Under the pieces are notes generated by a model. The model did not search any database. It had not been told where the DNA came from and saw only the letters and a program-made list of their open reading frames with translations. The position numbers and the translations under genes were made by a program. Shown in pieces: positions 1 through 64,000 of a DNA stretch of 64,000 bases; the first letter of the stretch is position 1, and the number at the start of each line of letters is the position of its first letter. Origin of the DNA: a virus (taxonomy: Duplodnaviria > Caudoviricetes); the IMG/VR virus record IMGVR_UViG_3300020408_000005, positions 6,502-70,501 of that record; one strand, written 5' to 3'.

Positions 1-1
1 C

Positions 2-514
2 TCTCTTTGCGTGCCTTACAGCGTCACAAAATACTATCAAATATTTTTGTACTACTGAATAAAAATCATCTCTCGCTTTTTGATCTTTTAATCTAGCAAA
101 TTTACAATGCTGCGAGAAAACATCCTCTGCCCATATAGGTAAAGGTCTCTTGTCTTTAAATTTAAACTTCTCACTTATTACTGATAGTTTAGAATTGAGA
201 TCCACTCCGTGTACAGGAGACACATCGACAATAGCAGCAGTAATAGTTGAAGGCGTTTGGATAATGTCACAACCAAAAATAGGTAAACGATATTCTGGAT
301 CTGGATAAAGAACACAATGTATAATTTCTATTTTGTCTGTGTTTGCTCTTTCAATATGGAGTTTTCTAAGTCCTTTGCATTTCCACATCTCATTGCGTAT
401 AGTCACTTTTTCGTGTTCTATGACACTATGATCTGACTCAATAACTGTGAGGTCAGGCAAGTCACTAATATTCCTGCGGATAAGATCCGCTAACTCATCA
501 CAAAGATTTGTCAC
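2..514 (-). CDS. pcyA: Phycocyanobilin:ferredoxin oxidoreductase, 3'-truncated by the window edge (not in ORF track)
   Basis: Manual translation from GTG at 514 gives MTNLCDELADLIRR...RNEMWKCKGLRKLHIERANTDKIEIIHCVLYPDPEYRLPIFGCDIIQ...AAIVDVSPV...RPLPIWAEDVFSQHCKFARL. It matches the ferredoxin-dependent bilin reductase motifs with the PcyA-type H-x-E, His (HCV) and Asp (FGCD) residues. Confidence 0.9.
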   Translation of the reverse strand, partial: MTNLCDELADLIRRNISDLPDLTVIESDHSVIEHEKVTIRNEMWKCKGLRKLHIERANTDKIEIIHCVLYPDPEYRLPIFGCDIIQTPSTITAAIVDVSPVHGVDLNSKLSVISEKFKFKDKRPLPIWAEDVFSQHCKFARLKDQKARDDFYSVVQKYLIVFCDAVRHAKR

Positions 515-516
515 AA

Positions 517-978
517 TTATTCTGCAAGTGTACCACGTGATCTACGAAGTTGTCGTAGTTCTTCAAAGTCTTTTTGTTTCGTACCTCCATCATAGGGCCA
601 AGCATACCCTTCACCAATCATCTCTTCGTTGAGAGATACATTCCCATCACCAACATATAACCACCCAAGCAAACGACCATACTTACCAACCCCGCCTTTG
701 AGTTCAGTTCGTATAGTAAGTTCAGACTCTCCATCAATAGCACTCTCCAATTTTTCTTTTAACCAGTTAGTAGCATCTATGCCCAATGCTTTTTCTTCTA
801 AATCACGGGTGCGTTTCTCAGGAGTATCAACACCTGCAACACGAACTCGTTCTTTCTTGTATAGATCAAAACCTAGATCAATAGTAACATCAATAGTGTC
901 ACCATCAACTACTCGGTTTATTTCCGTCACTCGGAAGTTGTAGCAACTCTTCCTGCTTGGTGGAACCATTGCTCCCAT
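517..978 (-). CDS. Staphylococcal nuclease (thermonuclease)-like endonuclease
   Basis: RVVDGDTIDV, RVRVAGVDTPE, GKYGRLLG and LNEEMIGEGYA are SNase family motifs. Confidence 0.88.
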   Translation of the reverse strand: MGAMVPPSRKSCYNFRVTEINRVVDGDTIDVTIDLGFDLYKKERVRVAGVDTPEKRTRDLEEKALGIDATNWLKEKLESAIDGESELTIRTELKGGVGKYGRLLGWLYVGDGNVSLNEEMIGEGYAWPYDGGTKQKDFEELRQLRRSRGTLAE

Positions 979-1078
979 CGTTCATCTCCATAAATGCCAT
1001 CCTTAGTATATAGACGATATACCAAGTAACTATTACAACAAGTATTCCTACCATCCAGATAACACCCCAAACAACCAT
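905..1078 (-). CDS. Small single-pass membrane protein, 57 aa (not in ORF track)
   Basis: ATG is coupled to the upstream stop (TAATG at 1080-1076); MVVWGVIWMVGILVVIVTWYIVYILRMAF is a hydrophobic helix; the 3' end overlaps the nuclease gene. Confidence 0.5.
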   Translation of the reverse strand: MVVWGVIWMVGILVVIVTWYIVYILRMAFMEMNDGSNGSTKQEELLQLPSDGNKPSS

Positions 1079-1695
1079 TAGTTCTTATTGTGTACTATTG
1101 TATGGTTTCCATACCACTGTCCGTGTAATGGAAAGTCTCCTGTTTTATTTACCTTCACATTAAATCCTATTGAATATTTTTGATCTCTTGAATAGTTCTG
1201 TGTAGTAGAATGTTCCAACCAAGATGGAAATAATATCAAAGTATCAGGAAATGTTTCTACTGCCATCTCTTGATAAGTAGCAAAACAACTCATTCTTGCT
1301 TGTACAAGTGGACTATGAAAATTAATTAATCCTTGTTCTGGACTTGTCTTATGATAATAACATCCTGACAACTCAAATCCTGGGTGCATATGTTGATTCT
1401 GATTAGCACCTGTTGGGTATATATTTAACCAAGACTCAGGTATATTCCAATTATCGTGACCGACATATTTAATAACACACTCTGCAATATATGATTCTAA
1501 ATTTGGCATTTCATATGCACGAAAAAAATCCCTCCAATGATCTTGCTTGGAAGGATCATCACCGAAGTGAAGAATTAATTGTTCTTTCTCTTGTACATCA
1601 CTAATAACTTTTTCAAGTTCATCCCTTATCTCAGAGTCATCGTGTCTGAATCTTAGAACTGTGGATGGAAATAAATCAATAACGTCAGGTTGCAT
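1078..1695 (-). CDS. 2OG-Fe(II) oxygenase, TIGR02466-like
   Basis: SWLNIY...QHMHP...LSGCYY...LILFPSWLEHS...KYSIGFN, with HxH...H iron ligands. Confidence 0.85.
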   Translation of the reverse strand: MQPDVIDLFPSTVLRFRHDDSEIRDELEKVISDVQEKEQLILHFGDDPSKQDHWRDFFRAYEMPNLESYIAECVIKYVGHDNWNIPESWLNIYPTGANQNQHMHPGFELSGCYYHKTSPEQGLINFHSPLVQARMSCFATYQEMAVETFPDTLILFPSWLEHSTTQNYSRDQKYSIGFNVKVNKTGDFPLHGQWYGNHTIVHNKN

Positions 1696-1717
1696 AATAA
1701 AGTTTCTGTTACACTAT

Positions 1718-3811
1718 CTAGGAACTACGACAGTTCCATTTTTTAAGTGCTAATGCTTTACGAGTTGGTCTACCTTTCTCATCTTTCATAGGTCCTCTCA
1801 TTCCACCCATTCTTTTGCAAAAATTGTTTTGCCTTTTATCTGCCTTACTACCTGGTTTTGGACTACCTGTTACAGGTGCTTTAAGATCTGAACCAGGATT
1901 CTCACGTTCGTAAGACTTTCTTCCTTTTTCATTTAACCCACCACTAGGATTTTTTCCTTCTTTACGTTGCCACGCAGATTCTTTAAAACTTTTTAAACCA
2001 CTTTTAAGGTTACTTGCTTTACCTGTTTTTACGTGACCATACTTAGCAAGATCTTTATGTAGGTCTCTATACTGTGCTTTACTATCACCAGATCTTTTGT
2101 TTGACTGATCCATTCTTTTGTTTTTACCTACAGTTTGGTATCCTTTACCAACACCTGCATATTTTTTTTGATAGAACTCTTCTTTTACCTTAATTTTTCT
2201 AGGGTATGCTGATTTATTTGAATCTTGTCTCATTGCATCAGAATCATATCTTGAAACATAGTCAATTCTATCACTAATTTTTTTTCCTAGTTTTTTCTCT
2301 GCTCTTTTTATTCCTTTATCTCTCGCTTTCTGATACTTACCCATCTTGCCACCGTGAACATAATTTTTATCAAACTTTGCGTGGTAGAGATAGTTTGCAG
2401 TAGTGTTCTTACTTAATTCATCAATCTGTTCTACTTCTTCTTTATATGACTGCACTCTAGTTTTACCAAGAATGTATTTTGGATCATTCTTCATTGCTTT
2501 CTGTGCATCTGCCTCATCATTTTTATTTACATTTATAATTGTCTTTCCACCTTTTTTAGTTTTAGTATGTGCTATATTACCCATTTCTTCTTTTACTTCT
2601 TTTTTCTTCTTAGTTTTCTTAGCAAACGCTGCCATAGGACCTGATGGTTTACCAGTTCCCTTGTAGATACCATAAGAAGTTCCTTCTGACTTCATACTTT
2701 TTATATGTTTTCTGATCTTGTCTGCTTGACTCTTATGTTTAGTTACAGCACTATCCAGTTCCTTTGCAACCGTTTTGAGTTCTTTCTCTTCTTTCTTCAT
2801 CGATGCTTTTGCTGCCTTGATTCTATCAAGAAATGCTTGTCCACCTTTCTCTTTCTTGATCTCATCATCAGTCCTTGCTCTACCCATACTATTATTCTTA
2901 GCGTATAACTTACTCTGCATATCATTAGTGCTAGTAAGTCTACCTCTACCATAACTCTCTTTATACAAATCAATTAATTCATTTCTTGCTTCTCTTTTAC
3001 TAGGTCTACGATACCTACCAACTTCTGTAACTCTACCATCTTTACCATAGTGCCTTCCCTTTGTTCTATTGACGTGATCTGTCATTGCAGTATCTACCTC
3101 TTTAGTGCTTCTAGCATACTGAGTAGACTTATCTTTTAAATTAACTTTTTCTTCTACCTTTTTTGGACCGTATGTGATGCAAGGGTTTTTACCACAACCA
3201 CAATTTTTCTTAGAATCTGGTTTTACTAACTCAACTTCTTCATTTTTCTTACCCACATCCATTATCGCACCTTTACCATACTTATCAGTTATTCTTTTCT
3301 TAACCATCTCAAGTGCTCTAACACTATTCTTTTGCTGCCTTAACATACGTGCTTTTCTTTGAGCATCAGTCTCAGTATTTTTTGTATGGTTAGCAGTGGT
3401 TGCATCAGATTTTTTAGGTGAACTAGGATCACCACCTGCCATTGCAATACTATCTTTCCAATGATCATATCCTTCTTCTGGAATATAACCTTCACTGTTT
3501 ATTCCAAGAACTGCCTTTAATTTTTTACCTGCTGAATATGGATTTTCTTTTGCCTTTCTTTTTCTTGTTTCTGCTTTTATTGATGACATCTTCAAAGCAT
3601 TAGAAAGTTTAGCACGCTTACTGTTGTACTTTGGTTTACCTCTAAACGTTGAATCAATCGCACGAGCAACTCTCAATCTCTTACTAACTGTAGGATCACC
3701 ATATTCTTTTATGATCTCTTCTTTAGTAACTTTAGATTTTTTCTTTTTATCCTCACTATGATCGCAACCACAAGATTCAGAATAGTTTTGAAATGATTGA
3801 AGATTAGTCAT
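1718..3811 (-). CDS. Lys-rich modular protein, probable internal head protein; C-terminal DUF6321-like module
   Basis: 697-aa ORF of basic segments punctuated by x-x-E(E/S/G) sites; C-terminus AWQRKEGKNPSGGLNEKGRKSY...FCKRMGG...ALKKWNC. Confidence 0.65.
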   Translation of the reverse strand: MTNLQSFQNYSESCGCDHSEDKKKKSKVTKEEIIKEYGDPTVSKRLRVARAIDSTFRGKPKYNSKRAKLSNALKMSSIKAETRKRKAKENPYSAGKKLKAVLGINSEGYIPEEGYDHWKDSIAMAGGDPSSPKKSDATTANHTKNTETDAQRKARMLRQQKNSVRALEMVKKRITDKYGKGAIMDVGKKNEEVELVKPDSKKNCGCGKNPCITYGPKKVEEKVNLKDKSTQYARSTKEVDTAMTDHVNRTKGRHYGKDGRVTEVGRYRRPSKREARNELIDLYKESYGRGRLTSTNDMQSKLYAKNNSMGRARTDDEIKKEKGGQAFLDRIKAAKASMKKEEKELKTVAKELDSAVTKHKSQADKIRKHIKSMKSEGTSYGIYKGTGKPSGPMAAFAKKTKKKKEVKEEMGNIAHTKTKKGGKTIINVNKNDEADAQKAMKNDPKYILGKTRVQSYKEEVEQIDELSKNTTANYLYHAKFDKNYVHGGKMGKYQKARDKGIKRAEKKLGKKISDRIDYVSRYDSDAMRQDSNKSAYPRKIKVKEEFYQKKYAGVGKGYQTVGKNKRMDQSNKRSGDSKAQYRDLHKDLAKYGHVKTGKASNLKSGLKSFKESAWQRKEGKNPSGGLNEKGRKSYERENPGSDLKAPVTGSPKPGSKADKRQNNFCKRMGGMRGPMKDEKGRPTRKALALKKWNCRSS

Positions 3812-3954
3812 TATGCTACTTTATTATTAGATGGGTTTCTAGGACAATTTTTTTCGTGTTTTTCAATCCACGTCTTAGGTCTCCAATGTCCTTGAGGAGA
3901 CTTTAATCCACAATATGCACATACCCACTGACCATTAATATCTTGTATCGCCAC
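3811..3954 (-). CDS. 47-aa CxxC...HxxxC zinc-finger-like protein (not in ORF track)
   Basis: GTG at 3954; MAIQDINGQWVCAYCGLKSPQGHWRPKTWIEKHEKNCPRNPSNNKVA; stop coupled to the next ATG (TAATG). Confidence 0.65.
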   Translation of the reverse strand: MAIQDINGQWVCAYCGLKSPQGHWRPKTWIEKHEKNCPRNPSNNKVA

Positions 3955-3957
3955 GGA

Positions 3958-4509
3958 TCAACCTCCAACAACTTGTACTTGTTCTACAACTACGTCCGCA
4001 GAACCTGCTGTTAACTTAACGGTTCTTTGTAACATAGGAACGGTGTTGGCAATTACATCAGCATCACTAATTGAATATGCAGAACCTGCACCTGACGCAT
4101 CAATGTCTGTAGTAATTGTTATGTCAGTGACTGCTGTTACTTTCTTACCTGCTGATGCAGCAGATTCAAAGTCTGATCCAAAACCATCTGTGTCACCACC
4201 ATCTATAGTCTGAACAAAATCTCCTACAGCAAAACTGTGACGACCACCTGCTCCTGTACCGTGTCCACCACCTGCAACAGTAAATACTGAACCGTTAGCA
4301 TTAGTTGCACCAGTAATACTAATATTTTTTGATTTACCTACTGAAAGCAAGACTGCTTCCCCTGCTGCAAGTGTAATAGCAGGACCGCTATCGAACTTTA
4401 TGGTTGATGCAGATGCAGCATATGCACGTACAACTCCACTTTTAACGACGATGTAAGCAGTACCTGAACCACTCACTGTCGTAGTATCTAAGACATTTAA
4501 TACAGACAT
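3958..4509 (-). CDS. Hypothetical, probable virion structural protein
   Basis: 183-aa Gly/Ala/Thr-rich beta-type ORF downstream of an ATAAATA late-promoter-like site. Confidence 0.6.
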   Translation of the reverse strand: MSVLNVLDTTTVSGSGTAYIVVKSGVVRAYAASASTIKFDSGPAITLAAGEAVLLSVGKSKNISITGATNANGSVFTVAGGGHGTGAGGRHSFAVGDFVQTIDGGDTDGFGSDFESAASAGKKVTAVTDITITTDIDASGAGSAYSISDADVIANTVPMLQRTVKLTAGSADVVVEQVQVVGG

Positions 4510-4536
4510 CGACTTTTTGACACAAGATTGTTTTTA

Positions 4537-4998
4537 CTATTTATCCTCTTTCTGTTTCTGTTTGAGGAATTTCGCAAGATCAGCAGTGCTACCAACAAAC
4601 ATTGTGTTGTTAGTAACGTTACCTGTTACAGCACCTTTTGGACCTTCTTCTAATTCTTGCATTTTTTTCTGAAGGTCAATTAGTTTATCCGTGGCATCTG
4701 CCACGTTCTTAATAAGATTACCTGCTACCTCATAGGCACGTGGTGAATCTGTTTGTTGTGATAGTTCTAGGATTCCGTCTACCGCTTCCTGTCCCTTGTC
4801 AATTAACGAATACAAATTGCCACGAGTATATTCGTAGTCTTTTTTAATTGCTTCGTTTTGTTTTACAGGTGTATCTTCTACTCTCTGTAATGTAGGTTTC
4901 TCATCTTTAACGATGGATGTCTCTACATCAAGAGCGTCTTCAATACCGTCGAATTTACTCGTCGTTTCCTGTGACTGGGTTTCTTGATTTTCCATCAT
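4537..4998 (-). CDS. gp16: Terminase small subunit gp16 (start uncertain)
   Basis: DYEYTRGNLYSLIDKGQEA...PRAYEVAGNLIKNVAD...NNTMFVGSTADL; directly follows gp15. Confidence 0.88.
   Translation of the reverse strand: MMENQETQSQETTSKFDGIEDALDVETSIVKDEKPTLQRVEDTPVKQNEAIKKDYEYTRGNLYSLIDKGQEAVDGILELSQQTDSPRAYEVAGNLIKNVADATDKLIDLQKKMQELEEGPKGAVTGNVTNNTMFVGSTADLAKFLKQKQKEDK
4538..4545 (-). promoter_or_regulatory. T4-type late promoter (GATAAATA)
   Basis: Near match to TATAAATA about 30 nt upstream of the ATG at 4509. Confidence 0.5.
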
Positions 4999-5752
4999 TG
5001 AATTCACTGAATAGTTCATTAAAACCAAAATCATCATCTGGATCAGAAGTGATTGGGTCTGGTTCGACCGTGTATCTCATTTCACGAGGTGCACTTGTTT
5101 TGCTATCAGGAGCAGTATCGACGATTGCCTTACGTATAAGATCTTTCTCACCGTCGAGAACAGGACCGTAGATATAAGTTTTGCAAGTGAAAGTTATTGT
5201 ATATATGAGAGTTCTTCTTGTTGTATAGTCACCTTCATAATCATCATCATAAGATATTGTATTTAAAACTACTGGAAAATCTTTTTTCTCCTGTAACTGA
5301 TCGTTCAGTTGTACAGAGATATTAAATGTGGGTTGGAAGTATGGAAGTATTTGTTCTAAGATTTGTAAACCGTCATCTTGATTCTTTGAAAGAATTGCTA
5401 ACTCAAAGTCAACGTTGTACGGTACTGGCATAAACGCTTTTTGTAGGTCAGTTCCAACAGCAGTCCTAACTCTCTGTGTTGGGGAGACCTTTCTTGTTGC
5501 GTCGTAATTGAAACCAGAAATCTCAAACGAAATCCTAGGAAGCGTAATTTGAGTCGCATCTTTCCTAGTTAAATCTCCTACTTGTTGGAGTCTTGCTAAA
5601 AACTTTTGTTTAGGTCCATATGCCAATGGCACCTTCATATACTCATATTCCGTAGCATTTTTTTTCCTACGAATTTCTATGTTATTAAACAATGTACCGA
5701 AGGCAATAACTGACTTTCGGAATATTTCATTGTATGTATATGTACCTAACAT
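4955..5752 (-). CDS. gp15: Tail terminator / proximal sheath stabiliser gp15
   Basis: YNEIFRKSVIAFGTLFNNI, KVPLAYGPKQKFLARL, LPRISFE, PVPYN, QILEQILPYFQP. Confidence 0.93.
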   Translation of the reverse strand: MLGTYTYNEIFRKSVIAFGTLFNNIEIRRKKNATEYEYMKVPLAYGPKQKFLARLQQVGDLTRKDATQITLPRISFEISGFNYDATRKVSPTQRVRTAVGTDLQKAFMPVPYNVDFELAILSKNQDDGLQILEQILPYFQPTFNISVQLNDQLQEKKDFPVVLNTISYDDDYEGDYTTRRTLIYTITFTCKTYIYGPVLDGEKDLIRKAIVDTAPDSKTSAPREMRYTVEPDPITSDPDDDFGFNELFSEFNDGKSRNPVTGNDE

Positions 5753-6618
5753 TAACTAGCACCTCCAATATCACCAAATGGGTTCCCTTCTGAGAAGTCA
5801 ATGATTCCATCAGCAAGGGTCTCAAACGAATCATTTGAATCGTATTCGCTTGATGTATTATTTAGTGTATTATATGATGCAGTTGTCCAAGCAGCACTTG
5901 ATGACTGCCCTGTTATAGTCTCTGGAACTGTAAATATTCCAGTTCTATTAAAGACTTGTAATTGTCTATTAGTAGAATCCCAAGACTTAACCTCTGCTGT
6001 AATATTAGAGGTTCCACCTGCCACCACTTCACCGACTGTAAAGTCTCCAGTGCCACCTGTGGCAAAGTTGATAGTGATGGATACTGAGAAGTCCTGTTCG
6101 ATTTGATCGATTGCAGTAACTCCTGTATCGAACTGCTCGTCGCTGAACTCGAAGAGTTCACACTTGAGACCCCATACGTGGATCTTACCTAACTGGTAGA
6201 AAGGTTGTTCGTGCTCAACGAACATAATTTTAAATATTTTATTTGCCATAGGGAAGTAAACCAAGTCTCCTTCGTTAGGTCTTCCTTCCACAATCAGTTG
6301 TGCATTGTCATCAACTGCTTCTGTAAATCTTTTTCTTGATATTATAAATGTAACTTGATCAGAAATCCTTACACCAAACTTAGTAAAGAGATCACCATCA
6401 CCAGTAAATCCAGTTGGATCTTCAATGTACGCTTCTATCTCATAGGCATCATCAAATTTAGACAAAGCATCTTCAGTAAATGTTGTATCTTCATTTACTA
6501 AAGTTCTAGGCAAATAGAAGACATTCTTTCCAAACATCTTTATCTGTTCTATAACAAGATTCTCTATAAGATCTTGTTCGCCAGTTGTACCTTGTGTAAA
6601 GTAGGAGTTAGTTGCCAT
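5752..6618 (-). CDS. gp14: Neck protein gp14
   Basis: EQIKMFGKNVFYLPR, FTKFG, RPNEGDLVYFP, VEHEQPFYQLGK, DFSEGNPFG. Confidence 0.93.
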   Translation of the reverse strand: MATNSYFTQGTTGEQDLIENLVIEQIKMFGKNVFYLPRTLVNEDTTFTEDALSKFDDAYEIEAYIEDPTGFTGDGDLFTKFGVRISDQVTFIISRKRFTEAVDDNAQLIVEGRPNEGDLVYFPMANKIFKIMFVEHEQPFYQLGKIHVWGLKCELFEFSDEQFDTGVTAIDQIEQDFSVSITINFATGGTGDFTVGEVVAGGTSNITAEVKSWDSTNRQLQVFNRTGIFTVPETITGQSSSAAWTTASYNTLNNTSSEYDSNDSFETLADGIIDFSEGNPFGDIGGAS

Positions 6619-7412
6619 TATCCAATCATATCCATTGGTGGAGTTTCGTATGTAGTACGAAGTTGTTCGTCTAACTGTTGAAGTTCCTCTACAGCATCGC
6701 TATAAATTTTCTCACCATTTAGAGTAACACCACCAGGGAGTTGAACGTTTTGGAACTTAGTTAAATTTGTTCCCCAATATTTTTTAATCATCGCAGTAGC
6801 ATAATCCTTGACCCACATCTCATTATAGATTTTTGTAAAATTAATTGGATCTAATGCACGAACACAATCAATAACAATATACTCACCCTCACGAACATCA
6901 GTGTTAGTATCAAAGTCGATATATAAACGACCAGATGTATGAGTAAATCTTGTAGGTTTCATTCCTTCCAATAAGAAATTAATTGTCTCAAGATGTGTCT
7001 GAATCATATAATAATGATAAAACTGTGTTGATGTAAAATCAAACAGATCATTCAATCTTAACTGATAACGAATGTCAAACATATTTGCAGTACCTTTGTC
7101 TTGGAAAGTAAAGATACCATTAACAGACGTTATAAAATCAGGTAAGGTTAAAAAATTATTTTGCGTCTTAAATTCTGTACTACCTACAGTCTCTGTAGTA
7201 TCTGCTTGAAAAGCATCTACTTCAGATTGAGTCATTTGATGCTTTAGGTAAACTTTTTCTGAACCACCGTAATGATAAATATGAAACTTCTCGATAGTAT
7301 AATCGATAGCATCATCTATTTGATCATCAGAAACGTTGACTTCTAATACAGGTTTACCTAATCTGCGAAGTGCGTATTCTTTTAGTGTTGCTTTAGAGGT
7401 TGGAGTTGCCAT
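6618..7412 (-). CDS. gp13: Neck protein gp13
   Basis: LKEYALRRLGKPVLEVNV, WVKDYATAMIK, WGTNLTKF, LPGGVTLNG. Confidence 0.93.
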   Translation of the reverse strand: MATPTSKATLKEYALRRLGKPVLEVNVSDDQIDDAIDYTIEKFHIYHYGGSEKVYLKHQMTQSEVDAFQADTTETVGSTEFKTQNNFLTLPDFITSVNGIFTFQDKGTANMFDIRYQLRLNDLFDFTSTQFYHYYMIQTHLETINFLLEGMKPTRFTHTSGRLYIDFDTNTDVREGEYIVIDCVRALDPINFTKIYNEMWVKDYATAMIKKYWGTNLTKFQNVQLPGGVTLNGEKIYSDAVEELQQLDEQLRTTYETPPMDMIG

Positions 7413-7413
7413 A

Positions 7414-7677
7414 TTAGTTTTTTTGTAACTTAACCATTACAGTCTCCTTTTGCATAGGAGCGACATCATTCAATCCATTAGCATCGAACCAAGGAGCATT
7501 CTCCCAGTCAAATCCTTCACCGAATGTATTGTCAGGTGCCATAACATACCAATGACATTTAGCGTCAGGTATATCCACAGCACAGACCGCCCAATCATCT
7601 GCCCACTGGGGCACTTGCACATACATCACTGGTAGGTGATTGGCAAATAAAGAAATAATAAAGGAGAATAAAATCAT
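7414..7677 (-). CDS. Hypothetical protein with hydrophobic N-terminus
   Basis: 87-aa ORF packed between the tail fibre gene and gp13. Confidence 0.6.
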   Translation of the reverse strand: MILFSFIISLFANHLPVMYVQVPQWADDWAVCAVDIPDAKCHWYVMAPDNTFGEGFDWENAPWFDANGLNDVAPMQKETVMVKLQKN

Positions 7678-10600
7678 AATGCAGCGATCGCAGCAGCGAA
7701 TTGTGTGTAATTTAGTGAGTTCGCAGCAGCAGTTTTAAGTTGTGCTAGTGTAATTGTTTCTGCCTGTAATGCAGAGTCTGCCTTAACACCTTGTGCAGCA
7801 GTAGCATAATCAGATGATGCAGTTGCAGCAGCACTGCCTAAAGTAGGTTTACCAGTTAGATCATTGTATGCTCCACTGGTTGCTACAGTTGCCAAGTCAC
7901 CTGGTTGTGTAGCAGAAGCAGCAAGTGTACCTTGTGCAGCAGTTGCGTAAGCACTTGCAGCAGTAGTAGCAGCAGATCCAAGTCCGAGAGTTGTTCTAGC
8001 AGCAGATGCTGATGCGTCATCAACCAGAGTTAGACCAAATGTGCTGATTGCAGAGGCATCAAGTTTTCCAGTGATACCTGCTGTTACACGAGCGTCAGCA
8101 CGTGCATCTGTATAATAAAGATTTGTTGATCCTTCTGCTACATCATCAGTATCGTGGTTAGATAGAGATGCAATAGTAGATGGGATAGTATATGAAATAA
8201 CACCAGTAGAAGCGTTATATCCTAAATCTCCACTAACTGAAATGTGTCCACGAGTTCTTGCAGCAGTGGTGAATAGGTTGGTTGATCCTTCTGTGATATT
8301 ATCTGTGTTAATGTCTGACTGAGTAACAGACAAAGTACCAGAAGAATGTGAAATACCTGTTCCATATGTGAAGTGTGTTCTTGTTCTAGCAGCAGTAGTA
8401 AATAAGTTACTTGAACCTTCAGTTACATTATCAGTATTAATATCTGACTGTGTGACAGATAATTGACCTGCTCCACTTAGTTCAATACCAGTTCCGTATG
8501 TAAAGTGTGTTCTTGTTCTAGCAGCAGTCGTGAATAGATTTGTAGATCCCTCAACGATGTTGTCAGTATCAAACTCACCAAAGTCAGCAGATAGAGTTAG
8601 TAAGTTACCTGCGTCATTGTAGGTAGCAGAAATACCAGTACCACCTGCGATTAATGCAGCAACACGATCATCAACTCTTTCGTCAGTAAAGTATAGATTT
8701 GTAGATCCTTCAGTAAGAGCATCTGTATCGTGGTTACTGATGTCACCAACCTGTGATTCTTGGAACGTAATAGTTCCAGTAATGTTCAAGTTACCTTGAA
8801 TCTCAAAGTTTGTAGAACAAACAAAGTTACTTACAGATAAAGTGTTTGAACTAGGAATATATTTAAAGTTATCTGAGTCAGTTCTTATTTCAGTGTTTCC
8901 AGTTGTAGCAGAAACAAATGTTGGGAAGAATGTAAGGTTAGAACCTGTGGTGTTTGTGACATCAACTAGAGATGCAGTATCAGCATTACCAGTCAAGTCA
9001 CCTGTTACGTTACCAGTAATCTGACCTGTAACTCCAAGTGTGCTTTGTAAAGTTACACCATCTTGAACATTAAGAGTTCCAGTAATATCAGTGTTACCTG
9101 TAGGTCCATCTACAACAAACTTGACTCCTGCTGATCCACCAACTGATAAGTCATCACCAACAAATGCTTTCTTCTTAACTGATAAACCACCATCTGTATG
9201 TACAGAAGCAGCAGCGTCATTATATCCAGAAGAATCTGTTATATTATTTGCTTGTACAAGACCTGCGAATGTAGCATTACCTGATGTTACATCTATACCA
9301 GAATTAAAGTCTGCGTTACCATCTACATTTAAAGTTGAATCTAAGTCAACTGCATTAGTTACATCAAGTGTTCCTGCAATATCAGTATTACCACTTGCAG
9401 ATGCAACGTTGAATTTATTAGTGTTAATGTTGAACGAACCACCAACGTTTAAGGTTGATTGTAAGTTTGCTACAGAAGTAGCGATAAGTGAGGATATAGT
9501 TGTAGTTCCACCAGTTACGTCTAATGTTCCACCAACAACTGTATTTCCTGTAGGTCCATCTACAGTAAAGTTACCCGCACCAACATCAAGGTCGTCTCCA
9601 ATAAATGCCTTCTTGGTAACTGCTAAACCACCTGCTGTAAATATTGCAGCACCGTTATTGTTTGCAGCAGTTGCCTGTGCAGTAGAATTTGCTCTTAGTT
9701 TCTCATCAAATGTTACAATACCACCAACACCAAGAGTCCCATCTAATGTGCTATTTGTATATACCTTTAAGTCTCCACCAATACCAGTGTTACCTGCAAC
9801 AGATAATCCACCTGCGGATACTCTTAACGCACCATTAGATGACCAAGTTCCACCAAGAGTTGCATTAGTAGCATTTGTAAAGGTTGATATTCCAGTTACA
9901 CCTAAAGTATTTGTAATATTGGTAGCACCCGATACATCTAAAGTATTACTTAATGTCGCTCCTAACGTCACTCCAAGCGTCCCTGAGAGGGTTGTATTGC
10001 TTGTGACACCCAAAGTACCACCAACGCTTAGATTAGAACTTCCTCCAACAATATTTACAGATGAATTTAAAGTAGATACTCCGTCTGCTCTAAATGTTCC
10101 TGCAACTAATGTATTACCTGTAGAACTAGCAACTGTAAATTTATTTGTATTGACTCTTAAGTCATTTGTTACATCAAGTGTACCAGTAATATCAACATTT
10201 CCACCGAACGATCCATCATCACCTACGACGAGATCGTCACCAACGTGTAGATCTATTCCTATACCTGCACCACCACCAACGATGAGGGCACCTGTAGAAG
10301 AATTAGTTGCGTTTGTAGTATCAAATAATTTTATAGAACCTGCGTCTAAACCAGATCTAGTACCAGTAAATACCTCAGAATTATTAGTTGCATTATGATA
10401 GAAAGCATATCTAAGTGCTGAATCATCCCATCCAAAGAATCCTACTTTAGCATTTGAATCATAATATCTAAACTCCACACCACGATCTTTTGCATCGTCA
10501 GATGAAGGAGCAGTATCACCACCTAATGTAATGATAGGATCGTCCACAGTAATAGTAGTACTGTTTACTGTAGTTGTGCTACCGTGAACTGTTAAGTTAC

Positions 10601-13600
10601 CATCAACTATGGCATTACCACCAACATTAAGATCTTGTCCTGAACTCAGGGTAACTGGGGATGTGAATTGAGTAGTAGCATTTACTGTTAATGCGTCACC
10701 AGATGCGTCACCAATGGTATTCTGTGCACCATTTAAAGTAACATCTCTGTTTAAAGTAACATCTCCGTGGACGGTAAGTGTTCCTGCTGTTGATGAACCT
10801 GCTCCAACTCTACCTATTGTTGTATTACCAGATTCTCCAAGAACTGTAAATTCTGTAGTATCTCCAGAATTAAGTTTACCGATATAAAGATCGTCACCAA
10901 TATAGAGATCAGTAGCGATACCTGCACCACCATATACTCTTAAGTTTGAATTATTATCTGTAGCGTATGAAGGTGTATAAGCAACTGTTGATCCTGCACG
11001 TAATTTATATCTTACACGTAAGTAGTTCTGTGTACTAAATGTCTCAGTTGTTCCTAAGTCTTTTTGGTTAATAGCACCGTTAATGTATAAATCTGAGTTA
11101 AACAGAGTGTCACCTTCAATGTAACCACCACCATCGAAACGGAAAGACCCGTAATCTCCACTAGATATGATGAAATCGTCTTGAGCATTTGTTCCTATAG
11201 TTGGTACATCAACATCCTCAGAATGGAAGAAGTTACCTAAATTTAAAGTTCCTTCTATATCTGTGTTACCATTCGTAGTGCTGATTTGGAATTTTTGTGT
11301 ACTACCGTTAGTAAGCGTAAAGGTCTTACCAGTAGTATCCATTAAGAAATCATTATGTAGAGTTACATCGTCATCAACATCAAGTGTTGCATTAAGAGTA
11401 ACATCACCATCTACATTTAGAGTTTGGTCAAAGTCTACTCCTTGTTTCGTGTTGAGTGTTCCTTCGATAACTGTATTACCGTTATCAGAGTCAACCGTAA
11501 ACTTGTCAACATTACTAGCAGTACGAATCTTGAACGCTTTTGCATCGGCAGTAACAATTAAATTATCTGTAATTTCAGTTTCTAACTGAACATCTAATGT
11601 ACCTTCAATAACTGTATTACCATTATCTGTATCAACTGTAAACTTATCTACACCCGCAGCAGTTTGTATATTAAATGATTTATTATCTGCCTTGATAATT
11701 ACATTGTTATTAACTTCTGACTGTCCTGCAATAGTAACAGTGCCACCAATGTGTGCGTTCTCAGAAAGTCCAAGTCCACCAGTTACAACTAATGTACCAG
11801 TTGTAGTTGATGTAGAACCTGTATTTGTTGTAAGTGCTAAGTTACCTGCAATTAGAGGAGCATCAGTACCAGAAAAAACTTCAGATGTATTAGTTGCATT
11901 ATATAAGAATCTATATCCACCTGTACCTGACCAAATATTTGAGTTAGCATAATCTTCATCCCAACCAAAGAATCCAACACGTGCCTGAGTATCGTAGTAT
12001 TTAATCTCAACACCACGATCTTTATTATCATCAGTAGTGGGGGTAGTGTCTCCACCAAGAGTAATGATGGGGTCATCTACCGATATTGTTGTACTATTTA
12101 CTGTGGTTGTAGTTCCGTCTACTTGTAGATTACCACGTACTTGTACTAAACCTGTTGCAGCATCATCGTCACCTGGATCTAATACCATAGTGGCATCACT
12201 GGTTCCGATAGTATTCTGCTGTAAGTAGAAATCTTCTACTTGAACTTTTGAAGCAACATTAGTTGCTGTGATAACAATACCATCATCTGATGTTACGTTT
12301 ATCTTTGCTGTTCCTGATCCTGCATTATTTGAGGTAATGTCAAGAGTTCTATTTACAGAAGAGTTTACGTTATGATGAATTAGAAGAGAACCTGATGAAC
12401 GTTCTATTGTTTGTAGAGGTGTGTTTCCAGGTCTGTCAAGTTTTATAAGTGCACCACTAATATGAGTATCAACGTTAATATCTACTCCACCTGCACCAGT
12501 ATTATCTACATTGTTGGCAGTAAATAATAAATTTCCACTGGTATCATTTACAGTAACATAATTAAGATAATTAAATCCTCTATATCCAGTTGTCGCTGTT
12601 AATTCTTGATCTAACTCAAAAGTTTCTAATGTATTACCATCAGCAAATCCCACTCTAGTGTTTTGCATCTGAGTGTTATCAACTGCAAGTGGTGCAATAG
12701 TAACGTGACCATTTGCATCTACATCAAAATCTTCTTGAGCAAATGATGCTAAACCTTTTTGTTCTGTAGCAGCAGCAGCGAGGTATCTCCAATTACTTAC
12801 ATCACCACTTGTATGAGTAGGTGCTCCTTGTCCTGCACCAATATTTGTTATCGCCTGATATACTTTGCTTGCATTCTCAATAATATCGTATCTATTATAT
12901 GTTGAACCTGCATTATAGGTTGCATACTTTGAACCTTCAGTTGCAGTGGCAATCGGTACATTGGTTGCTTGTGTAATTCTTCCATATCTATCAACGGAAA
13001 ACTTAGATGCGTTTACAGTTTCTGTTCCGAATGGTTCACCATTAGCACCGTTAGTAGATACAGATGTTAATGATTCAACGTTATATGAACCCACAACAAC
13101 CGCAGTATCAGCAAGGTCAATAAATGGGTTGGATGCTACACCATCAGGTGTAGTAAATATAACTCTACCTGCACCACCAGTTAGGTTTCTAGTTGTAATT
13201 TGTCCTGTAGCAGTTCTAGTTAACAAACCAAAAGTGGTTATGTTTGCTAATGCTGTTAAGTCACTATCTAATCCTTGTGCGTCAGTAATACCATACTCTG
13301 CAAGAGTAGATGCTAAACTAGCACCAATAACTCTACCTCTTGAGTCAACTTCAACTCTAGAATACAGAGCAGTTGCATCAGGATCATTAGGATTATAATG
13401 TGGAAGAGAAGAAACTAATTCTAAGTTTGTTGCAAGGTTTAAGTTTGATGAACCGTCAAAAGATCCAGAACCAGTTATAGAACCAGTTAACTGAATTTGT
13501 CTTGCAGATGCGAGTCTCGTAGATGTAGAAGCATTTCCAATCAAGGTTGCACTAATAGCACCCGCCTCAAAGTTACCGTCAGCATCTCGTTTAACAAGAG

Positions 13601-13787
13601 TGTTAGCAGCATTTGATTCAGTTTCTATCGGTCTCTCATATCGCAGAGAGTTCCAAGGTGTAACACCATCTCCGATCTTGATACGTGAAGTATCGATCTC
13701 GATTCCCAGTTCACCTTGAGCAAGTATAGGGTTGATGTTTGCCCATTGTTGAGCACCATCACGTCTTAATTGGAGTCTATTTGCCAT
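7674..13787 (-). CDS. Long tail fibre-like protein with Mtd_N-like N-terminal anchor
   Basis: 2037 aa; N-terminus RLQLRRD...W...NPILAQGELGIEIDT.RIKIGDG.TPWNSL.Y; fibre repeats KFTVDxxNGNTxIxGTLxV and GALxVxGG; C-terminal TDxxxEGSTNL repeats. Confidence 0.85.
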   Translation of the reverse strand: MANRLQLRRDGAQQWANINPILAQGELGIEIDTSRIKIGDGVTPWNSLRYERPIETESNAANTLVKRDADGNFEAGAISATLIGNASTSTRLASARQIQLTGSITGSGSFDGSSNLNLATNLELVSSLPHYNPNDPDATALYSRVEVDSRGRVIGASLASTLAEYGITDAQGLDSDLTALANITTFGLLTRTATGQITTRNLTGGAGRVIFTTPDGVASNPFIDLADTAVVVGSYNVESLTSVSTNGANGEPFGTETVNASKFSVDRYGRITQATNVPIATATEGSKYATYNAGSTYNRYDIIENASKVYQAITNIGAGQGAPTHTSGDVSNWRYLAAAATEQKGLASFAQEDFDVDANGHVTIAPLAVDNTQMQNTRVGFADGNTLETFELDQELTATTGYRGFNYLNYVTVNDTSGNLLFTANNVDNTGAGGVDINVDTHISGALIKLDRPGNTPLQTIERSSGSLLIHHNVNSSVNRTLDITSNNAGSGTAKINVTSDDGIVITATNVASKVQVEDFYLQQNTIGTSDATMVLDPGDDDAATGLVQVRGNLQVDGTTTTVNSTTISVDDPIITLGGDTTPTTDDNKDRGVEIKYYDTQARVGFFGWDEDYANSNIWSGTGGYRFLYNATNTSEVFSGTDAPLIAGNLALTTNTGSTSTTTGTLVVTGGLGLSENAHIGGTVTIAGQSEVNNNVIIKADNKSFNIQTAAGVDKFTVDTDNGNTVIEGTLDVQLETEITDNLIVTADAKAFKIRTASNVDKFTVDSDNGNTVIEGTLNTKQGVDFDQTLNVDGDVTLNATLDVDDDVTLHNDFLMDTTGKTFTLTNGSTQKFQISTTNGNTDIEGTLNLGNFFHSEDVDVPTIGTNAQDDFIISSGDYGSFRFDGGGYIEGDTLFNSDLYINGAINQKDLGTTETFSTQNYLRVRYKLRAGSTVAYTPSYATDNNSNLRVYGGAGIATDLYIGDDLYIGKLNSGDTTEFTVLGESGNTTIGRVGAGSSTAGTLTVHGDVTLNRDVTLNGAQNTIGDASGDALTVNATTQFTSPVTLSSGQDLNVGGNAIVDGNLTVHGSTTTVNSTTITVDDPIITLGGDTAPSSDDAKDRGVEFRYYDSNAKVGFFGWDDSALRYAFYHNATNNSEVFTGTRSGLDAGSIKLFDTTNATNSSTGALIVGGGAGIGIDLHVGDDLVVGDDGSFGGNVDITGTLDVTNDLRVNTNKFTVASSTGNTLVAGTFRADGVSTLNSSVNIVGGSSNLSVGGTLGVTSNTTLSGTLGVTLGATLSNTLDVSGATNITNTLGVTGISTFTNATNATLGGTWSSNGALRVSAGGLSVAGNTGIGGDLKVYTNSTLDGTLGVGGIVTFDEKLRANSTAQATAANNNGAAIFTAGGLAVTKKAFIGDDLDVGAGNFTVDGPTGNTVVGGTLDVTGGTTTISSLIATSVANLQSTLNVGGSFNINTNKFNVASASGNTDIAGTLDVTNAVDLDSTLNVDGNADFNSGIDVTSGNATFAGLVQANNITDSSGYNDAAASVHTDGGLSVKKKAFVGDDLSVGGSAGVKFVVDGPTGNTDITGTLNVQDGVTLQSTLGVTGQITGNVTGDLTGNADTASLVDVTNTTGSNLTFFPTFVSATTGNTEIRTDSDNFKYIPSSNTLSVSNFVCSTNFEIQGNLNITGTITFQESQVGDISNHDTDALTEGSTNLYFTDERVDDRVAALIAGGTGISATYNDAGNLLTLSADFGEFDTDNIVEGSTNLFTTAARTRTHFTYGTGIELSGAGQLSVTQSDINTDNVTEGSSNLFTTAARTRTHFTYGTGISHSSGTLSVTQSDINTDNITEGSTNLFTTAARTRGHISVSGDLGYNASTGVISYTIPSTIASLSNHDTDDVAEGSTNLYYTDARADARVTAGITGKLDASAISTFGLTLVDDASASAARTTLGLGSAATTAASAYATAAQGTLAASATQPGDLATVATSGAYNDLTGKPTLGSAAATASSDYATAAQGVKADSALQAETITLAQLKTAAANSLNYTQFAAAIAAL
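8371..8528. repeat. Exact 26-bp direct repeat (8371-8396 and 8503-8528) within the TDxxxEGSTNL repeat array
   Basis: aagtgtgttcttgttctagcagcagt occurs twice, 132 bp apart. Confidence 0.85.
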
Positions 13788-13817
13788 TGTTTATTAAGGA
13801 CACTATCGCCTCTTTGA

Positions 13818-13825
13818 TATTTATA
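13818..13825 (-). promoter_or_regulatory. T4 late promoter TATAAATA
   Basis: Exact consensus about 30 nt upstream of the tail fibre ATG. Confidence 0.8.
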
Positions 13826-13828
13826 AGC

Positions 13829-13854
13829 AAAATAGAAAGGGACCGACGGTCCCT
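13829..13854 (-). terminator. Rho-independent terminator
   Basis: AGGGACCG-T-CGGTCCCT inverted repeat followed by TTCTATTTT on the minus strand. Confidence 0.75.
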
Positions 13855-13859
13855 AACGA

Positions 13860-14063
13860 TTATTCTGCATTTACTTCGTCTACCGTATTAGTTTTTAGGT
13901 ATTCTAGAGTCTCAATAGCACCTTGTAATTTGAGCATTTGAGTCTCATTTTCTTTTACCTTTGCTACGAGTTGTTGATTTTCATCACGTAGTTTGTTGTA
14001 CCTACCTTTAAAATCGTCGAGCAGTTGTTGCTCGTCCATTGTCTCAGGGGTGTCTACAGTCAT
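13860..14063 (-). CDS. Small coiled-coil protein (possible fibre assembly chaperone)
   Basis: 67 aa with heptad pattern, LKLQGAIETLEYL; adjacent to the fibre gene. Confidence 0.6.
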   Translation of the reverse strand: MTVDTPETMDEQQLLDDFKGRYNKLRDENQQLVAKVKENETQMLKLQGAIETLEYLKTNTVDEVNAE

Positions 14064-14281
14064 TGATTTTTCTCCAAGAATGATTTTAGTAGAGATTTGA
14101 TCTCAGTCAGTTCAGATTTTAGCACATCAACGTCAGTTTTTAAATTGGAGAACTCTCCATCTTTTAACTTACGTTTTTTTGCTGCACTACCATTAGTAGC
14201 ATTAATATTTAGCACAGCACCAGAAGAGGAATCTCGTACTAAGTTTGGATGACCCTCAACTCTCTGGTATTTTGGTTTCAT
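14060..14281 (-). CDS. Hypothetical protein
   Basis: RVEGHPNLVRD.SSGAVLN...LKSELTEIKSLL; coupled to the VrlC-like gene. Confidence 0.7.
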   Translation of the reverse strand: MKPKYQRVEGHPNLVRDSSSGAVLNINATNGSAAKKRKLKDGEFSNLKTDVDVLKSELTEIKSLLKSFLEKNQ

Positions 14282-17200
14282 TACAAATCACTAAGTGCAA
14301 TAACTCTAAGGTTTTTGATCTCTGGAACGTAGCACTGATTAGACGAAGTTAAAATAATTTTAACCTGTGCTATCGTAAATTCAGTTCCCTCAAAGGTGTA
14401 CTCAAAATCTCTATAAAGGAGACTCTCAGTTTTCTGAATTGTCTTGTCCTCAAGACCATTGCCATTAAAATATGTATAACCGATTTCACTGACTGGAATT
14501 GTAGTTCCAACAGGAACAATCTTATACATAACTTTTATCTCTGTAGATGGATGTCTCCATCCTTCAAATCTTACCCTAAGTGAATTAGCAGGGTTAAGAA
14601 GATTCATTACCTTAGTAACGTAAACTGCATCATCAAGATCACCTGTAGGACTTTCTGCATTGTTACTACCAATCGCAAGATCATTAACTCTGTTCATAGT
14701 AGTAATTAAGGAGCAACGATCTGTGTCAAGAACAGGAGATATATTTGCATTAGATGTTGTCATTATCATCTGTACGTTCAATGATTTAGAACCAGATAAT
14801 TTAGCATCTTCGTTTACCTGTGAACAAACCATCTTAGGTTCGTCAAGATAATTATCCTCATTAGGAATCATATCGTAGTAAATACCATCATTAATAAATG
14901 ATGCTTGAGTTACATTGTTACCATCCTGTATTGATGTACCAGATACTGCGTTAAGTCTAGGAACAACATCTGTCTCAGGATATACTGTCATTTGTAATTG
15001 AGGATATAGTTGATCGAACTGTATGTTCTGTGTAGCAACTACATCAAAACCACCACTTACAATACCTGCTGAAGATACAGATGAAACTTGTAGTTTATAT
15101 GTATCAAGTGTTGGACTACCAATAGCGGTATGTAATTTATTAATTTCAGTCAAAGGAATACCATCAAGATTGTAACATTCAACTATACTGTTAGGACTGT
15201 GTGCAATAGCAGTAGTTCCTGCTTGTCCACGAGAACCAGATGGTAATGTAAATATTTTACCATCACCAGATATACCAGTATATTCAATAATTTCAAAATG
15301 TTGTTTAGGAATTTCTGGATCACGAATAAGAATATAACCTTTATTAGATGTACTTACTGTAGAACCATTAATAACAGTATGGAATGCAGCACCATCCATA
15401 ACGTGTAACTGGAATGAACCTGTTACACCATCACTTGCTGTAATACCATTTGTATGATATGCAGAGTCTATTAGAGTTGGTGATACTTCAGATGTAACGC
15501 CACTTATCAATACTGAGTTAGTGCCATCGTGCATACAGTGGTTTGAATGACGTACCTTAATTTCAGTTGCTCTGTTAAAGTATGAGATAGGAGCAGATGG
15601 ATAATCATTAATATCATCACCTTGGAAATTTGTACCACTTGTTCCAATAGTTCCTGATCCAGTTGTAGCAGAAGCAATTACCTGAGTGACTGCATCACCA
15701 TCAGCGAATGTACCTGTGATAGATTTAACTGTCACAACTCCTGTTCCTGCGTTCCAGTCAGTAACCATTGCAGATGCACCAGTACCATTTGTTACTACTG
15801 TACCAGTAGCAAATGTACCAGACACACCAGTTAATGTAATAGTACCAACAGATCTTGAAGATACAAGTCTATAGATGTAACTAGCACCAGATGCAACACC
15901 TTCTCTAAATGTTCCTACAACATCATCAAGTATTAAGTATGCGTTAGATGAACCTGACACACCCTGTACAACTTCACGAACAATAGCAGATGGAGCAGGA
16001 GATACATCAGTCTGTGTAATTTCAGCACCTATTGTAAAGTTAGCAACGTGATCTGAAAGTATTATCTTAATCTCTGGTTTTGTAGTTTCAATAGGATCCA
16101 ATCTTAGTCTTGATATACCAAAGTTACCTTCTGCAAGTTCTGCGTTATTAAACCAAGCAGTTCCAGATCCACCTGTCTCAAATTGTGCTTTATATAATGT
16201 AAACTTAAGGTCTTCATATTGATCAGCAGTCCAAGTAGATGCGTTCTGTGATTTGAATAGAACACCTGCATATGGTTGTTCAGATATAGTTCTATCAGAT
16301 GTAACATCATCTTCACCCATTCTTGAGATCCAAAGTTTATATTCATTGGAGTCAGAAAGTATAACAGCACAGTAGTCTCTATTCTCAGCAACATATACAG
16401 GTGATGGGAATGTAAACTTAGTTGGTATAGTACCGTTTTCAGATAAGTTAATATCAGATGGTAATAATGTTACGTCAGAAAAAGCAAGAACTTTTGTAGT
16501 TGGATAACCATTTGCCATTTCTCTGATCTGACAAGATACAGGGATTCTTTCGTCACGAGTTCTAAAGTAAATATCAATACTTGTTAAGAATGCACCACCC
16601 TTAGATTCAACCAAGAATGATTGAGCAAGAGGGTCATACCATCCAGTATCTCTAACTGTTAATGATGTGTTATTAACTGTACGATCTTGTGTTACTGTGT
16701 CTCTTACAACATCAGCATTTCTAACAGCAAGGATAGTTGCTTGTTGTGTTTCTATGACACCAGATGCAACATAATTGTGTTGTGCAGCAGAGTCAACCTC
16801 ACCAGGAACTCTTGAGTCAGTTACAGATGTTGTTACACGAACAACTCTTGTACCTGTTGCAAATCTTGGGTTAGTATTAACAGCAGGATTAGGAATCCAC
16901 ATAATACCTTCCATATCACCATTAGTATTAGCAACCAATCTCTTAGGTTTAACAACAGCACGAGCACCAGATGTTTCACCTACAAGAATTTCACCCTCTA
17001 ATGGGTTTCCATAGTATGTACCCATAACTGTATCTGACATTGTTCTAGTATCAATGTTTAGATATGGAGTTGTAGAAGCGTAAGATGTAGGTAGTTCAGT
17101 CTGATCATAAGGTGATAAACCGTCAGTAAATCCACTATTAGGATCAACAAGTTTTAAACGACATTGTGATGTTTGTCCTACAACAGTTTCACCTACAACA

Positions 17201-20200
17201 AAAGGTGTATCATTAGTACGAATATCTTCAATAGTATTCTTAATAACTTCAAGTAGTTTTGGTGATGTATAGAAGTTTACATCAACATTATCAATGAATG
17301 AATAAAATCTTGTATTGGGTTTTAAACGTTGGATCTTAAACGCGATATTTCTAGATCTGATAAACGGAACTACAGTTCTTTCAATAACACGATCACCAAT
17401 ATTTGTACGGTCAATTCTAGGAGTAATACGAGTTCTTAAACCAGATCTAGTTTGTGAACTTGTTGTATTACTTACATTAAACGTGATCTGTCTAATACCA
17501 TTTCCACGCATATGTAAGGTAGAAGAAGACGTTGTTGTAGATGACCAGTTGGTTCTCCAAGAATTCCATTGCACAGGAGCAAATCCAGTATTGGTATCAG
17601 CACCACTTGCAACCATTGCTGCTTCATAACTACCTTCCATATTTACAACTCTATCAGGAGCACGACGTGTATCTACCCAATCATCAGATGATGGATATAA
17701 GTCAAGACGACCAATATATGCAAATACGTTAAATGGGTTTACATTCTCAACTCTTGAAGCATAAGGTTGAACAATAAATCTTTTTTCTGTATAAGGTCTT
17801 GTAATTGTACCTGTATCGTGAACAGTAACACCACTAGATTGTGTAGTGCTAAACTGTAATGATACGTTTGTAGTGTAGTGAGAAGGACGTAAAATACCTT
17901 CTTGGAAATCTAACGATGCACCAAAATCTTCGTGAGTAGTATCTGTAGAATCAAAACTTGTAAAGTTATCTACAAGGAATCCGTTTTTAAATTTATCAAA
18001 TCCATCACTATCTTTTATAGGTAATGAACTTGTTTCTAATTCAAGTAAACTTAAAGAAGTATAGTACTCTAGTTGGTCAACACGTTTTTCAATAGCACCG
18101 ATGTCACGCATAGTGAATCTACGGTTGTTCTCTCTTGAAATTCTTACATCTTCTGGAGAATATCCATATGGTCTATGAACCATAGTTGCTAGTAACATTG
18201 CATTATCAATGTTTGCAGGGATTTCATTTAGTTCTCCAGATATACCTTTAACAACTTTAAATTGTTGCTGATCTGTTAAGAATACTTTATCTACTCTACC
18301 AAGATAGAAATCGTAGTCACAACGGAAATCAGATTCTGGTTTAGGAATATCGATAATAGTAGCATTGTTTGAAACGCCTCCTGACGCGAAACTGCGGTCT
18401 TTAAAGTCTAACGATGCACAGTTAACAAAGTATGGTGCACCGACGGTGCCTGATCCAGATAATACTGGAGTTACACCTGGACGGAAATCAAGAACATCTC
18501 TAAGTTCTTTTGCAACACCGTTCTCAACGTACTGTGGAATGTCATCATAATCTACACCAACATATGATTCAGATGCAAAATAGTCACCAGTTGCTTCGTG
18601 AACAAACCTATTAAATACAACTTTTAGTTTTCTTAGTGGTTTAGTTGATGATGCAAATCTAATTAATTTTGAAATATCATAGTAATGTCCTTGTTGGTTA
18701 GGATCTAAGAAGAATGACTGTGTTATGTTCTTACTACCATTGTCAATAGAACCATCAGCATCGTTGATGATACCATTAATTACAACATTGTTAGCATTGA
18801 AACCTTGTACAGTCTCACCTAACTGGAAGAACTTATCATTCTCATAAACAAAATGACAAACATATGAAACTGAGTTGAAGTTTACAACACGTGCTTTTGC
18901 CTTAGATGTTTGTCCTTCAATAATTGTACCTTTCTGGAAGATGGTAGCATCCTGCATTGTGATGAAAGGAATTTTTGCAGAAAGTTCATCTAATGATTCA
19001 TATACTGCGTGTACTTTATAAACATCAGAAGAACCTAGAGATATTTCTTCATCTTCAATACGTGTACCATATAATGAACCATATGAAAGACCATACTTAG
19101 GAGCATCAGAAGATATATTTGTTTTCTCAATCTTCATCACTTCCATTTCGGTAGCGTTCTTTAATTTCTTCTCTGCTTGGTTTTTAGATACAGAGGTAAT
19201 TAAACGACAAGATGTAACACCTGTTAAACCAGAAACTGTTAAAGATGTTCTAGGAGTACCTGTGCTGTTAAATGATAGATTAGGTTCAATATCAATCAAA
19301 GTACCTGCTGTAGGTGCTAATTCTACTAACTGATAATGATCCTTATCATATGCAAGGAACTGTTCATCAGCAGGTAGAGATATTGTAAAGTCATTAGATC
19401 CAGTAACTGTTATATCATCAAAAGATCTTGCAACTATAACTGATTCATCTGTGATGCTCTTAATAGATTCTTTAGGCATCTCAATTAGAAGATCAGCAGT
19501 TTCTTTATCATATACTTGTGCTCTACGACGAACCATAAATGAGTAATCACCATTACTCAAACCACTTGCAGTACCACTCGCATTTAAAGCAGATGTAATA
19601 TTATTTGTTATTGTGTTTGCAGATATAGGATATATCTTATCCATTGTAAATGTGTTCACACCGTTTGGTGTTAGAACATCTCCAGGACGTAAATCAAGAG
19701 TAAAGTTTGAGTTTGTACCTGTAAAAGCAGTACCATTAATATTAAAGTTAACACCACTAATAATAGTTTCTTGATCAAGAAGTAGATCTCCTGCAAATGT
19801 AATTGCATTTGTATCTGGATCTCTACCAGTTACACCTTTAGCATCTGTAATTTGGAAACTAAATGAGTTTGTGAGAGTTCCAATTTCTACACCATCTTTT
19901 TCTATAACTTCTCCTGCACGGAATGTACCAAATACTTGATAAACTTTGAATACAGTTTGTGCTGATGTAGCATCTACCACAAATGCTTTTGCTCTAGTTG
20001 TTCTACCACGAATAACAGCACCTTGTCCCGCAGTTACTGCTTGAGACATTTGGAATGTAGTTAGTGGTTGTATATCAAAAATATATGTCTTGAATACAGT
20101 TGAAGAAGCAGTTACAGTTGTTCCACTATGATATTCATATGCAGCACAACGTGCGTATGCTATAACTTCACCCGCTGCGTTTAATGATCCACCTGGGGCT

Positions 20201-21474
20201 GAGTCTCTAAACTCAAGAACTTGATAGTTTGCTGTTACATTATTACCATTAACTATAGGAGAACCTTTTACATTATTCATCAGCATATAGTTGCCGAGTT
20301 CAAATGGAATTATAGAGTTCTGTAATGCTTTTGTGTCTCTTGGTTTTTGTACATCAATAAAAGTAGGAACTAGAGTTTCAATCTCATATCCTCTTACATA
20401 CGCTTTTCCTGGAGATACCTCTAACGCATAATATGCAGAACTAGATGCAATTCCACCTGGGGATGTTCTACCTGGAAGATATACACCATTATTTTCACCA
20501 TCATCTTGATGCTCACGCATTCTTAGATCAAATTCTCTAACACTATAGTCACCTGACTCGTCAAATGTTCTACGAGCAAGTTCTCTTTCTATTTCATTAT
20601 ATGCAGTTCTTTCTACGAATGATTCTATTGCTGAATCATTGATACGTAATAATTCAATAAAGTTTTTATCTGTATCATCATCAATAACTTTTTTAGTTAA
20701 TGAACAACGAATTCTAAATCTATGTGCACCAGGTGCAGAATAGTTAGATGTTCCAGTAGCATTATCATTTAATGATGGATCATCTTCTGGAGTTACAATA
20801 GATTCAAATACTTCTAGACCAACCCTATATGATGGACTATTTGTATATTGATCAAGAATAATTGTTTGCTCACTTACATCTACAAAGTAACCACGTATAA
20901 AATATACACCATTAGCAACTGTAGCAGTAGAACCAACAGCAGTTGCAGTTGTAGGTAACAACTGTGCAAACGGTGTACCAACTTCAATTAGAGTAGATCC
21001 AAAAGTAAGTTCTGCATCACATACTAACTGTTCATTTGCAGTGAAAGTTCTAGTATCACTATCTGTTCCACCAGATGTAATATATTTTAGATATAGAGTT
21101 ATATAACCACGTTCTGATTCTGTTGCTGATATAGAAAATATAACTTTTGCTTTGATGCCAGTTGTAAGACCTGTAACTATTCTTCCTTCTAACTGTGAAC
21201 GATATAATTCAACATTTGTTCCTAAGAAACTTGCTTGTAGTAATACTGCTTTTGCATCTAAATCGTAACCTATCTGTCCAGGGATGACCATTGCACCATC
21301 TTTGAACATATGAGTTCCCATCGACTCAACCTGATTTTGCATCAGTGATTGAAGCGTGGTTAATTCTCTTGCCTGTATCGGATACCCAGGACGGAATAAA
21401 ACTTTATAGAAGTTATTATCCGAACTAAAGTCGTCGTAATAGGGACTGATATTGAGGTTGGTATTCTGTGGCAT
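14281..21474 (-). CDS. Large virion structural protein, VrlC/DUF4815-like
   Basis: 2397 aa; MPQNTNLNISPYYDDF...KVLFRPGYPIQARELTTLQS, ARRTFDESGDY, FKNGFLVDNF, DPLAQSF, LFKSQNASTW. Confidence 0.85.
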   Translation of the reverse strand: MPQNTNLNISPYYDDFSSDNNFYKVLFRPGYPIQARELTTLQSLMQNQVESMGTHMFKDGAMVIPGQIGYDLDAKAVLLQASFLGTNVELYRSQLEGRIVTGLTTGIKAKVIFSISATESERGYITLYLKYITSGGTDSDTRTFTANEQLVCDAELTFGSTLIEVGTPFAQLLPTTATAVGSTATVANGVYFIRGYFVDVSEQTIILDQYTNSPSYRVGLEVFESIVTPEDDPSLNDNATGTSNYSAPGAHRFRIRCSLTKKVIDDDTDKNFIELLRINDSAIESFVERTAYNEIERELARRTFDESGDYSVREFDLRMREHQDDGENNGVYLPGRTSPGGIASSSAYYALEVSPGKAYVRGYEIETLVPTFIDVQKPRDTKALQNSIIPFELGNYMLMNNVKGSPIVNGNNVTANYQVLEFRDSAPGGSLNAAGEVIAYARCAAYEYHSGTTVTASSTVFKTYIFDIQPLTTFQMSQAVTAGQGAVIRGRTTRAKAFVVDATSAQTVFKVYQVFGTFRAGEVIEKDGVEIGTLTNSFSFQITDAKGVTGRDPDTNAITFAGDLLLDQETIISGVNFNINGTAFTGTNSNFTLDLRPGDVLTPNGVNTFTMDKIYPISANTITNNITSALNASGTASGLSNGDYSFMVRRRAQVYDKETADLLIEMPKESIKSITDESVIVARSFDDITVTGSNDFTISLPADEQFLAYDKDHYQLVELAPTAGTLIDIEPNLSFNSTGTPRTSLTVSGLTGVTSCRLITSVSKNQAEKKLKNATEMEVMKIEKTNISSDAPKYGLSYGSLYGTRIEDEEISLGSSDVYKVHAVYESLDELSAKIPFITMQDATIFQKGTIIEGQTSKAKARVVNFNSVSYVCHFVYENDKFFQLGETVQGFNANNVVINGIINDADGSIDNGSKNITQSFFLDPNQQGHYYDISKLIRFASSTKPLRKLKVVFNRFVHEATGDYFASESYVGVDYDDIPQYVENGVAKELRDVLDFRPGVTPVLSGSGTVGAPYFVNCASLDFKDRSFASGGVSNNATIIDIPKPESDFRCDYDFYLGRVDKVFLTDQQQFKVVKGISGELNEIPANIDNAMLLATMVHRPYGYSPEDVRISRENNRRFTMRDIGAIEKRVDQLEYYTSLSLLELETSSLPIKDSDGFDKFKNGFLVDNFTSFDSTDTTHEDFGASLDFQEGILRPSHYTTNVSLQFSTTQSSGVTVHDTGTITRPYTEKRFIVQPYASRVENVNPFNVFAYIGRLDLYPSSDDWVDTRRAPDRVVNMEGSYEAAMVASGADTNTGFAPVQWNSWRTNWSSTTTSSSTLHMRGNGIRQITFNVSNTTSSQTRSGLRTRITPRIDRTNIGDRVIERTVVPFIRSRNIAFKIQRLKPNTRFYSFIDNVDVNFYTSPKLLEVIKNTIEDIRTNDTPFVVGETVVGQTSQCRLKLVDPNSGFTDGLSPYDQTELPTSYASTTPYLNIDTRTMSDTVMGTYYGNPLEGEILVGETSGARAVVKPKRLVANTNGDMEGIMWIPNPAVNTNPRFATGTRVVRVTTSVTDSRVPGEVDSAAQHNYVASGVIETQQATILAVRNADVVRDTVTQDRTVNNTSLTVRDTGWYDPLAQSFLVESKGGAFLTSIDIYFRTRDERIPVSCQIREMANGYPTTKVLAFSDVTLLPSDINLSENGTIPTKFTFPSPVYVAENRDYCAVILSDSNEYKLWISRMGEDDVTSDRTISEQPYAGVLFKSQNASTWTADQYEDLKFTLYKAQFETGGSGTAWFNNAELAEGNFGISRLRLDPIETTKPEIKIILSDHVANFTIGAEITQTDVSPAPSAIVREVVQGVSGSSNAYLILDDVVGTFREGVASGASYIYRLVSSRSVGTITLTGVSGTFATGTVVTNGTGASAMVTDWNAGTGVVTVKSITGTFADGDAVTQVIASATTGSGTIGTSGTNFQGDDINDYPSAPISYFNRATEIKVRHSNHCMHDGTNSVLISGVTSEVSPTLIDSAYHTNGITASDGVTGSFQLHVMDGAAFHTVINGSTVSTSNKGYILIRDPEIPKQHFEIIEYTGISGDGKIFTLPSGSRGQAGTTAIAHSPNSIVECYNLDGIPLTEINKLHTAIGSPTLDTYKLQVSSVSSAGIVSGGFDVVATQNIQFDQLYPQLQMTVYPETDVVPRLNAVSGTSIQDGNNVTQASFINDGIYYDMIPNEDNYLDEPKMVCSQVNEDAKLSGSKSLNVQMIMTTSNANISPVLDTDRCSLITTMNRVNDLAIGSNNAESPTGDLDDAVYVTKVMNLLNPANSLRVRFEGWRHPSTEIKVMYKIVPVGTTIPVSEIGYTYFNGNGLEDKTIQKTESLLYRDFEYTFEGTEFTIAQVKIILTSSNQCYVPEIKNLRVIALSDL

Positions 21475-21477
21475 TTT

Positions 21478-23013
21478 TTAGAACTCTACAACGATTTTGA
21501 TGTCTTCAATTTGGTCGCCCGCCCTAGAGATTGCTCTCCTATTGTCTATGTAAATTACTTTACCTGAATCCTTTTTCACTTCAGGTTTGGCGTAACCAGA
21601 TGTGAATGACATACCTAAATCATATTCTGTGTTGTTTATAACACGTGTTGCTTCACCAGGAACTACAGGGAAGTTGATGTCAGGGTCAACAGATGTACCT
21701 GATCCCGAACCAACGATGGTGTTACCACCAGAGAACTCAACTTTGTTACCAGTAATCTCAGGGAATATACCATCAACTCTGTTTTGATAAAATTTCAAAA
21801 CTTTAGTTATAGAGTTCCAAGAAACTACACGACCACGAGCAGTGACTTGTTGTCCACCCACAGTACGAGTTTGAGTTATGATTTCATCAGTATTAAATGA
21901 TCCTGTGAAATCTGGAGAAAATATTACAGCGTTTGATGCTGACAAAGTAATCGCATCTGCCAATTCTTCTGTACCATACTTAAATGGGTTTAGAACTAAA
22001 CCAATACGACGATAATCATTATCAGTAGGGAAGTCTCCAGATCCCTCTGAGTATGTAAATTTAGTGTTGATCATTACACGGAAACCACCTAACTCAATAG
22101 CAGGAGTAGATCCGTGACCACCTTTAGGTGGAATAATAACGTCAATGGCACCACCAGATCCTGTACCAGAACCAATACCATTAACTTCATCAACAACAAT
22201 CTTACCGAAGGAATAGTTAGATCCTCCAGAAGTTACAGTTGCAGATACTATACGACCACCATCAACAACGATAGAAATACGTCCACCAGTTCCATCTCCT
22301 CTTAGAGGTATGTTTTCATATGTACCATTGTTATAACCAGAACCAGATGATTGGATAACAACAGTATCTATCTCTCCTCCTACAGCATCTGACTGAACAG
22401 CAGTATCAATTAATACAGGCATATAGTCTGCTGAGAAGAATTTTAGAACCTGCCCCACTGGGATGGTGTACATATACTTCCAACGATAACCATCAGCAGT
22501 GGTGATAATAGAAGTAGAAGTGCCAGTGGGTTCGATCGTACTAGGTTTACCGTTCGGATCAGAGGGTGACGTTCCATTGTAGATACATTTGTAAACTTGA
22601 TATGAACTGTTAACAACGTAGAAATCAGCATCATATAGTTTAGTAGCACCACTAGAAGCAGTCTTACTAGATGAGTAGTCATTACGATACATATCGTAAA
22701 CATAACCTAAACCACCAGTAGTTTGTTCTGGGGGTATCCAGTCAATACGACGTACAACTTGAATAGCGTCACTAGCAAGGACACGTTTCATAGAAATCAT
22801 ATCGTCATATGAATCTGAAAACTCTTGGAAAGAGTCAATAGGAGTAGGAGGATTATTCTCGTTATCCCACTCTTGAGGACGACCAATGAAAACATACAAA
22901 CGGTCACGATTTGCACCCGCAACGATGTCACTCTGAGTCGAATCTGGTCCCTCAAGTGATTTGATGAATTTTTCAGCGGTGAAAATTCTAAATTGATCGG
23001 TAAGTAATGCCAT
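21478..23013 (-). CDS. gp8: Baseplate wedge subunit gp8
   Basis: LYVFIGRPQEW, VVRRIDW, FYVVNSSYQVYKCIYNG, DGYRWKYMYTI, GKVIYIDNR...QIEDIKIVVEF. Confidence 0.9.
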   Translation of the reverse strand: MALLTDQFRIFTAEKFIKSLEGPDSTQSDIVAGANRDRLYVFIGRPQEWDNENNPPTPIDSFQEFSDSYDDMISMKRVLASDAIQVVRRIDWIPPEQTTGGLGYVYDMYRNDYSSSKTASSGATKLYDADFYVVNSSYQVYKCIYNGTSPSDPNGKPSTIEPTGTSTSIITTADGYRWKYMYTIPVGQVLKFFSADYMPVLIDTAVQSDAVGGEIDTVVIQSSGSGYNNGTYENIPLRGDGTGGRISIVVDGGRIVSATVTSGGSNYSFGKIVVDEVNGIGSGTGSGGAIDVIIPPKGGHGSTPAIELGGFRVMINTKFTYSEGSGDFPTDNDYRRIGLVLNPFKYGTEELADAITLSASNAVIFSPDFTGSFNTDEIITQTRTVGGQQVTARGRVVSWNSITKVLKFYQNRVDGIFPEITGNKVEFSGGNTIVGSGSGTSVDPDINFPVVPGEATRVINNTEYDLGMSFTSGYAKPEVKKDSGKVIYIDNRRAISRAGDQIEDIKIVVEF

Positions 23014-23035
23014 TGGATACTATGTACCTTCCTTT

Positions 23036-23043
23036 TATTTATA
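23036..23043 (-). promoter_or_regulatory. T4 late promoter TATAAATA
   Basis: Exact consensus upstream of gp8. Confidence 0.8.
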
Positions 23044-23048
23044 GTAGT

Positions 23049-24920
23049 TTAGTCAGGTTCGTTTCGGATATAGGATGGATAATTTATAAATTGGATAACA
23101 CCTATGGCACCTGACGTACCTCCAGTGATATTTTCGTTCTTATTCCAAAGATAATTTCCTGAGTTTGCAACTGGATTATTAACAACAAGAACCTTTGTAG
23201 TTGCATCCCAAGATACAACTGTTGCTGCTACTCCACTTAAACTTCCTGTGACAGTTTCACTCTGTGTAAAATTATAAGAGTTATTCATAACACGGAAAGT
23301 AAACTCAATAGTTGCTAGGTGTAGTTCTCCATCACCTAAAGCACCTGCAACTGTGACAGTAGGAGATCTAGAAGGAAGAGACGAGTCTGTCATTTGGTCT
23401 CCAACTTGGAACAATGAAGTGTTTTGTCCACCCAATGTTTCCTCAATACCATATAGAGATGATGCAATACCACCATCAAGACTGATAGCATTTGCAAATT
23501 CTGTATTAGTATTTACTAGATCAGGAATACCATCTCCTGCTCCTTGTAATTCATCATCATCTTCAAATTTTTTGTCTTGTATTAGACCAATAGGATCTGT
23601 TAACTGAACAATAGTATCACCTATAGAATCAACTAATACGTGTGGTTCAACACCAGTTTCACTAGATGCTGCTACACCACCAATAAAGTCAATAACTTGA
23701 GATAAAGTATTTGATGATCCACCGTCAATAAATGCTAATTTATCAACTTCAAATACCAAATACAGTGCACTGATCTCAGGTTTCCAGTCATATACACGAG
23801 CAATTTTGTTACTTGAACTTTCAGATGTTCTTATAACACGATCTCCAACATTAAAAACATATTGACTAATACCATCTGCATTGTTAGCAAGTGAATCTAA
23901 TGTAACTTTTTGATCATATCTAAAATTAACAGCACGGTCACATCCTACAAAAGATGTAGCAGTTTTACCCGTATATCTAATAACTTCATTACCTATTAAT
24001 ATTTTTCCAGATCCAGGATAGGGTGCAGTAGTCTCAACAAATACTGTTTGATCAGAAATACCTACATTATTAATAAGACCAGTTAAATTATATAAGAATG
24101 AGTTAAATGCTTGTCTGTTTCTAGACCTTTTTATTAAATCAGTATTCCTAGTAAAAATTACTTGGGGTTCTGATGAAAAACCACCACCAGGATCAAGAAT
24201 ATCGATTGAAGTAATAGCACCAAGATCGACAGTAGCAAGTGCTCTAGCACCACCACCTCCACCACCATTGAGTAAAATAACGGGAGGTGTCTGGAAAAAC
24301 TCACCCGCACTCGATATGTTTATTTTTTTAACAATACCAAATTCATCTACTTCTGCAACACCAGTAGCACCCTGTCCACCTCCACCAGATACAATAATAT
24401 TAATATCACCATTCTCATAATTAGCACCAGTATCTTCTAATGCTAAACCAGTAATTAATCCAGTAACAGGTCTGAGTTCAGCACCTGATCCACCACCACC
24501 TTCTATTACAGCAGTTGTAGCATCATTAAAATATTGATCACCATTCGACAACATCTGAATGTATTGAATAGAACCCGCAGGAGCAATCAGTGTTCCATCA
24601 GGTGCAACTTGATCAGTGTCATATAATATTGCTTTTGCCTTCGCACCATATCCAATTCCTGTTGTTTCAAGTTTAATTCTAAATGGATCGTATCCAGTTC
24701 CAGGATCTAATACTTTAACAGCAGCAATTTGTCCGTTAGTAATTACAGGTTCAAGTATTGCTTCTCTTAAAGGTGTACCACAATTAGTAACTTTTAATTC
24801 TGGTGGGTCGCCCGCAACATATCCAGTCCCTCCATCATTAACAAATACGTCCTTTATTCCGAACGTACTGTTAAAGATAGGTTCAATAACTGCTCCTGAT
24901 CCTGGGACTGTTCTTGCCAT
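23049..24920 (-). CDS. Virion structural protein (baseplate-associated)
   Basis: 623 aa with GxGY...P.V.I.GGGG.GA.A repeats also found in the gp7-like and gp8 proteins. Confidence 0.7.
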   Translation of the reverse strand: MARTVPGSGAVIEPIFNSTFGIKDVFVNDGGTGYVAGDPPELKVTNCGTPLREAILEPVITNGQIAAVKVLDPGTGYDPFRIKLETTGIGYGAKAKAILYDTDQVAPDGTLIAPAGSIQYIQMLSNGDQYFNDATTAVIEGGGGSGAELRPVTGLITGLALEDTGANYENGDINIIVSGGGGQGATGVAEVDEFGIVKKINISSAGEFFQTPPVILLNGGGGGGARALATVDLGAITSIDILDPGGGFSSEPQVIFTRNTDLIKRSRNRQAFNSFLYNLTGLINNVGISDQTVFVETTAPYPGSGKILIGNEVIRYTGKTATSFVGCDRAVNFRYDQKVTLDSLANNADGISQYVFNVGDRVIRTSESSSNKIARVYDWKPEISALYLVFEVDKLAFIDGGSSNTLSQVIDFIGGVAASSETGVEPHVLVDSIGDTIVQLTDPIGLIQDKKFEDDDELQGAGDGIPDLVNTNTEFANAISLDGGIASSLYGIEETLGGQNTSLFQVGDQMTDSSLPSRSPTVTVAGALGDGELHLATIEFTFRVMNNSYNFTQSETVTGSLSGVAATVVSWDATTKVLVVNNPVANSGNYLWNKNENITGGTSGAIGVIQFINYPSYIRNEPD

Positions 24921-26599
24921 TACCTAATTTCTATAGTTCCATTCATAGATGAGTGGATTGTGCATTGATAATATAGAGTGCTTGGTGCATCAAAAGGAAC
25001 TGTAAATGACTGCATAGAAGTTTGCGATCCAGAAATACCTGTAGTATATGGAGTTCCTGATAGTCCAGTTGTGGACTGAATTCTTAGTGGATGAGATGCT
25101 CCAGTAGTGTTATTAAAATCATATGTAAATCCACGATAAAGAATTATATTAGGATCTGTAGATCCTCCTGATGGTAATCCAGGTCCATTAACTGTATAGT
25201 TTGATTGTCCAACTGCACTGAATGAATATAAAAGTGTTGGAGATGGTTTATATACAGTTGCATTATTATATCCTTTAATAACACTTGCTCCCGCAGGTGC
25301 ACTAGAACCTTGACGTTTGAATCCTCTATCAACGTCTTCAAAAGTTGTACCATCATTAGCAACCTGTAGTTCACCATTAGTATCAATTTTAATTTTTTTG
25401 GTACCAATATGAATTTCAGTTCCTGTAGGAAGAACTAAGTTGTTACTTCCATCAAGTGATATTTTCTTAGTACCACCACTACCAAATCTTATCTCAGAGT
25501 TTTCTGGAACCTCTAAATTACCAGATCCGTCAAACTTAATAGACTTAGCAGCATCACCACCAAAACGAATATCTGTTCCTGTAGGTAAATCTAGGTTATT
25601 ATTTCCGTCAAACTTAAGTTCTTTAGCAGAACCAGTAGTACCAAAACGGATAGAACTTGAAGCAGGAAGTTCAAGAATTCCATCAGTATCAAATGTTATA
25701 TCACCAAAACCGAACTTTAATTTCTGTGCACCAAGATCTACAGCACCATCTTCTTGTTCAGTAATTAATTTATTTTTAGATGAAATCTTAACATTACCAG
25801 ATACTGCTAGTTCTTGTGTTTGGTTAGCAGTTCCTGTAGCACTAACTGTAACAGTACCACGAGTAGCACCTGCTTCAGCAGTAAATGATGCGAATGTTGC
25901 TTCAATTTTATTGCCATTAACATCCTCAATTTCTAAAGGTGTTCCTACTTTCATCGCACCAAAACGTAAACGAAGACCCTCTTCTTCTGTAGAGTTTTCT
26001 GACGCTAATTTAGACGTGATAGTACGAGTAGCACCTGTGTCTATACTATGAACAGTATGTTCTTTTCTCTTTCTACGAGTAATTTCTTGATCAGATCCTA
26101 TAGAAATACCTGTATCATCCATCCAAATAGTAGAACTGGATAGATATAAATCCCTAAACTTAAGTGAAGTACTACCTAAGTCATATGTGTTGTCGGTGTT
26201 TGGTAGAAAATGAGTTGAAATAACAACGTTATTAGAACCATTGTTAGTCAAGTTAGTAATGGCATTGCCCCCACCGCCACCACTACCTTGTAGGTCATCA
26301 CCAGGTTGGAATCTTGAGTTCGCTGTATTCCATTTCAATACTTGACCATTACCTATACCAGTCAAGTCAACATCAGTCAAATTAGATGATGCCAGATCTC
26401 CTTCAGTAAATACTGATCCATTCCATTTAAGGACTTGGTTTGTTGATGGTGATCCAACACTAATTTGCAAATTAGTATTATCACCAAGTTGGGTGTATAA
26501 CTCGTTAATTACATTATTAACTTTTATAGCACCGTCTCTGAGGGTATCTCCTGTACCATCATTTGCCGATAGACCGACGTTTACATTCTGCTTAGCCAT
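24920..26599 (-). CDS. gp9/gp10-type baseplate-fibre connector with C-terminal cupredoxin-like domain
   Basis: N-terminus MAKQNVNVGLSANDGTGDTLRDGAIKVNNVINELY is the T4 gp9/gp10 N-domain motif; C-terminus SHPLRI...LYYQCTIHSSMNG. Confidence 0.8.
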   Translation of the reverse strand: MAKQNVNVGLSANDGTGDTLRDGAIKVNNVINELYTQLGDNTNLQISVGSPSTNQVLKWNGSVFTEGDLASSNLTDVDLTGIGNGQVLKWNTANSRFQPGDDLQGSGGGGGNAITNLTNNGSNNVVISTHFLPNTDNTYDLGSTSLKFRDLYLSSSTIWMDDTGISIGSDQEITRRKRKEHTVHSIDTGATRTITSKLASENSTEEEGLRLRFGAMKVGTPLEIEDVNGNKIEATFASFTAEAGATRGTVTVSATGTANQTQELAVSGNVKISSKNKLITEQEDGAVDLGAQKLKFGFGDITFDTDGILELPASSSIRFGTTGSAKELKFDGNNNLDLPTGTDIRFGGDAAKSIKFDGSGNLEVPENSEIRFGSGGTKKISLDGSNNLVLPTGTEIHIGTKKIKIDTNGELQVANDGTTFEDVDRGFKRQGSSAPAGASVIKGYNNATVYKPSPTLLYSFSAVGQSNYTVNGPGLPSGGSTDPNIILYRGFTYDFNNTTGASHPLRIQSTTGLSGTPYTTGISGSQTSMQSFTVPFDAPSTLYYQCTIHSSMNGTIEIR

Positions 26600-26623
26600 A
26601 GTAGGGGGTTTTTTCTACAGTTT

Positions 26624-26631
26624 TATTTATG
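26624..26631 (-). promoter_or_regulatory. Late promoter-like CATAAATA
   Basis: ATAAATA core about 25 nt upstream of the ATG at 26599. Confidence 0.55.
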
Positions 26632-27994
26632 TCATATCAAAAGATTCTGACGTATTATCCAGAAAAACATCTTGTCTAGTAAAATCAGGATTGTTATTGT
26701 CCCGATCAAATGTAACTGGAGTCATATCGTACTTTCCAATACCAGTATCAAATTTAAGGATAGTGGAATAATCTATAGACGTTCCAGAACCTGTTACAGT
26801 AAGGATCGCCAGATTGCTTATTAAGGGTGAGTTTTGTGCCTGAGTAGATGCACCAACTGGACCAGTCAATACACATCTATAACGATAACCAGTCATAAAT
26901 GGTTGAGCATTTATTGTTAACGTTGCTGATGTATCACCAGTCAAATTAGACCAAGCAAATCCACCGTCTGTTGATACTTGCCACTGATATGCAATAGTAT
27001 CATTTTGTGGTTGTATCTCTGCCAACAAACTAAACTGTTGTGTGTTACCACTTTGAACAGTAGCATTTGTTGGTTGAAGTGTTATTACAATACTAGGGGG
27101 TTGAGAAGGAGTATCGCCACCATCATCAGTAGGTGGTGCAGTTTGTGTGAAACCATCATTAGCGGGTACTACCATTGCCTCTTTCGAGGTCAAACCCATC
27201 ATAAAAGGAAATACTGGATTTCCAGAATTATCTTCAGTAAGAAAGTATGCAAAAGTACCACTAGGATACTCAGGTGTTACACAATATCTACCATTATGTG
27301 TGTCTAACTTACCTGTTCCACCAGTATATTCATAATCTTCCATAAACACACCTGCGGGGTATGTTGTATCATATACAGGTCTTCCAGGTGCTTCTTGGAC
27401 TCTCACTGTCCATCCAGAAGACATTCTGATTACAGGTGTAGTGTTATCATTAGCATCTGTATATCCGTAAGGACCATATACAGGATAACCATCAAAACTA
27501 TAACCTATTATTTTAGAATGACCATCAGGGTGTCTAATATTATCACCATTATATTGAGATGAACCATAGTAATCATTATATCCTGCCATCACTTGATTGG
27601 CATTCCAACAATCTATGAAGTCGCTGTCGTTATAACTGTACTGACCACTTGACTGAGGATAACCACCACAACTATCTTCTCCATAATTAACAGCAGAACC
27701 AATACCCGCTGCCACGTAGGAAAAACCCGACGGGGGAGACCCATCAGTTCCTGCACTAGGATTAAAGAAGACGACACCGTTTGCAGCAATACCAATAGCA
27801 CCCAAACCGACAACCCCAGAATTAGACGTGTTTGATCCACCTCTGTAAACAAAGTTGTGGTTGAAAGAATATGATGTAATTGTGTTTGAATTGTTAGCAT
27901 TAGGAAAAGTTCCTGAGTTCACTGGAGTTGGTAAACCATCACCAGTTACTGTTAGGACATTATTGCTACTATTATAGGATCCATTTGCTGCCAT
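26627..27994 (-). CDS. YHYH-family-like virion protein with C-terminal Ig-like domain
   Basis: GAIGIAANGVVFFN, HSKIIGYSFDGYPVYGPYG, LDTHNGRYCVTPEYP.GTFAYF; Ig-like ITLQP...YQWQ...YRCV. Confidence 0.8.
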   Translation of the reverse strand: MAANGSYNSSNNVLTVTGDGLPTPVNSGTFPNANNSNTITSYSFNHNFVYRGGSNTSNSGVVGLGAIGIAANGVVFFNPSAGTDGSPPSGFSYVAAGIGSAVNYGEDSCGGYPQSSGQYSYNDSDFIDCWNANQVMAGYNDYYGSSQYNGDNIRHPDGHSKIIGYSFDGYPVYGPYGYTDANDNTTPVIRMSSGWTVRVQEAPGRPVYDTTYPAGVFMEDYEYTGGTGKLDTHNGRYCVTPEYPSGTFAYFLTEDNSGNPVFPFMMGLTSKEAMVVPANDGFTQTAPPTDDGGDTPSQPPSIVITLQPTNATVQSGNTQQFSLLAEIQPQNDTIAYQWQVSTDGGFAWSNLTGDTSATLTINAQPFMTGYRYRCVLTGPVGASTQAQNSPLISNLAILTVTGSGTSIDYSTILKFDTGIGKYDMTPVTFDRDNNNPDFTRQDVFLDNTSESFDMT

Positions 27995-27999
27995 AGTAG

Positions 28000-28007
28000 T
28001 ATTTAGT
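28000..28007 (-). promoter_or_regulatory. Late promoter-like ACTAAATA
   Basis: TAAATA core overlapping the gp7 stop, immediately upstream of the ATG at 27994. Confidence 0.4.
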
Positions 28008-31000
28008 CGTCGTCGAAGATTTGTGTAGGTGTGAAGTTGTCAACCGTTGTTGCACCGATGTTGACGGTAAGAACAGCAGCAGTTGATAGAACAGGGATTG
28101 CACCGTTAGATGTGATACCAACACGATATTCATCATTTGTATCTGCCTGTGTAGTTCCAGGAGTTTCGTATGTAGCACTGGTTGCTCCACTGATATTATT
28201 CCAACTATTTGTTCCATAATCTTTCTTCTGCCACTGATATGAAAGAGTTCCGTTATTAACGTTAACTGCTGAACCCATATATGGATGATTGCCACATACG
28301 TAATTAAGAGTAGCAGGAGCATCTGATGCAACTGTGATGCTGACACTACGTGTTGTAGCAGCAGCAAATCCTGCTGCGTATGTTGCATAATCTGCAACTT
28401 GATTTCCATTAAGACGATATACAACACCAGTCTCATATCTTTCAGTTCCACCGTATGCGTCTGCATTCTCACTGAAGTAAATTGCGTGAGTAGTATTAGA
28501 TGCGTCATTTTGATTGAACTGATAAGTTGCTCCACGAACAAATGTAAGTGTTGGTGCTTCAGTATTTTGTGTAAACTGACCTCCTGTGAGGTAGTATCCT
28601 TTACCAGATCCTTGATTGTAGTAAGGATGATTTACAGATTTACTATCAACTAAAACTGAGTAAGCAACAACATTAGATATTGTTACTGTTGCTGCAACTT
28701 GGAAGATAGCAGTTTGACCTTGGTTAACAGTAATATTTCTAGGTGCTTCAGTGATTGTTATAAAGTTCTCAATAACTCCTGTTCCACCAGTCTCAGGTAT
28801 AAAGTTAGGATCGTAAATATCAATACCACCATTTAATGCAGGTCCTGTAGGTCCTAAGAAATCATCTGCAACAGTTGTGTTTGCAGTAATTGCAGGTAAT
28901 GTATAACCTTGACCTGCGTTCTTAACATCAATCCTTGCAACACCGACAAGTGCTTTAATACGTCCACCAAATCCTGTTGAAGATATAACATCAACTTGTG
29001 GTCTTGTACTATAACCATCACCAGAGTTTGTTAATATCGCATTAGTAATACGTCCCTTCTCAATCTCAGCAAGTGCAGAAGCATTACGTCCTTTAACTGC
29101 TCCACCGTACTCAAATGTAATTAGAGAGTTAGATGATTCAATAAGAGCAACTGTTCTTGTTTCTTCTTCACCATCAATTCTAAGTTCATCACCTGCTTCA
29201 ATAGGTGGTACAACTGTTGCTGCGATAACGTCAACATCAGAACCAACATAAGAGAATGCAACGAAGGTTGAACCTGCACGAGGAACTTCAGAGAAGATAA
29301 TTCTAGAACCAACAATTTCAAAACCAATTCCAGGTTCCTGTATAACACCATTTAACTGGCATATAATATTATTCTCAGGTAAGATTGTATTTGACTGTAC
29401 ACCATCAGTTAGAGTCAATGAGTAGAATACTCCATTTAACTTCAAGTTGAATGAGTTACGTAATGAGTCAAAGTCGAATGATATATCATCTAATTGTCTT
29501 AACTTACCTTTATATACACCGTGGAATGTTGATCCTATAGCAGGTGCTTCAGTAAATTGTATATTATCTGAGAATGCAGTAAATGCGTAATCAGCACCAG
29601 GTGGTTGTAAGATACCATTTACAAAGATCATCATATGTCCTGCGGGATCTGGGAAGTATTGTGTACCATTTCCTTGAGTTAGTTTGAATGCTTTTTGTAC
29701 ACCATCAAATCCTCTAAAGAATCTACGTACTCTACCTCTCAATGATCTAGCAGATGAACAAGCACCTCTGAAACCATTATCTCCAATAATTTGTGAGTTC
29801 TTCTGGAATGTTCCTTGTGTTCCTTCTAGATGTAAAACAGCACGAGTACCAAACTGTGTAATCTTAGCAATCTTACCATATGCAGTTGTATCTGTTATTG
29901 TGACTGCACCAATAGTTGTATATACAGATGGGAATAGAGTTCCGACTGGTACTTTTGCTAATTGATATTGTGTATTACTTGCAATATCGCTTATTGTCAC
30001 ACCTTCTGGAGTTCCAGTTTCATTTGCAACAAATACATAATTGGTGTTTGTATCAATCTCAGTAACAGTCACTGTCCAACCAATACTAATACCACCAGAT
30101 TGAATTTGTAACACGTCACCAACGTTAAATGTATCACTAACTCCAGTATCAGTAATTAATGCAGTATATGTAAGTCTTGTAATTTGCCTACCGTGTACAT
30201 ATTCACCGAAGTTAGGTAATGTAACGAACGATTCAATCTCAATAATTTGATCAGTAACAGATCCATAGATAACGTCTTGGGGTTTAAACTCTCCAGTTAC
30301 TGTGGAGATGTCGTAAGTGATTCTACCACTCTGATTATCAATTAGAGCACCATTATTGTTTCTAACAATCAAGGCAGTTGCTTTAGATCCAGTATCTTTA
30401 GAGAAAAACTTATCAGTTGCAATAAATTCACCCTGACGGAAGTTAACAAGAATCCTATCGTGCTCGCCAACATATGTACAGGTACCACCAGATGTAACAC
30501 CTTCAATAATGTCACCTGCTGTAAATGTTCCATTATAATCAATTAGTTTAATATATGTCTCGTTATCGGTAGCAAGAACTTTACCAGTATTTGATGTAGC
30601 ACCTTGAACAACAACCATCTCACCATTCTGAATCTTAATACCAGTTCCACCACCTTGTGCAGAGAATGTATTACAGGTCATATACTTTGCCTGATACATA
30701 ACGTCTGCTAAATTATCTTCCATACGAACTATCTGAGCAGTAGCACCAGAGGTTCCACCATAGATAACATCAGCAAGGTTGAAACCTGCTTTGATTGGTG
30801 TTGGTACATCACGTGTTCCAAAAGTTGTAGGTACACGATCTACACCTGGATCTACACTAACAACAAGTGTATGTAATTGTGATGGAGTTCCTGGAGTTAG
30901 AACTATTGGTTCTCCATCAATGTATTCTGTAAGAACTATTTGAGTAGGTGTTGAATTAGGATGGATATAGTAAACTGATCCGTCTAGTTCTGCAATATTA

Positions 31001-34000
31001 GATCCAAGAACAATATACTCAACTCTGTCATATGGTTCAAAGTTATTAGCAACGTTTATAACTCCATTAGAAACAGCAACACCTGCATCAAACTGTGTTC
31101 TTAAGTATGTTGTTGGGAATTCTGAGTATTGTAATGCAACTAATATTAAATGGAATAGTTGATATAACTTATGGCAAGCAGTTGCAGTAGGACGTAATTC
31201 TCTATCAGGATTAGTTCCATCAATAGTGTAAAGAGGTTGGTTAGCAAATGTGCCAGGTTCGGGAGCAGTTCCTTTCAATATATGATCCATCAAGTCTCTA
31301 ATCATCCTTGCGTGATAAAGAAGACGAGTTCTGAATAAGTTTGGATATGCTACGAAATTGCCATCAGCGTCAAACCAAGAATTGATGAGTTGCAGTGTTC
31401 TAGCATTACCATTTGTAATGAAATCATATACAATCGCTTTCTGTATTGGTTCAGCAAACGAAGCATCTCCTGCATAACCTGGATATTGACTTAATGTACT
31501 TTCATATGATTCTAATCTAGTATATGTGTCATTGTACATTAACAATCTTGCAGATTGCTTATACATCTCTGTACCACTTCCAAGACCGTGAAGAAGTATT
31601 TTGAATAGTACGTGTGCAGCAGATGTAACATCGTAACAAGTTCCACCTTTATATACAGTGTTAGTAGTAACAGGTGCAGTTCTAGTTATAGTTGCAAGAT
31701 GACTTCCATTACCCGCTGCTGCTGTGGTAATAGTATTAATAAGTATCTCCCAAAGGGTATTAATGGCAGAACTCTGTGTGGTGCAGTTTCCGTTACCTGC
31801 TGAGTCGTAAGTTATAGTTATGTCACGTCTAATAGCACGTTCACCTGTAAGTGGCCATTCTAGTGGTAGTGTTCTTGTTATACCAGTTAAGTATGCTGTA
31901 GGATTGCTTGTATTTGAACTATCAAAGAGATTAATAGGAATACCCATCAATGAAGCGATAGATGCTGCTTCGTTTACACAACGTGTTTGAGCACCACCTG
32001 TATATACAGATACTGCATTTGCCTGAGCACTTACGAATGAGTGAGCGTAGTTACCTGCTGTTGTAGTTCCTACAAATACTGTAAATGTATTTGTGGTTGT
32101 AGCAGTAATCGGTAAGTTTGCATTTGCAGCAGGGTCTGTGATACGAGGGTAACTATGATTTGTAGCACCACCATCCATAGTGCAAGTAAATACAAGACTA
32201 TTTGTTTTGATTCTAATGCTGTCATTTGTTGTAAATGTATGTCCATTAGATGTAATTCGTAAGTTACCTGATGTTGGGAAATATTCTACATTTGTAGGAG
32301 TTATAGTTGTATTACCAGAACTTTGATCAACGGTAATTGTTCCGTCATATACAGCATTACCTTCAGTTACACCATTTGTAGTAATAATTTCCTGTCTCAT
32401 TACTTGAGTAGCAATATCTCTTGCTTCTTGGAAGATATATTTAACTTCTGCTGCTTGGTTGCTGATATGTTGTATAGCATTACCAACTGTGATGTAGAAC
32501 TCACTTGAATACCACATACGGTTGTTACCACCGTGTTTTAAGTTAAAGACTAATGCTTCAAGTAAATCTACAACGTCATCAACACAAGACTGATAATCAT
32601 AACCACCAGAGAATGCCAATCCTGGGTATTGTGACATACCACGACCAACAGCGGTTGTAGCAATAAATCTTATATTATTCTCAATCTCATTTGCAGCATC
32701 ATAGTAACCATTAGTTGTAGCATTTTCATAATAATCATCTCTTGGTGCTGCTTGTCCTAATCCACCTGTTACTCCTTCATCCTCATAGGGAGTAAACCCT
32801 AAACGGTTTCTGATGGCGAGTATGCACATATCACGTGCTAACTTAAAGGCATAAGTTGTTTCATCAGATTGAGCAGTTACGTGACTTAATCCCAAGTCTG
32901 AATTCAAATATAATGCAGCAGCATCATATGATTCACTATTACCACCAAATCTTAAATCGTGTGCTATAGATTCGATAATATCAACAATATCATCTTCACA
33001 ATTAACCTTACCACCTGGAACTCTGAAACCTTTAGATTGTGCAAAAGATGTCTTAGTTAAAATATCAACTGCTTCACCCGCAATAGTTTTAGCATTCTGT
33101 ACTAAAAGATTAGCAGCATCAAGATCTCTATCAGATCCTGTATATGCTTTAGGATCTATTGTAATAGTCTCATCACGATATACAGGTTCATCTGTGTATA
33201 ACATCTGATAGTAATCAGAGAAATCAAGAGCAACTTGAGCAGGGTTCTCATTTCTACCAATCAATAAACCTTGTATTGCTTTTTGTGCTAACTTCTTAGC
33301 ATATTCAATCGCATCAATCATCGCAAGCAATTCATCTTCAATATAATTGATGTTAGTCTCATTATCGAGATAACTATCAATCATTGCTTGAGTTTCAAAG
33401 TTACCACCTGTAACTAAGTCACCTGCAATGGCAGGAAGTATATGATCTCTAATATCTCTTACACATTTTGCTCTATTAGGTATTGTTAGTTTATTTACTG
33501 TTGAGAAACCAACTTGTATTTGATATTTGTTCTCAATGTAGAATACTGATTCATCAGCGATTGCTTTTCTATTAAAGTAAATTAAATCAGCACCATCTCT
33601 AAATCTATGACCTGTAGGTCCGATAACATCTAGTAGATCATCTACAAGAGTCATAATATCATCTTGTATTGTTTGAGATGCAGGAGATGAGAAGTAATTA
33701 GGAACACGAACCTTAGTTGAGTATGTTCCTTCTAAATTTGTCTCATCTAATGTAATTACATCAATACAAAGTTTTGCAACTTCTCTCCAAGTATAGATTG
33801 ATTGTAATTGCTCACCACCAATATGTTGTAAGGCACCAGATCCTTCAATGTAAGCACGACCAACAATAGTTGTTTGGAAGTTACCACCTGATATAAGGTC
33901 ATCAATAATAGCAGGTATAATATATGATTTTGTATCTCGTAAACAAACATTTGATCCATAACCACTCATACCACCATCACCAGGGATTACGAAATCAGGG

Positions 34001-37000
34001 TATCTATATTTAAGACGACCAACTGCTTCTTCAGCGATGTAATCAATATTTTTCTTTATTATATCAGCACACAATCTATATTCTTCACGACTTAGATCAA
34101 CACCTTCAGTAGTAAGTTCAGAACGCCATAATTCAACTTCATCAGCGTTAGCAGTAGATATTATGTGATTAACGTATGTTGCATATACTGCACTCTTCTC
34201 CATAGGGAATGGTGCTTCGCCAAGAAGTGCGAATGATACGTTTGTACTATCGTTGAAGATAATAGGGGGAGTAAAACTACTATTGTACTGGGAGATTCCT
34301 TTGTAGATTACAAGATTATCAATCCAACCATTGAAAGGATTACCATTATTCCATCCTGCACCAACAGTGATCTTACTATTTGCGTTGTAATTATTTGTAT
34401 CAGTATATGTGCCAACCTCTGAACCATTTACATATAATTTAGTGACACTTGTAGAACGAGATACTGCAATATGATACCAAGTATTGATTGTAGTAATAGC
34501 AGAACTAGCAGTAATTACATCACTTGCTCCAATGGATAAACGAAGTGACTGACCAGACATTAATATACCTAGTTTAGCATCAGATGAAGATTCTCTAAGG
34601 TCAATAAGTCTCTGTACACCAGTAACTGAAGCAGGACGTATCCATAACTCCATTGTATAGTCACCATTAGCAGCATCTGCTCCATCACCAAATAACACAG
34701 CGTTACTTGATGGGAAAGTAACATATGAACCAGATCCAGTAAATCTTAGTGAACCAGTATCAGTTTTAAATGTTAATTTATCTTGAGATACGTTTGCATA
34801 TGTAAGTTTAGAGTTGGTTATTAATTCACCTGCTTGTAATACGCCACTGATTTGTTTTGAGAAGATCCACTTGTTACCTGCATTAGATCCTATGACATCA
34901 TATGTTGCACCAGATGTAATTGCTCTTATAGTATCACCAAATCCAAATTGTCCACCACTTGATTTGTCTTGGTAGGCGTGTTTTGCACAACGTAAAGTCT
35001 CACCATCTACAAAAGCGTAAGGAGGAAGAACACGAGGTACATTAGTAATTGACCATTGATATGTTGCAGGATCTCCACCTGTAGGATCTTCTAGAGTATC
35101 AGTAATGATTCTCATAAAGGATGTTATAGCGTTTGCCTGATTAACACAACTATTAGTGTATCCCGCATATGCAGCAGAAGGTGCAGTCTCAGTTACTGCT
35201 GCTTCAAATGCTGCTACTGTTCCTGGAGATGCAGTTGATCCAAGATTAGTAATCAAAATATTCATTAATGTAGTAATTGCTGATGCAACTGCCTGACAAG
35301 TTGGATTTGCAGGATCAGCAGTTATTGTTAGATCTTTTACTTGATTCCAGTTATGAGATCCTGCTTTAGTCCAAGTATTGTTTCTCATTACCTCAATGGC
35401 AATATCTCTTGCCTTAGTAAAAGCATTTACAATAGTATCTCTATCACCAGATGTTACACCATACTGTAGAGTTTTCTTAGTTGCTTTATAAACAAAGTTA
35501 TTACCACCGTGTGCTAAGTTATAAACCATCGCTTCAAGAACATCAACAATATCAGATAAACAATGAACATCTCCACCTGATACGTTATATCCTGGATTTT
35601 GTGTTTTAGCATAATGTAATGCTTCATATGCAATAAACCATTTATTAGCAAGAATTAGATCTCTTGCGTCACCGTGACTATTGCTTATAACAGCAAACTC
35701 TGCGGTAATAGTAGGATCTCTGTATTGTGGTAAATTTGTTGTATTAGTATTAATTACTTCATTACGAATACACTGAATTGCTAAATCACGTGCTTTATTA
35801 AAGGCATAAATTGTTTGTGCAACTTCACCATCAACGTGATATATTGCATTACCTTGTACATATGTGTTAGCAGCATCCCAGATTTCTGAGTTGCCATCAA
35901 CTTCTAATTGATATGCAACGATATTTAAAATATCTACAATATCATCTTCACAATCTCTATCTCCACCTAATGATGGTACTGTAAATGATGGATAGAATGC
36001 TTTCATCAATCCAACTGCTTCTTCAGCAATGAATCTATCATTCTTTCTTATTAAAACAGCAGCATCAAATGAACGTTGATCGTCTACACCTACTAATGAA
36101 GCATTATCATAGTAGATTTGTTTATTACGTATTGAGTCACCTGCTGCAAATTGTGATCCTGACAGATAATTATACCTAATTTCTTGGTTTCTTACCTCTT
36201 CAAAGTCTAAGAAGTCTTGGTTATTAGCAGTTCCTGCCTCATATAATTCTTCTGGATTGATAACTGTCTCAGAAATATTGTCTAAGATAGTATTTGGATA
36301 TGTAATTGAAGGAACACGTTGGAAAATAAGACCAAAGAATGATGATGGAGGTGATAAATCAACAGTATCAATGATTTGTTGTGATACATCGTCTGTGTAT
36401 GGTGCAATTACAGTAACTCTTGCAGCAATTTTAGATGCAGCAGAGTAAATTGTATCATTAAATCTGATATTAAATTCACCAGTTTCAAATGCAGCAGTAC
36501 CAGATGTACGAGAAACAACTAAATTAGCATCTACAACACCATCTCTAAGGTTATTTTCTTCAATAATTGCAAAATCACCTTGTAAATTTGTAATTCTTTC
36601 ACCTTGCTCATATATTGTCTTACTTGTTATACCATTTACAGCACTTAATACACCATCAAATCCAGTAGATGATGCTAAAACATTGTCATTTATTTGGAAA
36701 CTACCATTCTGATCAATAATATCGATATAATCTACACCAGTATCAATAACAGTTGCAGTTCCTTCATTCTGTAAAGATCTTACAGTCTTACCTGTTGTTG
36801 GGAAAATACCAGATGTTGTACTAAATGTAAATCTTGTGATATTAATTTGAGAGAATGTAAGATTTCTAAACTTAATTCTTGAAGGTGCTTTAGGTGGTTC
36901 AGAAAATACGACAGATGGACCAGATGTTGTGAATGCAGTTCCAGGAGATTGAGCAACACCATTAATAAGAATTAATAATTGATCATCAGTTGCAGTTACA

Positions 37001-40000
37001 GATTCACCTTCCACTGTTAATGCAAATTGTGTCTTAATTCCATTGAAATCAGTTTCAATATTATCTAATTTTTTAACAATAGAAGTTAAGATTTCTTCAG
37101 AGTTAGTAAGTCTTCTTTGTCTGAATAATACTTCAGTGTTATTAAACTCTGTATATATTGGTTGTGAGTTAGCAAAAGAAGTGATTTGATTAATATTAGT
37201 AGCACTAAAGATATTAACTTCTTTAACAAGATCGGATACAACTTTTCTTCCAGATATATCTTTACCTGCTGCAAGTGCCAGTTCACCAAACATATTAAAT
37301 CCAACTGGATGGTTAGTTTCTAAAATACTCTTTCTCCAGTCATTAATAGGAGTTTGTGATTTAATCACATAAGAGAAATTCTGATAGAAGTAACTATCTT
37401 GAATTTTTTGAACAATCTCAGATGGTTTACCAACATCATCAATAAACTGACCAGTGGTAGTTGTCATTGAGTCAATATTCAATGTACCACGAGCAATCGA
37501 TAAGTTATCAATTAAACCAGATGCACGAGATACCTGTGCAGTAACACGCTCTCCAGTTGTCCAAGTTCCAGTGTAATTTTCTAACTTAAGGATTCTAGGT
37601 CCAATCTGCCAACCTTCATTTTCTGATACATATCCTATTGCAGTTGCTGTTTCTAAAGATAAACCTTGATATACGAGTTCTCCTCTTAAGAAACGTGATG
37701 TCTCAACTATAGCAGTTGCTAAACCACCAAATACCTCGGTAAGAAGAATCTGACGACCATCACCTTGAGTTAAGAATGTAATAAAGTTACCAGACTCAGC
37801 ATCAACCTGTGTTAGTGCTATTCTAAGTTGATCTGCCTCAAGTGAATTTGCTTCACCTGCAATAGCATAGTAAGTAGTTGTAGAACTCAAACTAACCAAA
37901 CCTGCTGAACTTGGTTTTGGTAGAATACCAACTGTAGATCCTAAATCTTCTGCTCTAAGTTGAATAGCAGCACCAGTTGTAATACCGTGTGGGAAGTTAA
38001 ACTGTAGATAACCCAAGTCAAGGTTTACAACATAGTTAAATTCTGATTTAAGTGTAACTGTTGGTTCAGAAGAATATCCAGATCCAGGATTCTTAATTAA
38101 AACTTCAGAAAGTCTATTATTTTTGATAATTGCTTCTGCTTCAGCACCTGTTCCACCACCACCTTCAATGACAACTCTAGGAACAGATGTGTAACCAGAA
38201 CCAGGATTGGTAATCTTAATTTCAGATAAAAGAGCAGTATTGAATAGTTGTAAGTTAACTGGGAATGTAATCTCAGGTCTTAAGGTGTAATCGTGAGAAT
38301 AACCAAAACCAAATTCGTTATTTTTAAGTTTCTTAATCTTACCGATACTTGTACCTTGTAAGAATACAGATGCACCAGATCCTTCATTAGGAATTACAAC
38401 TTGTAAATCACCACCAGATCCTTGTAATAAAGATCCTAATATTCCTGGAATTTTATCAATATCAATAGATGCAGTAGTATATCCTTTACCTGGAGATGTT
38501 AATTCAACAGCAGTAATAACACCTGTCAACTCACCATCATCTGAAACTGTAATATTACATAGACCACCTTCACCATCTCCGTCAATAACAACATTATAGT
38601 AAATACCATTAATGTATTCTGTACCACCAGATATGATACGAATCTTCTCAATTTCTCTGTTAGATGCTATATCAGTAACAATAGGTAACTTCTGATAGAA
38701 TCCACCTGGATTTACCAGTTTGATATTTGAAATAGGACCGATTGCTTTAGTAGAAGTTGTGCTATAAGATGCTCTTGAAACTCCTGTTTCAGTTACTCCT
38801 AAAGGAGCATTTGTTTTTTCTGGTTCTACAAGAAGTGGGAATGTAAATTCGGTATCACTTACTATATTATTAATTCTAAATGTACCTTTGTAAGGTGTTT
38901 GTATAACGTCAATAAATGAGACAGGACCAACAGGTGAATTAGATGGAAGAGTTCTTGATGGATCAAAGTAATATGAAATATTAGTAACATCCTCATCAAC
39001 AATAAACTTAACAAGTGGTTTAGGTGATGTTTGATCAGTTAAACCTGGGATACCTTCTCTAACAATGTTTACAAAAGGATATTCCAATTTATATTGGTTA
39101 TCCTTAGAGAATGACATATAATATCCAAAGTTAGATGGATCGTCAAGGTCAAATATGTATTGATGTCCACGAACAAATAATAATTCTGGATGTTTAGCGT
39201 AAATATTAACGTTTGATACTGATGAACTTGCAAATGTAGGATCTTGTACAGCAGTTGATCTTAATCTATATGTAAATGTTCTAGTATCTAATACCTCTTC
39301 TATAAAGAATGATCCACCATATTCTGTAGTAGTAAATCCTTCTACAAATATAATTTCGTTTGCACTAAAATTGTGCTTACTATTAGATACACAGAATACT
39401 AAATCTGTAAATGTTAGTGGACCAGATGGTATTACATCTTTAGCAAGATTAGATGTAAGATGGAATTTCTTAACACCAACTAAACCTGCTATTGTTATAA
39501 TTTTACCAGTTGCATCAAATGTTGCAGATAAACCAACTGCCTGTGCATCAAGAGTATCACCCTTAATAAAGTTTGAATCTGAATATACTGCTTCAATTTT
39601 TATAATGTAATCTTCAGCAACAAATGGTTGCCAAGTAGCAAATTGTCCTAGATTGCCAGTAGAGAATGGAGTATTTGCTAAATCAACATCAAAACTACCT
39701 GCGTCACGAGTATATACCCAGTTAATATTACCATCAGTTACAGTACCAACTGTATGAACTGGAGCAGTAACACCAGAAACTGCTGTAGTTCCTGATGTGT
39801 AAATCTTCCCATCATTATAAACCTCATCACCAACTGTATAAGGATTATTTGTTACCCACTGAGGTATTGTTGTCTCAACTAAAAATGTTTGTGCTATTGT
39901 GTTTCTATCATTTGCACTAGATTTAAGTAATTTTGTAGTATCAAATGTACCGATAATATTACCAATATCAACGCTATCAGTTCCAACATTAACGATAGTA

Positions 40001-43000
40001 CCATATGCACTAACTACATCTTGACCACCAATTACAGAATACTGTTGTAGTAAAGATCCTTTTGTAAAAGATGCTGTCTGATTAAATGATACTGTCTTAA
40101 CAGTGTCTATTGACTGATATACTGCATCACGAATATAGAATTTGGGAATAACAGTTGTACTTAATAGAAGTTTTCTACCAAGAGGAGTTGGAATAGTAGC
40201 AGTTCTACTCTCATAAATTTGATCTGTAGATACAAATGAGTAAGTTCCTTCAACATTATTTGATACAACATCAGCATAATCAAGTATTTGTAGACCCGCA
40301 GGACCTAATGCCCAATCCCCAGAAGTAATCACTTGGGTATTAAACGTAAAGTCGTTCACAGCGGCTGCGACTGTTATCTGCATACCTGCTTCAACAGTGC
40401 TTAGTGTATATGTTCCAGTTTTAGTTTGTTCCCTGTCTAACTTGAAGCAGAATCCTGCTACCTTTTTATTAGAACCAACTGCCTGAGCAGGAGTAAATGT
40501 ATCTGTATATTTTGCAAGACCTGATACAGAAATATTATCTACCCAACCACCAATAGAAGTAGCAACAGCAGGAGATGATTTACCAAATAATAGTATAGAT
40601 TTAAGTTGTGTATCTATAGTTGTACTTGTTACATCAATTTGTTCAACACCATTGATGAATACTTTATAAACGTAAGTACCAACACCAGGAGTTGATTTAA
40701 CAAGAGCAACGTGTATAAATGCTTCGTTATTAAATGTTGACCAGTTAGTTGTGGATGTAGATAGGTAAGTATTAGAACCTAACTTTAAACGAACTTTACC
40801 AAAATCAGCACTTGTAGAATCACCTTCTAATTCTACAACTGCATTATCACCTGTAGTAGGAGTAACATCAAAAATATTTGGTGTAGAACTTTGAGCATTA
40901 TATTGTGCTTGCCCAATAGCAATCCACGCTTCAACTGTATAATTTGTTGCTACATCAGCACCCCAATCCAATGACAGTCTATTTGCAGCAGCACTTATAT
41001 TTGCTGACTGTGCACCATACTTCCATTTAGAAGTATCTAATGTAGGATCTACAGACCATCCTGCTGTTAAATTATTGTCATATGTATCATCTCCAGTTAT
41101 GGTTGATTCAAAGTTTAATATTGCCAATTCATTTGATTCAATCTTATCACCTGCAATTAAAGTATCACCAGAATTATCGTTTGTAATTGTAGTTGGATGG
41201 AAACCAATACCATTATTTTGTTTTAGTGATGAAGCATTTAGTATATTACTTGTATTCCAAGAAACTTTAAATATAATCGCTCTATGATCATTAAAAGCAT
41301 ATTTAACGTATGCACCAACATCAATATTACCAAATATATCAAATTGTACACCAGTTGCTTTAATATCTTCAAATGTTCCACTAGGGGCAAGCATTTTAAC
41401 TACTGAAGGTGTCTTATAATCAGTAGGTGCAAACTTCATATACAAAATACCCACATTCTTGGTATTTGATATTGAATATGCAGTAGCAGTTACATATCTA
41501 GAACCATAATCATCAATAGTAATCTTAGGATTGCTGAATCTATATGAAGTATTGCCAAACTGTCTACTCCACTGAACCTCAATAGTAGCAGTATCATAAA
41601 AAGTTTCACCAATTATTATTTCACCAGTTCCCGCAGGATCATTAACACCAACAAATATAGAAGTATTATTACTTGTAAATTTAAGATCAGTCATTTGTTC
41701 TGACCCTGCTGCTGTACAGATCTTACGTTTTTCTTTAATGGAACCGTCTGTATCTAACAGTGCAATCCACATATCATCTGGATTAGGTGAGTTAGTATCA
41801 GTTGTACCACCAATATAGATCTGACCATCAGAGTCAATAGTAAGAGATGAAATATAATCTCTTCTAGTAGAACCAGATATACCTGCTATTTCACGTTGCC
41901 ATACAGGAACAGCAGTAGGATTATTGAATCCATCAAAACCAGAGGTGTATTTGGCAACAACTAAATCTGGATTGTATGTAAGGTTTACATTATTGGGTAT
42001 TGTTTCACCAACAACGTAGATAGAATGTGGAGATGTATTTTCTAAGTAAATTCTGTTGAACACACAACGTTTGTCACCCGCAGCAGGTTGTAGTGGTGCC
42101 ATTGTTCTTGTCCACAATAATCTACCATCACTATTGAACTTAGCAATTAAACCTGCCGAATCACCATCAAGATCATCTGCTTCACCAACAACATAGAATG
42201 TTCTATCATCAGCAATAGCAATATCTCTAATTTTTACAATTTTTTCAACACCACTTGTATTTTCATTTAATAATGTAAGAGCATAATTTGCTTTTTTATA
42301 TCTTTGTGGATGAGAAACCCTAACTTCTGGAGGTGTTGATGCTGAATACTCAGATCCAGAGTTTATAATATTAACATTATTGACTGCACCAGACTCTTCT
42401 CTAACAAGTTCTAACTTAAAATCTTGACCAGTTCCACTAACAATTTCATAATTAGGTGGTATATCTTCATTGTAACCTAGACCTTGTTGACTTATAGTTA
42501 CTGTCTCAACACCCGATACAACTTTTACTCTATATGTTTTATTAGTTTGATCAATAATAGGAATACTATCAACAATAATTTCATCACCAACTCTTAAATC
42601 GTGCTCATCAGCGGTTGTAATTCTTCCCAATGGAGCATCATTCACCATAGATGATGTATATTGAGTAATATCAATACCTTTTACAGAATCAACTTTAGCA
42701 GATGCACCATATCCGCCAGTATCAGTGTTATCAAAGAATAACTTATCGTTAACTTTATATGATATACCTGGGTTTTCAACTACAAATCCACTAATCTTAG
42801 CATCTTCAAATTTAGTAGTAGTATCAATTTCAATATCAACCTGTGATCTTGTAGAAACTCTAGGGTAGTAATCAAATAATTGTAGTACAGGTTCTTCTGA
42901 GATATAATTTAACTCATCTTGCTCTAACTGTGATATGACACCATCACGGTTTGTATCTTCTATTTCAAATATAAACTCTTCTCCTAGTTCTGTTACAAGA

Positions 43001-46000
43001 GTATCTGTGTCTTGGTTAGGTGTACGATCAATATCAATATCAACATCTTCATATGGATCACGGAATCTAACAACATCAAGAGGAATATTTGTTTGCACAG
43101 CATCTTGACTGTAGTTCCAAGTATCAGGTTGTGAGTATAGTTGTGGACCACATACATATGGAAATACAGGTAAACCTGCTTCTGATGCGTCTATAGAAAC
43201 AAAGTAAGCGTAAGTACCTTCAGGATATTCAGGTGTTTTACAAAAACGTCCATTGTATTGGTCTAAATCACCTGCTTGGAAAACATACTCATAGTCTTCT
43301 ATGTAAGTTCCTGCGGGTTTGTCTGATAGTAAAGGTCCATCAACACGAACTGGATTTGGGTTAGTGGCAGAATCAAATAATAATATTGGTTTGATTCTGT
43401 AAGATGATACACATCTCTTAATACCAGATGATTGATCAGCAGCATCAATATAACCATATGGTCCGTATATTGGGTTTCCATCAAATGCCCAACCAATAAT
43501 AGGAGAATGTCTTAATCCAGATGATAGTTCTCTAAGAAGACCTGTTGAAGGATCTTTAAATACGTTATCACCAAGAACATAACGTAATTGTTTGGGATCT
43601 GATAGGTGAGCATATTCACCACCATATTGTGTATTATATCCTGCAAAAACATAACCACGAGCAGGGTCTACTAATCCTGATAGTTCAGTTTCTAAGTTTT
43701 GTGTCCACTCAAATACGTTTGCAGTAAATGATGCACCTTGACCTATAGATTCGCAACGAATAGTTGTAAGACCTGTTGTATATCCTATACCTCTGTTTTC
43801 TACAGATATACTTAATACTTTACCTTTATCTTCACCAAATGTTCCAATAGTTGCTTTTGCAACAGCACCATATCCATCTCCATTAATAATAATTTTAGGT
43901 GGAGAAGTATATCCATTACCAGATGCAATAATAGCAATAGAAACTATACGACCATTAATTATAATTGGTTGTGCAACTGCACCTTCACCAGAATTTAATT
44001 TAATATTTGGAGAAGATGTATAACTTGATCCTGCTGTATCTACGCTAATAGATTGAATAGGACCTCTTACCTCGGCAGTAGCAGTAGCACCTGTTCCATT
44101 GCCTCCTGAGATGCTTACAGTGGGTGCTGAGGTATATCCTTGACCAGGTGTCTCAACAAGTACTTTACTTACAACTCCGTTTGTAATAACAGCAGTCGCA
44201 GTAGCACCAAATCCACCTCCACCAACAATAGAAACTAAAGGAGATGCTGTATATCCAGAACCACCTGCTGTAACATCAACACTGAAGAGTGATCCATCTA
44301 CAATAACACTAGCAGAAGCACCTGATCCACCACCACCAGATATTTCAATAAGTGGTTTAGATGCAGCGTCATATCCTGTACCAGAATTTACAATATCAAC
44401 ACTTGTTATTCCACCAAACTTAGTCTTAGTTTGAGACTTATAAGACCAAACAGAAACACCATTTACCCAAGCACCAATAGGACCAAATGATAAATCATCA
44501 CGTCGTGATACAGTCTCTACAATTCTAGGAAATCTACTTAGTTTTCTTTGGTTTCCTGGGAGTAAAGCAGACCCAATGAACGGACCAACTTGATAGTTTG
44601 GAATACCTGTTGTAGCAACATAAGAGTAATTTGCGTTGAAGAACGTATTTTGTACATTGGTTGTAAACTGATTAATTGAGTTATTAATTGCTTCTTCTGT
44701 TGATTTACCTTTATTAAGGTCAACAGACATCAAGATATTACCTTGAGGTGCATTAGGTGCAGGGGCAGCAATCTGATATGAGAAAACAGTGTTACTTATA
44801 CGAGATGTTACAGCAAATGTACCGTTAAAGATTGTTGGGTTTGCACCGTATATTGTTACAGAGTCACCAACAAGAAGACCGTGGTTATTTGTAGTATATA
44901 CAGTTGCAGTTTGATTGTTAAGTCCACCTGGTTCAATATTTGTTACAGAGATTAATTTCTTAACATTATACAACCAAGATGTAATTCTTTGATCTGTAGA
45001 TGAAGATCCAAGAGATGCAACATTTAATTTATCACTAGGAAGATAATATGAACCAGTATCGGTAAGAACTGTTCCTGTTGCTTCAGCAATACCAAGAACA
45101 CGTAATTTTACTTCAGTATCTTGTCCTCTATTGATATAACAGAAAATATCAGAGTATATTGTTGTACCTGCATCCCAATCTTCTACAACACCGTTTTTAG
45201 AACGTGTACACTCAATAAACTGGTTTAATGATTTTTCTTTGTATTGTATTCTTTCGTTATCACCCATAATGATGATACCGTTCCTTTCTGGCCACCCAAT
45301 AGTAGAGTCAACAGTAATAATAGACTCGGTTTCTGTTAAAGGTTCTACAAGTGTTGTTTTATAAGGTATTGTAAATTTTCCTTCTAAAGTTTCTTCAGAT
45401 ATTGACAATTCATAGATTGTTCCAACACCAGTATTGATAGCAATAACGTTTTCAACCAAACAAACCGCATTTCCAACACTTGTATCTACATCATCTGCAT
45501 ATTGGAATAATTGAGAGTCTAATATATCAACAGGACTTCCACTTATCAATTCTACACGAATAATTGTATCAACAGACCAAGTTGCAGCAGATGGTTTAAT
45601 TAATTCATCTTTTGGATATGAAACATCAACATTTTCTGAAAATAAGACTTTAAATAAGTACTCTGTGGCAGTTTTTGTACCTTTAGACACATAGAAGTCT
45701 TTTATTGTCTTAATAATCTGTGGAGCATTGATTTTAGTGTAATCAATATCTGCATCAGGTAAGAACTGGTTTACAAAACGTTCATATAGTGTTCTAGAGA
45801 ATAAGGCATCAAGATTCTCAATAGTGCTTCCAATTTCGTGAGATGATTGAATACTTTGTGCTTCATTTGTAAATACTTGATTTCCCCTAATATCATATGA
45901 AGAAACACCTGATACACCTCTCTTACAATTTACAAATTGAGATGGTTGATACTCTGAACCGTGTGAGTGTACTGTAAAACCTGTAACTTCTTGGAATCCA

Positions 46001-47814
46001 ACATCACAAGACGCTGCTGCTGCTTTTGGACTTGCAATAAAGACTTGTGGTGGTTCATCTTCAGAATATCCGTCACCAAAACTTGTTATATTAATATCAG
46101 TAATTTCACCATTGAATATAGTTGCTACAGCAGTTGCACCAGTACCACCAATAGGATTACCTGATAAATCTTTTCTATTATCAACAATATAGACAGATGG
46201 TGCATCATTGTAACCACTTCCACCAGTTAATAGTTGTATATCAGTAAGTTTAGTCCCTGTTACCTTAACGTCTAATATTTGAGCACCCACAGGATCAATA
46301 ATACGACATCTAGGAGGAGTTACATATCCTCTACCAGGAGAAATCATTTCAATCCTGTCTACTCTACTCTGATCATCTAAAATTGCTACAGCAGATGCTC
46401 TAATACCAATAGGATCAGCAGGTTCATCAATATAAACTATTGGTGGTGTAGCGTAGTTAAGACCTCTTGTTAATACTGTAATAGATCCATCAACTACCTT
46501 ACCATTATCATTTAGATCTATTTGTGCGTCAGAAATAGTTGCACCACCAGGATTTGTAAAACTTATGGATGGAATAGAATCATATCCAGAACCTGATGAT
46601 TGAACGTTGATTGCTGTAACTTGACCACTAGCATCATCAACAGTTACAGTTGCTTTTGCTATAGAACCAGAAGGATCGGCAGGTGTATCAAATACAACTA
46701 TTGGTGGGTTTGCAGATGTATAACCTTGACCACCATCAATTAGTTGTACATTTTTTATACCGTTTATAAGTGCTTGAGCAGTTGCTTCTTTACCAGAAAC
46801 ACCTACAGGAGTTAATACAGTTACTTTTGGTGTAAAATTAATTCTATATCCACTACCACCATCTTTTACTATTAAATCTGTAACTTTATTATCATTGACT
46901 CTTGCAATAGCAGAAGCACCTTTACCAAATTGAGGTGCAATAAGTTCTACAGATCTAATTGTGACTTTATCACCGTCAGAAACTGCTTCTTTAAGTATTA
47001 AGTGATCGTTATATACTGTAAAATCTGTAAATGCAGTTTTAACTACACCGTTTACTGCAATCAAACAAGAAATTGTAGATAATGGAGAGTATGGAGCAGT
47101 ATTTCTTCTTAAAGGTAATATTTTTGCACCATCAAGAGACAAATCTATATTAAGTGTGTCTAAAACTCTAACAGGAACACTTGTATAACCTATAAGATAC
47201 TCAATTTTAGTTATTTGAGTAGATCCAAGAGTATTTGTGGGTGGAGTCTGGAATCTAATATTTGACCCATCAAGAAAATAGTCAATATTAGGTTCTAACT
47301 GCAAACCATTTACTATAACACGTAAATATTCGACAGAGTTTGGTGTTATTGGTGTTCCAAGTAATTTTAATTCAAAACTTGTTTTTACACCATCAAACTG
47401 TGTTCTTATATTTTCTAATTCTTGTATTTTTTTATCAAATTCTACTTGGTTGACACCTGGAGTGAATACAACCTCTGGAGATTTTGTTGTTTCTTCATAA
47501 AATATAATTTCATTATCAATCTTGATAGTTCCGTCTTTCTCAAGAAAATTATCAACGGTCTCTACAGTAATATTTTGATCAGCAGCACCAACACGATCTA
47601 ATACAACAGATTCAGATGAAATAAAGTTAGGATTATATTCTTCACTCGAAATATCTGTATAACTCAGTATATTGTTTAATATATCATACGGTTTACCACT
47701 TTTCTCCTGTGACTTGTAGTATTGTACTAACAAGTCTACAAAAGACTGATCCTCTTCTTTTATAAACGCAGGGATCTGGTCCTGTAACCGTTGGGATACC
47801 TTAACTGACTTCAT
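28003..47814 (-). CDS. gp7: Giant baseplate wedge initiator gp7-like multidomain protein (6603 aa)
   Basis: Follows gp6; N-terminus QIPAFIKEE...FVDLLVQYYKSQE; IKTIKDFYVSKGT...YLFKVLF; KIQDSYFYQNFSYVIKS...W...HPVG; accessory LamG, propeller, CBM-like, cupredoxin, Ig and globin-like segments. Confidence 0.82.
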   Translation of the reverse strand: MKSVKVSQRLQDQIPAFIKEEDQSFVDLLVQYYKSQEKSGKPYDILNNILSYTDISSEEYNPNFISSESVVLDRVGAADQNITVETVDNFLEKDGTIKIDNEIIFYEETTKSPEVVFTPGVNQVEFDKKIQELENIRTQFDGVKTSFELKLLGTPITPNSVEYLRVIVNGLQLEPNIDYFLDGSNIRFQTPPTNTLGSTQITKIEYLIGYTSVPVRVLDTLNIDLSLDGAKILPLRRNTAPYSPLSTISCLIAVNGVVKTAFTDFTVYNDHLILKEAVSDGDKVTIRSVELIAPQFGKGASAIARVNDNKVTDLIVKDGGSGYRINFTPKVTVLTPVGVSGKEATAQALINGIKNVQLIDGGQGYTSANPPIVVFDTPADPSGSIAKATVTVDDASGQVTAINVQSSGSGYDSIPSISFTNPGGATISDAQIDLNDNGKVVDGSITVLTRGLNYATPPIVYIDEPADPIGIRASAVAILDDQSRVDRIEMISPGRGYVTPPRCRIIDPVGAQILDVKVTGTKLTDIQLLTGGSGYNDAPSVYIVDNRKDLSGNPIGGTGATAVATIFNGEITDINITSFGDGYSEDEPPQVFIASPKAAAASCDVGFQEVTGFTVHSHGSEYQPSQFVNCKRGVSGVSSYDIRGNQVFTNEAQSIQSSHEIGSTIENLDALFSRTLYERFVNQFLPDADIDYTKINAPQIIKTIKDFYVSKGTKTATEYLFKVLFSENVDVSYPKDELIKPSAATWSVDTIIRVELISGSPVDILDSQLFQYADDVDTSVGNAVCLVENVIAINTGVGTIYELSISEETLEGKFTIPYKTTLVEPLTETESIITVDSTIGWPERNGIIIMGDNERIQYKEKSLNQFIECTRSKNGVVEDWDAGTTIYSDIFCYINRGQDTEVKLRVLGIAEATGTVLTDTGSYYLPSDKLNVASLGSSSTDQRITSWLYNVKKLISVTNIEPGGLNNQTATVYTTNNHGLLVGDSVTIYGANPTIFNGTFAVTSRISNTVFSYQIAAPAPNAPQGNILMSVDLNKGKSTEEAINNSINQFTTNVQNTFFNANYSYVATTGIPNYQVGPFIGSALLPGNQRKLSRFPRIVETVSRRDDLSFGPIGAWVNGVSVWSYKSQTKTKFGGITSVDIVNSGTGYDAASKPLIEISGGGGSGASASVIVDGSLFSVDVTAGGSGYTASPLVSIVGGGGFGATATAVITNGVVSKVLVETPGQGYTSAPTVSISGGNGTGATATAEVRGPIQSISVDTAGSSYTSSPNIKLNSGEGAVAQPIIINGRIVSIAIIASGNGYTSPPKIIINGDGYGAVAKATIGTFGEDKGKVLSISVENRGIGYTTGLTTIRCESIGQGASFTANVFEWTQNLETELSGLVDPARGYVFAGYNTQYGGEYAHLSDPKQLRYVLGDNVFKDPSTGLLRELSSGLRHSPIIGWAFDGNPIYGPYGYIDAADQSSGIKRCVSSYRIKPILLFDSATNPNPVRVDGPLLSDKPAGTYIEDYEYVFQAGDLDQYNGRFCKTPEYPEGTYAYFVSIDASEAGLPVFPYVCGPQLYSQPDTWNYSQDAVQTNIPLDVVRFRDPYEDVDIDIDRTPNQDTDTLVTELGEEFIFEIEDTNRDGVISQLEQDELNYISEEPVLQLFDYYPRVSTRSQVDIEIDTTTKFEDAKISGFVVENPGISYKVNDKLFFDNTDTGGYGASAKVDSVKGIDITQYTSSMVNDAPLGRITTADEHDLRVGDEIIVDSIPIIDQTNKTYRVKVVSGVETVTISQQGLGYNEDIPPNYEIVSGTGQDFKLELVREESGAVNNVNIINSGSEYSASTPPEVRVSHPQRYKKANYALTLLNENTSGVEKIVKIRDIAIADDRTFYVVGEADDLDGDSAGLIAKFNSDGRLLWTRTMAPLQPAAGDKRCVFNRIYLENTSPHSIYVVGETIPNNVNLTYNPDLVVAKYTSGFDGFNNPTAVPVWQREIAGISGSTRRDYISSLTIDSDGQIYIGGTTDTNSPNPDDMWIALLDTDGSIKEKRKICTAAGSEQMTDLKFTSNNTSIFVGVNDPAGTGEIIIGETFYDTATIEVQWSRQFGNTSYRFSNPKITIDDYGSRYVTATAYSISNTKNVGILYMKFAPTDYKTPSVVKMLAPSGTFEDIKATGVQFDIFGNIDVGAYVKYAFNDHRAIIFKVSWNTSNILNASSLKQNNGIGFHPTTITNDNSGDTLIAGDKIESNELAILNFESTITGDDTYDNNLTAGWSVDPTLDTSKWKYGAQSANISAAANRLSLDWGADVATNYTVEAWIAIGQAQYNAQSSTPNIFDVTPTTGDNAVVELEGDSTSADFGKVRLKLGSNTYLSTSTTNWSTFNNEAFIHVALVKSTPGVGTYVYKVFINGVEQIDVTSTTIDTQLKSILLFGKSSPAVATSIGGWVDNISVSGLAKYTDTFTPAQAVGSNKKVAGFCFKLDREQTKTGTYTLSTVEAGMQITVAAAVNDFTFNTQVITSGDWALGPAGLQILDYADVVSNNVEGTYSFVSTDQIYESRTATIPTPLGRKLLLSTTVIPKFYIRDAVYQSIDTVKTVSFNQTASFTKGSLLQQYSVIGGQDVVSAYGTIVNVGTDSVDIGNIIGTFDTTKLLKSSANDRNTIAQTFLVETTIPQWVTNNPYTVGDEVYNDGKIYTSGTTAVSGVTAPVHTVGTVTDGNINWVYTRDAGSFDVDLANTPFSTGNLGQFATWQPFVAEDYIIKIEAVYSDSNFIKGDTLDAQAVGLSATFDATGKIITIAGLVGVKKFHLTSNLAKDVIPSGPLTFTDLVFCVSNSKHNFSANEIIFVEGFTTTEYGGSFFIEEVLDTRTFTYRLRSTAVQDPTFASSSVSNVNIYAKHPELLFVRGHQYIFDLDDPSNFGYYMSFSKDNQYKLEYPFVNIVREGIPGLTDQTSPKPLVKFIVDEDVTNISYYFDPSRTLPSNSPVGPVSFIDVIQTPYKGTFRINNIVSDTEFTFPLLVEPEKTNAPLGVTETGVSRASYSTTSTKAIGPISNIKLVNPGGFYQKLPIVTDIASNREIEKIRIISGGTEYINGIYYNVVIDGDGEGGLCNITVSDDGELTGVITAVELTSPGKGYTTASIDIDKIPGILGSLLQGSGGDLQVVIPNEGSGASVFLQGTSIGKIKKLKNNEFGFGYSHDYTLRPEITFPVNLQLFNTALLSEIKITNPGSGYTSVPRVVIEGGGGTGAEAEAIIKNNRLSEVLIKNPGSGYSSEPTVTLKSEFNYVVNLDLGYLQFNFPHGITTGAAIQLRAEDLGSTVGILPKPSSAGLVSLSSTTTYYAIAGEANSLEADQLRIALTQVDAESGNFITFLTQGDGRQILLTEVFGGLATAIVETSRFLRGELVYQGLSLETATAIGYVSENEGWQIGPRILKLENYTGTWTTGERVTAQVSRASGLIDNLSIARGTLNIDSMTTTTGQFIDDVGKPSEIVQKIQDSYFYQNFSYVIKSQTPINDWRKSILETNHPVGFNMFGELALAAGKDISGRKVVSDLVKEVNIFSATNINQITSFANSQPIYTEFNNTEVLFRQRRLTNSEEILTSIVKKLDNIETDFNGIKTQFALTVEGESVTATDDQLLILINGVAQSPGTAFTTSGPSVVFSEPPKAPSRIKFRNLTFSQINITRFTFSTTSGIFPTTGKTVRSLQNEGTATVIDTGVDYIDIIDQNGSFQINDNVLASSTGFDGVLSAVNGITSKTIYEQGERITNLQGDFAIIEENNLRDGVVDANLVVSRTSGTAAFETGEFNIRFNDTIYSAASKIAARVTVIAPYTDDVSQQIIDTVDLSPPSSFFGLIFQRVPSITYPNTILDNISETVINPEELYEAGTANNQDFLDFEEVRNQEIRYNYLSGSQFAAGDSIRNKQIYYDNASLVGVDDQRSFDAAVLIRKNDRFIAEEAVGLMKAFYPSFTVPSLGGDRDCEDDIVDILNIVAYQLEVDGNSEIWDAANTYVQGNAIYHVDGEVAQTIYAFNKARDLAIQCIRNEVINTNTTNLPQYRDPTITAEFAVISNSHGDARDLILANKWFIAYEALHYAKTQNPGYNVSGGDVHCLSDIVDVLEAMVYNLAHGGNNFVYKATKKTLQYGVTSGDRDTIVNAFTKARDIAIEVMRNNTWTKAGSHNWNQVKDLTITADPANPTCQAVASAITTLMNILITNLGSTASPGTVAAFEAAVTETAPSAAYAGYTNSCVNQANAITSFMRIITDTLEDPTGGDPATYQWSITNVPRVLPPYAFVDGETLRCAKHAYQDKSSGGQFGFGDTIRAITSGATYDVIGSNAGNKWIFSKQISGVLQAGELITNSKLTYANVSQDKLTFKTDTGSLRFTGSGSYVTFPSSNAVLFGDGADAANGDYTMELWIRPASVTGVQRLIDLRESSSDAKLGILMSGQSLRLSIGASDVITASSAITTINTWYHIAVSRSTSVTKLYVNGSEVGTYTDTNNYNANSKITVGAGWNNGNPFNGWIDNLVIYKGISQYNSSFTPPIIFNDSTNVSFALLGEAPFPMEKSAVYATYVNHIISTANADEVELWRSELTTEGVDLSREEYRLCADIIKKNIDYIAEEAVGRLKYRYPDFVIPGDGGMSGYGSNVCLRDTKSYIIPAIIDDLISGGNFQTTIVGRAYIEGSGALQHIGGEQLQSIYTWREVAKLCIDVITLDETNLEGTYSTKVRVPNYFSSPASQTIQDDIMTLVDDLLDVIGPTGHRFRDGADLIYFNRKAIADESVFYIENKYQIQVGFSTVNKLTIPNRAKCVRDIRDHILPAIAGDLVTGGNFETQAMIDSYLDNETNINYIEDELLAMIDAIEYAKKLAQKAIQGLLIGRNENPAQVALDFSDYYQMLYTDEPVYRDETITIDPKAYTGSDRDLDAANLLVQNAKTIAGEAVDILTKTSFAQSKGFRVPGGKVNCEDDIVDIIESIAHDLRFGGNSESYDAAALYLNSDLGLSHVTAQSDETTYAFKLARDMCILAIRNRLGFTPYEDEGVTGGLGQAAPRDDYYENATTNGYYDAANEIENNIRFIATTAVGRGMSQYPGLAFSGGYDYQSCVDDVVDLLEALVFNLKHGGNNRMWYSSEFYITVGNAIQHISNQAAEVKYIFQEARDIATQVMRQEIITTNGVTEGNAVYDGTITVDQSSGNTTITPTNVEYFPTSGNLRITSNGHTFTTNDSIRIKTNSLVFTCTMDGGATNHSYPRITDPAANANLPITATTTNTFTVFVGTTTAGNYAHSFVSAQANAVSVYTGGAQTRCVNEAASIASLMGIPINLFDSSNTSNPTAYLTGITRTLPLEWPLTGERAIRRDITITYDSAGNGNCTTQSSAINTLWEILINTITTAAAGNGSHLATITRTAPVTTNTVYKGGTCYDVTSAAHVLFKILLHGLGSGTEMYKQSARLLMYNDTYTRLESYESTLSQYPGYAGDASFAEPIQKAIVYDFITNGNARTLQLINSWFDADGNFVAYPNLFRTRLLYHARMIRDLMDHILKGTAPEPGTFANQPLYTIDGTNPDRELRPTATACHKLYQLFHLILVALQYSEFPTTYLRTQFDAGVAVSNGVINVANNFEPYDRVEYIVLGSNIAELDGSVYYIHPNSTPTQIVLTEYIDGEPIVLTPGTPSQLHTLVVSVDPGVDRVPTTFGTRDVPTPIKAGFNLADVIYGGTSGATAQIVRMEDNLADVMYQAKYMTCNTFSAQGGGTGIKIQNGEMVVVQGATSNTGKVLATDNETYIKLIDYNGTFTAGDIIEGVTSGGTCTYVGEHDRILVNFRQGEFIATDKFFSKDTGSKATALIVRNNNGALIDNQSGRITYDISTVTGEFKPQDVIYGSVTDQIIEIESFVTLPNFGEYVHGRQITRLTYTALITDTGVSDTFNVGDVLQIQSGGISIGWTVTVTEIDTNTNYVFVANETGTPEGVTISDIASNTQYQLAKVPVGTLFPSVYTTIGAVTITDTTAYGKIAKITQFGTRAVLHLEGTQGTFQKNSQIIGDNGFRGACSSARSLRGRVRRFFRGFDGVQKAFKLTQGNGTQYFPDPAGHMMIFVNGILQPPGADYAFTAFSDNIQFTEAPAIGSTFHGVYKGKLRQLDDISFDFDSLRNSFNLKLNGVFYSLTLTDGVQSNTILPENNIICQLNGVIQEPGIGFEIVGSRIIFSEVPRAGSTFVAFSYVGSDVDVIAATVVPPIEAGDELRIDGEEETRTVALIESSNSLITFEYGGAVKGRNASALAEIEKGRITNAILTNSGDGYSTRPQVDVISSTGFGGRIKALVGVARIDVKNAGQGYTLPAITANTTVADDFLGPTGPALNGGIDIYDPNFIPETGGTGVIENFITITEAPRNITVNQGQTAIFQVAATVTISNVVAYSVLVDSKSVNHPYYNQGSGKGYYLTGGQFTQNTEAPTLTFVRGATYQFNQNDASNTTHAIYFSENADAYGGTERYETGVVYRLNGNQVADYATYAAGFAAATTRSVSITVASDAPATLNYVCGNHPYMGSAVNVNNGTLSYQWQKKDYGTNSWNNISGATSATYETPGTTQADTNDEYRVGITSNGAIPVLSTAAVLTVNIGATTVDNFTPTQIFDDD
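31120..36080 (-). repeat. Six plus one degenerate phycobiliprotein-like helical repeats within gp7
   Basis: Consensus DAxxLIxxNxxFIAxEAV...YP...GG...C-x-x-D-I...(D/N)LxxGGN...AFxxARD; Cys codons near 35951, 35561, 33944, 33464, 32999 and 32585. Confidence 0.75.
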
Positions 47815-47834
47815 CTCTTATTATTCTTGGTGCT

Positions 47835-49922
47835 TTAGAAGCAAGTGTCAAACTCAGGGTAATCAAATACCGTGGTTGGATAATCAATTATATTTATCGA
47901 GGTTCCGTCAAAGTTGATTGGAGTAAAATCTAACGGATCGAAGTTTGGAACGCTAGTTCCATCAATGGTGTAGTCTATAGTGATTACTTGTGGGTTGAAA
48001 ATAGTTGGATCTACACCAGTTCCTATATTTACATTACCACTATCTAGCAGAACTGTAACAGGAATACGTGATGTTCCATCAGGAGTGCTTGCTACGTTTA
48101 TAGGACCTAGACAAACTTCTCCAGTTTTATAATTAACAGTTCCAACACCAGACTTAAGAATAACTTCTTTTTCATCTAGTTTTGTAACCATTATTAATTC
48201 ACCTCTACCATTATCTCTCACATTCACTGGTAAAAGAGCACTTGTATCATTTTCTACAAATGTACTAATACTTAATACTGAATTTGTTGTTAACTGTTGA
48301 GATGATACAGCAAGATCTAATAACGCATCTGTGTAACCTGTAGAATAAAATGTTCCACTCTTTACAGCAGAAAATTTAGGACTACATACTGCCACACCAT
48401 CACTAGAATTACCAGAACCAATATCACCAGGATTTACAATAGCATTACCAAAATCTACACATTGAGTGAATGTAGAACCAAATGGGAATCCAGATACATT
48501 TAAACCAAGTGTCATTGTTGTCTGATTACCAACAATACTATTTTGAGATTGATCAATCATTGTTTGGAACGCAGATGTGTCAATCCTTCCATTAAATCTA
48601 TTTGCAGATCCTTGTGTATTAAAGTCATCAATAGCACCAAGAACTCTAGATGCCAATTCATTATTTGATAAGTTTGTTGATGTACCGTCAAAGAACACAT
48701 ATGTCTTAGGACGTATGTATAGAGTTGTAGGATCGATAATTACTGGTTCGATCGCTGCCATAGAATACTTCAATAAATCATTCTTGATACGTTTCTTGGT
48801 AGTAGCGTTTAACGCTGCACCAGATTTAGTTTTTACAGCAACAAATACTTTTCCATATACAGGTGGGTAGACTCTTTCTCCACCATAAGCAGTAACAGAC
48901 TTTGCTTGAGGATAAACCAGTTTAGTAACATACTCATAATCAGACTCCGTAACTGCTCTGTTTTGGGCACTGAATGCCCTTGGAGCGTTGTACTTGATAG
49001 ATATAACATCTTCTCCTGCTTCACCGTCCTGAGAGGCATCTACGGTTGCTATAGAGATGTTTGCAGCAGGTACATTGCGACCAGTATTATCTGTTACTCT
49101 ACCTATAAAAGTAAACTTCTTACAACCATTTGCTTCTGGTCCATTAGTTCTAACATATTTAAGTCTTATAACCTCACCTGCTATTAACTCTCTACCTATA
49201 ATACCATCACCAAATATTACAGTATATCTAAGATCATCCGTTTCTTCTAAGAAATAACCACGAGTTGTACCATCTACATTTACAATATTTGTAATTTGGT
49301 TGTAAGTATCTATTTCTTCACTTTGAGCATTAGGTGAAATAGACACATAAAGTAAGTCTGTATCTACATTGTCAACAGGAATCTCGTATTTTCTTTTTTT
49401 AACGTCAGTTACGTTGTACTCATACTCTAATAAATTACCTTGATATATTACTGTTTTATTAAATGTTGCAAGACCAGTCTGCTGATCTACCATAGAAGTG
49501 ATTGGTTGTGGAACTGTGAATGTATATGCTTGACCATCAACAGCAGATACAAATACATCGCCCGCAGGAATAGTTACGGTAGATGGATATGTTGTTCCTG
49601 ATCCAAGAAAACTTGTTTGCACTGCAAATGCAACACACGCTTTTGCTGCTTTTATTGATCTAGGTGTATAATTTAATTGTTTTGCTATCTTTACTACGTT
49701 GTCTCTTATTGTTGCCGACTCTAAAAATGCTTCATTCATCGCCATATTAGCGTTGAAAGCAGAATAATAAGTATTGTATGCTAATACGTCTAGAAGATAT
49801 GACGCAGCAGATCCATCAAAGTCGTAATCTGTAAATTCTGTTCTAGTTCTTAGATACGATTTGATGGATTCTTTTATCTCTCCAAAATCAAGAGATGTTA
49901 AATTTGATGGTATTGCGGGCAT
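47835..49922 (-). CDS. gp6: Baseplate wedge subunit gp6
   Basis: LDFGEIKESIKSYLR...FTDYDFDGS...LLDVLAYNTYY, AKQLNYTPRS, QNRAVTESDY, PPVYGKVF. Confidence 0.93.
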   Translation of the reverse strand: MPAIPSNLTSLDFGEIKESIKSYLRTRTEFTDYDFDGSAASYLLDVLAYNTYYSAFNANMAMNEAFLESATIRDNVVKIAKQLNYTPRSIKAAKACVAFAVQTSFLGSGTTYPSTVTIPAGDVFVSAVDGQAYTFTVPQPITSMVDQQTGLATFNKTVIYQGNLLEYEYNVTDVKKRKYEIPVDNVDTDLLYVSISPNAQSEEIDTYNQITNIVNVDGTTRGYFLEETDDLRYTVIFGDGIIGRELIAGEVIRLKYVRTNGPEANGCKKFTFIGRVTDNTGRNVPAANISIATVDASQDGEAGEDVISIKYNAPRAFSAQNRAVTESDYEYVTKLVYPQAKSVTAYGGERVYPPVYGKVFVAVKTKSGAALNATTKKRIKNDLLKYSMAAIEPVIIDPTTLYIRPKTYVFFDGTSTNLSNNELASRVLGAIDDFNTQGSANRFNGRIDTSAFQTMIDQSQNSIVGNQTTMTLGLNVSGFPFGSTFTQCVDFGNAIVNPGDIGSGNSSDGVAVCSPKFSAVKSGTFYSTGYTDALLDLAVSSQQLTTNSVLSISTFVENDTSALLPVNVRDNGRGELIMVTKLDEKEVILKSGVGTVNYKTGEVCLGPINVASTPDGTSRIPVTVLLDSGNVNIGTGVDPTIFNPQVITIDYTIDGTSVPNFDPLDFTPINFDGTSINIIDYPTTVFDYPEFDTCF

Positions 49923-50336
49923 CTATACTTGCTCCAGTAAGAAATCAACGGTTTGCACTAAAGTTTCACCAATAATCTTATAGTCAAGTTCAACACGGAG
50001 ACTGTTATCATCTTCTGGATCTTGCTGTACTCTAACCGAACGAACATTTATTCTAGGTTCTAGTCTTGTGCAAACGTTGATGATTTCTTCTTTAATGTCT
50101 TGTGCAACAAAAACATCATATGGTTCAAATAATAGTTCTCTTAAACGTGATCCAGTCTTAGGTTGAAATGGTCTTTCACCCATTCCAGTTAATACTAAAT
50201 TACGGACTGACTGTTTAATAGCGTTTTCATTCTTAACAGTAGTAAAATCCTCAGTATTTGGATTTGGTTTCATCAAAATACTGAAGTCTTTAAATGCTCT
50301 ACTAAGTTGTCGTTCTGCTCTGAACTTGTACGCCAT
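49923..50336 (-). CDS. gp25: Baseplate wedge subunit gp25
   Basis: KNENAIKQSVRNLVLT..GERPFQP..GS.L..LLFE...EPR. Confidence 0.92.
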   Translation of the reverse strand: MAYKFRAERQLSRAFKDFSILMKPNPNTEDFTTVKNENAIKQSVRNLVLTGMGERPFQPKTGSRLRELLFEPYDVFVAQDIKEEIINVCTRLEPRINVRSVRVQQDPEDDNSLRVELDYKIIGETLVQTVDFLLEQV

Positions 50337-50439
50337 TACTCAAAACTTTTATTTGTTTTAAGTATTTATCACGTTCGGGCATAGTTACTAACCACTTGCC
50401 ACTTTTGACAAATTCTTCACTCATATCAACTCGAATCAT
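50302..50439 (-). CDS. 45-aa hypothetical protein (not in ORF track)
   Basis: ATG overlaps the upstream stop (ATGA); MIRVDMSEEFVKSGKWLVTMPERDKYLKQ... Confidence 0.45.
   Translation of the reverse strand: MIRVDMSEEFVKSGKWLVTMPERDKYLKQIKVLSNGVQVQSRTTT
50363..50370 (-). promoter_or_regulatory. Late promoter-like GATAAATA for the gp25-gp6-gp7 unit
   Basis: ATAAATA core 27 nt upstream of the gp25 ATG. Confidence 0.6.
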
Positions 50440-50573
50440 TTACCCTGTCCTCGGTAACGTTTTTTTGCTGCATTACGAGAAGTTGCAGAATACTTGCTGT
50501 GCTGTCCTCTGCCCTGTCTTGTTTTTTTAGGTTTGGATTCAATAGTTTGACCCATACTGAAAGTTTTTGCCAT
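50436..50573 (-). CDS. 45-aa highly basic protein ending KRYRGQGK (not in ORF track)
   Basis: MAKTFSMGQTIESKPKKTRQGRGQHSKYSATSRNAAKKRYRGQGK. Confidence 0.8.
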   Translation of the reverse strand: MAKTFSMGQTIESKPKKTRQGRGQHSKYSATSRNAAKKRYRGQGK

Positions 50574-50632
50574 AGTAATAATGTAGTTTTATAAGAGGGC
50601 ACTCCTTCTACGTGGAGATCTTTTGTACTCCC

Positions 50633-50767
50633 TCAGTGTGAATGACTGTAATCTATATCTATATCAATACCAGAACAATCTGGTATTTCAAGATTGTCAT
50701 CTTCTTGACCTTCCATCATCTTTTCTATCCACTCTTCAAACCTTTGTGACTTTCTAGTTTTTTCCAT
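50633..50767 (-). CDS. 44-aa acidic hypothetical protein
   Basis: Internal ATG (MEKTRKSQRF...) avoids overlap with the PAAR-like gene. Confidence 0.55.
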   Translation of the reverse strand: MEKTRKSQRFEEWIEKMMEGQEDDNLEIPDCSGIDIDIDYSHSH

Positions 50768-50772
50768 TTGAG

Positions 50773-51300
50773 TTAACCACAGAGAACAGTAGGAGAACCG
50801 TAGGCAATAACTGATTTGCAAGGCCAAGATCTAAATCTAGGTCCCACACCCAGTGGATCTAAGATTCTAGCGACTCGTCTTTTAAGGGCGAATACAGTAT
50901 ATGTAGTCGCTGTAACAACCCTTTCGTGTCCAATACCACCTTTATCTTCGATCGTTAATATACTTCCTCCAAAAGGTGTGGGTATAATACACATCGCTTT
51001 TCCGCACGGGCAAGTGTAATTTACTATATTCGTCGTAATTGATCTGTGTTGGATAAATGAATCCATTTCCAACATAATGGGAAGTTTATTTACTAACACT
51101 GTTGCTCTTAGCGGAGATAAACCGACTAGAGGTATCATTGGTGTGGGTGGCCACCAACAAGTTTTGTTTTTTAACTCAATAGTAAATGGTATAGGTGTAC
51201 TTCCGCAAGGTTGAGTGTTATGAATAGTTGCAGGTATAGGAATCCCGTGTCCACTACAAGGTAGACCATTGTGACTTGCTACTGGGAGTTTTCCTGGCAT
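50773..51300 (-). CDS. PAAR-like (gp5.4-type) spike tip protein with insertions
   Basis: CSGHG...WPP...TVLVNKLP...DSFIQH...GH.R....TYTVF...VARILDPL...C.SVIAYGSPTV. Confidence 0.75.
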   Translation of the reverse strand: MPGKLPVASHNGLPCSGHGIPIPATIHNTQPCGSTPIPFTIELKNKTCWWPPTPMIPLVGLSPLRATVLVNKLPIMLEMDSFIQHRSITTNIVNYTCPCGKAMCIIPTPFGGSILTIEDKGGIGHERVVTATTYTVFALKRRVARILDPLGVGPRFRSWPCKSVIAYGSPTVLCG

Positions 51301-51470
51301 TAGAAAGATGCGTCCGCGTAATTTTCTGCTGATTCATTAACTACGGTGTAAGTAAGATCCTCTGTAAAATAAGATCTGTATATCCTACCCCAAATAATGT
51401 CAAACTCAGATTGATTTAGATCTTTGAATAGACAATTTTCTTTCAAATAGATGTGATAAGTTTTTGTCAT
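51300..51470 (-). CDS. 56-aa hypothetical protein (not in ORF track)
   Basis: TAATG-coupled at both ends; MTKTYHIYLKENCLFKDLNQSEFDIIWGRIY...YADASF. Confidence 0.7.
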   Translation of the reverse strand: MTKTYHIYLKENCLFKDLNQSEFDIIWGRIYRSYFTEDLTYTVVNESAENYADASF

Positions 51471-54400
51471 TAATCGAACCTCAAGTCACATTCATCAAAA
51501 TAAGGGTTTCCGTAATTGTTCATAGTGTCATCTAGTAACTTTGAACCTGCTGTAGAATAGTTCCTATAAAGTAAACTTCCTTCATAGGGACCCATTTCTA
51601 TATAGTTGTCCGCATTGATTAGGTTAGGGTCTATAGAAATAGCAGCGTGTACAACCTCATATAGTGCTTGACAACTAGAAAAAGGCGAATCACTACAAAG
51701 ATCAGTCTGTGCAAGTGCGTTACCACTTCCGTCATATCCCTTATTAACATCTAGTACACCATCTGTAACAAAGTTGTGCCAACACGGGTTTGGTAACTTC
51801 CCTCCACTACAACTAGGTAGACTTGCGGAGTTATAGTTGTATATCCCCGCATTTCCACTAAATTGAAATGTTTGTGCGGAATAAGTCTGAACATTACTTC
51901 CCAACCACGTCGCTAATTGATCTAATTCCGTAAATCCCGCGTTTAAGGCATAATCAAATGTGTTTTCATCACCAGATAAAGGTACAAATGCGTATTGTCC
52001 TGCGGAAGTCTCATAACATCTACCCTCTGCATCTCCTTGCTTACAAGGATGAGATTTCTTAGGTGCATTGTTTACTGTAATCAATCTAGGACGTGTTAAT
52101 GTGGGTTGAGGTAGTGTTTGTAGGAAATTTAAGAATGACGTGTTTACAGACGCTCCTGCACCGCTTACATCGCCTTCTATCTCCAATGATACACGTATCC
52201 TTGCAGTCTCTTCCTGACTAGCACAGTACTTAAATGGCATATACCCTTTTACAGACTTTTCACCATCTGCATCCAGTGTTACAAAGGGGCACGGTATATC
52301 AAAGAACCTTCTAACCTCATATAACTGTGGTTGACCCCATTCTTCACATCCCTCTGGGTATAATGAGTTGATTCCTGCTGTATCTGCGTCAACTTCCTTT
52401 GATGTTTCGTTAGATTCTTGCCAAAACTGTGAAATTTCCGCATTTCTCTCGTTAAAGTTAGGTGCATATTGACGCAAGTTAGAAAATAGCGTATCTGGAG
52501 AGTAATAATTATTAATATCAGACCATTCTCCAGGCATATCTAGTTTCAAACAGTTCTGCGGAGTTGATTCACAGTCTTTACTTACCTCTTCATCGTTCAA
52601 ATCTGGCATATCCATATAACTTGATACTACAGGATCGTTTTGTGAGTCATCATACTCCCCAATATTTTCATTAAAGGCATCTAAGTTTAAATTTACCTGC
52701 TCTTGCATACCAGTATCCAGTATTCCTGTCTTCAATAAACCATCATAGTTATTTGCTATTTCCCTTACATTACCTCCTGTTCCAGGTTCTTCCAGATCTT
52801 CCTCGTATCTTTGCACAACTAACACTCTAGGTTGTGACGAAGGACTGTATCCTTGACCTGGATCATTGATAATTACGTTTATAATACTGCCTTGATCATC
52901 TAAAACAGGTGTTAACTGTGCTTGTTTGAGCGTTCCTTGGAATCCAGACTCATTTTTGTACGATTCATTGAGTATTGCAGCGGTAGATTCCTTATCTGTT
53001 AACTCTTGACCTTGAAAATCTGGGTCATTATACGTTTTATTCTGTAAATTTATACCAGAATCATTAACAAATGTCTCTTGTTGGAACCTTGTAGGGTCAG
53101 CAAACCCCATTTCACGCATTGTTTCGGGAAATTCTATCGCAAGATCGGGATTTTTGTAATCTTTTCCGCTATTGATGATGTTTACTCCTGCAACTTTACC
53201 CTTTTCATCAATAATTGCCTCTATAAATGCCTCACTTAAGTTACGATCTGGTATAAGTGCGTTCTCTTTTAATGAAACACCGAGGTAAGTTACTCTTTTT
53301 GGGAACTCATACACTCCCCAGAACGCTGCTTTGTCCTTTATACCGTATCCTGCTAGTACATTTATACTCCCACCGTTAGATGAAGTAAAAGATTGGTTGT
53401 ATGTAAACGCATTTCCCGTAGTTTCATTGCTAATTTGAGTCAATTCCATATATCCACAGTTCATTTCATCACCAAAATAGCGACAAGCAGTAATCATCCA
53501 CCCATTTATACGCTCTCCTACTGCAAAAAACCCTGTATTGGATGTATATCTAAAAAATATACGGGGTTCATCTGTATCAGTTCCCCAGAATGACTCATTT
53601 GCTCCTATTTGATTGAATGGAGCATCTACATACATTCTAGTTTTCTTTGTTACCCACGCACTCTCTTTTATAGTGTAATTGTAAGTATGATACTCAAGAG
53701 TGGGTTGTGCGTTATCACTATCAAGACAAGGAGCGTCTGTTGTAAGGAAGTTTATACCATATACGGGTCCATTCCACGGATATGACGTATCATAGAGGTA
53801 ATATACGAATTGTCCCTCGAAAGCATCGTGAAAATTCAATGATCTTGGTACAGAACCCTTTACTGGTCCGTTTTTTCCATAAAACCACTCGTAATACGCT
53901 GCTGTACTCAATATTTCTACTGCTGAACCTCCCCAACCCGCTTGAGATGGTGGATCTTGCAATGCAAGGTAGTCTCCTAGTCCAAAACTAGCGTTTTCAT
54001 CAAAATCATACCACCCAGAACGATTTACTTCACCTGTATTCCTTGGTTTTCCTAAATTTTCAATCTTTTTTCTACCTCTAGGTGCTCCAGAGGTCATTAC
54101 GTAACCAATTATACCTACAAATGCGTATTGTTGCTGTCTAGGGTCTGAACAATCGGGTACTCCCGCTACTCCAATCTCTAAATTATTCTCTTTTACGGGG
54201 TTTATTGTGTAAAAATTGTCAGGACCACGGTTTACTCCGCTAGGTAACTTATATTCATACAGAGGAACTGCGGTTTCACCACCTTTCATTAACCCAGATG
54301 ACGCTGCGTTCGCTGCGGATGTCCAAATGTACCCTAATAACTCTCCTCCGCTACCTGTAGTCAAGTATGAGTTGTTTCCTGCGGAGTCAAAGTTAGTATA

Positions 54401-54784
54401 GAGTGGAACAGCACCAGTTTGACTGTCCTGCATTATAGTGAAGTACTGTGCACTCCTCTGACGTGGTTCTCTATTGTAACTACGGAAGTCGTAAACGTTA
54501 TCTTCTAGAGTATCTTCCTTACTGTATAGGTGATCTCTTAATTTACCACTATAGTATCTGTATATTGATGTTCTTTCTGCATCACAGTTATCTAAACACG
54601 TTGCAGTAGGTTCTCCTAGGTAAAATACCTGATCCTTACCAAACTTAAACCCACCAGGACCTATCCCTTGGAATTGAATGGTGTACCCTGCGGGTATATT
54701 AGTTCCAGTATAGACTTTTGTATAATCTTCTGAGTCAACAGGGTTCATATAAGAACGACCTGTTTCTAGGATCTTAGCGGGCAT
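51470..54784 (-). CDS. Large Cys-containing virion structural protein
   Basis: 1104 aa; N-terminal IYRYY...DHLYS and VPLYEY...DNFYT repeats; GxxY..P repeats as in the baseplate proteins; two genes upstream of the PAAR-like gene. Confidence 0.65.
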   Translation of the reverse strand: MPAKILETGRSYMNPVDSEDYTKVYTGTNIPAGYTIQFQGIGPGGFKFGKDQVFYLGEPTATCLDNCDAERTSIYRYYSGKLRDHLYSKEDTLEDNVYDFRSYNREPRQRSAQYFTIMQDSQTGAVPLYTNFDSAGNNSYLTTGSGGELLGYIWTSAANAASSGLMKGGETAVPLYEYKLPSGVNRGPDNFYTINPVKENNLEIGVAGVPDCSDPRQQQYAFVGIIGYVMTSGAPRGRKKIENLGKPRNTGEVNRSGWYDFDENASFGLGDYLALQDPPSQAGWGGSAVEILSTAAYYEWFYGKNGPVKGSVPRSLNFHDAFEGQFVYYLYDTSYPWNGPVYGINFLTTDAPCLDSDNAQPTLEYHTYNYTIKESAWVTKKTRMYVDAPFNQIGANESFWGTDTDEPRIFFRYTSNTGFFAVGERINGWMITACRYFGDEMNCGYMELTQISNETTGNAFTYNQSFTSSNGGSINVLAGYGIKDKAAFWGVYEFPKRVTYLGVSLKENALIPDRNLSEAFIEAIIDEKGKVAGVNIINSGKDYKNPDLAIEFPETMREMGFADPTRFQQETFVNDSGINLQNKTYNDPDFQGQELTDKESTAAILNESYKNESGFQGTLKQAQLTPVLDDQGSIINVIINDPGQGYSPSSQPRVLVVQRYEEDLEEPGTGGNVREIANNYDGLLKTGILDTGMQEQVNLNLDAFNENIGEYDDSQNDPVVSSYMDMPDLNDEEVSKDCESTPQNCLKLDMPGEWSDINNYYSPDTLFSNLRQYAPNFNERNAEISQFWQESNETSKEVDADTAGINSLYPEGCEEWGQPQLYEVRRFFDIPCPFVTLDADGEKSVKGYMPFKYCASQEETARIRVSLEIEGDVSGAGASVNTSFLNFLQTLPQPTLTRPRLITVNNAPKKSHPCKQGDAEGRCYETSAGQYAFVPLSGDENTFDYALNAGFTELDQLATWLGSNVQTYSAQTFQFSGNAGIYNYNSASLPSCSGGKLPNPCWHNFVTDGVLDVNKGYDGSGNALAQTDLCSDSPFSSCQALYEVVHAAISIDPNLINADNYIEMGPYEGSLLYRNYSTAGSKLLDDTMNNYGNPYFDECDLRFD

Positions 54785-55058
54785 CCATTTGTGCTAGAGT
54801 TTCTTCAATTTTATTTAGTCTGTCAAAAATAGTATCAAATACCTGTAGCAAATTACTATGGTTATCATTTCCAGGGATCTTATATTGTATCATATCAGCA
54901 CCTCTACTTAAGAATGCTTCTATCTGCTGAGTACGATTGGCAATGTTAGTAGCAGTCTTTGCTATCATTCCAAACCTCCACTCGTTCTCCTCTTCTATAG
55001 ATTTAAACTCAGGTACCTCTAAATCTTGAGGTATTACTAAATCTTCTTGGTTTTCCAT
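54774..55058 (-). CDS. Hypothetical protein
   Basis: 94-aa ORF, translationally coupled; QYKIPG...DTIFDRLNKIEE. Confidence 0.7.
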   Translation of the reverse strand: MENQEDLVIPQDLEVPEFKSIEEENEWRFGMIAKTATNIANRTQQIEAFLSRGADMIQYKIPGNDNHSNLLQVFDTIFDRLNKIEETLAQMDAR

Positions 55059-55594
55059 TAAAAATAATTAAAATTCAATACTACACGGAACTTTTGGTCT
55101 GTGCAACTGGTACCTGCGTGAGGTGTATTCACCTTAAATTTTAGCAAACGATTTGCCTTACTGTCAACTTTAGTACCGTCTTGAAAGTATGTATAACCAT
55201 TATTGTCATTTAGATAGTATATTGCAGTAGTAGCACCATCAAACTCATCAGATCCATACTCACCACAGTCTGTATGGAAGTCATACTCCTGTAGTTTATC
55301 TGTATGGTGGTTTAGGTTTGCCTTTATACGTATCAGTGCTCTTGGTTGTAAACTGTTTATTATAGGTAATACCTTCTCATACTGAGGTCCTAGAGGTTGT
55401 CCTCCTCCATATACGTAGTTTACCATTTGCCAGTTATATATCTCTTTCGCTTGTAACTCAGGATCTACCATTCGGGCAACGTGCATTACCTTCGCTTTGT
55501 TTACATACCACGGAAAGTCTTGTCCCGTAAAGTAGTCTCGGATTTCCTCAAACTCATTCGGGGGGAGGTAGTTATCGATAATTTGAAAGTTCAT
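55058..55594 (-). CDS. 2OG-Fe(II) oxygenase superfamily protein
   Basis: IIDNYL...FPW, FHTD, TAIYYLNDNNGYTYF, NRLLKF...HAG...RVVLNFNY (HxD...H...R). Confidence 0.85.
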   Translation of the reverse strand: MNFQIIDNYLPPNEFEEIRDYFTGQDFPWYVNKAKVMHVARMVDPELQAKEIYNWQMVNYVYGGGQPLGPQYEKVLPIINSLQPRALIRIKANLNHHTDKLQEYDFHTDCGEYGSDEFDGATTAIYYLNDNNGYTYFQDGTKVDSKANRLLKFKVNTPHAGTSCTDQKFRVVLNFNYF

Positions 55595-55664
55595 CACAAT
55601 TTCAGAATAGTTACGACGACGCGGGGGTAACGTTTCTCATCGTCAGACCCCTCTATATGCCTTT

Positions 55665-55829
55665 CTAATGGTCACAAACATAGTTTTGGTTGTATCTGTC
55701 TATCGACGGTTGTATTTTATCCAATATATCTTCACATTCGTCATAAGTCTCAGTCTGATACTGAAACAAGTTCTTTTGATACTGTTCTACTGCTCTATAG
55801 ATTAAAGAGAGTTCTGCTTTGTTAAACAT
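55665..55829 (-). CDS. 54-aa hypothetical protein (not in ORF track)
   Basis: MFNKAELSLIYRAVEQYQKNLF...YDECEDILDKI; overlaps the upstream stop. Confidence 0.6.
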   Translation of the reverse strand: MFNKAELSLIYRAVEQYQKNLFQYQTETYDECEDILDKIQPSIDRYNQNYVCDH

Positions 55830-55983
55830 CTGCCTTAGTGATGATTAATTGTTCGTCGATAATATCATATTGTAACATATCTCCCACTGTCAACGCAAGT
55901 TCTTCAACGATCTGATCAGGTATCTTAAAAGTCATTTCACCGTAATCATCTTCCTCAATAGGAACTAGAAATCTTTTACTCAT
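55822..55983 (-). CDS. AbrB/MazE/SpoVT-like DNA-binding protein, 53 aa (not in ORF track)
   Basis: MSKRFLVPIEEDDYGEMTFKIPDQIVEELALTVGDMLQYDIIDEQLIITKADV fits the IP..I...L.L..GD.L swapped-hairpin pattern. Confidence 0.75.
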   Translation of the reverse strand: MSKRFLVPIEEDDYGEMTFKIPDQIVEELALTVGDMLQYDIIDEQLIITKADV

Positions 55984-56395
55984 TCTTTCGTAAAATATAG
56001 CGTATCAATGGTATATAGGATTCTATGTATTCTAGGTTACTAACGTACGCATACTTGTGTTGAAGTATTAACCCATCACCCAAATATATTGCTGCGTGCT
56101 TGATCTTATCAGTACCAAATGAGAAGCATATCACGTCGTTCTTTTTCAAAATGTCTGGGTTAAACTCACTGTCACCTTCCTCTTTCTCAAAGACAATACT
56201 CCAACCCTCTCTTTCTATATCCTCTATCTTATACTGTCTGACTGTAAGAGAGTAGTCCTGAGAGAACTCCTGTACTCCAGTCTCTTTCATATAGTCATAG
56301 ATGAGTGTGAAACATCCCCCACCCCTTTGCTGCTTCCAAGGGCGACCTAACCAAGGGGAGTAATCATCCTCGTACTTTTTTAGCAAATGGTCCAT
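55976..56395 (-). CDS. NlpC/P60 family peptidase (similar to the lambda K C-terminal domain)
   Basis: WLGRPW...GCFTLIYDY (catalytic Cys), DVICF...HAAIYLGDGLILQH (His, His). Confidence 0.8.
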   Translation of the reverse strand: MDHLLKKYEDDYSPWLGRPWKQQRGGGCFTLIYDYMKETGVQEFSQDYSLTVRQYKIEDIEREGWSIVFEKEEGDSEFNPDILKKNDVICFSFGTDKIKHAAIYLGDGLILQHKYAYVSNLEYIESYIPLIRYILRKNE

Positions 56396-56579
56396 ACGTA
56401 AAATTTTTTTTGGGATTTTTTTTATATATCAGGGTACCTTAAATGCGTTTTCGATAATATAGCAAACCCTATACTTTTGTAGGTTAGACAAAATCGAATT
56501 TTTTAATATGCCAGTTTTGGAATTGGCACAAGGTGAAAATGGTTATCGTTTTCATTCTCACCTGTGTCACCTCTGAGAC

Positions 56580-57005
56580 TTAACGCTGATTATCTGCTAC
56601 CGCTGTTAAAAAATCCTCAGTTAACCAAATTAAATTTGAAAATCCATCTTGACTTCTATCTTCTACCCATACCACGTTTTTCTTATCAAGAGATCCGATA
56701 ATGCCCTTAACAACATTTTTAGATACTACGTTATCTCTATTAAGGTATGCGTGAATTTCGTCAAAGTCTGTTATTATTTCGTTAGGGTCTAGGTTGCCAT
56801 AATAAAAACCGTACTCACCCCCGATAGGGTTATCTGTTGCTTCGTCAATAATTTCTTCGATAGCAAAGAAACTTAAGAAATTCTTTTCTAACTCAGTAAG
56901 GGTAATTTTATTTGAAGTTTCTGATCTAAAATAATCCTTAACCTCAAAAGTTCCTTCTAGGTAGTTAGAAGTGTTCATTTTGTTGTAAGTTGCTACAGAA
57001 GTCAT
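56580..57005 (-). CDS. Hypothetical early protein
   Basis: 141 aa; upstream TATAAT at 57040-57045 and an ACACT-containing leader. Confidence 0.7.
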   Translation of the reverse strand: MTSVATYNKMNTSNYLEGTFEVKDYFRSETSNKITLTELEKNFLSFFAIEEIIDEATDNPIGGEYGFYYGNLDPNEIITDFDEIHAYLNRDNVVSKNVVKGIIGSLDKKNVVWVEDRSQDGFSNLIWLTEDFLTAVADNQR

Positions 57006-57242
57006 AATGGGAAAAGTGTAATTCGTTTTGTATATATTAATTATAGCGATTAATTCCCTATTGTGCGAATAATTCCCAATATATGTTAAGTTGCTGTTAT
57101 TATGACAATTCCGTTACATAACACTAGAAAAAAAATCCGTTTCGTGCTAACTTCCTAAGACTCCTATTACTAGAGATATTTAAAGAGATATAAAATTATA
57201 AACTATATTTTTTTATACCTTTTTATTAATAGGGTTTTTTAT

Positions 57243-57608
57243 TCATTTATACCGTAAATTTTTAAAATGGTCGTTTACTTTGTTCCCATCTATATGTCTC
57301 ACTTGCCTATGTTCTAGGTTAACAGTTTGGTTACTTTCTATTGTTTCCGCACTTAAAAAAGCACTAGCAACTAGGCGGGCAATTCTTCTTACAACTGTCT
57401 TACCGTTATGTCTCAAAGTCACTCTCTTGTAACCGTTTTCATTAATATGAGTCCTAAGTTTTTTCCACTTTCCCCACTTAGTTGAATAGACCTCGCCATT
57501 CTCCTTAATGTAATAATCTTCATATAGTGGTAAAGGTTTATAGATGTTTCCGCTATCATCAACAAAAGTTTCCGCATCTACTTTTTTAAACGTGTAAATA
57601 GTCATCAT
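57243..57608 (-). CDS. NUMOD4/HNH homing-endonuclease-like protein, degenerate or truncated
   Basis: Y.I.ENGEVYS...GYKRVTL...IARLVASAF...VRHIDGNKVND..NLRY then stop. Confidence 0.7.
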   Translation of the reverse strand: MMTIYTFKKVDAETFVDDSGNIYKPLPLYEDYYIKENGEVYSTKWGKWKKLRTHINENGYKRVTLRHNGKTVVRRIARLVASAFLSAETIESNQTVNLEHRQVRHIDGNKVNDHFKNLRYK

Positions 57609-57621
57609 TTTATAGGATAAT

Positions 57622-57650
57622 AAAAAAGGGACTAGGTTAATAGTCCCTTT
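57622..57650 (-). terminator. Rho-independent terminator downstream of the ArdA-like gene
   Basis: AAAGGGACTA-N6-TAGTCCCTTT followed by a T-tract on the minus strand. Confidence 0.8.
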
Positions 57651-57681
57651 ATATATAAGTTTAATTAAAACCCTTTTTTAC

Positions 57682-58221
57682 TTAGAAATTGCTAAAAATA
57701 TGGTTATCCCATTCGCAATAGTCATAACTTAGAGAATGATTCCAAATTTTTTCGTAGTCGATACAGTTTTCTATCCAACTTGGAAGTGAGTTAGAAATAT
57801 AACCACATTCTGAGATTAATTCCTCTGTAAACTCTGCTCCGCTGTAGTATTTTCCTCTGTAAGACTCTTCTAAGTGAATTAAGTCGTTTATACTGAATAA
57901 GTTAATAAATGCTTCGATAATCTCATCAACTGGGGAATCGAAGTATCTTAACTCATTACAAACATTTTCATAAGTGTCAATTTCTTCGATAGCGTCATCA
58001 ATGTCTAGGTTGAAAGTCTCTTGAAATTCTTGAATTTCGTCTAGTCTCTCTGTACCTTCATCAAGTGCTATCTCTGTGACTTTAGAAAATTCTACTCCGT
58101 AGTCTGTAGAAAATTCTAAACTACGGTTAACAATTTCATTAAGTTCTAAAACTCTGGACTTTCTTAAATCAGCATTGATTTTGTCTAGTCTAGTTTGCTG
58201 AGAGTTAGATAAAGTTTGCAT
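57682..58221 (-). CDS. ardA: ArdA-like antirestriction (DNA mimic) protein
   Basis: Very acidic; EESYRGKYYSGAEFTEELISECG...LPSWIENCIDYEKIW...DY.....HIF matches the ArdA C-terminal pattern. Confidence 0.72.
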   Translation of the reverse strand: MQTLSNSQQTRLDKINADLRKSRVLELNEIVNRSLEFSTDYGVEFSKVTEIALDEGTERLDEIQEFQETFNLDIDDAIEEIDTYENVCNELRYFDSPVDEIIEAFINLFSINDLIHLEESYRGKYYSGAEFTEELISECGYISNSLPSWIENCIDYEKIWNHSLSYDYCEWDNHIFSNF

Positions 58222-58248
58222 TTTGGGAAAAGTGTTTTGTATAAGTTA

Positions 58249-58278
58249 ATGATAACATAAATTTTTGATTTATGGCAA
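58249..58278 (-). promoter_or_regulatory. Sigma70-like early promoter
   Basis: TTGCCA-N18-TATCAT with TG extension. Confidence 0.7.
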
Positions 58279-58279
58279 G

Positions 58280-58305
58280 AAAAAAGAGAATTTTTATATT
58301 CTCTT
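58280..58305 (-). terminator. Rho-independent terminator
   Basis: AAGAGAAT-N6-ATTCTCTT plus T-tract, overlapping the upstream stop codon. Confidence 0.6.
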
Positions 58306-58546
58306 AATATTCACTCCATTGTCTCAAATATGAGTTAATTTCTGCTAATGTGCAAGAATACTTATATTCTGCTCCATTACCAGTAATAAATCTGCCAAAA
58401 CTATTAGTTAAAGCAAGTTCATATAATCCATCATTTTCAAAGTAAACGATAGATGCACCAAAGTTGTTATTAGGGAAATTAATTTTACTTACTTTAGTGT
58501 TTGGGATATTTCCCTTTTCTGTAGCGTAAGGATAAAACTCGAACAT
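58304..58546 (-). CDS. Hypothetical early protein
   Basis: 80 aa; FPNNNFGASIV...GLYELAL. Confidence 0.72.
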   Translation of the reverse strand: MFEFYPYATEKGNIPNTKVSKINFPNNNFGASIVYFENDGLYELALTNSFGRFITGNGAEYKYSCTLAEINSYLRQWSEY

Positions 58547-58570
58547 AGTGTAATTAGTGTTGTTAATACT

Positions 58571-58620
58571 ATGATAACATAATTTTTACATTATGTGAGT
58601 ATGAAATATTAAGAAATAAT
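58571..58620 (-). promoter_or_regulatory. Early promoter with TTCTTAATATTTC box
   Basis: TTAATA core ends 30 nt upstream of an extended -10 TGtTATCAT. Confidence 0.65.
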
Positions 58621-58626
58621 AAAGCA

Positions 58627-58660
58627 TAAAAAAAAGGTTAGAGTTCCCAATTCTAACCTT
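58627..58660 (-). terminator. Rho-independent terminator
   Basis: AAGGTTAGA...TCTAACCTT hairpin followed by a long T-run on the minus strand. Confidence 0.8.
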
Positions 58661-58782
58661 AGAAAAAACCAAATTTTTAGCAATATCAATTTAACCTAAC
58701 AATATTAACCATAGTGTGAGATATGATTAATATTACTGGACTTACATAAAAGGGAACACTAAAACCTTTTAATGCCAGTTAA

Positions 58783-59217
58783 CTAAACTGCTAGTGGGTA
58801 GTATCCGTTAGTGTTGAAATAATCAATATCTGAAATAGTTAAATGCTTTTCAAATACTTTCATACCTTCGTAGAATTGAATTTCCGCACCAGTTAAAGTG
58901 TCAATTACTACCCATTGTTTTTTTACTTGCTTGATATAAACTCTATCCTTAGTTAGTTCACTAAGAATTGCGTTTAATCTCTCTTTAGTTGTTTTGGTTC
59001 TAAATCCACCATTAAACAACTTAACTGACCTATAACCAAAATGTGTGTGGTCGATTGAAGCGATTATTGTATCGTAAAATTTTACGTCAACAATATTTGA
59101 ACCGTCTAACCTAGTAATAACTTCAGTATTACCTAGTCCAGTTCCCTTAGTGTTGCACCTCATCATAGCGAAAAGTGCTGTTGTTGTACTGGGTTTTGAA
59201 AAAGTCAAAGTTGGCAT
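58783..59217 (-). CDS. Hypothetical early protein
   Basis: 144 aa; GGFRTKTTKERLNAIL motif. Confidence 0.75.
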   Translation of the reverse strand: MPTLTFSKPSTTTALFAMMRCNTKGTGLGNTEVITRLDGSNIVDVKFYDTIIASIDHTHFGYRSVKLFNGGFRTKTTKERLNAILSELTKDRVYIKQVKKQWVVIDTLTGAEIQFYEGMKVFEKHLTISDIDYFNTNGYYPLAV

Positions 59218-59247
59218 TTTGAAAAAGTGTTTTTTGCTTATATACCT

Positions 59248-59292
59248 ATATTATCATAAAATATAGGTTAGTGTGGATTGAATTGTTAAGAA
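59248..59292 (-). promoter_or_regulatory. Early promoter with TTCTTAACAATTC box
   Basis: TTAACA core ends 30 nt upstream of TGaTAATAT. Confidence 0.65.
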
Positions 59293-59295
59293 AAT

Positions 59296-59427
59296 CTAAA
59301 ATCTTTTTTTCTTAGAATCTCTTACCATTTTATTAAACTTTTTACTTTGTTTTGGACTCATACCACAAAAATAGTTTAATAAGTTGCCTTCATATTGATC
59401 GGCAAGTTTGATTAAATCATCATTCAT
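59296..59427 (-). CDS. 43-aa hypothetical protein (not in ORF track)
   Basis: TAATG-coupled; MNDDLIKLADQYEGNLLNYF... Confidence 0.55.
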   Translation of the reverse strand: MNDDLIKLADQYEGNLLNYFCGMSPKQSKKFNKMVRDSKKKRF

Positions 59428-59531
59428 TACTTTCTATCCTTTTGTATAGCGTGGTAGTCTAGGGTAGTTGCTATTGCTTTACCAGTTATGAATAAAGCAT
59501 AGCAACCGCCTATAAGAATGAATAACTCCAT
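59427..59531 (-). CDS. 34-aa small membrane protein (not in ORF track)
   Basis: TAATG-coupled at both ends; MELFILIGGCYALFITGKAIATTLDY. Confidence 0.6.
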   Translation of the reverse strand: MELFILIGGCYALFITGKAIATTLDYHAIQKDRK

Positions 59532-59665
59532 TAGTGAATACCTCTAAGTAAGTTTTTACTGTTGTTAAACTGATCTATAAGAATCTCAGTTTTAGCGTTT
59601 TGTTTCGCTATTTCCTTATCTGCAAATTTGATAAGTCTGTGAAGCATTTTTAAATCCTTATCCAT
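59531..59665 (-). CDS. 44-aa hypothetical protein (start revised)
   Basis: ATG follows the AACACT leader; the upstream extension in the track crosses a promoter. Confidence 0.6.
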   Translation of the reverse strand: MDKDLKMLHRLIKFADKEIAKQNAKTEILIDQFNNSKNLLRGIH

Positions 59666-59700
59666 AGTGTTGGTTAAGTTAGTGTTGTTTGTATATAACC

Positions 59701-59729
59701 AATATAAGGGATAATTAAGCATAATGCAA
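59701..59729 (-). promoter_or_regulatory. Sigma70-like early promoter
   Basis: TTGCAT-N17-TATATT. Confidence 0.6.
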
Positions 59730-59744
59730 TAGGAAAAACTGATT

Positions 59745-59987
59745 TTAACATTTTCTTAACAATTCATCTTTTTTTCCATCAATATATCCCTTTTTATAGG
59801 ACTCTTGACTAATTTCGCTGATATTCTCAATTTCTTGCTCAGATAAACCTGATTCTTCAAAAATTAAAGCATTATCTGAAAATTCTCTTAATGTTTCAAT
59901 AACTTCTTCAAAAGTGAAATTTCGATTAATCGCATTTTCTCCGTATGCAATTTCAAAAACTTCTTCGATAAACTGTTTTTGGTTCAT
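59745..59987 (-). CDS. Acidic hypothetical protein
   Basis: 80 aa; FIEEVFEIAYGENAINRNFT.EEVI. Confidence 0.7.
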   Translation of the reverse strand: MNQKQFIEEVFEIAYGENAINRNFTFEEVIETLREFSDNALIFEESGLSEQEIENISEISQESYKKGYIDGKKDELLRKC

Positions 59988-60211
59988 TACTTAGAATCCT
60001 CCATAATTTCGCTAGTATCTTGAATTGTAAACTCATAATCAACATTATCATTAATATCAACATAATTACAATCGAAAAAACTTTCAAATTGACAATTAGT
60101 TAAAATATTATCTTTTAGATAATAGAAAGTTATGTTATCATCAGGTTTACACGTTGATTTTTCATAATCAACAAATAAACCCAATTCTTCAATTAGTTGC
60201 TTGATTTTCAC
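59987..60211 (-). CDS. Acidic hypothetical protein
   Basis: 74 aa, translationally coupled. Confidence 0.65.
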   Translation of the reverse strand: MKIKQLIEELGLFVDYEKSTCKPDDNITFYYLKDNILTNCQFESFFDCNYVDINDNVDYEFTIQDTSEIMEDSK

Positions 60212-60345
60212 TTGATTAACTCCTTATGTAATTTGATTAAAACGTCAGAATTAATATCAAGAATTTCATTTTTCTTGTCATCATTTTCTGAATAATGAAA
60301 GTTTAAACACTCTATCATATAGAGAATTTCTTTTTGTGTAAACAT
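60208..60345 (-). CDS. 45-aa hypothetical protein (not in ORF track)
   Basis: Coupled at both ends; MFTQKEILYMIECLNFHYS... Confidence 0.55.
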   Translation of the reverse strand: MFTQKEILYMIECLNFHYSENDDKKNEILDINSDVLIKLHKELIK

Positions 60346-60554
60346 TATACAATACCTTCCTCTACTAACCCCATTATGTTGCCTGTTTCATCAATTATTT
60401 CCCCTGTTTCGTTATCTCGAACACAAGAATATTCATAATCTAACCCAAATTCAAAGGATAAATCCTTTGCTTTTTCTAAATCATCAGTAAATACCTCTGA
60501 ATTAAATAATCTGGGTGTTTCAACTGTGTATTTGAAATTGTGCTGATTTGACAT
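60345..60554 (-). CDS. Acidic hypothetical protein
   Basis: 69 aa, downstream of a promoter; VRDNETGEII. Confidence 0.7.
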   Translation of the reverse strand: MSNQHNFKYTVETPRLFNSEVFTDDLEKAKDLSFEFGLDYEYSCVRDNETGEIIDETGNIMGLVEEGIV

Positions 60555-60583
60555 TTTTTTTAGTGTTGTTTTGTTTATAATTT

Positions 60584-60630
60584 ATTATTGCATATATTTC
60601 TGGTATATGTCAATAATGAAATATTAAGAA
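60584..60630 (-). promoter_or_regulatory. Early promoter with TTGACA and TTCTTAATATTTC box
   Basis: TTGACA-N18-AATAAT with the box upstream. Confidence 0.65.
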
Positions 60631-60634
60631 ATAA

Positions 60635-60859
60635 TTAATTATTTTCCCATTTGATTTTCTTTTCTGAATTTGCTATATCAAAACAAATTTCGCAAAGACA
60701 ATCAGCATCAGGAAAATGATCTCGCCAATTATATTTTTCCTCTATTGGATAATCCCAATAGTAATATAATTCTGGTTGATAATCTGGTAACGCTCTAATA
60801 GACGGTTCTCCGTCAGTATGCTCATCATCAAAATTACCACATACGTCACATAATGCCAT
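60635..60859 (-). CDS. Small zinc-ribbon-like protein
   Basis: CDVC...CLCEIC. Confidence 0.65.
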   Translation of the reverse strand: MALCDVCGNFDDEHTDGEPSIRALPDYQPELYYYWDYPIEEKYNWRDHFPDADCLCEICFDIANSEKKIKWENN

Positions 60860-61113
60860 TATGCCACCCCCATTTTTGATAATGTTTGATTAGTTGCTCT
60901 ACGCTCAATAACAAAATCTCTTACTCTCTCTCTATCAAGAGAATCCCCACCGCCCCAAGTAACGTGTGTGCCTACTTCACATAGGTCGAGATAGTTTAAA
61001 GTTGCAAGTGCTAACTCTTCCCTAGTTAAACCATCAATAGGGTAAAGTACATCAGGGTGACTAGGTGAATAAAATGATTCACAATAATCAAGAAATTCTT
61101 TAAAGTTGTCCAT
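60859..61113 (-). CDS. Hypothetical protein (start revised to MDNFKEF)
   Basis: FLDYCESFY...LYP...WGGGDSLDRERVRD; ATG follows AACACT. Confidence 0.7.
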   Translation of the reverse strand: MDNFKEFLDYCESFYSPSHPDVLYPIDGLTREELALATLNYLDLCEVGTHVTWGGGDSLDRERVRDFVIERRATNQTLSKMGVA

Positions 61114-61135
61114 AGTGTTTTTTGTATATGAATCC

Positions 61136-61181
61136 ATCATAACATAAAATAATGAATAATGGATATTTGAATTGTTAAGAA
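61136..61181 (-). promoter_or_regulatory. Early promoter with TTCTTAACAATTC box
   Basis: TTAACA core ends 31 nt upstream of TGtTATGAT. Confidence 0.65.
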
Positions 61182-61185
61182 ATAA

Positions 61186-61401
61186 TTAAATTGCTAATGA
61201 TAGTTGAGTATCTGTAAAAACTTCCTCTTCAATATCTTCTATAACTTCATTAAATTCCCCAAAATCTTCAGTATAATCTGAAAAATCATAATCTCCGTTT
61301 TTGTAAAGTTCAATAGCGTGTTCCTTACTTTTTGCTTCAAAAGTATATGTTCCGTATTTATCGAATTTTACATTGATGTAATATCTTTTTAATTGATTCA
61401 T
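61186..61401 (-). CDS. Acidic hypothetical protein
   Basis: 71 aa; YTFEAKSKEHAIE motif. Confidence 0.7.
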   Translation of the reverse strand: MNQLKRYYINVKFDKYGTYTFEAKSKEHAIELYKNGDYDFSDYTEDFGEFNEVIEDIEEEVFTDTQLSLAI

Positions 61402-61403
61402 TT

Positions 61404-61619
61404 TTAAAAATCCTCTTTTAATTGTATTTTGTAGTCGATTGATTTAATGCACCAACCTGCGTTAGCGGTCACTTCTTCGATTAAATCGTCAGGGTCAGTT
61501 GCTTCCCATAAACCTAAATTGTCATTGATTATTAGTTTTTGGTCATCAAATGAGACACTATAATAATCTGGTAAATCTTCATTGAAGTCAAATTCAATAT
61601 CGGTTACTAAGTACTGCAT
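61404..61619 (-). CDS. Acidic hypothetical protein
   Basis: 71 aa; VTDIEFDF...WEA.DPDDLIEEVT...GWCIKSIDY. Confidence 0.72.
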   Translation of the reverse strand: MQYLVTDIEFDFNEDLPDYYSVSFDDQKLIINDNLGLWEATDPDDLIEEVTANAGWCIKSIDYKIQLKEDF

Positions 61620-61620
61620 A

Positions 61621-61884
61621 TTAACCCTTCGCTTCCATTTTTTGCTGAAATGCGATTCTATCCCTTTCTTCGGGTGTAATCACTCTCTCAGGGTCATATT
61701 GAGAGTTATATGCTTCTTGAAAGTCAAATCCTAGCATATCGTCAACGATTTCCTGCATTTCGTCAATTTCACTTTCAAATTGACTAAACCAAAAATCTTG
61801 ATTCATAACGTGTAAGGACTCATTTTCCTTACGATAGTTTTCTAGGTCAGTTTGGAACTGTTCTAAAATTTTTTCAAAGTTCAT
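61621..61884 (-). CDS. Acidic hypothetical protein
   Basis: 87 aa, follows the AACACT leader. Confidence 0.7.
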   Translation of the reverse strand: MNFEKILEQFQTDLENYRKENESLHVMNQDFWFSQFESEIDEMQEIVDDMLGFDFQEAYNSQYDPERVITPEERDRIAFQQKMEAKG

Positions 61885-61906
61885 AGTGTTGTTTTTAACT
61901 ATTTGT

Positions 61907-61967
61907 ATATTAAATCATTTTGTATCAAATACAATAAAAGGTGTGACAATATTTTTACTGTCACACC
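61907..61967 (-). promoter_or_regulatory. Early promoter with GTGACA-N10-TGTCAC palindrome (may double as terminator)
   Basis: Palindrome ends 30 nt before TAATAT; TTGTAT at the -35 position; TTTT follows the stem. Confidence 0.65.
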
Positions 61968-61973
61968 CTCAAA

Positions 61974-62366
61974 TTATTCGTTGAATTGATCGTAGAAATC
62001 GTCACTATTCAGTAGTGGCAACGGATCTCCTGAGTCACGATATACTGGGTCAGGGTTCATAAATGAAACTACATCATCAGTAAAACTTGTAATATCGCCT
62101 TCATAGGCACTATAATGGGTGTTTTCTTCTTCCCAATCTGTAAATTCTGCATTTTTCCAATCTAACTCACTCCAATAAAATTCAGAACCATCTAGGTATC
62201 TATTAGATGCTACATTTTTGTTAAGTTTTTCGTATTCTTCTCTTGTAACTACGATTTCCTCTAAAACTACTTTTCTTCTTACAAGTGTAACTAGATTATC
62301 TGAGTCTAATTTTTCTTGACCCATATTTGATGCTAGTGCCTGTTGAAATGGTGTTAATTTACTCAT
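61974..62366 (-). CDS. Acidic hypothetical protein
   Basis: 130-aa ORF, translationally coupled. Confidence 0.7.
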   Translation of the reverse strand: MSKLTPFQQALASNMGQEKLDSDNLVTLVRRKVVLEEIVVTREEYEKLNKNVASNRYLDGSEFYWSELDWKNAEFTDWEEENTHYSAYEGDITSFTDDVVSFMNPDPVYRDSGDPLPLLNSDDFYDQFNE

Positions 62367-62506
62367 TGATGATAAACCTCATAATGTTGAATTGTGTCAA
62401 GTGCTTCGATTTGATGATCGTTTAACTCAAAGTCCATATCTCTGAGTATATCATACAGTTTAACCATATTGTAAACTTGATCGTTTGTAAATGGTATGTT
62501 AATCAT
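62363..62506 (-). CDS. 47-aa hypothetical protein (start revised)
   Basis: MINIPFTNDQVYNMVKLYDILRDMDFEL...; overlaps the upstream stop. Confidence 0.6.
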   Translation of the reverse strand: MINIPFTNDQVYNMVKLYDILRDMDFELNDHQIEALDTIQHYEVYHQ

Positions 62507-62717
62507 TTTCAATACCTCGCATTGAATCATCAAATTTATAATAGGTGTATAACCACTCAAACTCGTTACCTGTTAGTGGTTCAATTCCATCTACAACAAA
62601 TTCATCAAATAATGCTCTTGAGTCCTCTGTACGGTTCTCATCAACTGCTCTAATAGTGCTTTGCATTATTGTGTCAATTAAGACATCAATAGATTTATCT
62701 AGTGATTCTGTTTTCAT
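62499..62717 (-). CDS. Acidic hypothetical protein (start revised to MKTESLD)
   Basis: ATG directly after the upstream stop. Confidence 0.65.
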   Translation of the reverse strand: MKTESLDKSIDVLIDTIMQSTIRAVDENRTEDSRALFDEFVVDGIEPLTGNEFEWLYTYYKFDDSMRGIEND

Positions 62718-62718
62718 T

Positions 62719-62886
62719 TTAAAAATCCTCAACTGTTAAATTGTTTACTGCATCATAAACTTTATCTTCCATTGTGTCAAAAGTTTCTGTATCATATAAA
62801 TCACTCCTATATTTCATTGTTTTAGGGTGTGATAATAACCTAGTGAGTGATTGATGCTCTTCGATTGATAGTTTGATTATAGGCAT
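62719..62886 (-). CDS. 55-aa hypothetical protein (not in ORF track)
   Basis: MPIIKLSIEEHQSLTRLL...DTETFDTMEDKVYDA. Confidence 0.6.
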   Translation of the reverse strand: MPIIKLSIEEHQSLTRLLSHPKTMKYRSDLYDTETFDTMEDKVYDAVNNLTVEDF

Positions 62887-63044
62887 AAATCCTCAAACCT
62901 CCTACCAACTGTGGCATCTATAGCAACCATATCAAGATCGGACTCTTTAACGTTGAATCCTGCTTTTCTTAGATTTTCGAGTGACTCGGCAACAACTTCA
63001 TCATAAAGTGTTTCTAAGATTGACTCGTGATGTAAAACTGACAT
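62877..63044 (-). CDS. 55-aa hypothetical protein (not in ORF track)
   Basis: MSVLHHESILETLYDEV...RRFEDLCL, downstream of a promoter and AACACT leader. Confidence 0.7.
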   Translation of the reverse strand: MSVLHHESILETLYDEVVAESLENLRKAGFNVKESDLDMVAIDATVGRRFEDLCL

Positions 63045-63068
63045 AATAGTGTTTTGTTTCTTGATTTA

Positions 63069-63126
63069 ATATTAAACGATAATGTGACTATTTCAAGTTT
63101 GGTAGTGACACTTTCTTATCTGTCAT
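63069..63126 (-). promoter_or_regulatory. Early promoter with ATGACA-N10-TGTCAC palindrome
   Basis: Palindrome ends 30 nt before TAATAT; TTGAAA at the -35 position; same geometry as 61907-61967. Confidence 0.65.
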
Positions 63127-63321
63127 AGCATAGAACACTTTTTCAAATGTTGCTTTGCTATCTTTTAATTTGTTCTTTTTGTACCATACTCTATACATAT
63201 CAACGGTATTTGATGTATCATTACCTTTTGTTTCATTGTTATAGAATGTAAAAAAGAACATCATAGAGTCAATTAAAATCTGTTGCTCTGTTTCATTTAA
63301 TGTTATGTTAAATTGTTTCAT
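63088..63321 (-). CDS. Hypothetical protein
   Basis: 77-aa ORF. Confidence 0.65.
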   Translation of the reverse strand: MKQFNITLNETEQQILIDSMMFFFTFYNNETKGNDTSNTVDMYRVWYKKNKLKDSKATFEKVFYAMTDKKVSLPNLK

Positions 63322-63323
63322 AA

Positions 63324-63662
63324 TTACATATAGAATGAAGTTGGTCTTTTAGAAATCTTATTATGATCTTTTCTTTTCATTCTTAGAACCTCGAAATCTC
63401 TATCAATACCAAATGCTGATTCACTAGGTATTGGAAATGTAGTTTTACGTTGCTCTTTAGATAATTCTAGTTCATTCTCTGTTAACCATTGATCGTTAAT
63501 GAGTTCTTGAACCTTTCTAAATGCTCCAACAACTGCATCTTTACCATATCGGTCAAATGCCATTCCTGACGGTGCATTGTTCTCGTCTAGGTCGCAATAA
63601 CAATAACCTAATTGATTTGCAACTAAACCTAGTTCTCTTGCTGTTAAATTAAGTTGATACAT
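63324..63662 (-). CDS. Hypothetical protein
   Basis: 112-aa ORF downstream of a promoter. Confidence 0.7.
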   Translation of the reverse strand: MYQLNLTARELGLVANQLGYCYCDLDENNAPSGMAFDRYGKDAVVGAFRKVQELINDQWLTENELELSKEQRKTTFPIPSESAFGIDRDFEVLRMKRKDHNKISKRPTSFYM

Positions 63663-63697
63663 TTTAATGATGTGGGTTGTAGTAGTTTAACATTAAT

Positions 63698-63731
63698 ATT
63701 ATAACAAATATAATTACTAGAATTGTTAAGA
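63698..63731 (-). promoter_or_regulatory. Early promoter with TCTTAACAATTC box
   Basis: TTAACA core ends 20 nt upstream of TGtTATAAT. Confidence 0.6.
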
Positions 63732-63734
63732 CAA

Positions 63735-63995
63735 TCATAAGATTTCCTCCATTTTGTTGTCGATTAAATAAGCAATAAAATCATTCCATTCTGACCAATC
63801 TTGATCGTAAACTTGGTAACAAATGTCCTTGATAAATTCCTCATTGATTTTTGATTTATCCCATTCTTCCCTGTCGTATGTGTCAATAACAGATAATACG
63901 TCAGATTCTATATCAACGTAATTTGTAGCAAATCGAACAGGGTCAGGGCAACTCTTTATCCAGTTCTCATAGGTCATCATAACTGATTCTCCCAT
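63735..63995 (-). CDS. Acidic hypothetical protein
   Basis: 86-aa ORF; start uncertain at the window edge. Confidence 0.65.
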   Translation of the reverse strand: MGESVMMTYENWIKSCPDPVRFATNYVDIESDVLSVIDTYDREEWDKSKINEEFIKDICYQVYDQDWSEWNDFIAYLIDNKMEEIL

Positions 63996-64000
63996 ACAGT

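Follow-up and report, generated by a model that had tools for sequence, protein, structure and literature searches.

This locus raises the question of whether the giant baseplate protein of a cyanophage can carry a bilin pigment and, if so, whether the pigment is supplied by the reductase gene pcyA of the same phage. The window, i.e., the whole 64-kb stretch of DNA analysed here, is a fragment of a T4-like cyanomyovirus genome with all plausible genes on the minus strand (Table 1). A first-pass annotation, made from the letters alone, had proposed that phage-made bilin is loaded onto gp7 and yields a pigmented, possibly light-responsive virion; taken as a whole, this interpretation is partly supported by the analysis below. 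A 2010 study describes what phage pcyA and pebS do as "a mystery" and regards the role of cpeT as "unresolved" (PMC3037559).

Table 1. Features of the window discussed in the text (positions in the window; PBP, phycobiliprotein; aa, amino acid positions in the respective protein).
Feature	Position	Strand	Remarks
pcyA, N-terminal 171 codons in the window; full gene of 229 aa in the contig	2..514	-	Fe_bilin_red
SNase-type endonuclease in a cassette with pcyA, which it precedes by 2 nt	517..978	-	Pfam SNase, E 1.3e-11
2OG-Fe(II) oxygenase, inserted gene	1078..1695	-	
DUF6321 protein, 697 aa, inserted gene	1718..3811	-	
DUF7243 gene, inserted; opens the run leading to pcyA	3958..4509	-	
gp16, small terminase subunit	4537..5037	-	Five inserted genes before gp17; gp17 beyond the window
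ATAAATA resembling a late promoter, 29 nt before the start of the DUF7243 gene	4538..4544	-	
gp9/10-like baseplate protein, 559 aa	24920..26599	-	T4_gp9_10_N, E 3e-10
Cupredoxin-like domain ending the gp9/10-like protein, motif C546-T-I-H-S-S-M	24923..25282	-	
Giant gp7-like baseplate/fibre protein, 6603 aa	28003..47814	-	Single ORF
Cupredoxin-like domain near the gp7 C-terminus, aa 6396-6522, motif C6507-G-N-H-P-Y-M	28249..28629	-	
Degenerate seventh repeat, from aa 5410, end approximate	31255..31587	-	28.1 bits in a local hmmsearch; no residue in the Cys column
PBP-like repeat 6, aa 5019-5151, site C5077-V-D-D	32362..32760	-	
PBP-like repeat 5, aa 4881-5013, site C4939-E-D-D	32776..33174	-	
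PBP-like repeat 4, aa 4726-4858, site C4784-V-R-D	33241..33639	-	
PBP-like repeat 3, aa 4566-4698, site C4624-L-R-D	33721..34119	-	PF00502 at aa 4576-4632; repeat used for the AF2 model
LamG/concanavalin-like domain, aa 4362-4505	34300..34731	-	Pfam Laminin_G_3, E 2e-21; separates repeats 2 and 3
PBP-like repeat 2, aa 4027-4159, site C4085-L-S-D	35338..35736	-	
PBP-like repeat 1, aa 3897-4029, site C3955-E-D-D	35728..36126	-	

The 6603-aa protein is most probably the gp7 of this phage, a giant fibre protein anchored in the baseplate. Its gene is flanked by gp6 (47835-49922) on one side and by the gp9/10-like and gp8 genes on the other, the PHROGs label is "virion structural protein / tail fiber protein", and the syntenic gene of P-SSM4 encodes a protein of 7312 aa annotated as gp7, virion structural protein. 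The match to Pfam Baseplate_wedge lies under the cut-off (E 0.0094, 15.9 bits), and the synteny from gp6 to gp8 fits T4 gp7.

Within gp7 there are six copies of a phycobiliprotein-derived domain, together with a seventh that has decayed. The six repeats of about 130 aa are grouped 2+4 around the LamG domain, in agreement with the first-pass annotation, which had described phycobiliprotein-like CxxD repeats in two clusters with a LamG domain (Laminin_G_3, between repeats 2 and 3) separating them. Columns with N, I, A, C, D, L, G, and N are invariant across the six copies, and each copy has one invariant Cys. In phycobiliproteins, Cys84 carries the bilin, Asp87 holds the pyrrole nitrogens, and the N-terminal X-Y helix hairpin makes the alpha-beta heterodimer. 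Among these bilin-site residues, both Cys and Asp are retained in six out of six window repeats, and Arg86 in two out of six, with Asp or Ser in the other four. The motif itself is modestly unusual, seven CxxD sites in gp7 against a shuffle mean of 2.6, a count reached in 31 out of 2000 shuffles. In 15 related IMG/VR loci, which were retrieved with a single-protein query and are close relatives only (71-99% identity), CxxD occurs in 79 out of 90 domains; the remaining 11 are the decayed seventh copy, present in 11 of these loci as well.

The likeness to phycobiliproteins, claimed from the letters only, holds in profile searches. The PF00502 match in gp7 (E 1.2e-5, 25.7 bits) exceeds the curated cut-off of 22.2 bits; when the window repeats are scanned singly, one out of six matches, under the cut-off (E 0.0035, 17.7 bits). 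A family member, P0142, reaches 44.8 bits (E 1.7e-11), and many database homologues have a precomputed PF00502 match. Three repeat profiles, A1, A2 (36 rows), and A5, were searched against 177,635 PDB sequences. The best 60 of 100 matches of A1 (best E 2.1e-5), the best 60 of 150 matches of A2 (best E 1.1e-6), and 47 out of 47 matches of A5 at E<=0.01 are all phycobiliprotein-type chains. A phmmer search with the single protein P0142 against the PDB yields no match at E<=0.001. The gp7 repeats match the phycocyanin and phycoerythrin alpha subunits most closely. When the family consensus dkCkrDvgyildavayDllygG is aligned with phycocyanin alpha, the repeat Cys falls on the bilin Cys, and the register is kept at N35, C84, R86, D87, and G100-101. 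Otherwise, the repeats are 15-25% identical to phycobiliproteins, and the proteins containing them are very poor in Cys.

The matches also define which part of the fold is present. Sequence matches span only profile positions from about 24 to 101, the C-terminal half being matched by fold only, and PF00502 matches begin at profile position 24-27 or so, i.e., the X-Y hairpin is absent. A repeat period of 130-160 aa is too short to accommodate this hairpin as well, and the domain is thus a relative of the PF00502 core rather than a canonical subunit. An AF2 model of repeat 3, built on a shallow alignment of 12 rows (the window and IMG/VR rows), has five helices at a middling confidence (pLDDT 72.2), with the loop before the Cys below pLDDT 50. 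According to this model, each gp7 copy is predicted to be a five-helix globin-like core lacking the X-Y hairpin. Foldseek lists only biliproteins for the model; the good rows have TM 0.65-0.71, and the E-values are weak (best 0.068, none reaching 0.001). In VIA-align, which does not rely on Foldseek, the first ten chains are all bilin-binding (Z 11.8-9.6): phycobiliproteins at 11.8, 11.7, and 11.5, the bilin domain of ApcE at 11.2, whole ApcE chains at 9.6-10.0, and photocobilins at 10.9 and 9.9, with haem globins at 8.4 or lower; helical models may score Z 13-14 in this comparison without kinship.

One could argue for a chance or convergent likeness, i.e., a generic globin-like helical repeat of no common origin with phycobiliproteins, given the weak Foldseek E-values, the ease with which helical folds reach high Z, and the shuffles that reach the CxxD count. 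This explanation is hardly credible in view of the three independent profiles that, among the matches listed, retrieve only phycobiliproteins, the Pfam match in gp7, which exceeds the curated cut-off, and its far stronger counterpart in P0142, the many homologues with a precomputed PF00502 match, and an alignment that stays in register at all the positions named above.

The gp7 domain is a member of a large family of repeats that occur in tail-fibre and baseplate proteins of cyanomyoviruses and share a nearly invariant C-x-R-D. The family comprises 1170 cluster representatives, with proteins of 700-7000 aa and up to 35 copies per protein. In the best 150 of the 1170 representatives, containing 1460 repeats, Cys is found in 1417 (97%), Arg at +2 in 1362 (93%), and Asp at +3 in 1449 (99%). 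Most repeats of the named phages have the Cys; in P-SSM4, its place is taken by Q, K, and V in three out of three repeats. Three different tblastn queries against 50,697 phage records gave matches in 368, 360, and 356 records, all named Synechococcus, Cyanophage, Prochlorococcus, or "Marine virus", and located in tail-fibre or baseplate genes; for comparison, gp6 homologues are found in 2374 T4-like records. Thus, none of the 50,697 records yielded repeats in a phage of a host that does not make bilins, and none were seen at E<=1 in Melnitz and HTVC008M, two Kyanoviridae of heterotrophs. P-SSM2, with a giant gene at the gp7 position, also has no repeats. The carriers are annotated as virion, tail-fibre, or baseplate proteins, in line with the first-pass annotation. 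Two apparent exceptions were rejected. Matches in Rhizobium, Pseudomonas, Acidovorax, etc. disappeared once the LamG domain was left out of the tblastn query, and P0142, labelled actinobacterial in a metagenome-assembled genome, comes from a 2.2-kb contig and is 65-70% identical to the tail fibres of S-RSM4 and S-WAM2.

The presence of the repeats coincides with that of a CpeT-like lyase gene (PF06206). Among 21 Kyanoviridae genomes, 16 have both, five have neither, and none is discordant. On the gp6 tree, this co-occurrence needs only two changes and thus amounts to about two independent contrasts: of the five genomes with neither repeats nor cpeT, P-SSM2, S-SSM7, and S-SM2 form one clade (support 99/98), and Melnitz with HTVC008M another. 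In S-PM2, S-WAM2, and S-RIM32, cpeT lies 1.3-1.8 kb upstream of the giant repeat-bearing "short tail fiber" gene, which may reflect inherited gene order, as T4-like cyanophage genomes are broadly collinear. Since tblastn with S-PM2 CpeT finds only 113 records, the family being too divergent for BLAST, these counts were left out of the co-occurrence. As for the specificity of the lyase, T-type lyases serve Cys153/155 of beta subunits and not the Cys84-type site, according to the available part of PMC10452541. The genes cpeT and ho1 (haem oxygenase), sought in the rest of this genome, were found neither in the contig nor in four relatives, these assemblies being 40-63% complete.

The strict retention of three bilin-site residues in otherwise divergent domains of Cys-poor proteins leads us to infer that the bilin site has been kept. 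A pigment-attachment site kept in baseplate repeats suggests a virus particle that may carry a light-absorbing pigment. The main rival is an exapted scaffold: the domain would have been captured from a host phycobiliprotein gene and would now serve as a compact helical spacer, oligomerisation, or receptor-contact module without bilin, C-x-R-D being kept for folding, for inter-subunit contacts or disulfides in the extracellular particle, or for another ligand. Such a role agrees with the missing X-Y hairpin and the missing part of the C-terminal helices, with the loss of Arg86 in four out of six window repeats, and with up to 35 copies per protein, resembling rod building blocks; moreover, the three Cys-less repeats of P-SSM4 imply that the domain can persist without the Cys. 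We know of no coloured cyanophage preparation, and a literature link between virions and bilins was not found, both of which count for the scaffold as well. However, it leaves unexplained why Cys, Arg, and Asp are so strongly conserved at the three bilin-contact positions in the 1460 repeats of the best 150 representatives, why the repeats are restricted to phages of bilin-making hosts, and why they are concordant with the lyase gene; and a single invariant Cys per repeat has no partner for an intradomain disulfide. We regard the scaffold as quite possible, if on balance doubtful.

The contribution of pcyA itself is a separate matter. The first-pass annotation had placed pcyA in one minus-strand run with the virion module, downstream of gp16 and of late-promoter-like sites. 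The gene is real, on the minus strand, and downstream of gp16: Fe_bilin_red is matched at E 1.9e-33 by the window part and at E 1.3e-47 by the full 229-aa gene, which passes the NCBIfam equivalog NF002760 (213.3 bits, cut-off 206), the PebA and PebB models being far under theirs. The shared strand says little, since all plausible window genes are on it, and the promoter-like sites are sparse: TATAAATA is found on the minus strand at 23043 and 13825 only, and ATAAATA has seven minus-strand sites in the window versus one on the plus strand. The gene sits in a five-gene island inserted between gp16 and gp17, and its pair with the endonuclease falls under one DNA match in P-RSM1. Elsewhere, pcyA is more than 50 kb from gp7 (P-SSM4 and P-TIM40), and in P-HM2, too, pcyA or pebS is far from gp7. 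Among nine genomes, four (S-PM2, S-WAM1, S-RIM2, and Syn9) have repeats and no reductase, and one, P-SSM2, has a reductase and no repeats. Of the co-occurrence suggested earlier, the part concerning cpeT stands in 21 out of 21 genomes. The repeats track the CpeT-like lyase gene rather than pcyA, and the link with pcyA is weak.

These data bear on the system originally proposed, in which the phage pcyA would be expressed late, along with the virion genes, its product serving specifically to load gp7 with bilin. In its favor, the gene lies within the structural run, between gp16 and gp17, and downstream of the ATAAATA at 4544, this arrangement is repeated in a 93%-related contig of 112 kb, and the Cys is present in six out of six repeats of this phage. 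Yet pcyA sits in an insertion island together with the endonuclease, and this pair recurs in P-RSM1; the reductase gene is remote from gp7 in P-SSM4, P-TIM40, and P-HM2; among the nine genomes, four have repeats and no reductase and one has the reverse; and in P-SSM4, pcyA stands beside Cys-less repeats. As P-SSM4 keeps both pcyA and cpeT with such repeats, these genes have another use, at least there. The expression timing of pcyA and cpeT was not found in the literature, and PMC5082946 does not mention pebS, ho1, or cpeT. A dedicated supply of bilin to gp7 by pcyA is thus not borne out, and we give it a slim chance.

Cupredoxin domains had also been suggested at the ends of two virion proteins. 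The C-terminal domains of gp7 and the gp9/10-like protein are indeed homologous (31% identity), and both have a C-x2-H-x2-M motif with an upstream His. The profile matches are weak or absent: for the gp9/10-like protein, Pfam Copper-bind gives E 0.16, under the cut-off, and PDB phmmer finds a nitrite reductase at E 0.95; the gp7 domain has no match in either. The putative cupredoxin identity, coming from the motif only, is no more than partly confirmed.

The explanation we prefer combines phycobiliprotein-derived repeats, a kept bilin site, loading of bilin in assembly, and an optional pcyA; it is offered tentatively, at a little under an even chance. As virions are assembled late in infection, a bilin made by either host or phage enzymes, phycoerythrobilin or phycocyanobilin, would be joined to each repeat through a thioether linkage to its Cys. 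Attachment may be autocatalytic, as in ApcE, or aided by the phage CpeT-like lyase, and the virion load would be of the order of tens of bilins on the distal baseplate and fibres. In this phage, pcyA would be one optional bilin supplier and not a dedicated partner. More speculatively, light absorbed by the bilins might alter fibre conformation and so gate adsorption.

Published adsorption phenotypes agree with the repeat and cpeT state in the four myoviruses that could be paired. According to the available part of PMC6628666, P-SSM2 adsorbs in the dark, P-HM1 and P-HM2 fail to do so, and the adsorption of S-PM2 is light-dependent and independent of host photosynthesis. Cys-bearing repeats occur together with cpeT in P-HM1, P-HM2, and S-PM2, and both are missing from P-SSM2. 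In the broadest form of the proposal, most marine T4-like cyanophages would be pigmented, with tens of covalent bilins on fibre and baseplate repeats, loaded by the phage CpeT-like lyase and acting as a virion photoreceptor that permits adsorption only in light. We consider this unlikely; if true, no earlier case of a virus particle with its own light sensor would precede it, and it would account for the occurrence of bilin and lyase genes only in cyanomyoviruses.

To our knowledge, bilin has not been measured on any virion, and our literature search found no paper that links virions with bilins or describes phycobiliprotein-like repeats in a cyanophage baseplate. The Prochlorococcus hosts of such phages have no phycobilisomes. 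A conserved bilin-site domain on fibres is a concrete candidate acceptor and a candidate sensor, making two questions testable: why phages, including those of Prochlorococcus, carry bilin genes and a lone CpeT lyase, and why the adsorption of some cyanomyoviruses depends on light independently of host photosynthesis. If bilin is bound, the antenna fold would have found a new use and the virus particle would absorb visible light, which is relevant to diel infection dynamics in the ocean; if not, the repeats still show clearly how a host antenna gene has become a structural repeat in a virion.

Several known systems can be compared with the gp7 repeats. The baseplate wedge protein gp7 of T4 has the same position between gp6 and gp8, and, unlike the protein studied here, no phycobiliprotein-like repeats; the gene at this position in Melnitz encodes only 896 aa, and the giant gp7 fusion of P-SSM2 lacks the repeats. 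The giant size of gp7 in P-SSM2 and P-SSM4 was noted in 2005 and ascribed to a fusion of tail fibres with gp7 (PMC1079782); the available parts of that paper and of PMC3037559 do not mention a likeness to phycobiliproteins. The cyanophage genes ho1, pebS, pcyA, and cpeT belong to the same virus family as the repeat-bearing phages, being limited to cyanomyoviruses except for one podovirus with pebS, according to the available part of PMC10452541. Their usual reading, however, is support for host antennae, and no proposal of a virion acceptor for the phage bilin genes or CpeT was found in the literature.

The alpha subunits CpcA and CpeA (PF00502) are the top matches by both sequence and fold, sharing the globin-like helical core and the register Asn35, Lys83-Cys84-x-Arg86-Asp87-[IV]-Gly-Tyr, and Gly-Gly after helix E. 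In contrast to these subunits, the phage domain lacks the X-Y hairpin, has a shorter C-terminal part (five helices in about 115-130 aa versus about 160), has lost Arg86 in four out of six window copies, and occurs in tandem 6 to 35 times within virion proteins of 700-7000 aa instead of forming free alpha-beta pairs. Photocobilins and the "bacterial fluorescent protein", bilin-binding globin-like domains from outside cyanobacteria, are further examples of the phycobiliprotein-type fold outside antennae, with light sensing in photocobilins, and the 8u0f chains are among both the sequence and the fold matches of the repeats; these, however, are soluble cellular proteins, neither repeated nor parts of virions. 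In the core-membrane linker ApcE, bilin is attached without a lyase, which would be a precedent for autocatalysis on the phage domain. Like gp7, ApcE contains a phycobiliprotein-like domain within a very large multidomain protein, but there it is one domain with an inserted loop, in the phycobilisome core, whereas the phage has many copies on an extracellular particle.

By its position, the 6603-aa open reading frame of the window is gp7; its counterparts are the giant gp7 fusions of P-SSM2 and P-SSM4 noted in 2005 (a passage of PMC1079782), and the P-SSM4 annotation names its counterpart gp7. The first-pass annotation described phycobiliprotein-like CxxD repeats in this protein, with a LamG domain between two clusters, and both parts of the description hold. 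Of the 39 Cys residues of gp7, six begin a C-x-x-D motif, one per repeat and at a constant position, in six repeats of about 130 aa; the columns N, I, A, C, D, L, G, and N are invariant in their alignment. Repeats 1–2 and repeats 3–6 have a Laminin_G_3 domain (E 2e-21) between them, and a decayed seventh copy follows repeat 6. The CxxD count by itself is weak evidence (seven sites versus a shuffle mean of 2.6, a value reached in 31 of 2000 shuffles), and the case is carried by profile matches.

The Pfam phycobiliprotein profile PF00502 matches gp7 above its cut-off (25.7 bits versus 22.2, E 1.2e-5) over profile positions 27–84, the last residue being exactly the Cys; when the six repeats are scanned singly, one touches PF00502, below the cut-off. 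In searches of 177,635 distinct PDB sequences, the six-repeat profile yielded 100 matches at E ≤ 10, and the 60 listed are all phycobiliprotein-type chains, led by phycoerythrin alpha (E 2.1e-5), whose bilin Cys pairs with the repeat Cys and whose Asp87 pairs with the repeat Asp. A 36-row profile reached 1.1e-6 at best, with 150 matches at E ≤ 1 (the 60 listed all phycobiliprotein-type), and a 30-row profile, which takes in remote members of the family, returned phycobiliproteins in all 47 of its matches at E ≤ 0.01, phycocyanin alpha first; there, the family consensus dkCkrDvgyildavayDllygG aligns with a 23-letter stretch of phycocyanin alpha. Every sequence match is confined to the first two thirds of the repeat domain, and the N-terminal X–Y hairpin of true phycobiliprotein subunits is absent from the repeats.

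Modelled with AlphaFold2 (AF2) from a 12-row alignment, repeat 3 is predicted to form five helices (pLDDT 72.2, pTM 0.69). Foldseek of this model against the PDB gave no row at E ≤ 0.001 (best 0.068); the rows listed are all phycobiliproteins, derived biliproteins or designed bilin binders, with TM 0.65–0.71 for the well-superposed ones. In VIA-align, which uses 48,161 representatives and is independent of Foldseek, ten bilin-binding chains come on top, among them phycobiliproteins (Z 11.8, 11.7, 11.5), the ApcE bilin domain (Z 11.2) and photocobilins (Z 10.9 and 9.9), and haem globin sensors are lower, at most 8.4; helical models may reach such Z by chance, and the fold therefore backs the sequence evidence without proving it.

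Features of the window discussed in the text (coordinates along the whole stretch)
Feature	Window	gp7, aa	Remark
pcyA	2–514		full protein 229 aa
SNase endonuclease	517–978		2 nt from pcyA
Small 2OG-Fe(II) oxygenase	1078–1695		adjoins pcyA cassette
YHYH protein, 455 aa	26627–27994		E 3.4e-32; directly downstream of gp7
gp7 (minus strand)	28003–47814		6603 aa
Cupredoxin-like domain, apparently inserted in an Ig-like domain	28006–28700		gp7 C-terminus
Short Cys-bearing helical elements	~31100–35300	~4160–4240, ~5270–5560	beside repeats
Repeat 3		4566–4698	modelled copy
PF00502 match		4576–4632	
YHYH domain in gp7	43189–43629	1396–1542	E 4.6e-31
Small 2OG-Fe(II) oxygenase	55058–55597		
NlpC/P60 peptidase, weak match	55976–56395		E 9.2e-6; upstream of baseplate genes
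ArdA antirestriction, weak match	57682–58221		E 5.2e-5, below cut-off; upstream of baseplate genes

What was first noticed in gp7 belongs to a much larger domain family that extends across cyanomyoviruses. Searching 1.84 billion cluster representatives by profile retrieved 1170 proteins with E ≤ 0.001, 802 of them reaching E ≤ 1e-10; in the best 150, length ranges from 730 to 6982 aa, and as many as 35 stretches match per protein. The Cys column is covered by 1460 repeats of these best 150 proteins. Of these repeats, 1417 carry Cys there; Arg follows at +2 in 1362 and Asp at +3 in 1449, and Lys precedes at –1 in 789. The most frequent site words are KCKRD, KCRRD, and KCARD. The copies in the window form a derived branch that retains Arg in only two out of six. 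The most likely reading, put forward tentatively, is that bilin binding at the conserved Cys has been preserved and takes place while virions assemble inside the infected cell; the bilin would come from the host or from phage enzymes, and its attachment would be autocatalytic or CpeT-assisted. The main rival, that the repeats have a structural role only, is possible if rather doubtful.

The family member P0142 matches PF00502 with E 1.7e-11, and many homologues carry a precomputed PF00502 match, yet are named "hypothetical protein"; hence the phycobiliprotein likeness has gone unremarked in databases. In the part of the journal literature covered, no paper on phycobiliprotein-like repeats in phage virions was found. 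The short contigs of P0142 and P0215, another member (2.2 and 1.4 kb), are labelled Nanopelagicaceae and Minisyncoccia in NCBI MAGs; since P0142 is 65–70% identical to cyanophage tail fibres, both look like mis-binned cyanophage fragments. P0002 and other metagenomic proteins contain 20–35 repeat copies in 4000–6400 aa, far above any isolate examined, with the Cys in every copy (31/31 and 32/32 in the first two).

Looked for beyond cyanophages, the repeats proved confined, in the phage records searched, to cyanophage-type names. Among 50,697 phage records, tblastn with repeats 3–6 matched 368, by name Synechococcus (289), Cyanophage (60), Prochlorococcus (18), and Marine (1), and the family members P0017 and P0142 matched 360 and 356 records with the same kinds of name; by annotation, these matches fall on baseplate wedge initiator, short tail fiber, tail protein or virion structural protein features. 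As a yardstick, a gp6 query matched 2374 T4-like records, mostly enterobacterial, Vibrio, Aeromonas, and Acinetobacter phages. Two profiles found no repeat at E ≤ 1 in Melnitz and HTVC008M, the two Kyanoviridae whose hosts are heterotrophs. Apparent repeats in Rhizobium, Pseudomonas, and other phages were rejected, as they matched only with LamG in the query and disappeared without it.

Counting repeats that cover the site within the stretches fetched, Cys is present in all copies in the window (6/6), S-PM2 (9/9, located not in gp7 but in the giant proteins d088 and d218), P-HM1, P-HM2, S-RIM32, and S-CREM1 (5/5 each), S-WAM2 (7/7), S-ShM2 (4/4), Syn9, S-SM1, and Syn33 (3/3 each), and in part of them in S-WAM1 (6/7), P-TIM40 (6/8), S-RIM2 (3/4), S-SSM5, Syn19, P-SSM7, and P-RSM4 (2/3 each); P-SSM4 has 0/3. 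In 15 IMG/VR relatives of the window, 79 of 90 domains have CxxD, the other 11 being the decayed seventh copy. In P-SSM4 gp7 (L018), the Cys is replaced by Q, K, and V at aa 4514, 5900, and 6065, and this phage keeps pcyA and cpeT despite its Cys-less repeats, making it a natural test case for the bilin hypothesis. A second short element, approximately D-L-T-I-T-A-D-P, a few residues, C, and then a predicted amphipathic helix, recurs beside the gp7 repeats; in S-PM2, it stands in place of the first helices of some repeats.

The source record (70.5 kb, about 40% complete, the window being bases 6502–70501) is a T4-like cyanomyovirus that clusters on the gp6 tree with S-WAM1 and P-TIM40 (support 100/100). 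All credible genes of the window are on the minus strand, in the order, from the start of transcription, 2OG-Fe(II) oxygenase, 1104-aa protein, gp25, gp6, the 6603-aa frame, YHYH protein, gp9/10-like protein, 623-aa protein, gp8, 2397-aa DUF4815 protein, 2037-aa Mtd_N protein, neck proteins, gp15, gp16, and five inserted genes (DUF7243, 697-aa protein, 2OG-Fe(II) oxygenase, SNase endonuclease, pcyA), with gp17, gp18, gp19, and gp20 past the window edge. The reported pcyA is genuine, matching Fe_bilin_red (E 1.3e-47) and passing the NCBIfam PcyA equivalog (213.3 bits versus 206). An island separating gp16 from gp17 contains the gene, and the endonuclease–pcyA pair, also found in P-RSM1 (~132 kb in the record) under one DNA match, looks like a mobile cassette dropped there. 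Small 2OG-Fe(II) oxygenase genes also stand directly upstream of giant repeat-bearing fibre genes in S-PM2 (155763–156344) and S-RIM32 (19909–20508); a fibre-modifying role is conceivable.

The first-pass proposal that pcyA serves gp7 fared poorly. Among nine genomes, the reductase (PF05996) is present in P-SSM4, P-TIM40, P-HM1, P-HM2, and P-SSM2, and has no match in four repeat-bearing ones (S-PM2, S-WAM1, S-RIM2, Syn9); P-SSM2 has the reductase and no repeats, P-SSM4 pairs pcyA with Cys-less repeats, and over 50 kb separate gp7 from the reductase in P-SSM4 and P-TIM40. With the island location, this makes a dedicated partnership of pcyA and the repeats unlikely. Co-occurrence with bilin genes thus fails for the reductase but holds for the CpeT-like lyase (PF06206): 16 of 21 Kyanoviridae genomes have both lyase and repeats, five have neither (P-SSM2, S-SM2, S-SSM7, Melnitz, HTVC008M), and none is discordant, two of the CpeT matches being weak, each a single stretch that needs its neighbours in the frame to pass. 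To explain the pattern on the gp6 tree, two changes suffice, since one clade (99/98) unites the three cyanophages without repeats and a second the two phages of heterotrophs; the pattern is therefore suggestive rather than strong. In S-PM2, S-WAM2, and S-RIM32, a giant "short tail fiber" gene with repeats has cpeT 1.3–1.8 kb upstream of it, and the interval contains nothing but tRNAs and a small gene for a 2OG oxygenase or HNH protein; match coordinates suggest the same arrangement in S-CAM1, S-CAM3, S-CAM4, ACG-2014i/j, and S-RIM44, these genomes being collinear and the cases therefore non-independent. The proposed search for ho1 and cpeT in the rest of the genome found neither in the window's contig nor in four relatives, all of these sequences being 40–63% complete; in the nearest relatives, cpeT is ~42 kb upstream of gp6, past the end of this contig.

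Of the cupredoxin ends ascribed to two virion proteins, the shared C-terminal domain of gp7 and the gp9/10-like protein stands (31% identity, C-x2-H-x2-M motif), whereas Pfam and PDB sequence matches for cupredoxin are below significance. The segments flanking this domain in gp7 read as two halves of one Ig domain.

Overall, the idea of phage bilin loaded onto gp7 stands as to an acceptor-like domain on the virion, real as judged from sequence, but its link to pcyA is weak, and that to cpeT is better. Light gating of adsorption would be a further step, and the whole chain, from bilin-bearing repeats through to gating, is unlikely. According to PMC6628666, darkness prevents the adsorption of P-HM1 and P-HM2 but not that of P-SSM2, and S-PM2 adsorption is light-dependent without relying on host photosynthesis (citing Jia et al., 2010). 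P-HM1, P-HM2, and S-PM2 have Cys-bearing repeats and cpeT, and P-SSM2 has neither; the adsorption phenotypes of all four phages, a small number, agree with the hypothesis.

Follow-up and report, generated by a model that had tools for sequence, protein, structure and literature searches.

The giant baseplate protein encoded by this virus, a T4-like cyanophage, contains tandem repeats that our sequence and structure comparisons support as divergent members of the bilin-binding globins, of phycobiliprotein type, in homology as well as in fold. The repeats lie in an open reading frame of 6603 amino acids (28003..47814, minus strand, from the ORF list and its translation) within the 64,000-nucleotide window, that is, the whole stretch of DNA analysed, and a gp6-like baseplate wedge gene (47835..49922, phrog_219) is found directly upstream. 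The predicted protein matches PHROG 701, a 'virion structural protein', and, over amino acids 1245-1837, phrog_2885, a 'baseplate wedge subunit' (E 1e-244); the Pfam Baseplate_wedge model gave 16.7 bits, below its cut-off of 27, and the S-WAM1 and S-SZBM1 orthologues are annotated as 'baseplate wedge initiator'. By its position after gp6 and its PHROG baseplate wedge match it is a candidate counterpart of T4 gp7. Since T4 gp7 has about 1030 amino acids, the protein described here is about six times longer, and we know of no T4 counterpart for its phycobiliprotein-like, laminin-G and YHYH modules. A Laminin_G_3/concanavalin-like domain (34300..34731, minus strand, amino acids about 4362-4505; PF13385, 78.3 bits, E 8.6e-22) separates the two repeat clusters, R1-R2 and R3-R6.

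The first-pass annotation, made from the sequence alone, had reported six repeat cores, and all of them were found verbatim in the translation where it had placed them. On the minus strand, R1 (35740..36129, amino acids 3896-4025) has the core DCEDD...DGN at 35890-35955 with Cys3955, and R2 (35359..35721, amino acids 4032-4152) the core HCLSD...GGN at 35500-35565 with Cys4085. In the second cluster, also on the minus strand, R3 (33727..34122, amino acids 4565-4696) has VCLRD...GGN at 33880-33948 with Cys4624, R4 (33247..33642, amino acids 4725-4856) KCVRD...GGN at 33400-33468 with Cys4784, R5 (32785..33177, amino acids 4880-5010) NCEDD...GGN at 32938-33003 with Cys4939, and R6 (32371..32742, amino acids 5025-5148) SCVDD...GGN at 32524-32589 with Cys5077. 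The repeats are about 120-132 amino acids long, and the reported spacing of 130-160 residues holds, with 130 between R1 and R2 and 160, 155 and 138 from R3 to R6. Cys and the Asp three residues further on are kept in all six, as had been noted; R3 and R4 have the full CxRD, and the Arg is missing from R1, R2, R5 and R6 (CEDD, CLSD, CEDD and CVDD, respectively). An HMM made from R1-R6 recovers the same six at E 1e-46 to 1e-56 and detects no copy in any other ORF of the window. The Cys-less seventh copy proposed earlier corresponds to a weak HMM match (31267..31581, minus strand, amino acids about 5413-5517; E 5e-4 and 3e-5) and is degenerate. Separate Cys-headed helices are likewise present at C4173, C4223, C5279, C5344 and C5393, the last three of which (31585..32007, minus strand, between R6 and the seventh copy) are conserved in the orthologue alignment. 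The flanking consensus described in the first pass persists in an alignment of 36 repeats, as DAAxLIxxNxxxIAxEAV...YP...PGG upstream of the Cys, with an AxxxAxxL helix on its other side; N25 never varies, and each of I29, C60, D63 and G79-G80-N81 is kept in at least 90% of the copies. The conservation of the flanks and of the motif is far beyond chance.

Comparison with known protein families points to the phycobiliproteins. Amino acids 3900-5570 matched Pfam PF00502 with 31.2 bits (cut-off 22.2, E 2.6e-7), the best stretch being R3 over profile positions 27-84, and amino acids 4501-6603 scored 25.8 bits against the same cut-off of 22.2; R3 alone reached 18.4 and 17.5 bits, under the cut-off, and R1, R2, R4, R5 and R6 gave no PF00502 match at E≤10 when searched singly. 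By these scores the region would belong to PF00502, above the curated cut-off but borderline. When R3 alone was compared with the PDB by phmmer, 33 of the 34 matches at E≤10 were phycobiliproteins or engineered derivatives, with CLRD aligned on CLRD, and R3 is the copy in the window closest to the phycobiliproteins. The 36-repeat profile yielded 162 PDB matches at E≤10, the best 60 of which are all phycobiliproteins; the top match is CpcA (2vjr_A, E 7.1e-8, 35.6 bits), in whose alignment the repeat Cys falls on Cys84, the Asp on Asp87 and the GGN on GGT100-102.

The predicted structure agrees with this assignment. A template-free AlphaFold (AF2) model of R3 (pLDDT 79.6, pTM 0.75) adopts a globin-like fold with phycobiliproteins as its nearest solved structures, as the first-pass annotation had anticipated; the best 49 Foldseek matches in the PDB are all phycobiliproteins (probability 1.0, TM 0.43-0.66), none of them at E≤1e-3 (best 2.2e-3). 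With VIA-align, in which a Z of about 14 is attainable by helical models without kinship, phycoerythrin came first (Z 13.7, rmsd 2.7 over 143 amino acids), followed by allophycocyanin (Z 12.4), the ApcE bilin domain (4xxi_A, Z 12.0, rmsd 2.1), whole ApcE chains (Z 10.7-11.7), globin sensors (about 10), the globin domains of photocobilins (Z 8.9-10.4) and ordinary globins (6-8). A look-alike search of the ESM Atlas returned epimerase-like clusters only, at 0.90 or less. In the models the repeat unit comprises five helices, A-B-E-F'-G, in about 130 amino acids, the globin-like core of the phycobiliprotein subunits (ApcA/ApcD/ApcF, CpcA/B and CpeA/B), with helix B, the loop and helix E in register; both have the Cys84 and Asp87 positions, the GGN/GGT turn and an Asn conserved in helix B, and Arg86 is matched in R3 and R4 only. 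However, identity is about 10-20%, and the phycobiliproteins are free alpha/beta phycobilisome subunits of 160-175 amino acids, whereas the repeats stand in tandem in a virion protein. Nothing helical precedes helix A in the repeat models, the X-Y hairpin thus being absent; helix H is missing in R4-R6, and an extra helix follows R3 only. Because the units are without the X-Y hairpin and, in R4-R6, without helix H, the bilin pocket may be incomplete. The arrangement of the domains relative to one another is uncertain in a second model (pTM 0.50).

The repeat family is large, with 1451 cluster representatives and up to 34 repeats per protein. The Cys, Arg and Asp of R3 are invariant in 25 orthologues, and conservation of CxxD in other cyanophages, on which the first-pass reading depended, was borne out among 303 unique repeats from relatives, where the Cys is kept in 273, the Asp in 288, the full CxRD in 130 and Asn28 in all 303, the Arg being missing in 57%. 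In 159 distant family proteins with 1288 repeats, the Cys is found in 1238 (96%), the Arg in 1190 (92%), the Asp in 1274 (99%) and CxRD in 1168, whereas identity in the remainder of the domain falls to about 20-25% across the family; two distant members score 61.2 and 44.8 bits against PF00502. This pattern of residues indicates that the chromophore-site motif (Cys, Asp, mostly Arg and the GGN turn) is under strong purifying selection. In PMC10151467, CXRD is named as the motif by which phycobiliproteins and the self-assembling BBAGs bind their chromophore. The 36- and 303-repeat alignments show neither a conserved disulfide partner for the Cys within the unit nor a proximal-His-like column among the columns conserved at 80% or more. 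All the phage records retrieved by repeat-only queries (366/366 and 251/251) were Synechococcus or Prochlorococcus phages, 'Cyanophage' records or uncultured marine viruses, and in annotated phages the repeats are confined to tail or baseplate proteins of cyanophages.

In regards to bilin metabolism, the window begins within a pcyA gene (phycocyanobilin:ferredoxin oxidoreductase; 2..514, minus strand, PF05996 162.3 bits, NCBIfam NF002760 213.3 bits vs a cut-off of 206), of which the 171 N-terminal amino acids are present, the rest being cut off by the beginning of the window. The gene is not adjacent to that of the baseplate protein, from which some 27 kb separate it; its product is a possible source of chromophore. 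We surveyed 17 cyanomyoviruses, picked regardless of repeats, for cpeT, FDBR and HO. CpeT occurs in 12 of the 14 with repeats vs none of the three without (Fisher p 0.015, ignoring phylogeny), S-ShM2 and P-SSM7 having repeats and no CpeT. In S-PM2, S-RSM4 and Syn1, which represent three genera, a giant repeat-bearing 'short tail fiber' gene is preceded on its own strand by cpeT, the end of which is about 0.7-1.45 kb away; this synteny is seen in only three of the 12 cpeT-positive phages, and the common gene order may simply be inherited. T-type lyases are described for the Cys-153/155 site rather than for Cys-84 in the account of PMC10452541. FDBR was found in five of the 14 phages with repeats vs two of the three without, and HO in two of 14 vs two of three, P-SSM2 having both genes and zero repeats. 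The bilin-synthesis genes do not track the repeats.

Whether the kinship is real, and whether it extends to pigment, can be weighed from these data. That the phycobiliprotein likeness arose by convergence or chance in an unrelated helical bundle would fit the marginal single-repeat scores, Foldseek E-values of only about 1e-3 to 1e-2 and the high Z that helical models can reach by accident. However, it is very improbable, given that the profile match covers some 65 columns and keeps the motifs aligned, that the PF00502 cut-off is exceeded here and far more clearly in relatives, and that Foldseek and VIA-align independently place phycobiliproteins first. We also think it improbable, though less so, that the globin-like pocket holds some other ligand, e.g. 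haem or a host surface molecule, so that the repeats would serve in receptor binding or sensing with no part for light. After the phycobiliproteins, haem globin sensors and photocobilins come closest in structure (Z about 10 and 10.4, respectively), and the protein belongs to the apparatus that recognizes the host, but no haem globin is among the best 60 of the 162 PDB profile matches, the well-conserved columns offer no proximal His and the motif that is conserved is the one given for bilins in PMC10151467.

A further explanation, to which we give a substantial but lesser probability than an even one, retains the phycobiliprotein origin and fold and dispenses with the pigment: a captured host gene would have been exapted as a compact helical 'bead' for long baseplate and fibre proteins, with Cys, Arg, Asp and GGN needed for folding or for contacts between domains, and the confinement to cyanophages reflecting the origin of the gene. 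Giant 'tail fibre' proteins line up as many as 34 copies in tandem, as is typical of structural spacers, the units are shorter than phycobiliproteins, the Arg is gone from many gp7-type copies and the Cys from the seventh, no co-occurrence is seen between the repeats and FDBR or HO, and we know of no report of coloured virions. Left unexplained by such a bead are the near-constancy of three chromophore-contact positions in the 1288 distant copies, otherwise so divergent, a Cys lacking a conserved disulfide partner in the unit, and the co-occurrence and synteny of cpeT. As to the repeats binding bilin, which we infer, we consider the chances evenly balanced. The co-occurrence of cpeT, its synteny with a fibre gene and the adsorption phenotypes given below speak for it; the distribution of FDBR and HO, the Arg missing from four of the six window repeats and the shortened units speak against it.

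If the repeats do bind bilin, competent domains would take a linear tetrapyrrole (PCB or PEB) into the B/E/F' cleft during assembly in the infected cyanobacterium, and the pigment would then be fixed to the conserved repeat Cys by a thioether; R3 and R4 have CxRD, and R1, R2, R5 and R6, with CxxD, could be competent or not. Either the host or phage PcyA could supply the pigment, and attachment could be self-catalysed, as in ApcE and BBAGs, or carried out by a lyase (phage CpeT or a host CpcS-type enzyme). ApcE (LCM) resembles the phage protein in having a phycobiliprotein-type domain inside a large multidomain protein, but it is a cellular protein of the phycobilisome core with a single such domain, instead of tandem repeats, and its attachment Cys is located elsewhere than at position 84. 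It is described as loading its bilin autocatalytically (PMC2327270), a precedent for lyase-free loading of the repeats. BBAGs and the photoglobins/photocobilins belong to the bilin-binding globin clade without being antenna proteins; BBAG-1 and BBAG-3 have CXRD and are described as self-assembling with several bilins without a lyase (PMC10151467). Unlike the phage repeats, these globins are cellular and have a single domain; they come from heterotrophic bacteria and some cyanobacteria and are tied to FDBR/HO gene clusters.

A virion assembled in this way would have biliprotein modules in both its baseplate and its fibres, where their most likely use would be to make host recognition responsive to light. 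The presence of repeats agrees with the published light-dependence of adsorption in six of six phages: P-HM1, P-HM2 and S-PM2, with 6, 6 and 13 repeats, respectively, are reported to adsorb in a light-dependent manner, and P-SSM2, P-SSP7 and P-GSP1, with zero, to adsorb in the dark (PMC6628666). A more speculative extension, which we regard as rather unlikely, is that the particles of cyanomyoviruses possess a biliprotein photoreceptor of their own, the modules being loaded in the infected cell with CpeT as loader or chaperone and light absorbed by the bilin switching the fibres or baseplate to an adsorption-competent state. If true, this photoreceptor would account for the unexplained light-dependent adsorption of S-PM2 and P-HM1/2, and would give phage cpeT a viral rather than a host substrate.

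The claim that domains of phycobiliprotein fold, with equivalents of Cys84 and Asp87, are built into a virion protein is upheld by four independent lines, the PF00502 match, the PDB searches, the AlphaFold model and the CxRD conservation, and we found no earlier description of it in the literature. To our knowledge, phycobiliprotein-type domains have been recognized in antenna subunits, in the ApcE linker and recently in BBAGs, none of them in virus particles. Baseplate and tail-fibre proteins of cyanomyoviruses commonly contain such modules as a repeated building block, and even if pigment-free the modules constitute a large unannotated domain family and a clear exaptation of a host photosynthesis gene as virion architecture. 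If they bind bilin, the virions may themselves contain a pigment that absorbs light, and both the role of phage cpeT and what makes the adsorption of some cyanophages light-dependent, independently of photosynthesis, would become directly testable.

The window belongs to a 70.5-kb IMG/VR viral record with an estimated completeness of 40%. In it lies a T4-like cyanophage's structural module, with genes for the small terminase, the tail sheath stabilizer and head closure, baseplate wedge genes (gp6-like at 47835..49922, and gp8/gp10-like), a PAAR protein and several giant structural ORFs. The giant ORF considered here (28003..47814 (-), 6603 aa) lies directly downstream of the gp6-like gene, and its orthologues in S-WAM1, S-SZBM1, P-RSM6, P-TIM40, S-RIM2 and Syn9 are labelled 'baseplate wedge initiator', 'virion structural protein' or 'structural protein; putative fiber'. 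The six cores in which the first-pass annotation had recognized phycobiliprotein-like repeats are all present verbatim in this ORF (R1 to R6, with the Cys at aa 3955, 4085, 4624, 4784, 4939 and 5077), with a laminin-G-like domain (PF13385, 78 bits) between the clusters R1-R2 and R3-R6. An HMM derived from these six units, each about 120-132 aa long, recovers R1-R6 at E 1e-46 to 1e-56 and finds no copy in any other ORF of the window; it also places the seventh, Cys-less copy that had been reported, a decayed one, at aa 5413-5517 (window 31267-31581), and the initial observation is confirmed. In 36 distinct repeats (those of the window, of six named cyanophages and of one IMG/VR relative) a single Asn never varies, and Ile, Cys, the Asp three residues after the Cys (+3) and GGN are each conserved in at least 90%.

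The giant ORF also contains a YHYH domain (window 43189..43629 (-), aa 1396-1542, PF14240, 109.6 bits), with a second copy-like match, via shared PHROGs, in a neighbouring 455-aa ORF. A module rich in beta structure, marked by the motif SLxFTCxxDxxxxxHxYPRxxDP, is present once in the giant ORF (window about 32110..32232 (-), aa about 5195-5235) and several times in tandem in orthologues (loci L008, L048, L052 and L100 of other records); the Cys and His conserved in it hint at a metal site. There are five short helices with a single Cys at the head (pattern C-x3-A-x2-I-x2-L; window 31585..32007 and 35080..35322 (-)), of a kind that had been likened to the beta-155 segment of phycobiliproteins, and the downstream three are conserved in orthologues.

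When aa 3900-5570 were compared with PF00502 (Phycobilisome protein), the score was 31.2 bits against a gathering score of 22.2 bits, the best stretch falling on R3 (profile positions 27-84). R3 by itself stayed below the cut-off (18.4 and 17.5 bits) and R1, R2, R4, R5 and R6 gave no PF00502 match when searched singly against Pfam, so the above-threshold score depends on the sum over the repeats; the other single-repeat matches, to DUF2654 and HTH_44, were weak. Searching R3 against all PDB sequences with phmmer returned 34 matches at E<=10, 33 of them phycobiliproteins or proteins engineered from these (smURFP, near-infrared fluorescent proteins); the top match had E 0.011 with CLRD aligned on CLRD, and a profile of six R3 orthologues reached ApcF at E 4e-4. 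With the profile of the 36 repeats there were 162 PDB matches at E<=10, and all 60 of those listed are phycobiliproteins. Its best match, Gloeobacter CpcA (E 7.1e-8, 35.6 bits), is aligned over a stretch that starts in helix B, crosses the loop and reaches helix E, with Cys on Cys84, the bilin-attachment residue, Asp on Asp87, the counter-ion of the bilin, and GGN on GGT100-102. The proposed likeness to phycobiliproteins is upheld by both the PF00502 and the 36-repeat profile scores, the latter in the Cys84/Asp87 register.

An AlphaFold2 model of R3 with its flanks, built template-free from a 135-row alignment of window and IMG/VR repeats only (mean pLDDT 79.6, pTM 0.75), has helices at positions 30-41, 43-57, 72-95 (with the Cys at 77), 99-106 and 122-141, followed by another helix. 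Foldseek against the PDB gave nothing at E<=1e-3 (best E 2.2e-3), and the matches listed, ranks 1-49, are all phycobiliproteins (prob 1.0, TM 0.43-0.66). Among 48,161 representative chains, VIA-align placed phycoerythrin on top (Z 13.7, rmsd 2.7, 143 residues). Allophycocyanin followed at Z 12.4 and the bilin-binding domain of ApcE at Z 12.0 (rmsd 2.1), with whole ApcE chains next; photocobilins and globin-coupled sensors scored about 10 and ordinary globins 6-8. Helical models may, however, reach such Z values without kinship. Phycobiliproteins are the nearest structures to the R3 model, in line with the fold that the first-pass annotation had supposed, and the weight of this result comes mostly from its agreement with that obtained from the sequences. 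A four-domain model of R3-R6 (pLDDT 73.1, pTM 0.50) shows an A-B-E-F'-G helix pattern four times over; at this pTM the packing between domains is unreliable, so we make no claim on alpha/beta-like pairing. Unlike phycobiliprotein subunits, the phage units have no X-Y hairpin, and R4-R6 have no helix H. An ESM Atlas feature search with R3 returned only epimerase-like clusters, at 0.90 or less, and was treated as uninformative. We regard the phycobiliprotein homology and fold of the repeats as well supported and very probable.

The repeats constitute a large, unannotated family: the 135-row profile, run against 1.84 billion proteins, matched 1451 cluster representatives at E<=1e-3 and 502 at E<=1e-30, the top members being giant proteins in which as many as 35 stretches match (up to 34 by HMM counts). 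Two of the family proteins score 61.2 and 44.8 bits on PF00502. Of the 1288 repeats in 159 family proteins, 1238 keep the Cys, 1190 the Arg(+2), 1274 the Asp(+3), 1257 a Tyr farther downstream and 1168 the full CxRD. Among 303 unique repeats of closer relatives of the giant ORF, C..D is kept in 273 and the middle residue shifts with repeat position (CxRD 130, CxDD 104, CxSD 22, CxHD 16), while across 25 orthologues C, R and D of R3 are invariant, as are C and D of R4, with R in at least 90%. According to the available part of Rockwell et al. (PMC10151467), CXRD is the chromophore-binding motif of phycobiliproteins, in which the thioether is made by the Cys while the bilin is contacted by Arg and Asp, and the bilin biosynthesis-associated globins BBAG-1 and BBAG-3, which share it, take up bilins without lyases. 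Three metagenomic members (P0002, P0003 and P0004; 4800-6400 aa) consist of phycobiliprotein-like repeats with CxRD, 30-34 of them in tandem. One cluster of the family carries the label of a Nanopelagicaceae MAG, probably through mis-binning, since it lies on 2-5 kb contigs.

A tblastn search with R4-R6 matched 366 phage records (289 Synechococcus, 60 'Cyanophage', 16 Prochlorococcus and 1 'Marine'), and a distant family member as query matched 251 records, from the same kinds of phages only, in genes labelled tail fibre, short tail fibre, tail protein or baseplate wedge initiator. The first tblastn, with a query that included the laminin-G domain, also matched five Pseudomonas, two Acidovorax and single Erythrobacter, Variovorax, Alphaproteobacteria and 'Phage' records; since the query without that domain matched cyanophages only, these are probably due to laminin-G. 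The 20 structure matches in BFVD at E<=1e-3 include none labelled phycobiliprotein, the named ones being structural or tail proteins of Synechococcus phages, or uncultured Caudovirales. Among 185,579 species genomes, scanned with the six-sequence R3 alignment, only five loci were found (L123-L127), with scattered labels: four are filed under MAGs (Legionellales, Methanobacteriota and two Flavobacteriales), and the fifth is on a contig of 188 kb from the assembly of a Nonlabens isolate. We read them as likely binned or contaminating phage contigs rather than cellular genes.

Covalent bilin binding by the repeats is plausible though unproven, and on circumstantial evidence that is mixed we would give it about even chances. 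In its favour are the conservation of the site, the PcyA encoded by the viral record, and the co-occurrence and synteny with cpeT. The window begins inside the phage pcyA (phycocyanobilin:ferredoxin oxidoreductase), whose N-terminal part lies at 2..514 (-) (NF002760, 213.3 bits, cut-off 206). In 17 T4-like cyanophages picked regardless of repeats, 14 have them (3-16 matches each) and P-SSM2 (best E 0.6 in a full six-frame hmmsearch), S-SM2 and S-SSM7 do not; CpeT (PF06206) is found in 12 of the 14 versus none of the three (Fisher p 0.015, uncorrected for shared ancestry). In S-PM2 (L140, 161500-178500), S-RSM4 (L141, 161000-179500) and Syn1 (L142, 17500-34500), which belong to three genera, the end of a full-length cpeT is followed, about 0.7-1.45 kb further downstream and in the same orientation, by a giant 'short tail fiber' gene (T4-like GC 734, 3779-4482 aa), which carries several repeats and has gp12 after it. 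Against bilin binding stand S-ShM2 and P-SSM7, which have repeats and no CpeT, and the Arg missing in four of the six window repeats. The T-type lyases are moreover described, in the available part of PMC10452541, as serving Cys-153/155 and not Cys-84, Cys-84-type sites being served by CpcS-type lyases or autocatalysis, as in ApcE (PMC2327270, likewise in part). Among the 17 cyanophages there was also no positive link of the repeats with the bilin-synthesis genes FDBR (5/14 with repeats versus 2/3 without) or HO (2/14 versus 2/3), and P-SSM2 has both genes and no repeats; as these genes do not co-occur with the repeats, the idea that phage bilin-synthesis genes feed them is rejected as a simple rule. 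Finally, the pocket of the shortened domain may be incomplete, which we also count against binding. If gp7 is present in six copies per baseplate, as in T4, we calculate that a virion would carry only tens of chromophores, so that colourless particles would say nothing on binding.

Around these genes, the order hypothetical GC730, cpeT, small ORFs or tRNAs, GC734 fibre gene and gp12 is kept in the three genera. A 2OG-Fe(II) oxygenase gene lies two genes from pcyA in the window (1078..1695 (-)), and in S-PM2 and Syn1 one (T4-like GC 104) also stands between cpeT and the fibre gene with the repeats. Most of the 17 cyanophages have short ORFs resembling CpeT, 134-160 aa in length (224 aa in Syn9); in P-SSM4 (NC_006884.2, 16642-17064), from which a 2010 review, in its available part, reports cpeT to be absent (PMC2984593), a 148-aa ORF matches PF06206 in two stretches (37.4 and 22.9 bits). 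The S-PM2 RefSeq record (NC_006820.1) places 16 tRNA features within the coordinates of the giant tail-fibre CDS, under a single locus tag, which looks like an annotation coordinate error.

We found no description of phycobiliprotein-type domains in phage virion proteins in search listings of the open literature or in the available parts of PMC10151467, PMC11480375, PMC2984593 and PMC10452541; an earlier mention elsewhere, as in subscription journals or bioRxiv supplements, is possible. The light-dependent adsorption of some cyanophages is unexplained, and in S-PM2 is independent of photosynthesis, according to the available part of Liu et al. (PMC6628666). The same source reports no adsorption in the dark for P-HM1 and P-HM2 (six repeat matches each) and light-dependent adsorption for S-PM2 (13 matches), and dark adsorption for P-SSM2, though less, and for P-SSP7 and P-GSP1, all three with 0 matches. 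Repeat presence therefore agrees with the phenotypes given there in six of six phages; because the comparison is post hoc, P-HM1 and P-HM2 belong to a single species and the two podoviruses differ in everything else, this concordance is a lead rather than a test. A light-sensing role of the repeats in adsorption is a minority reading, one that we consider unlikely and nonetheless attractive.
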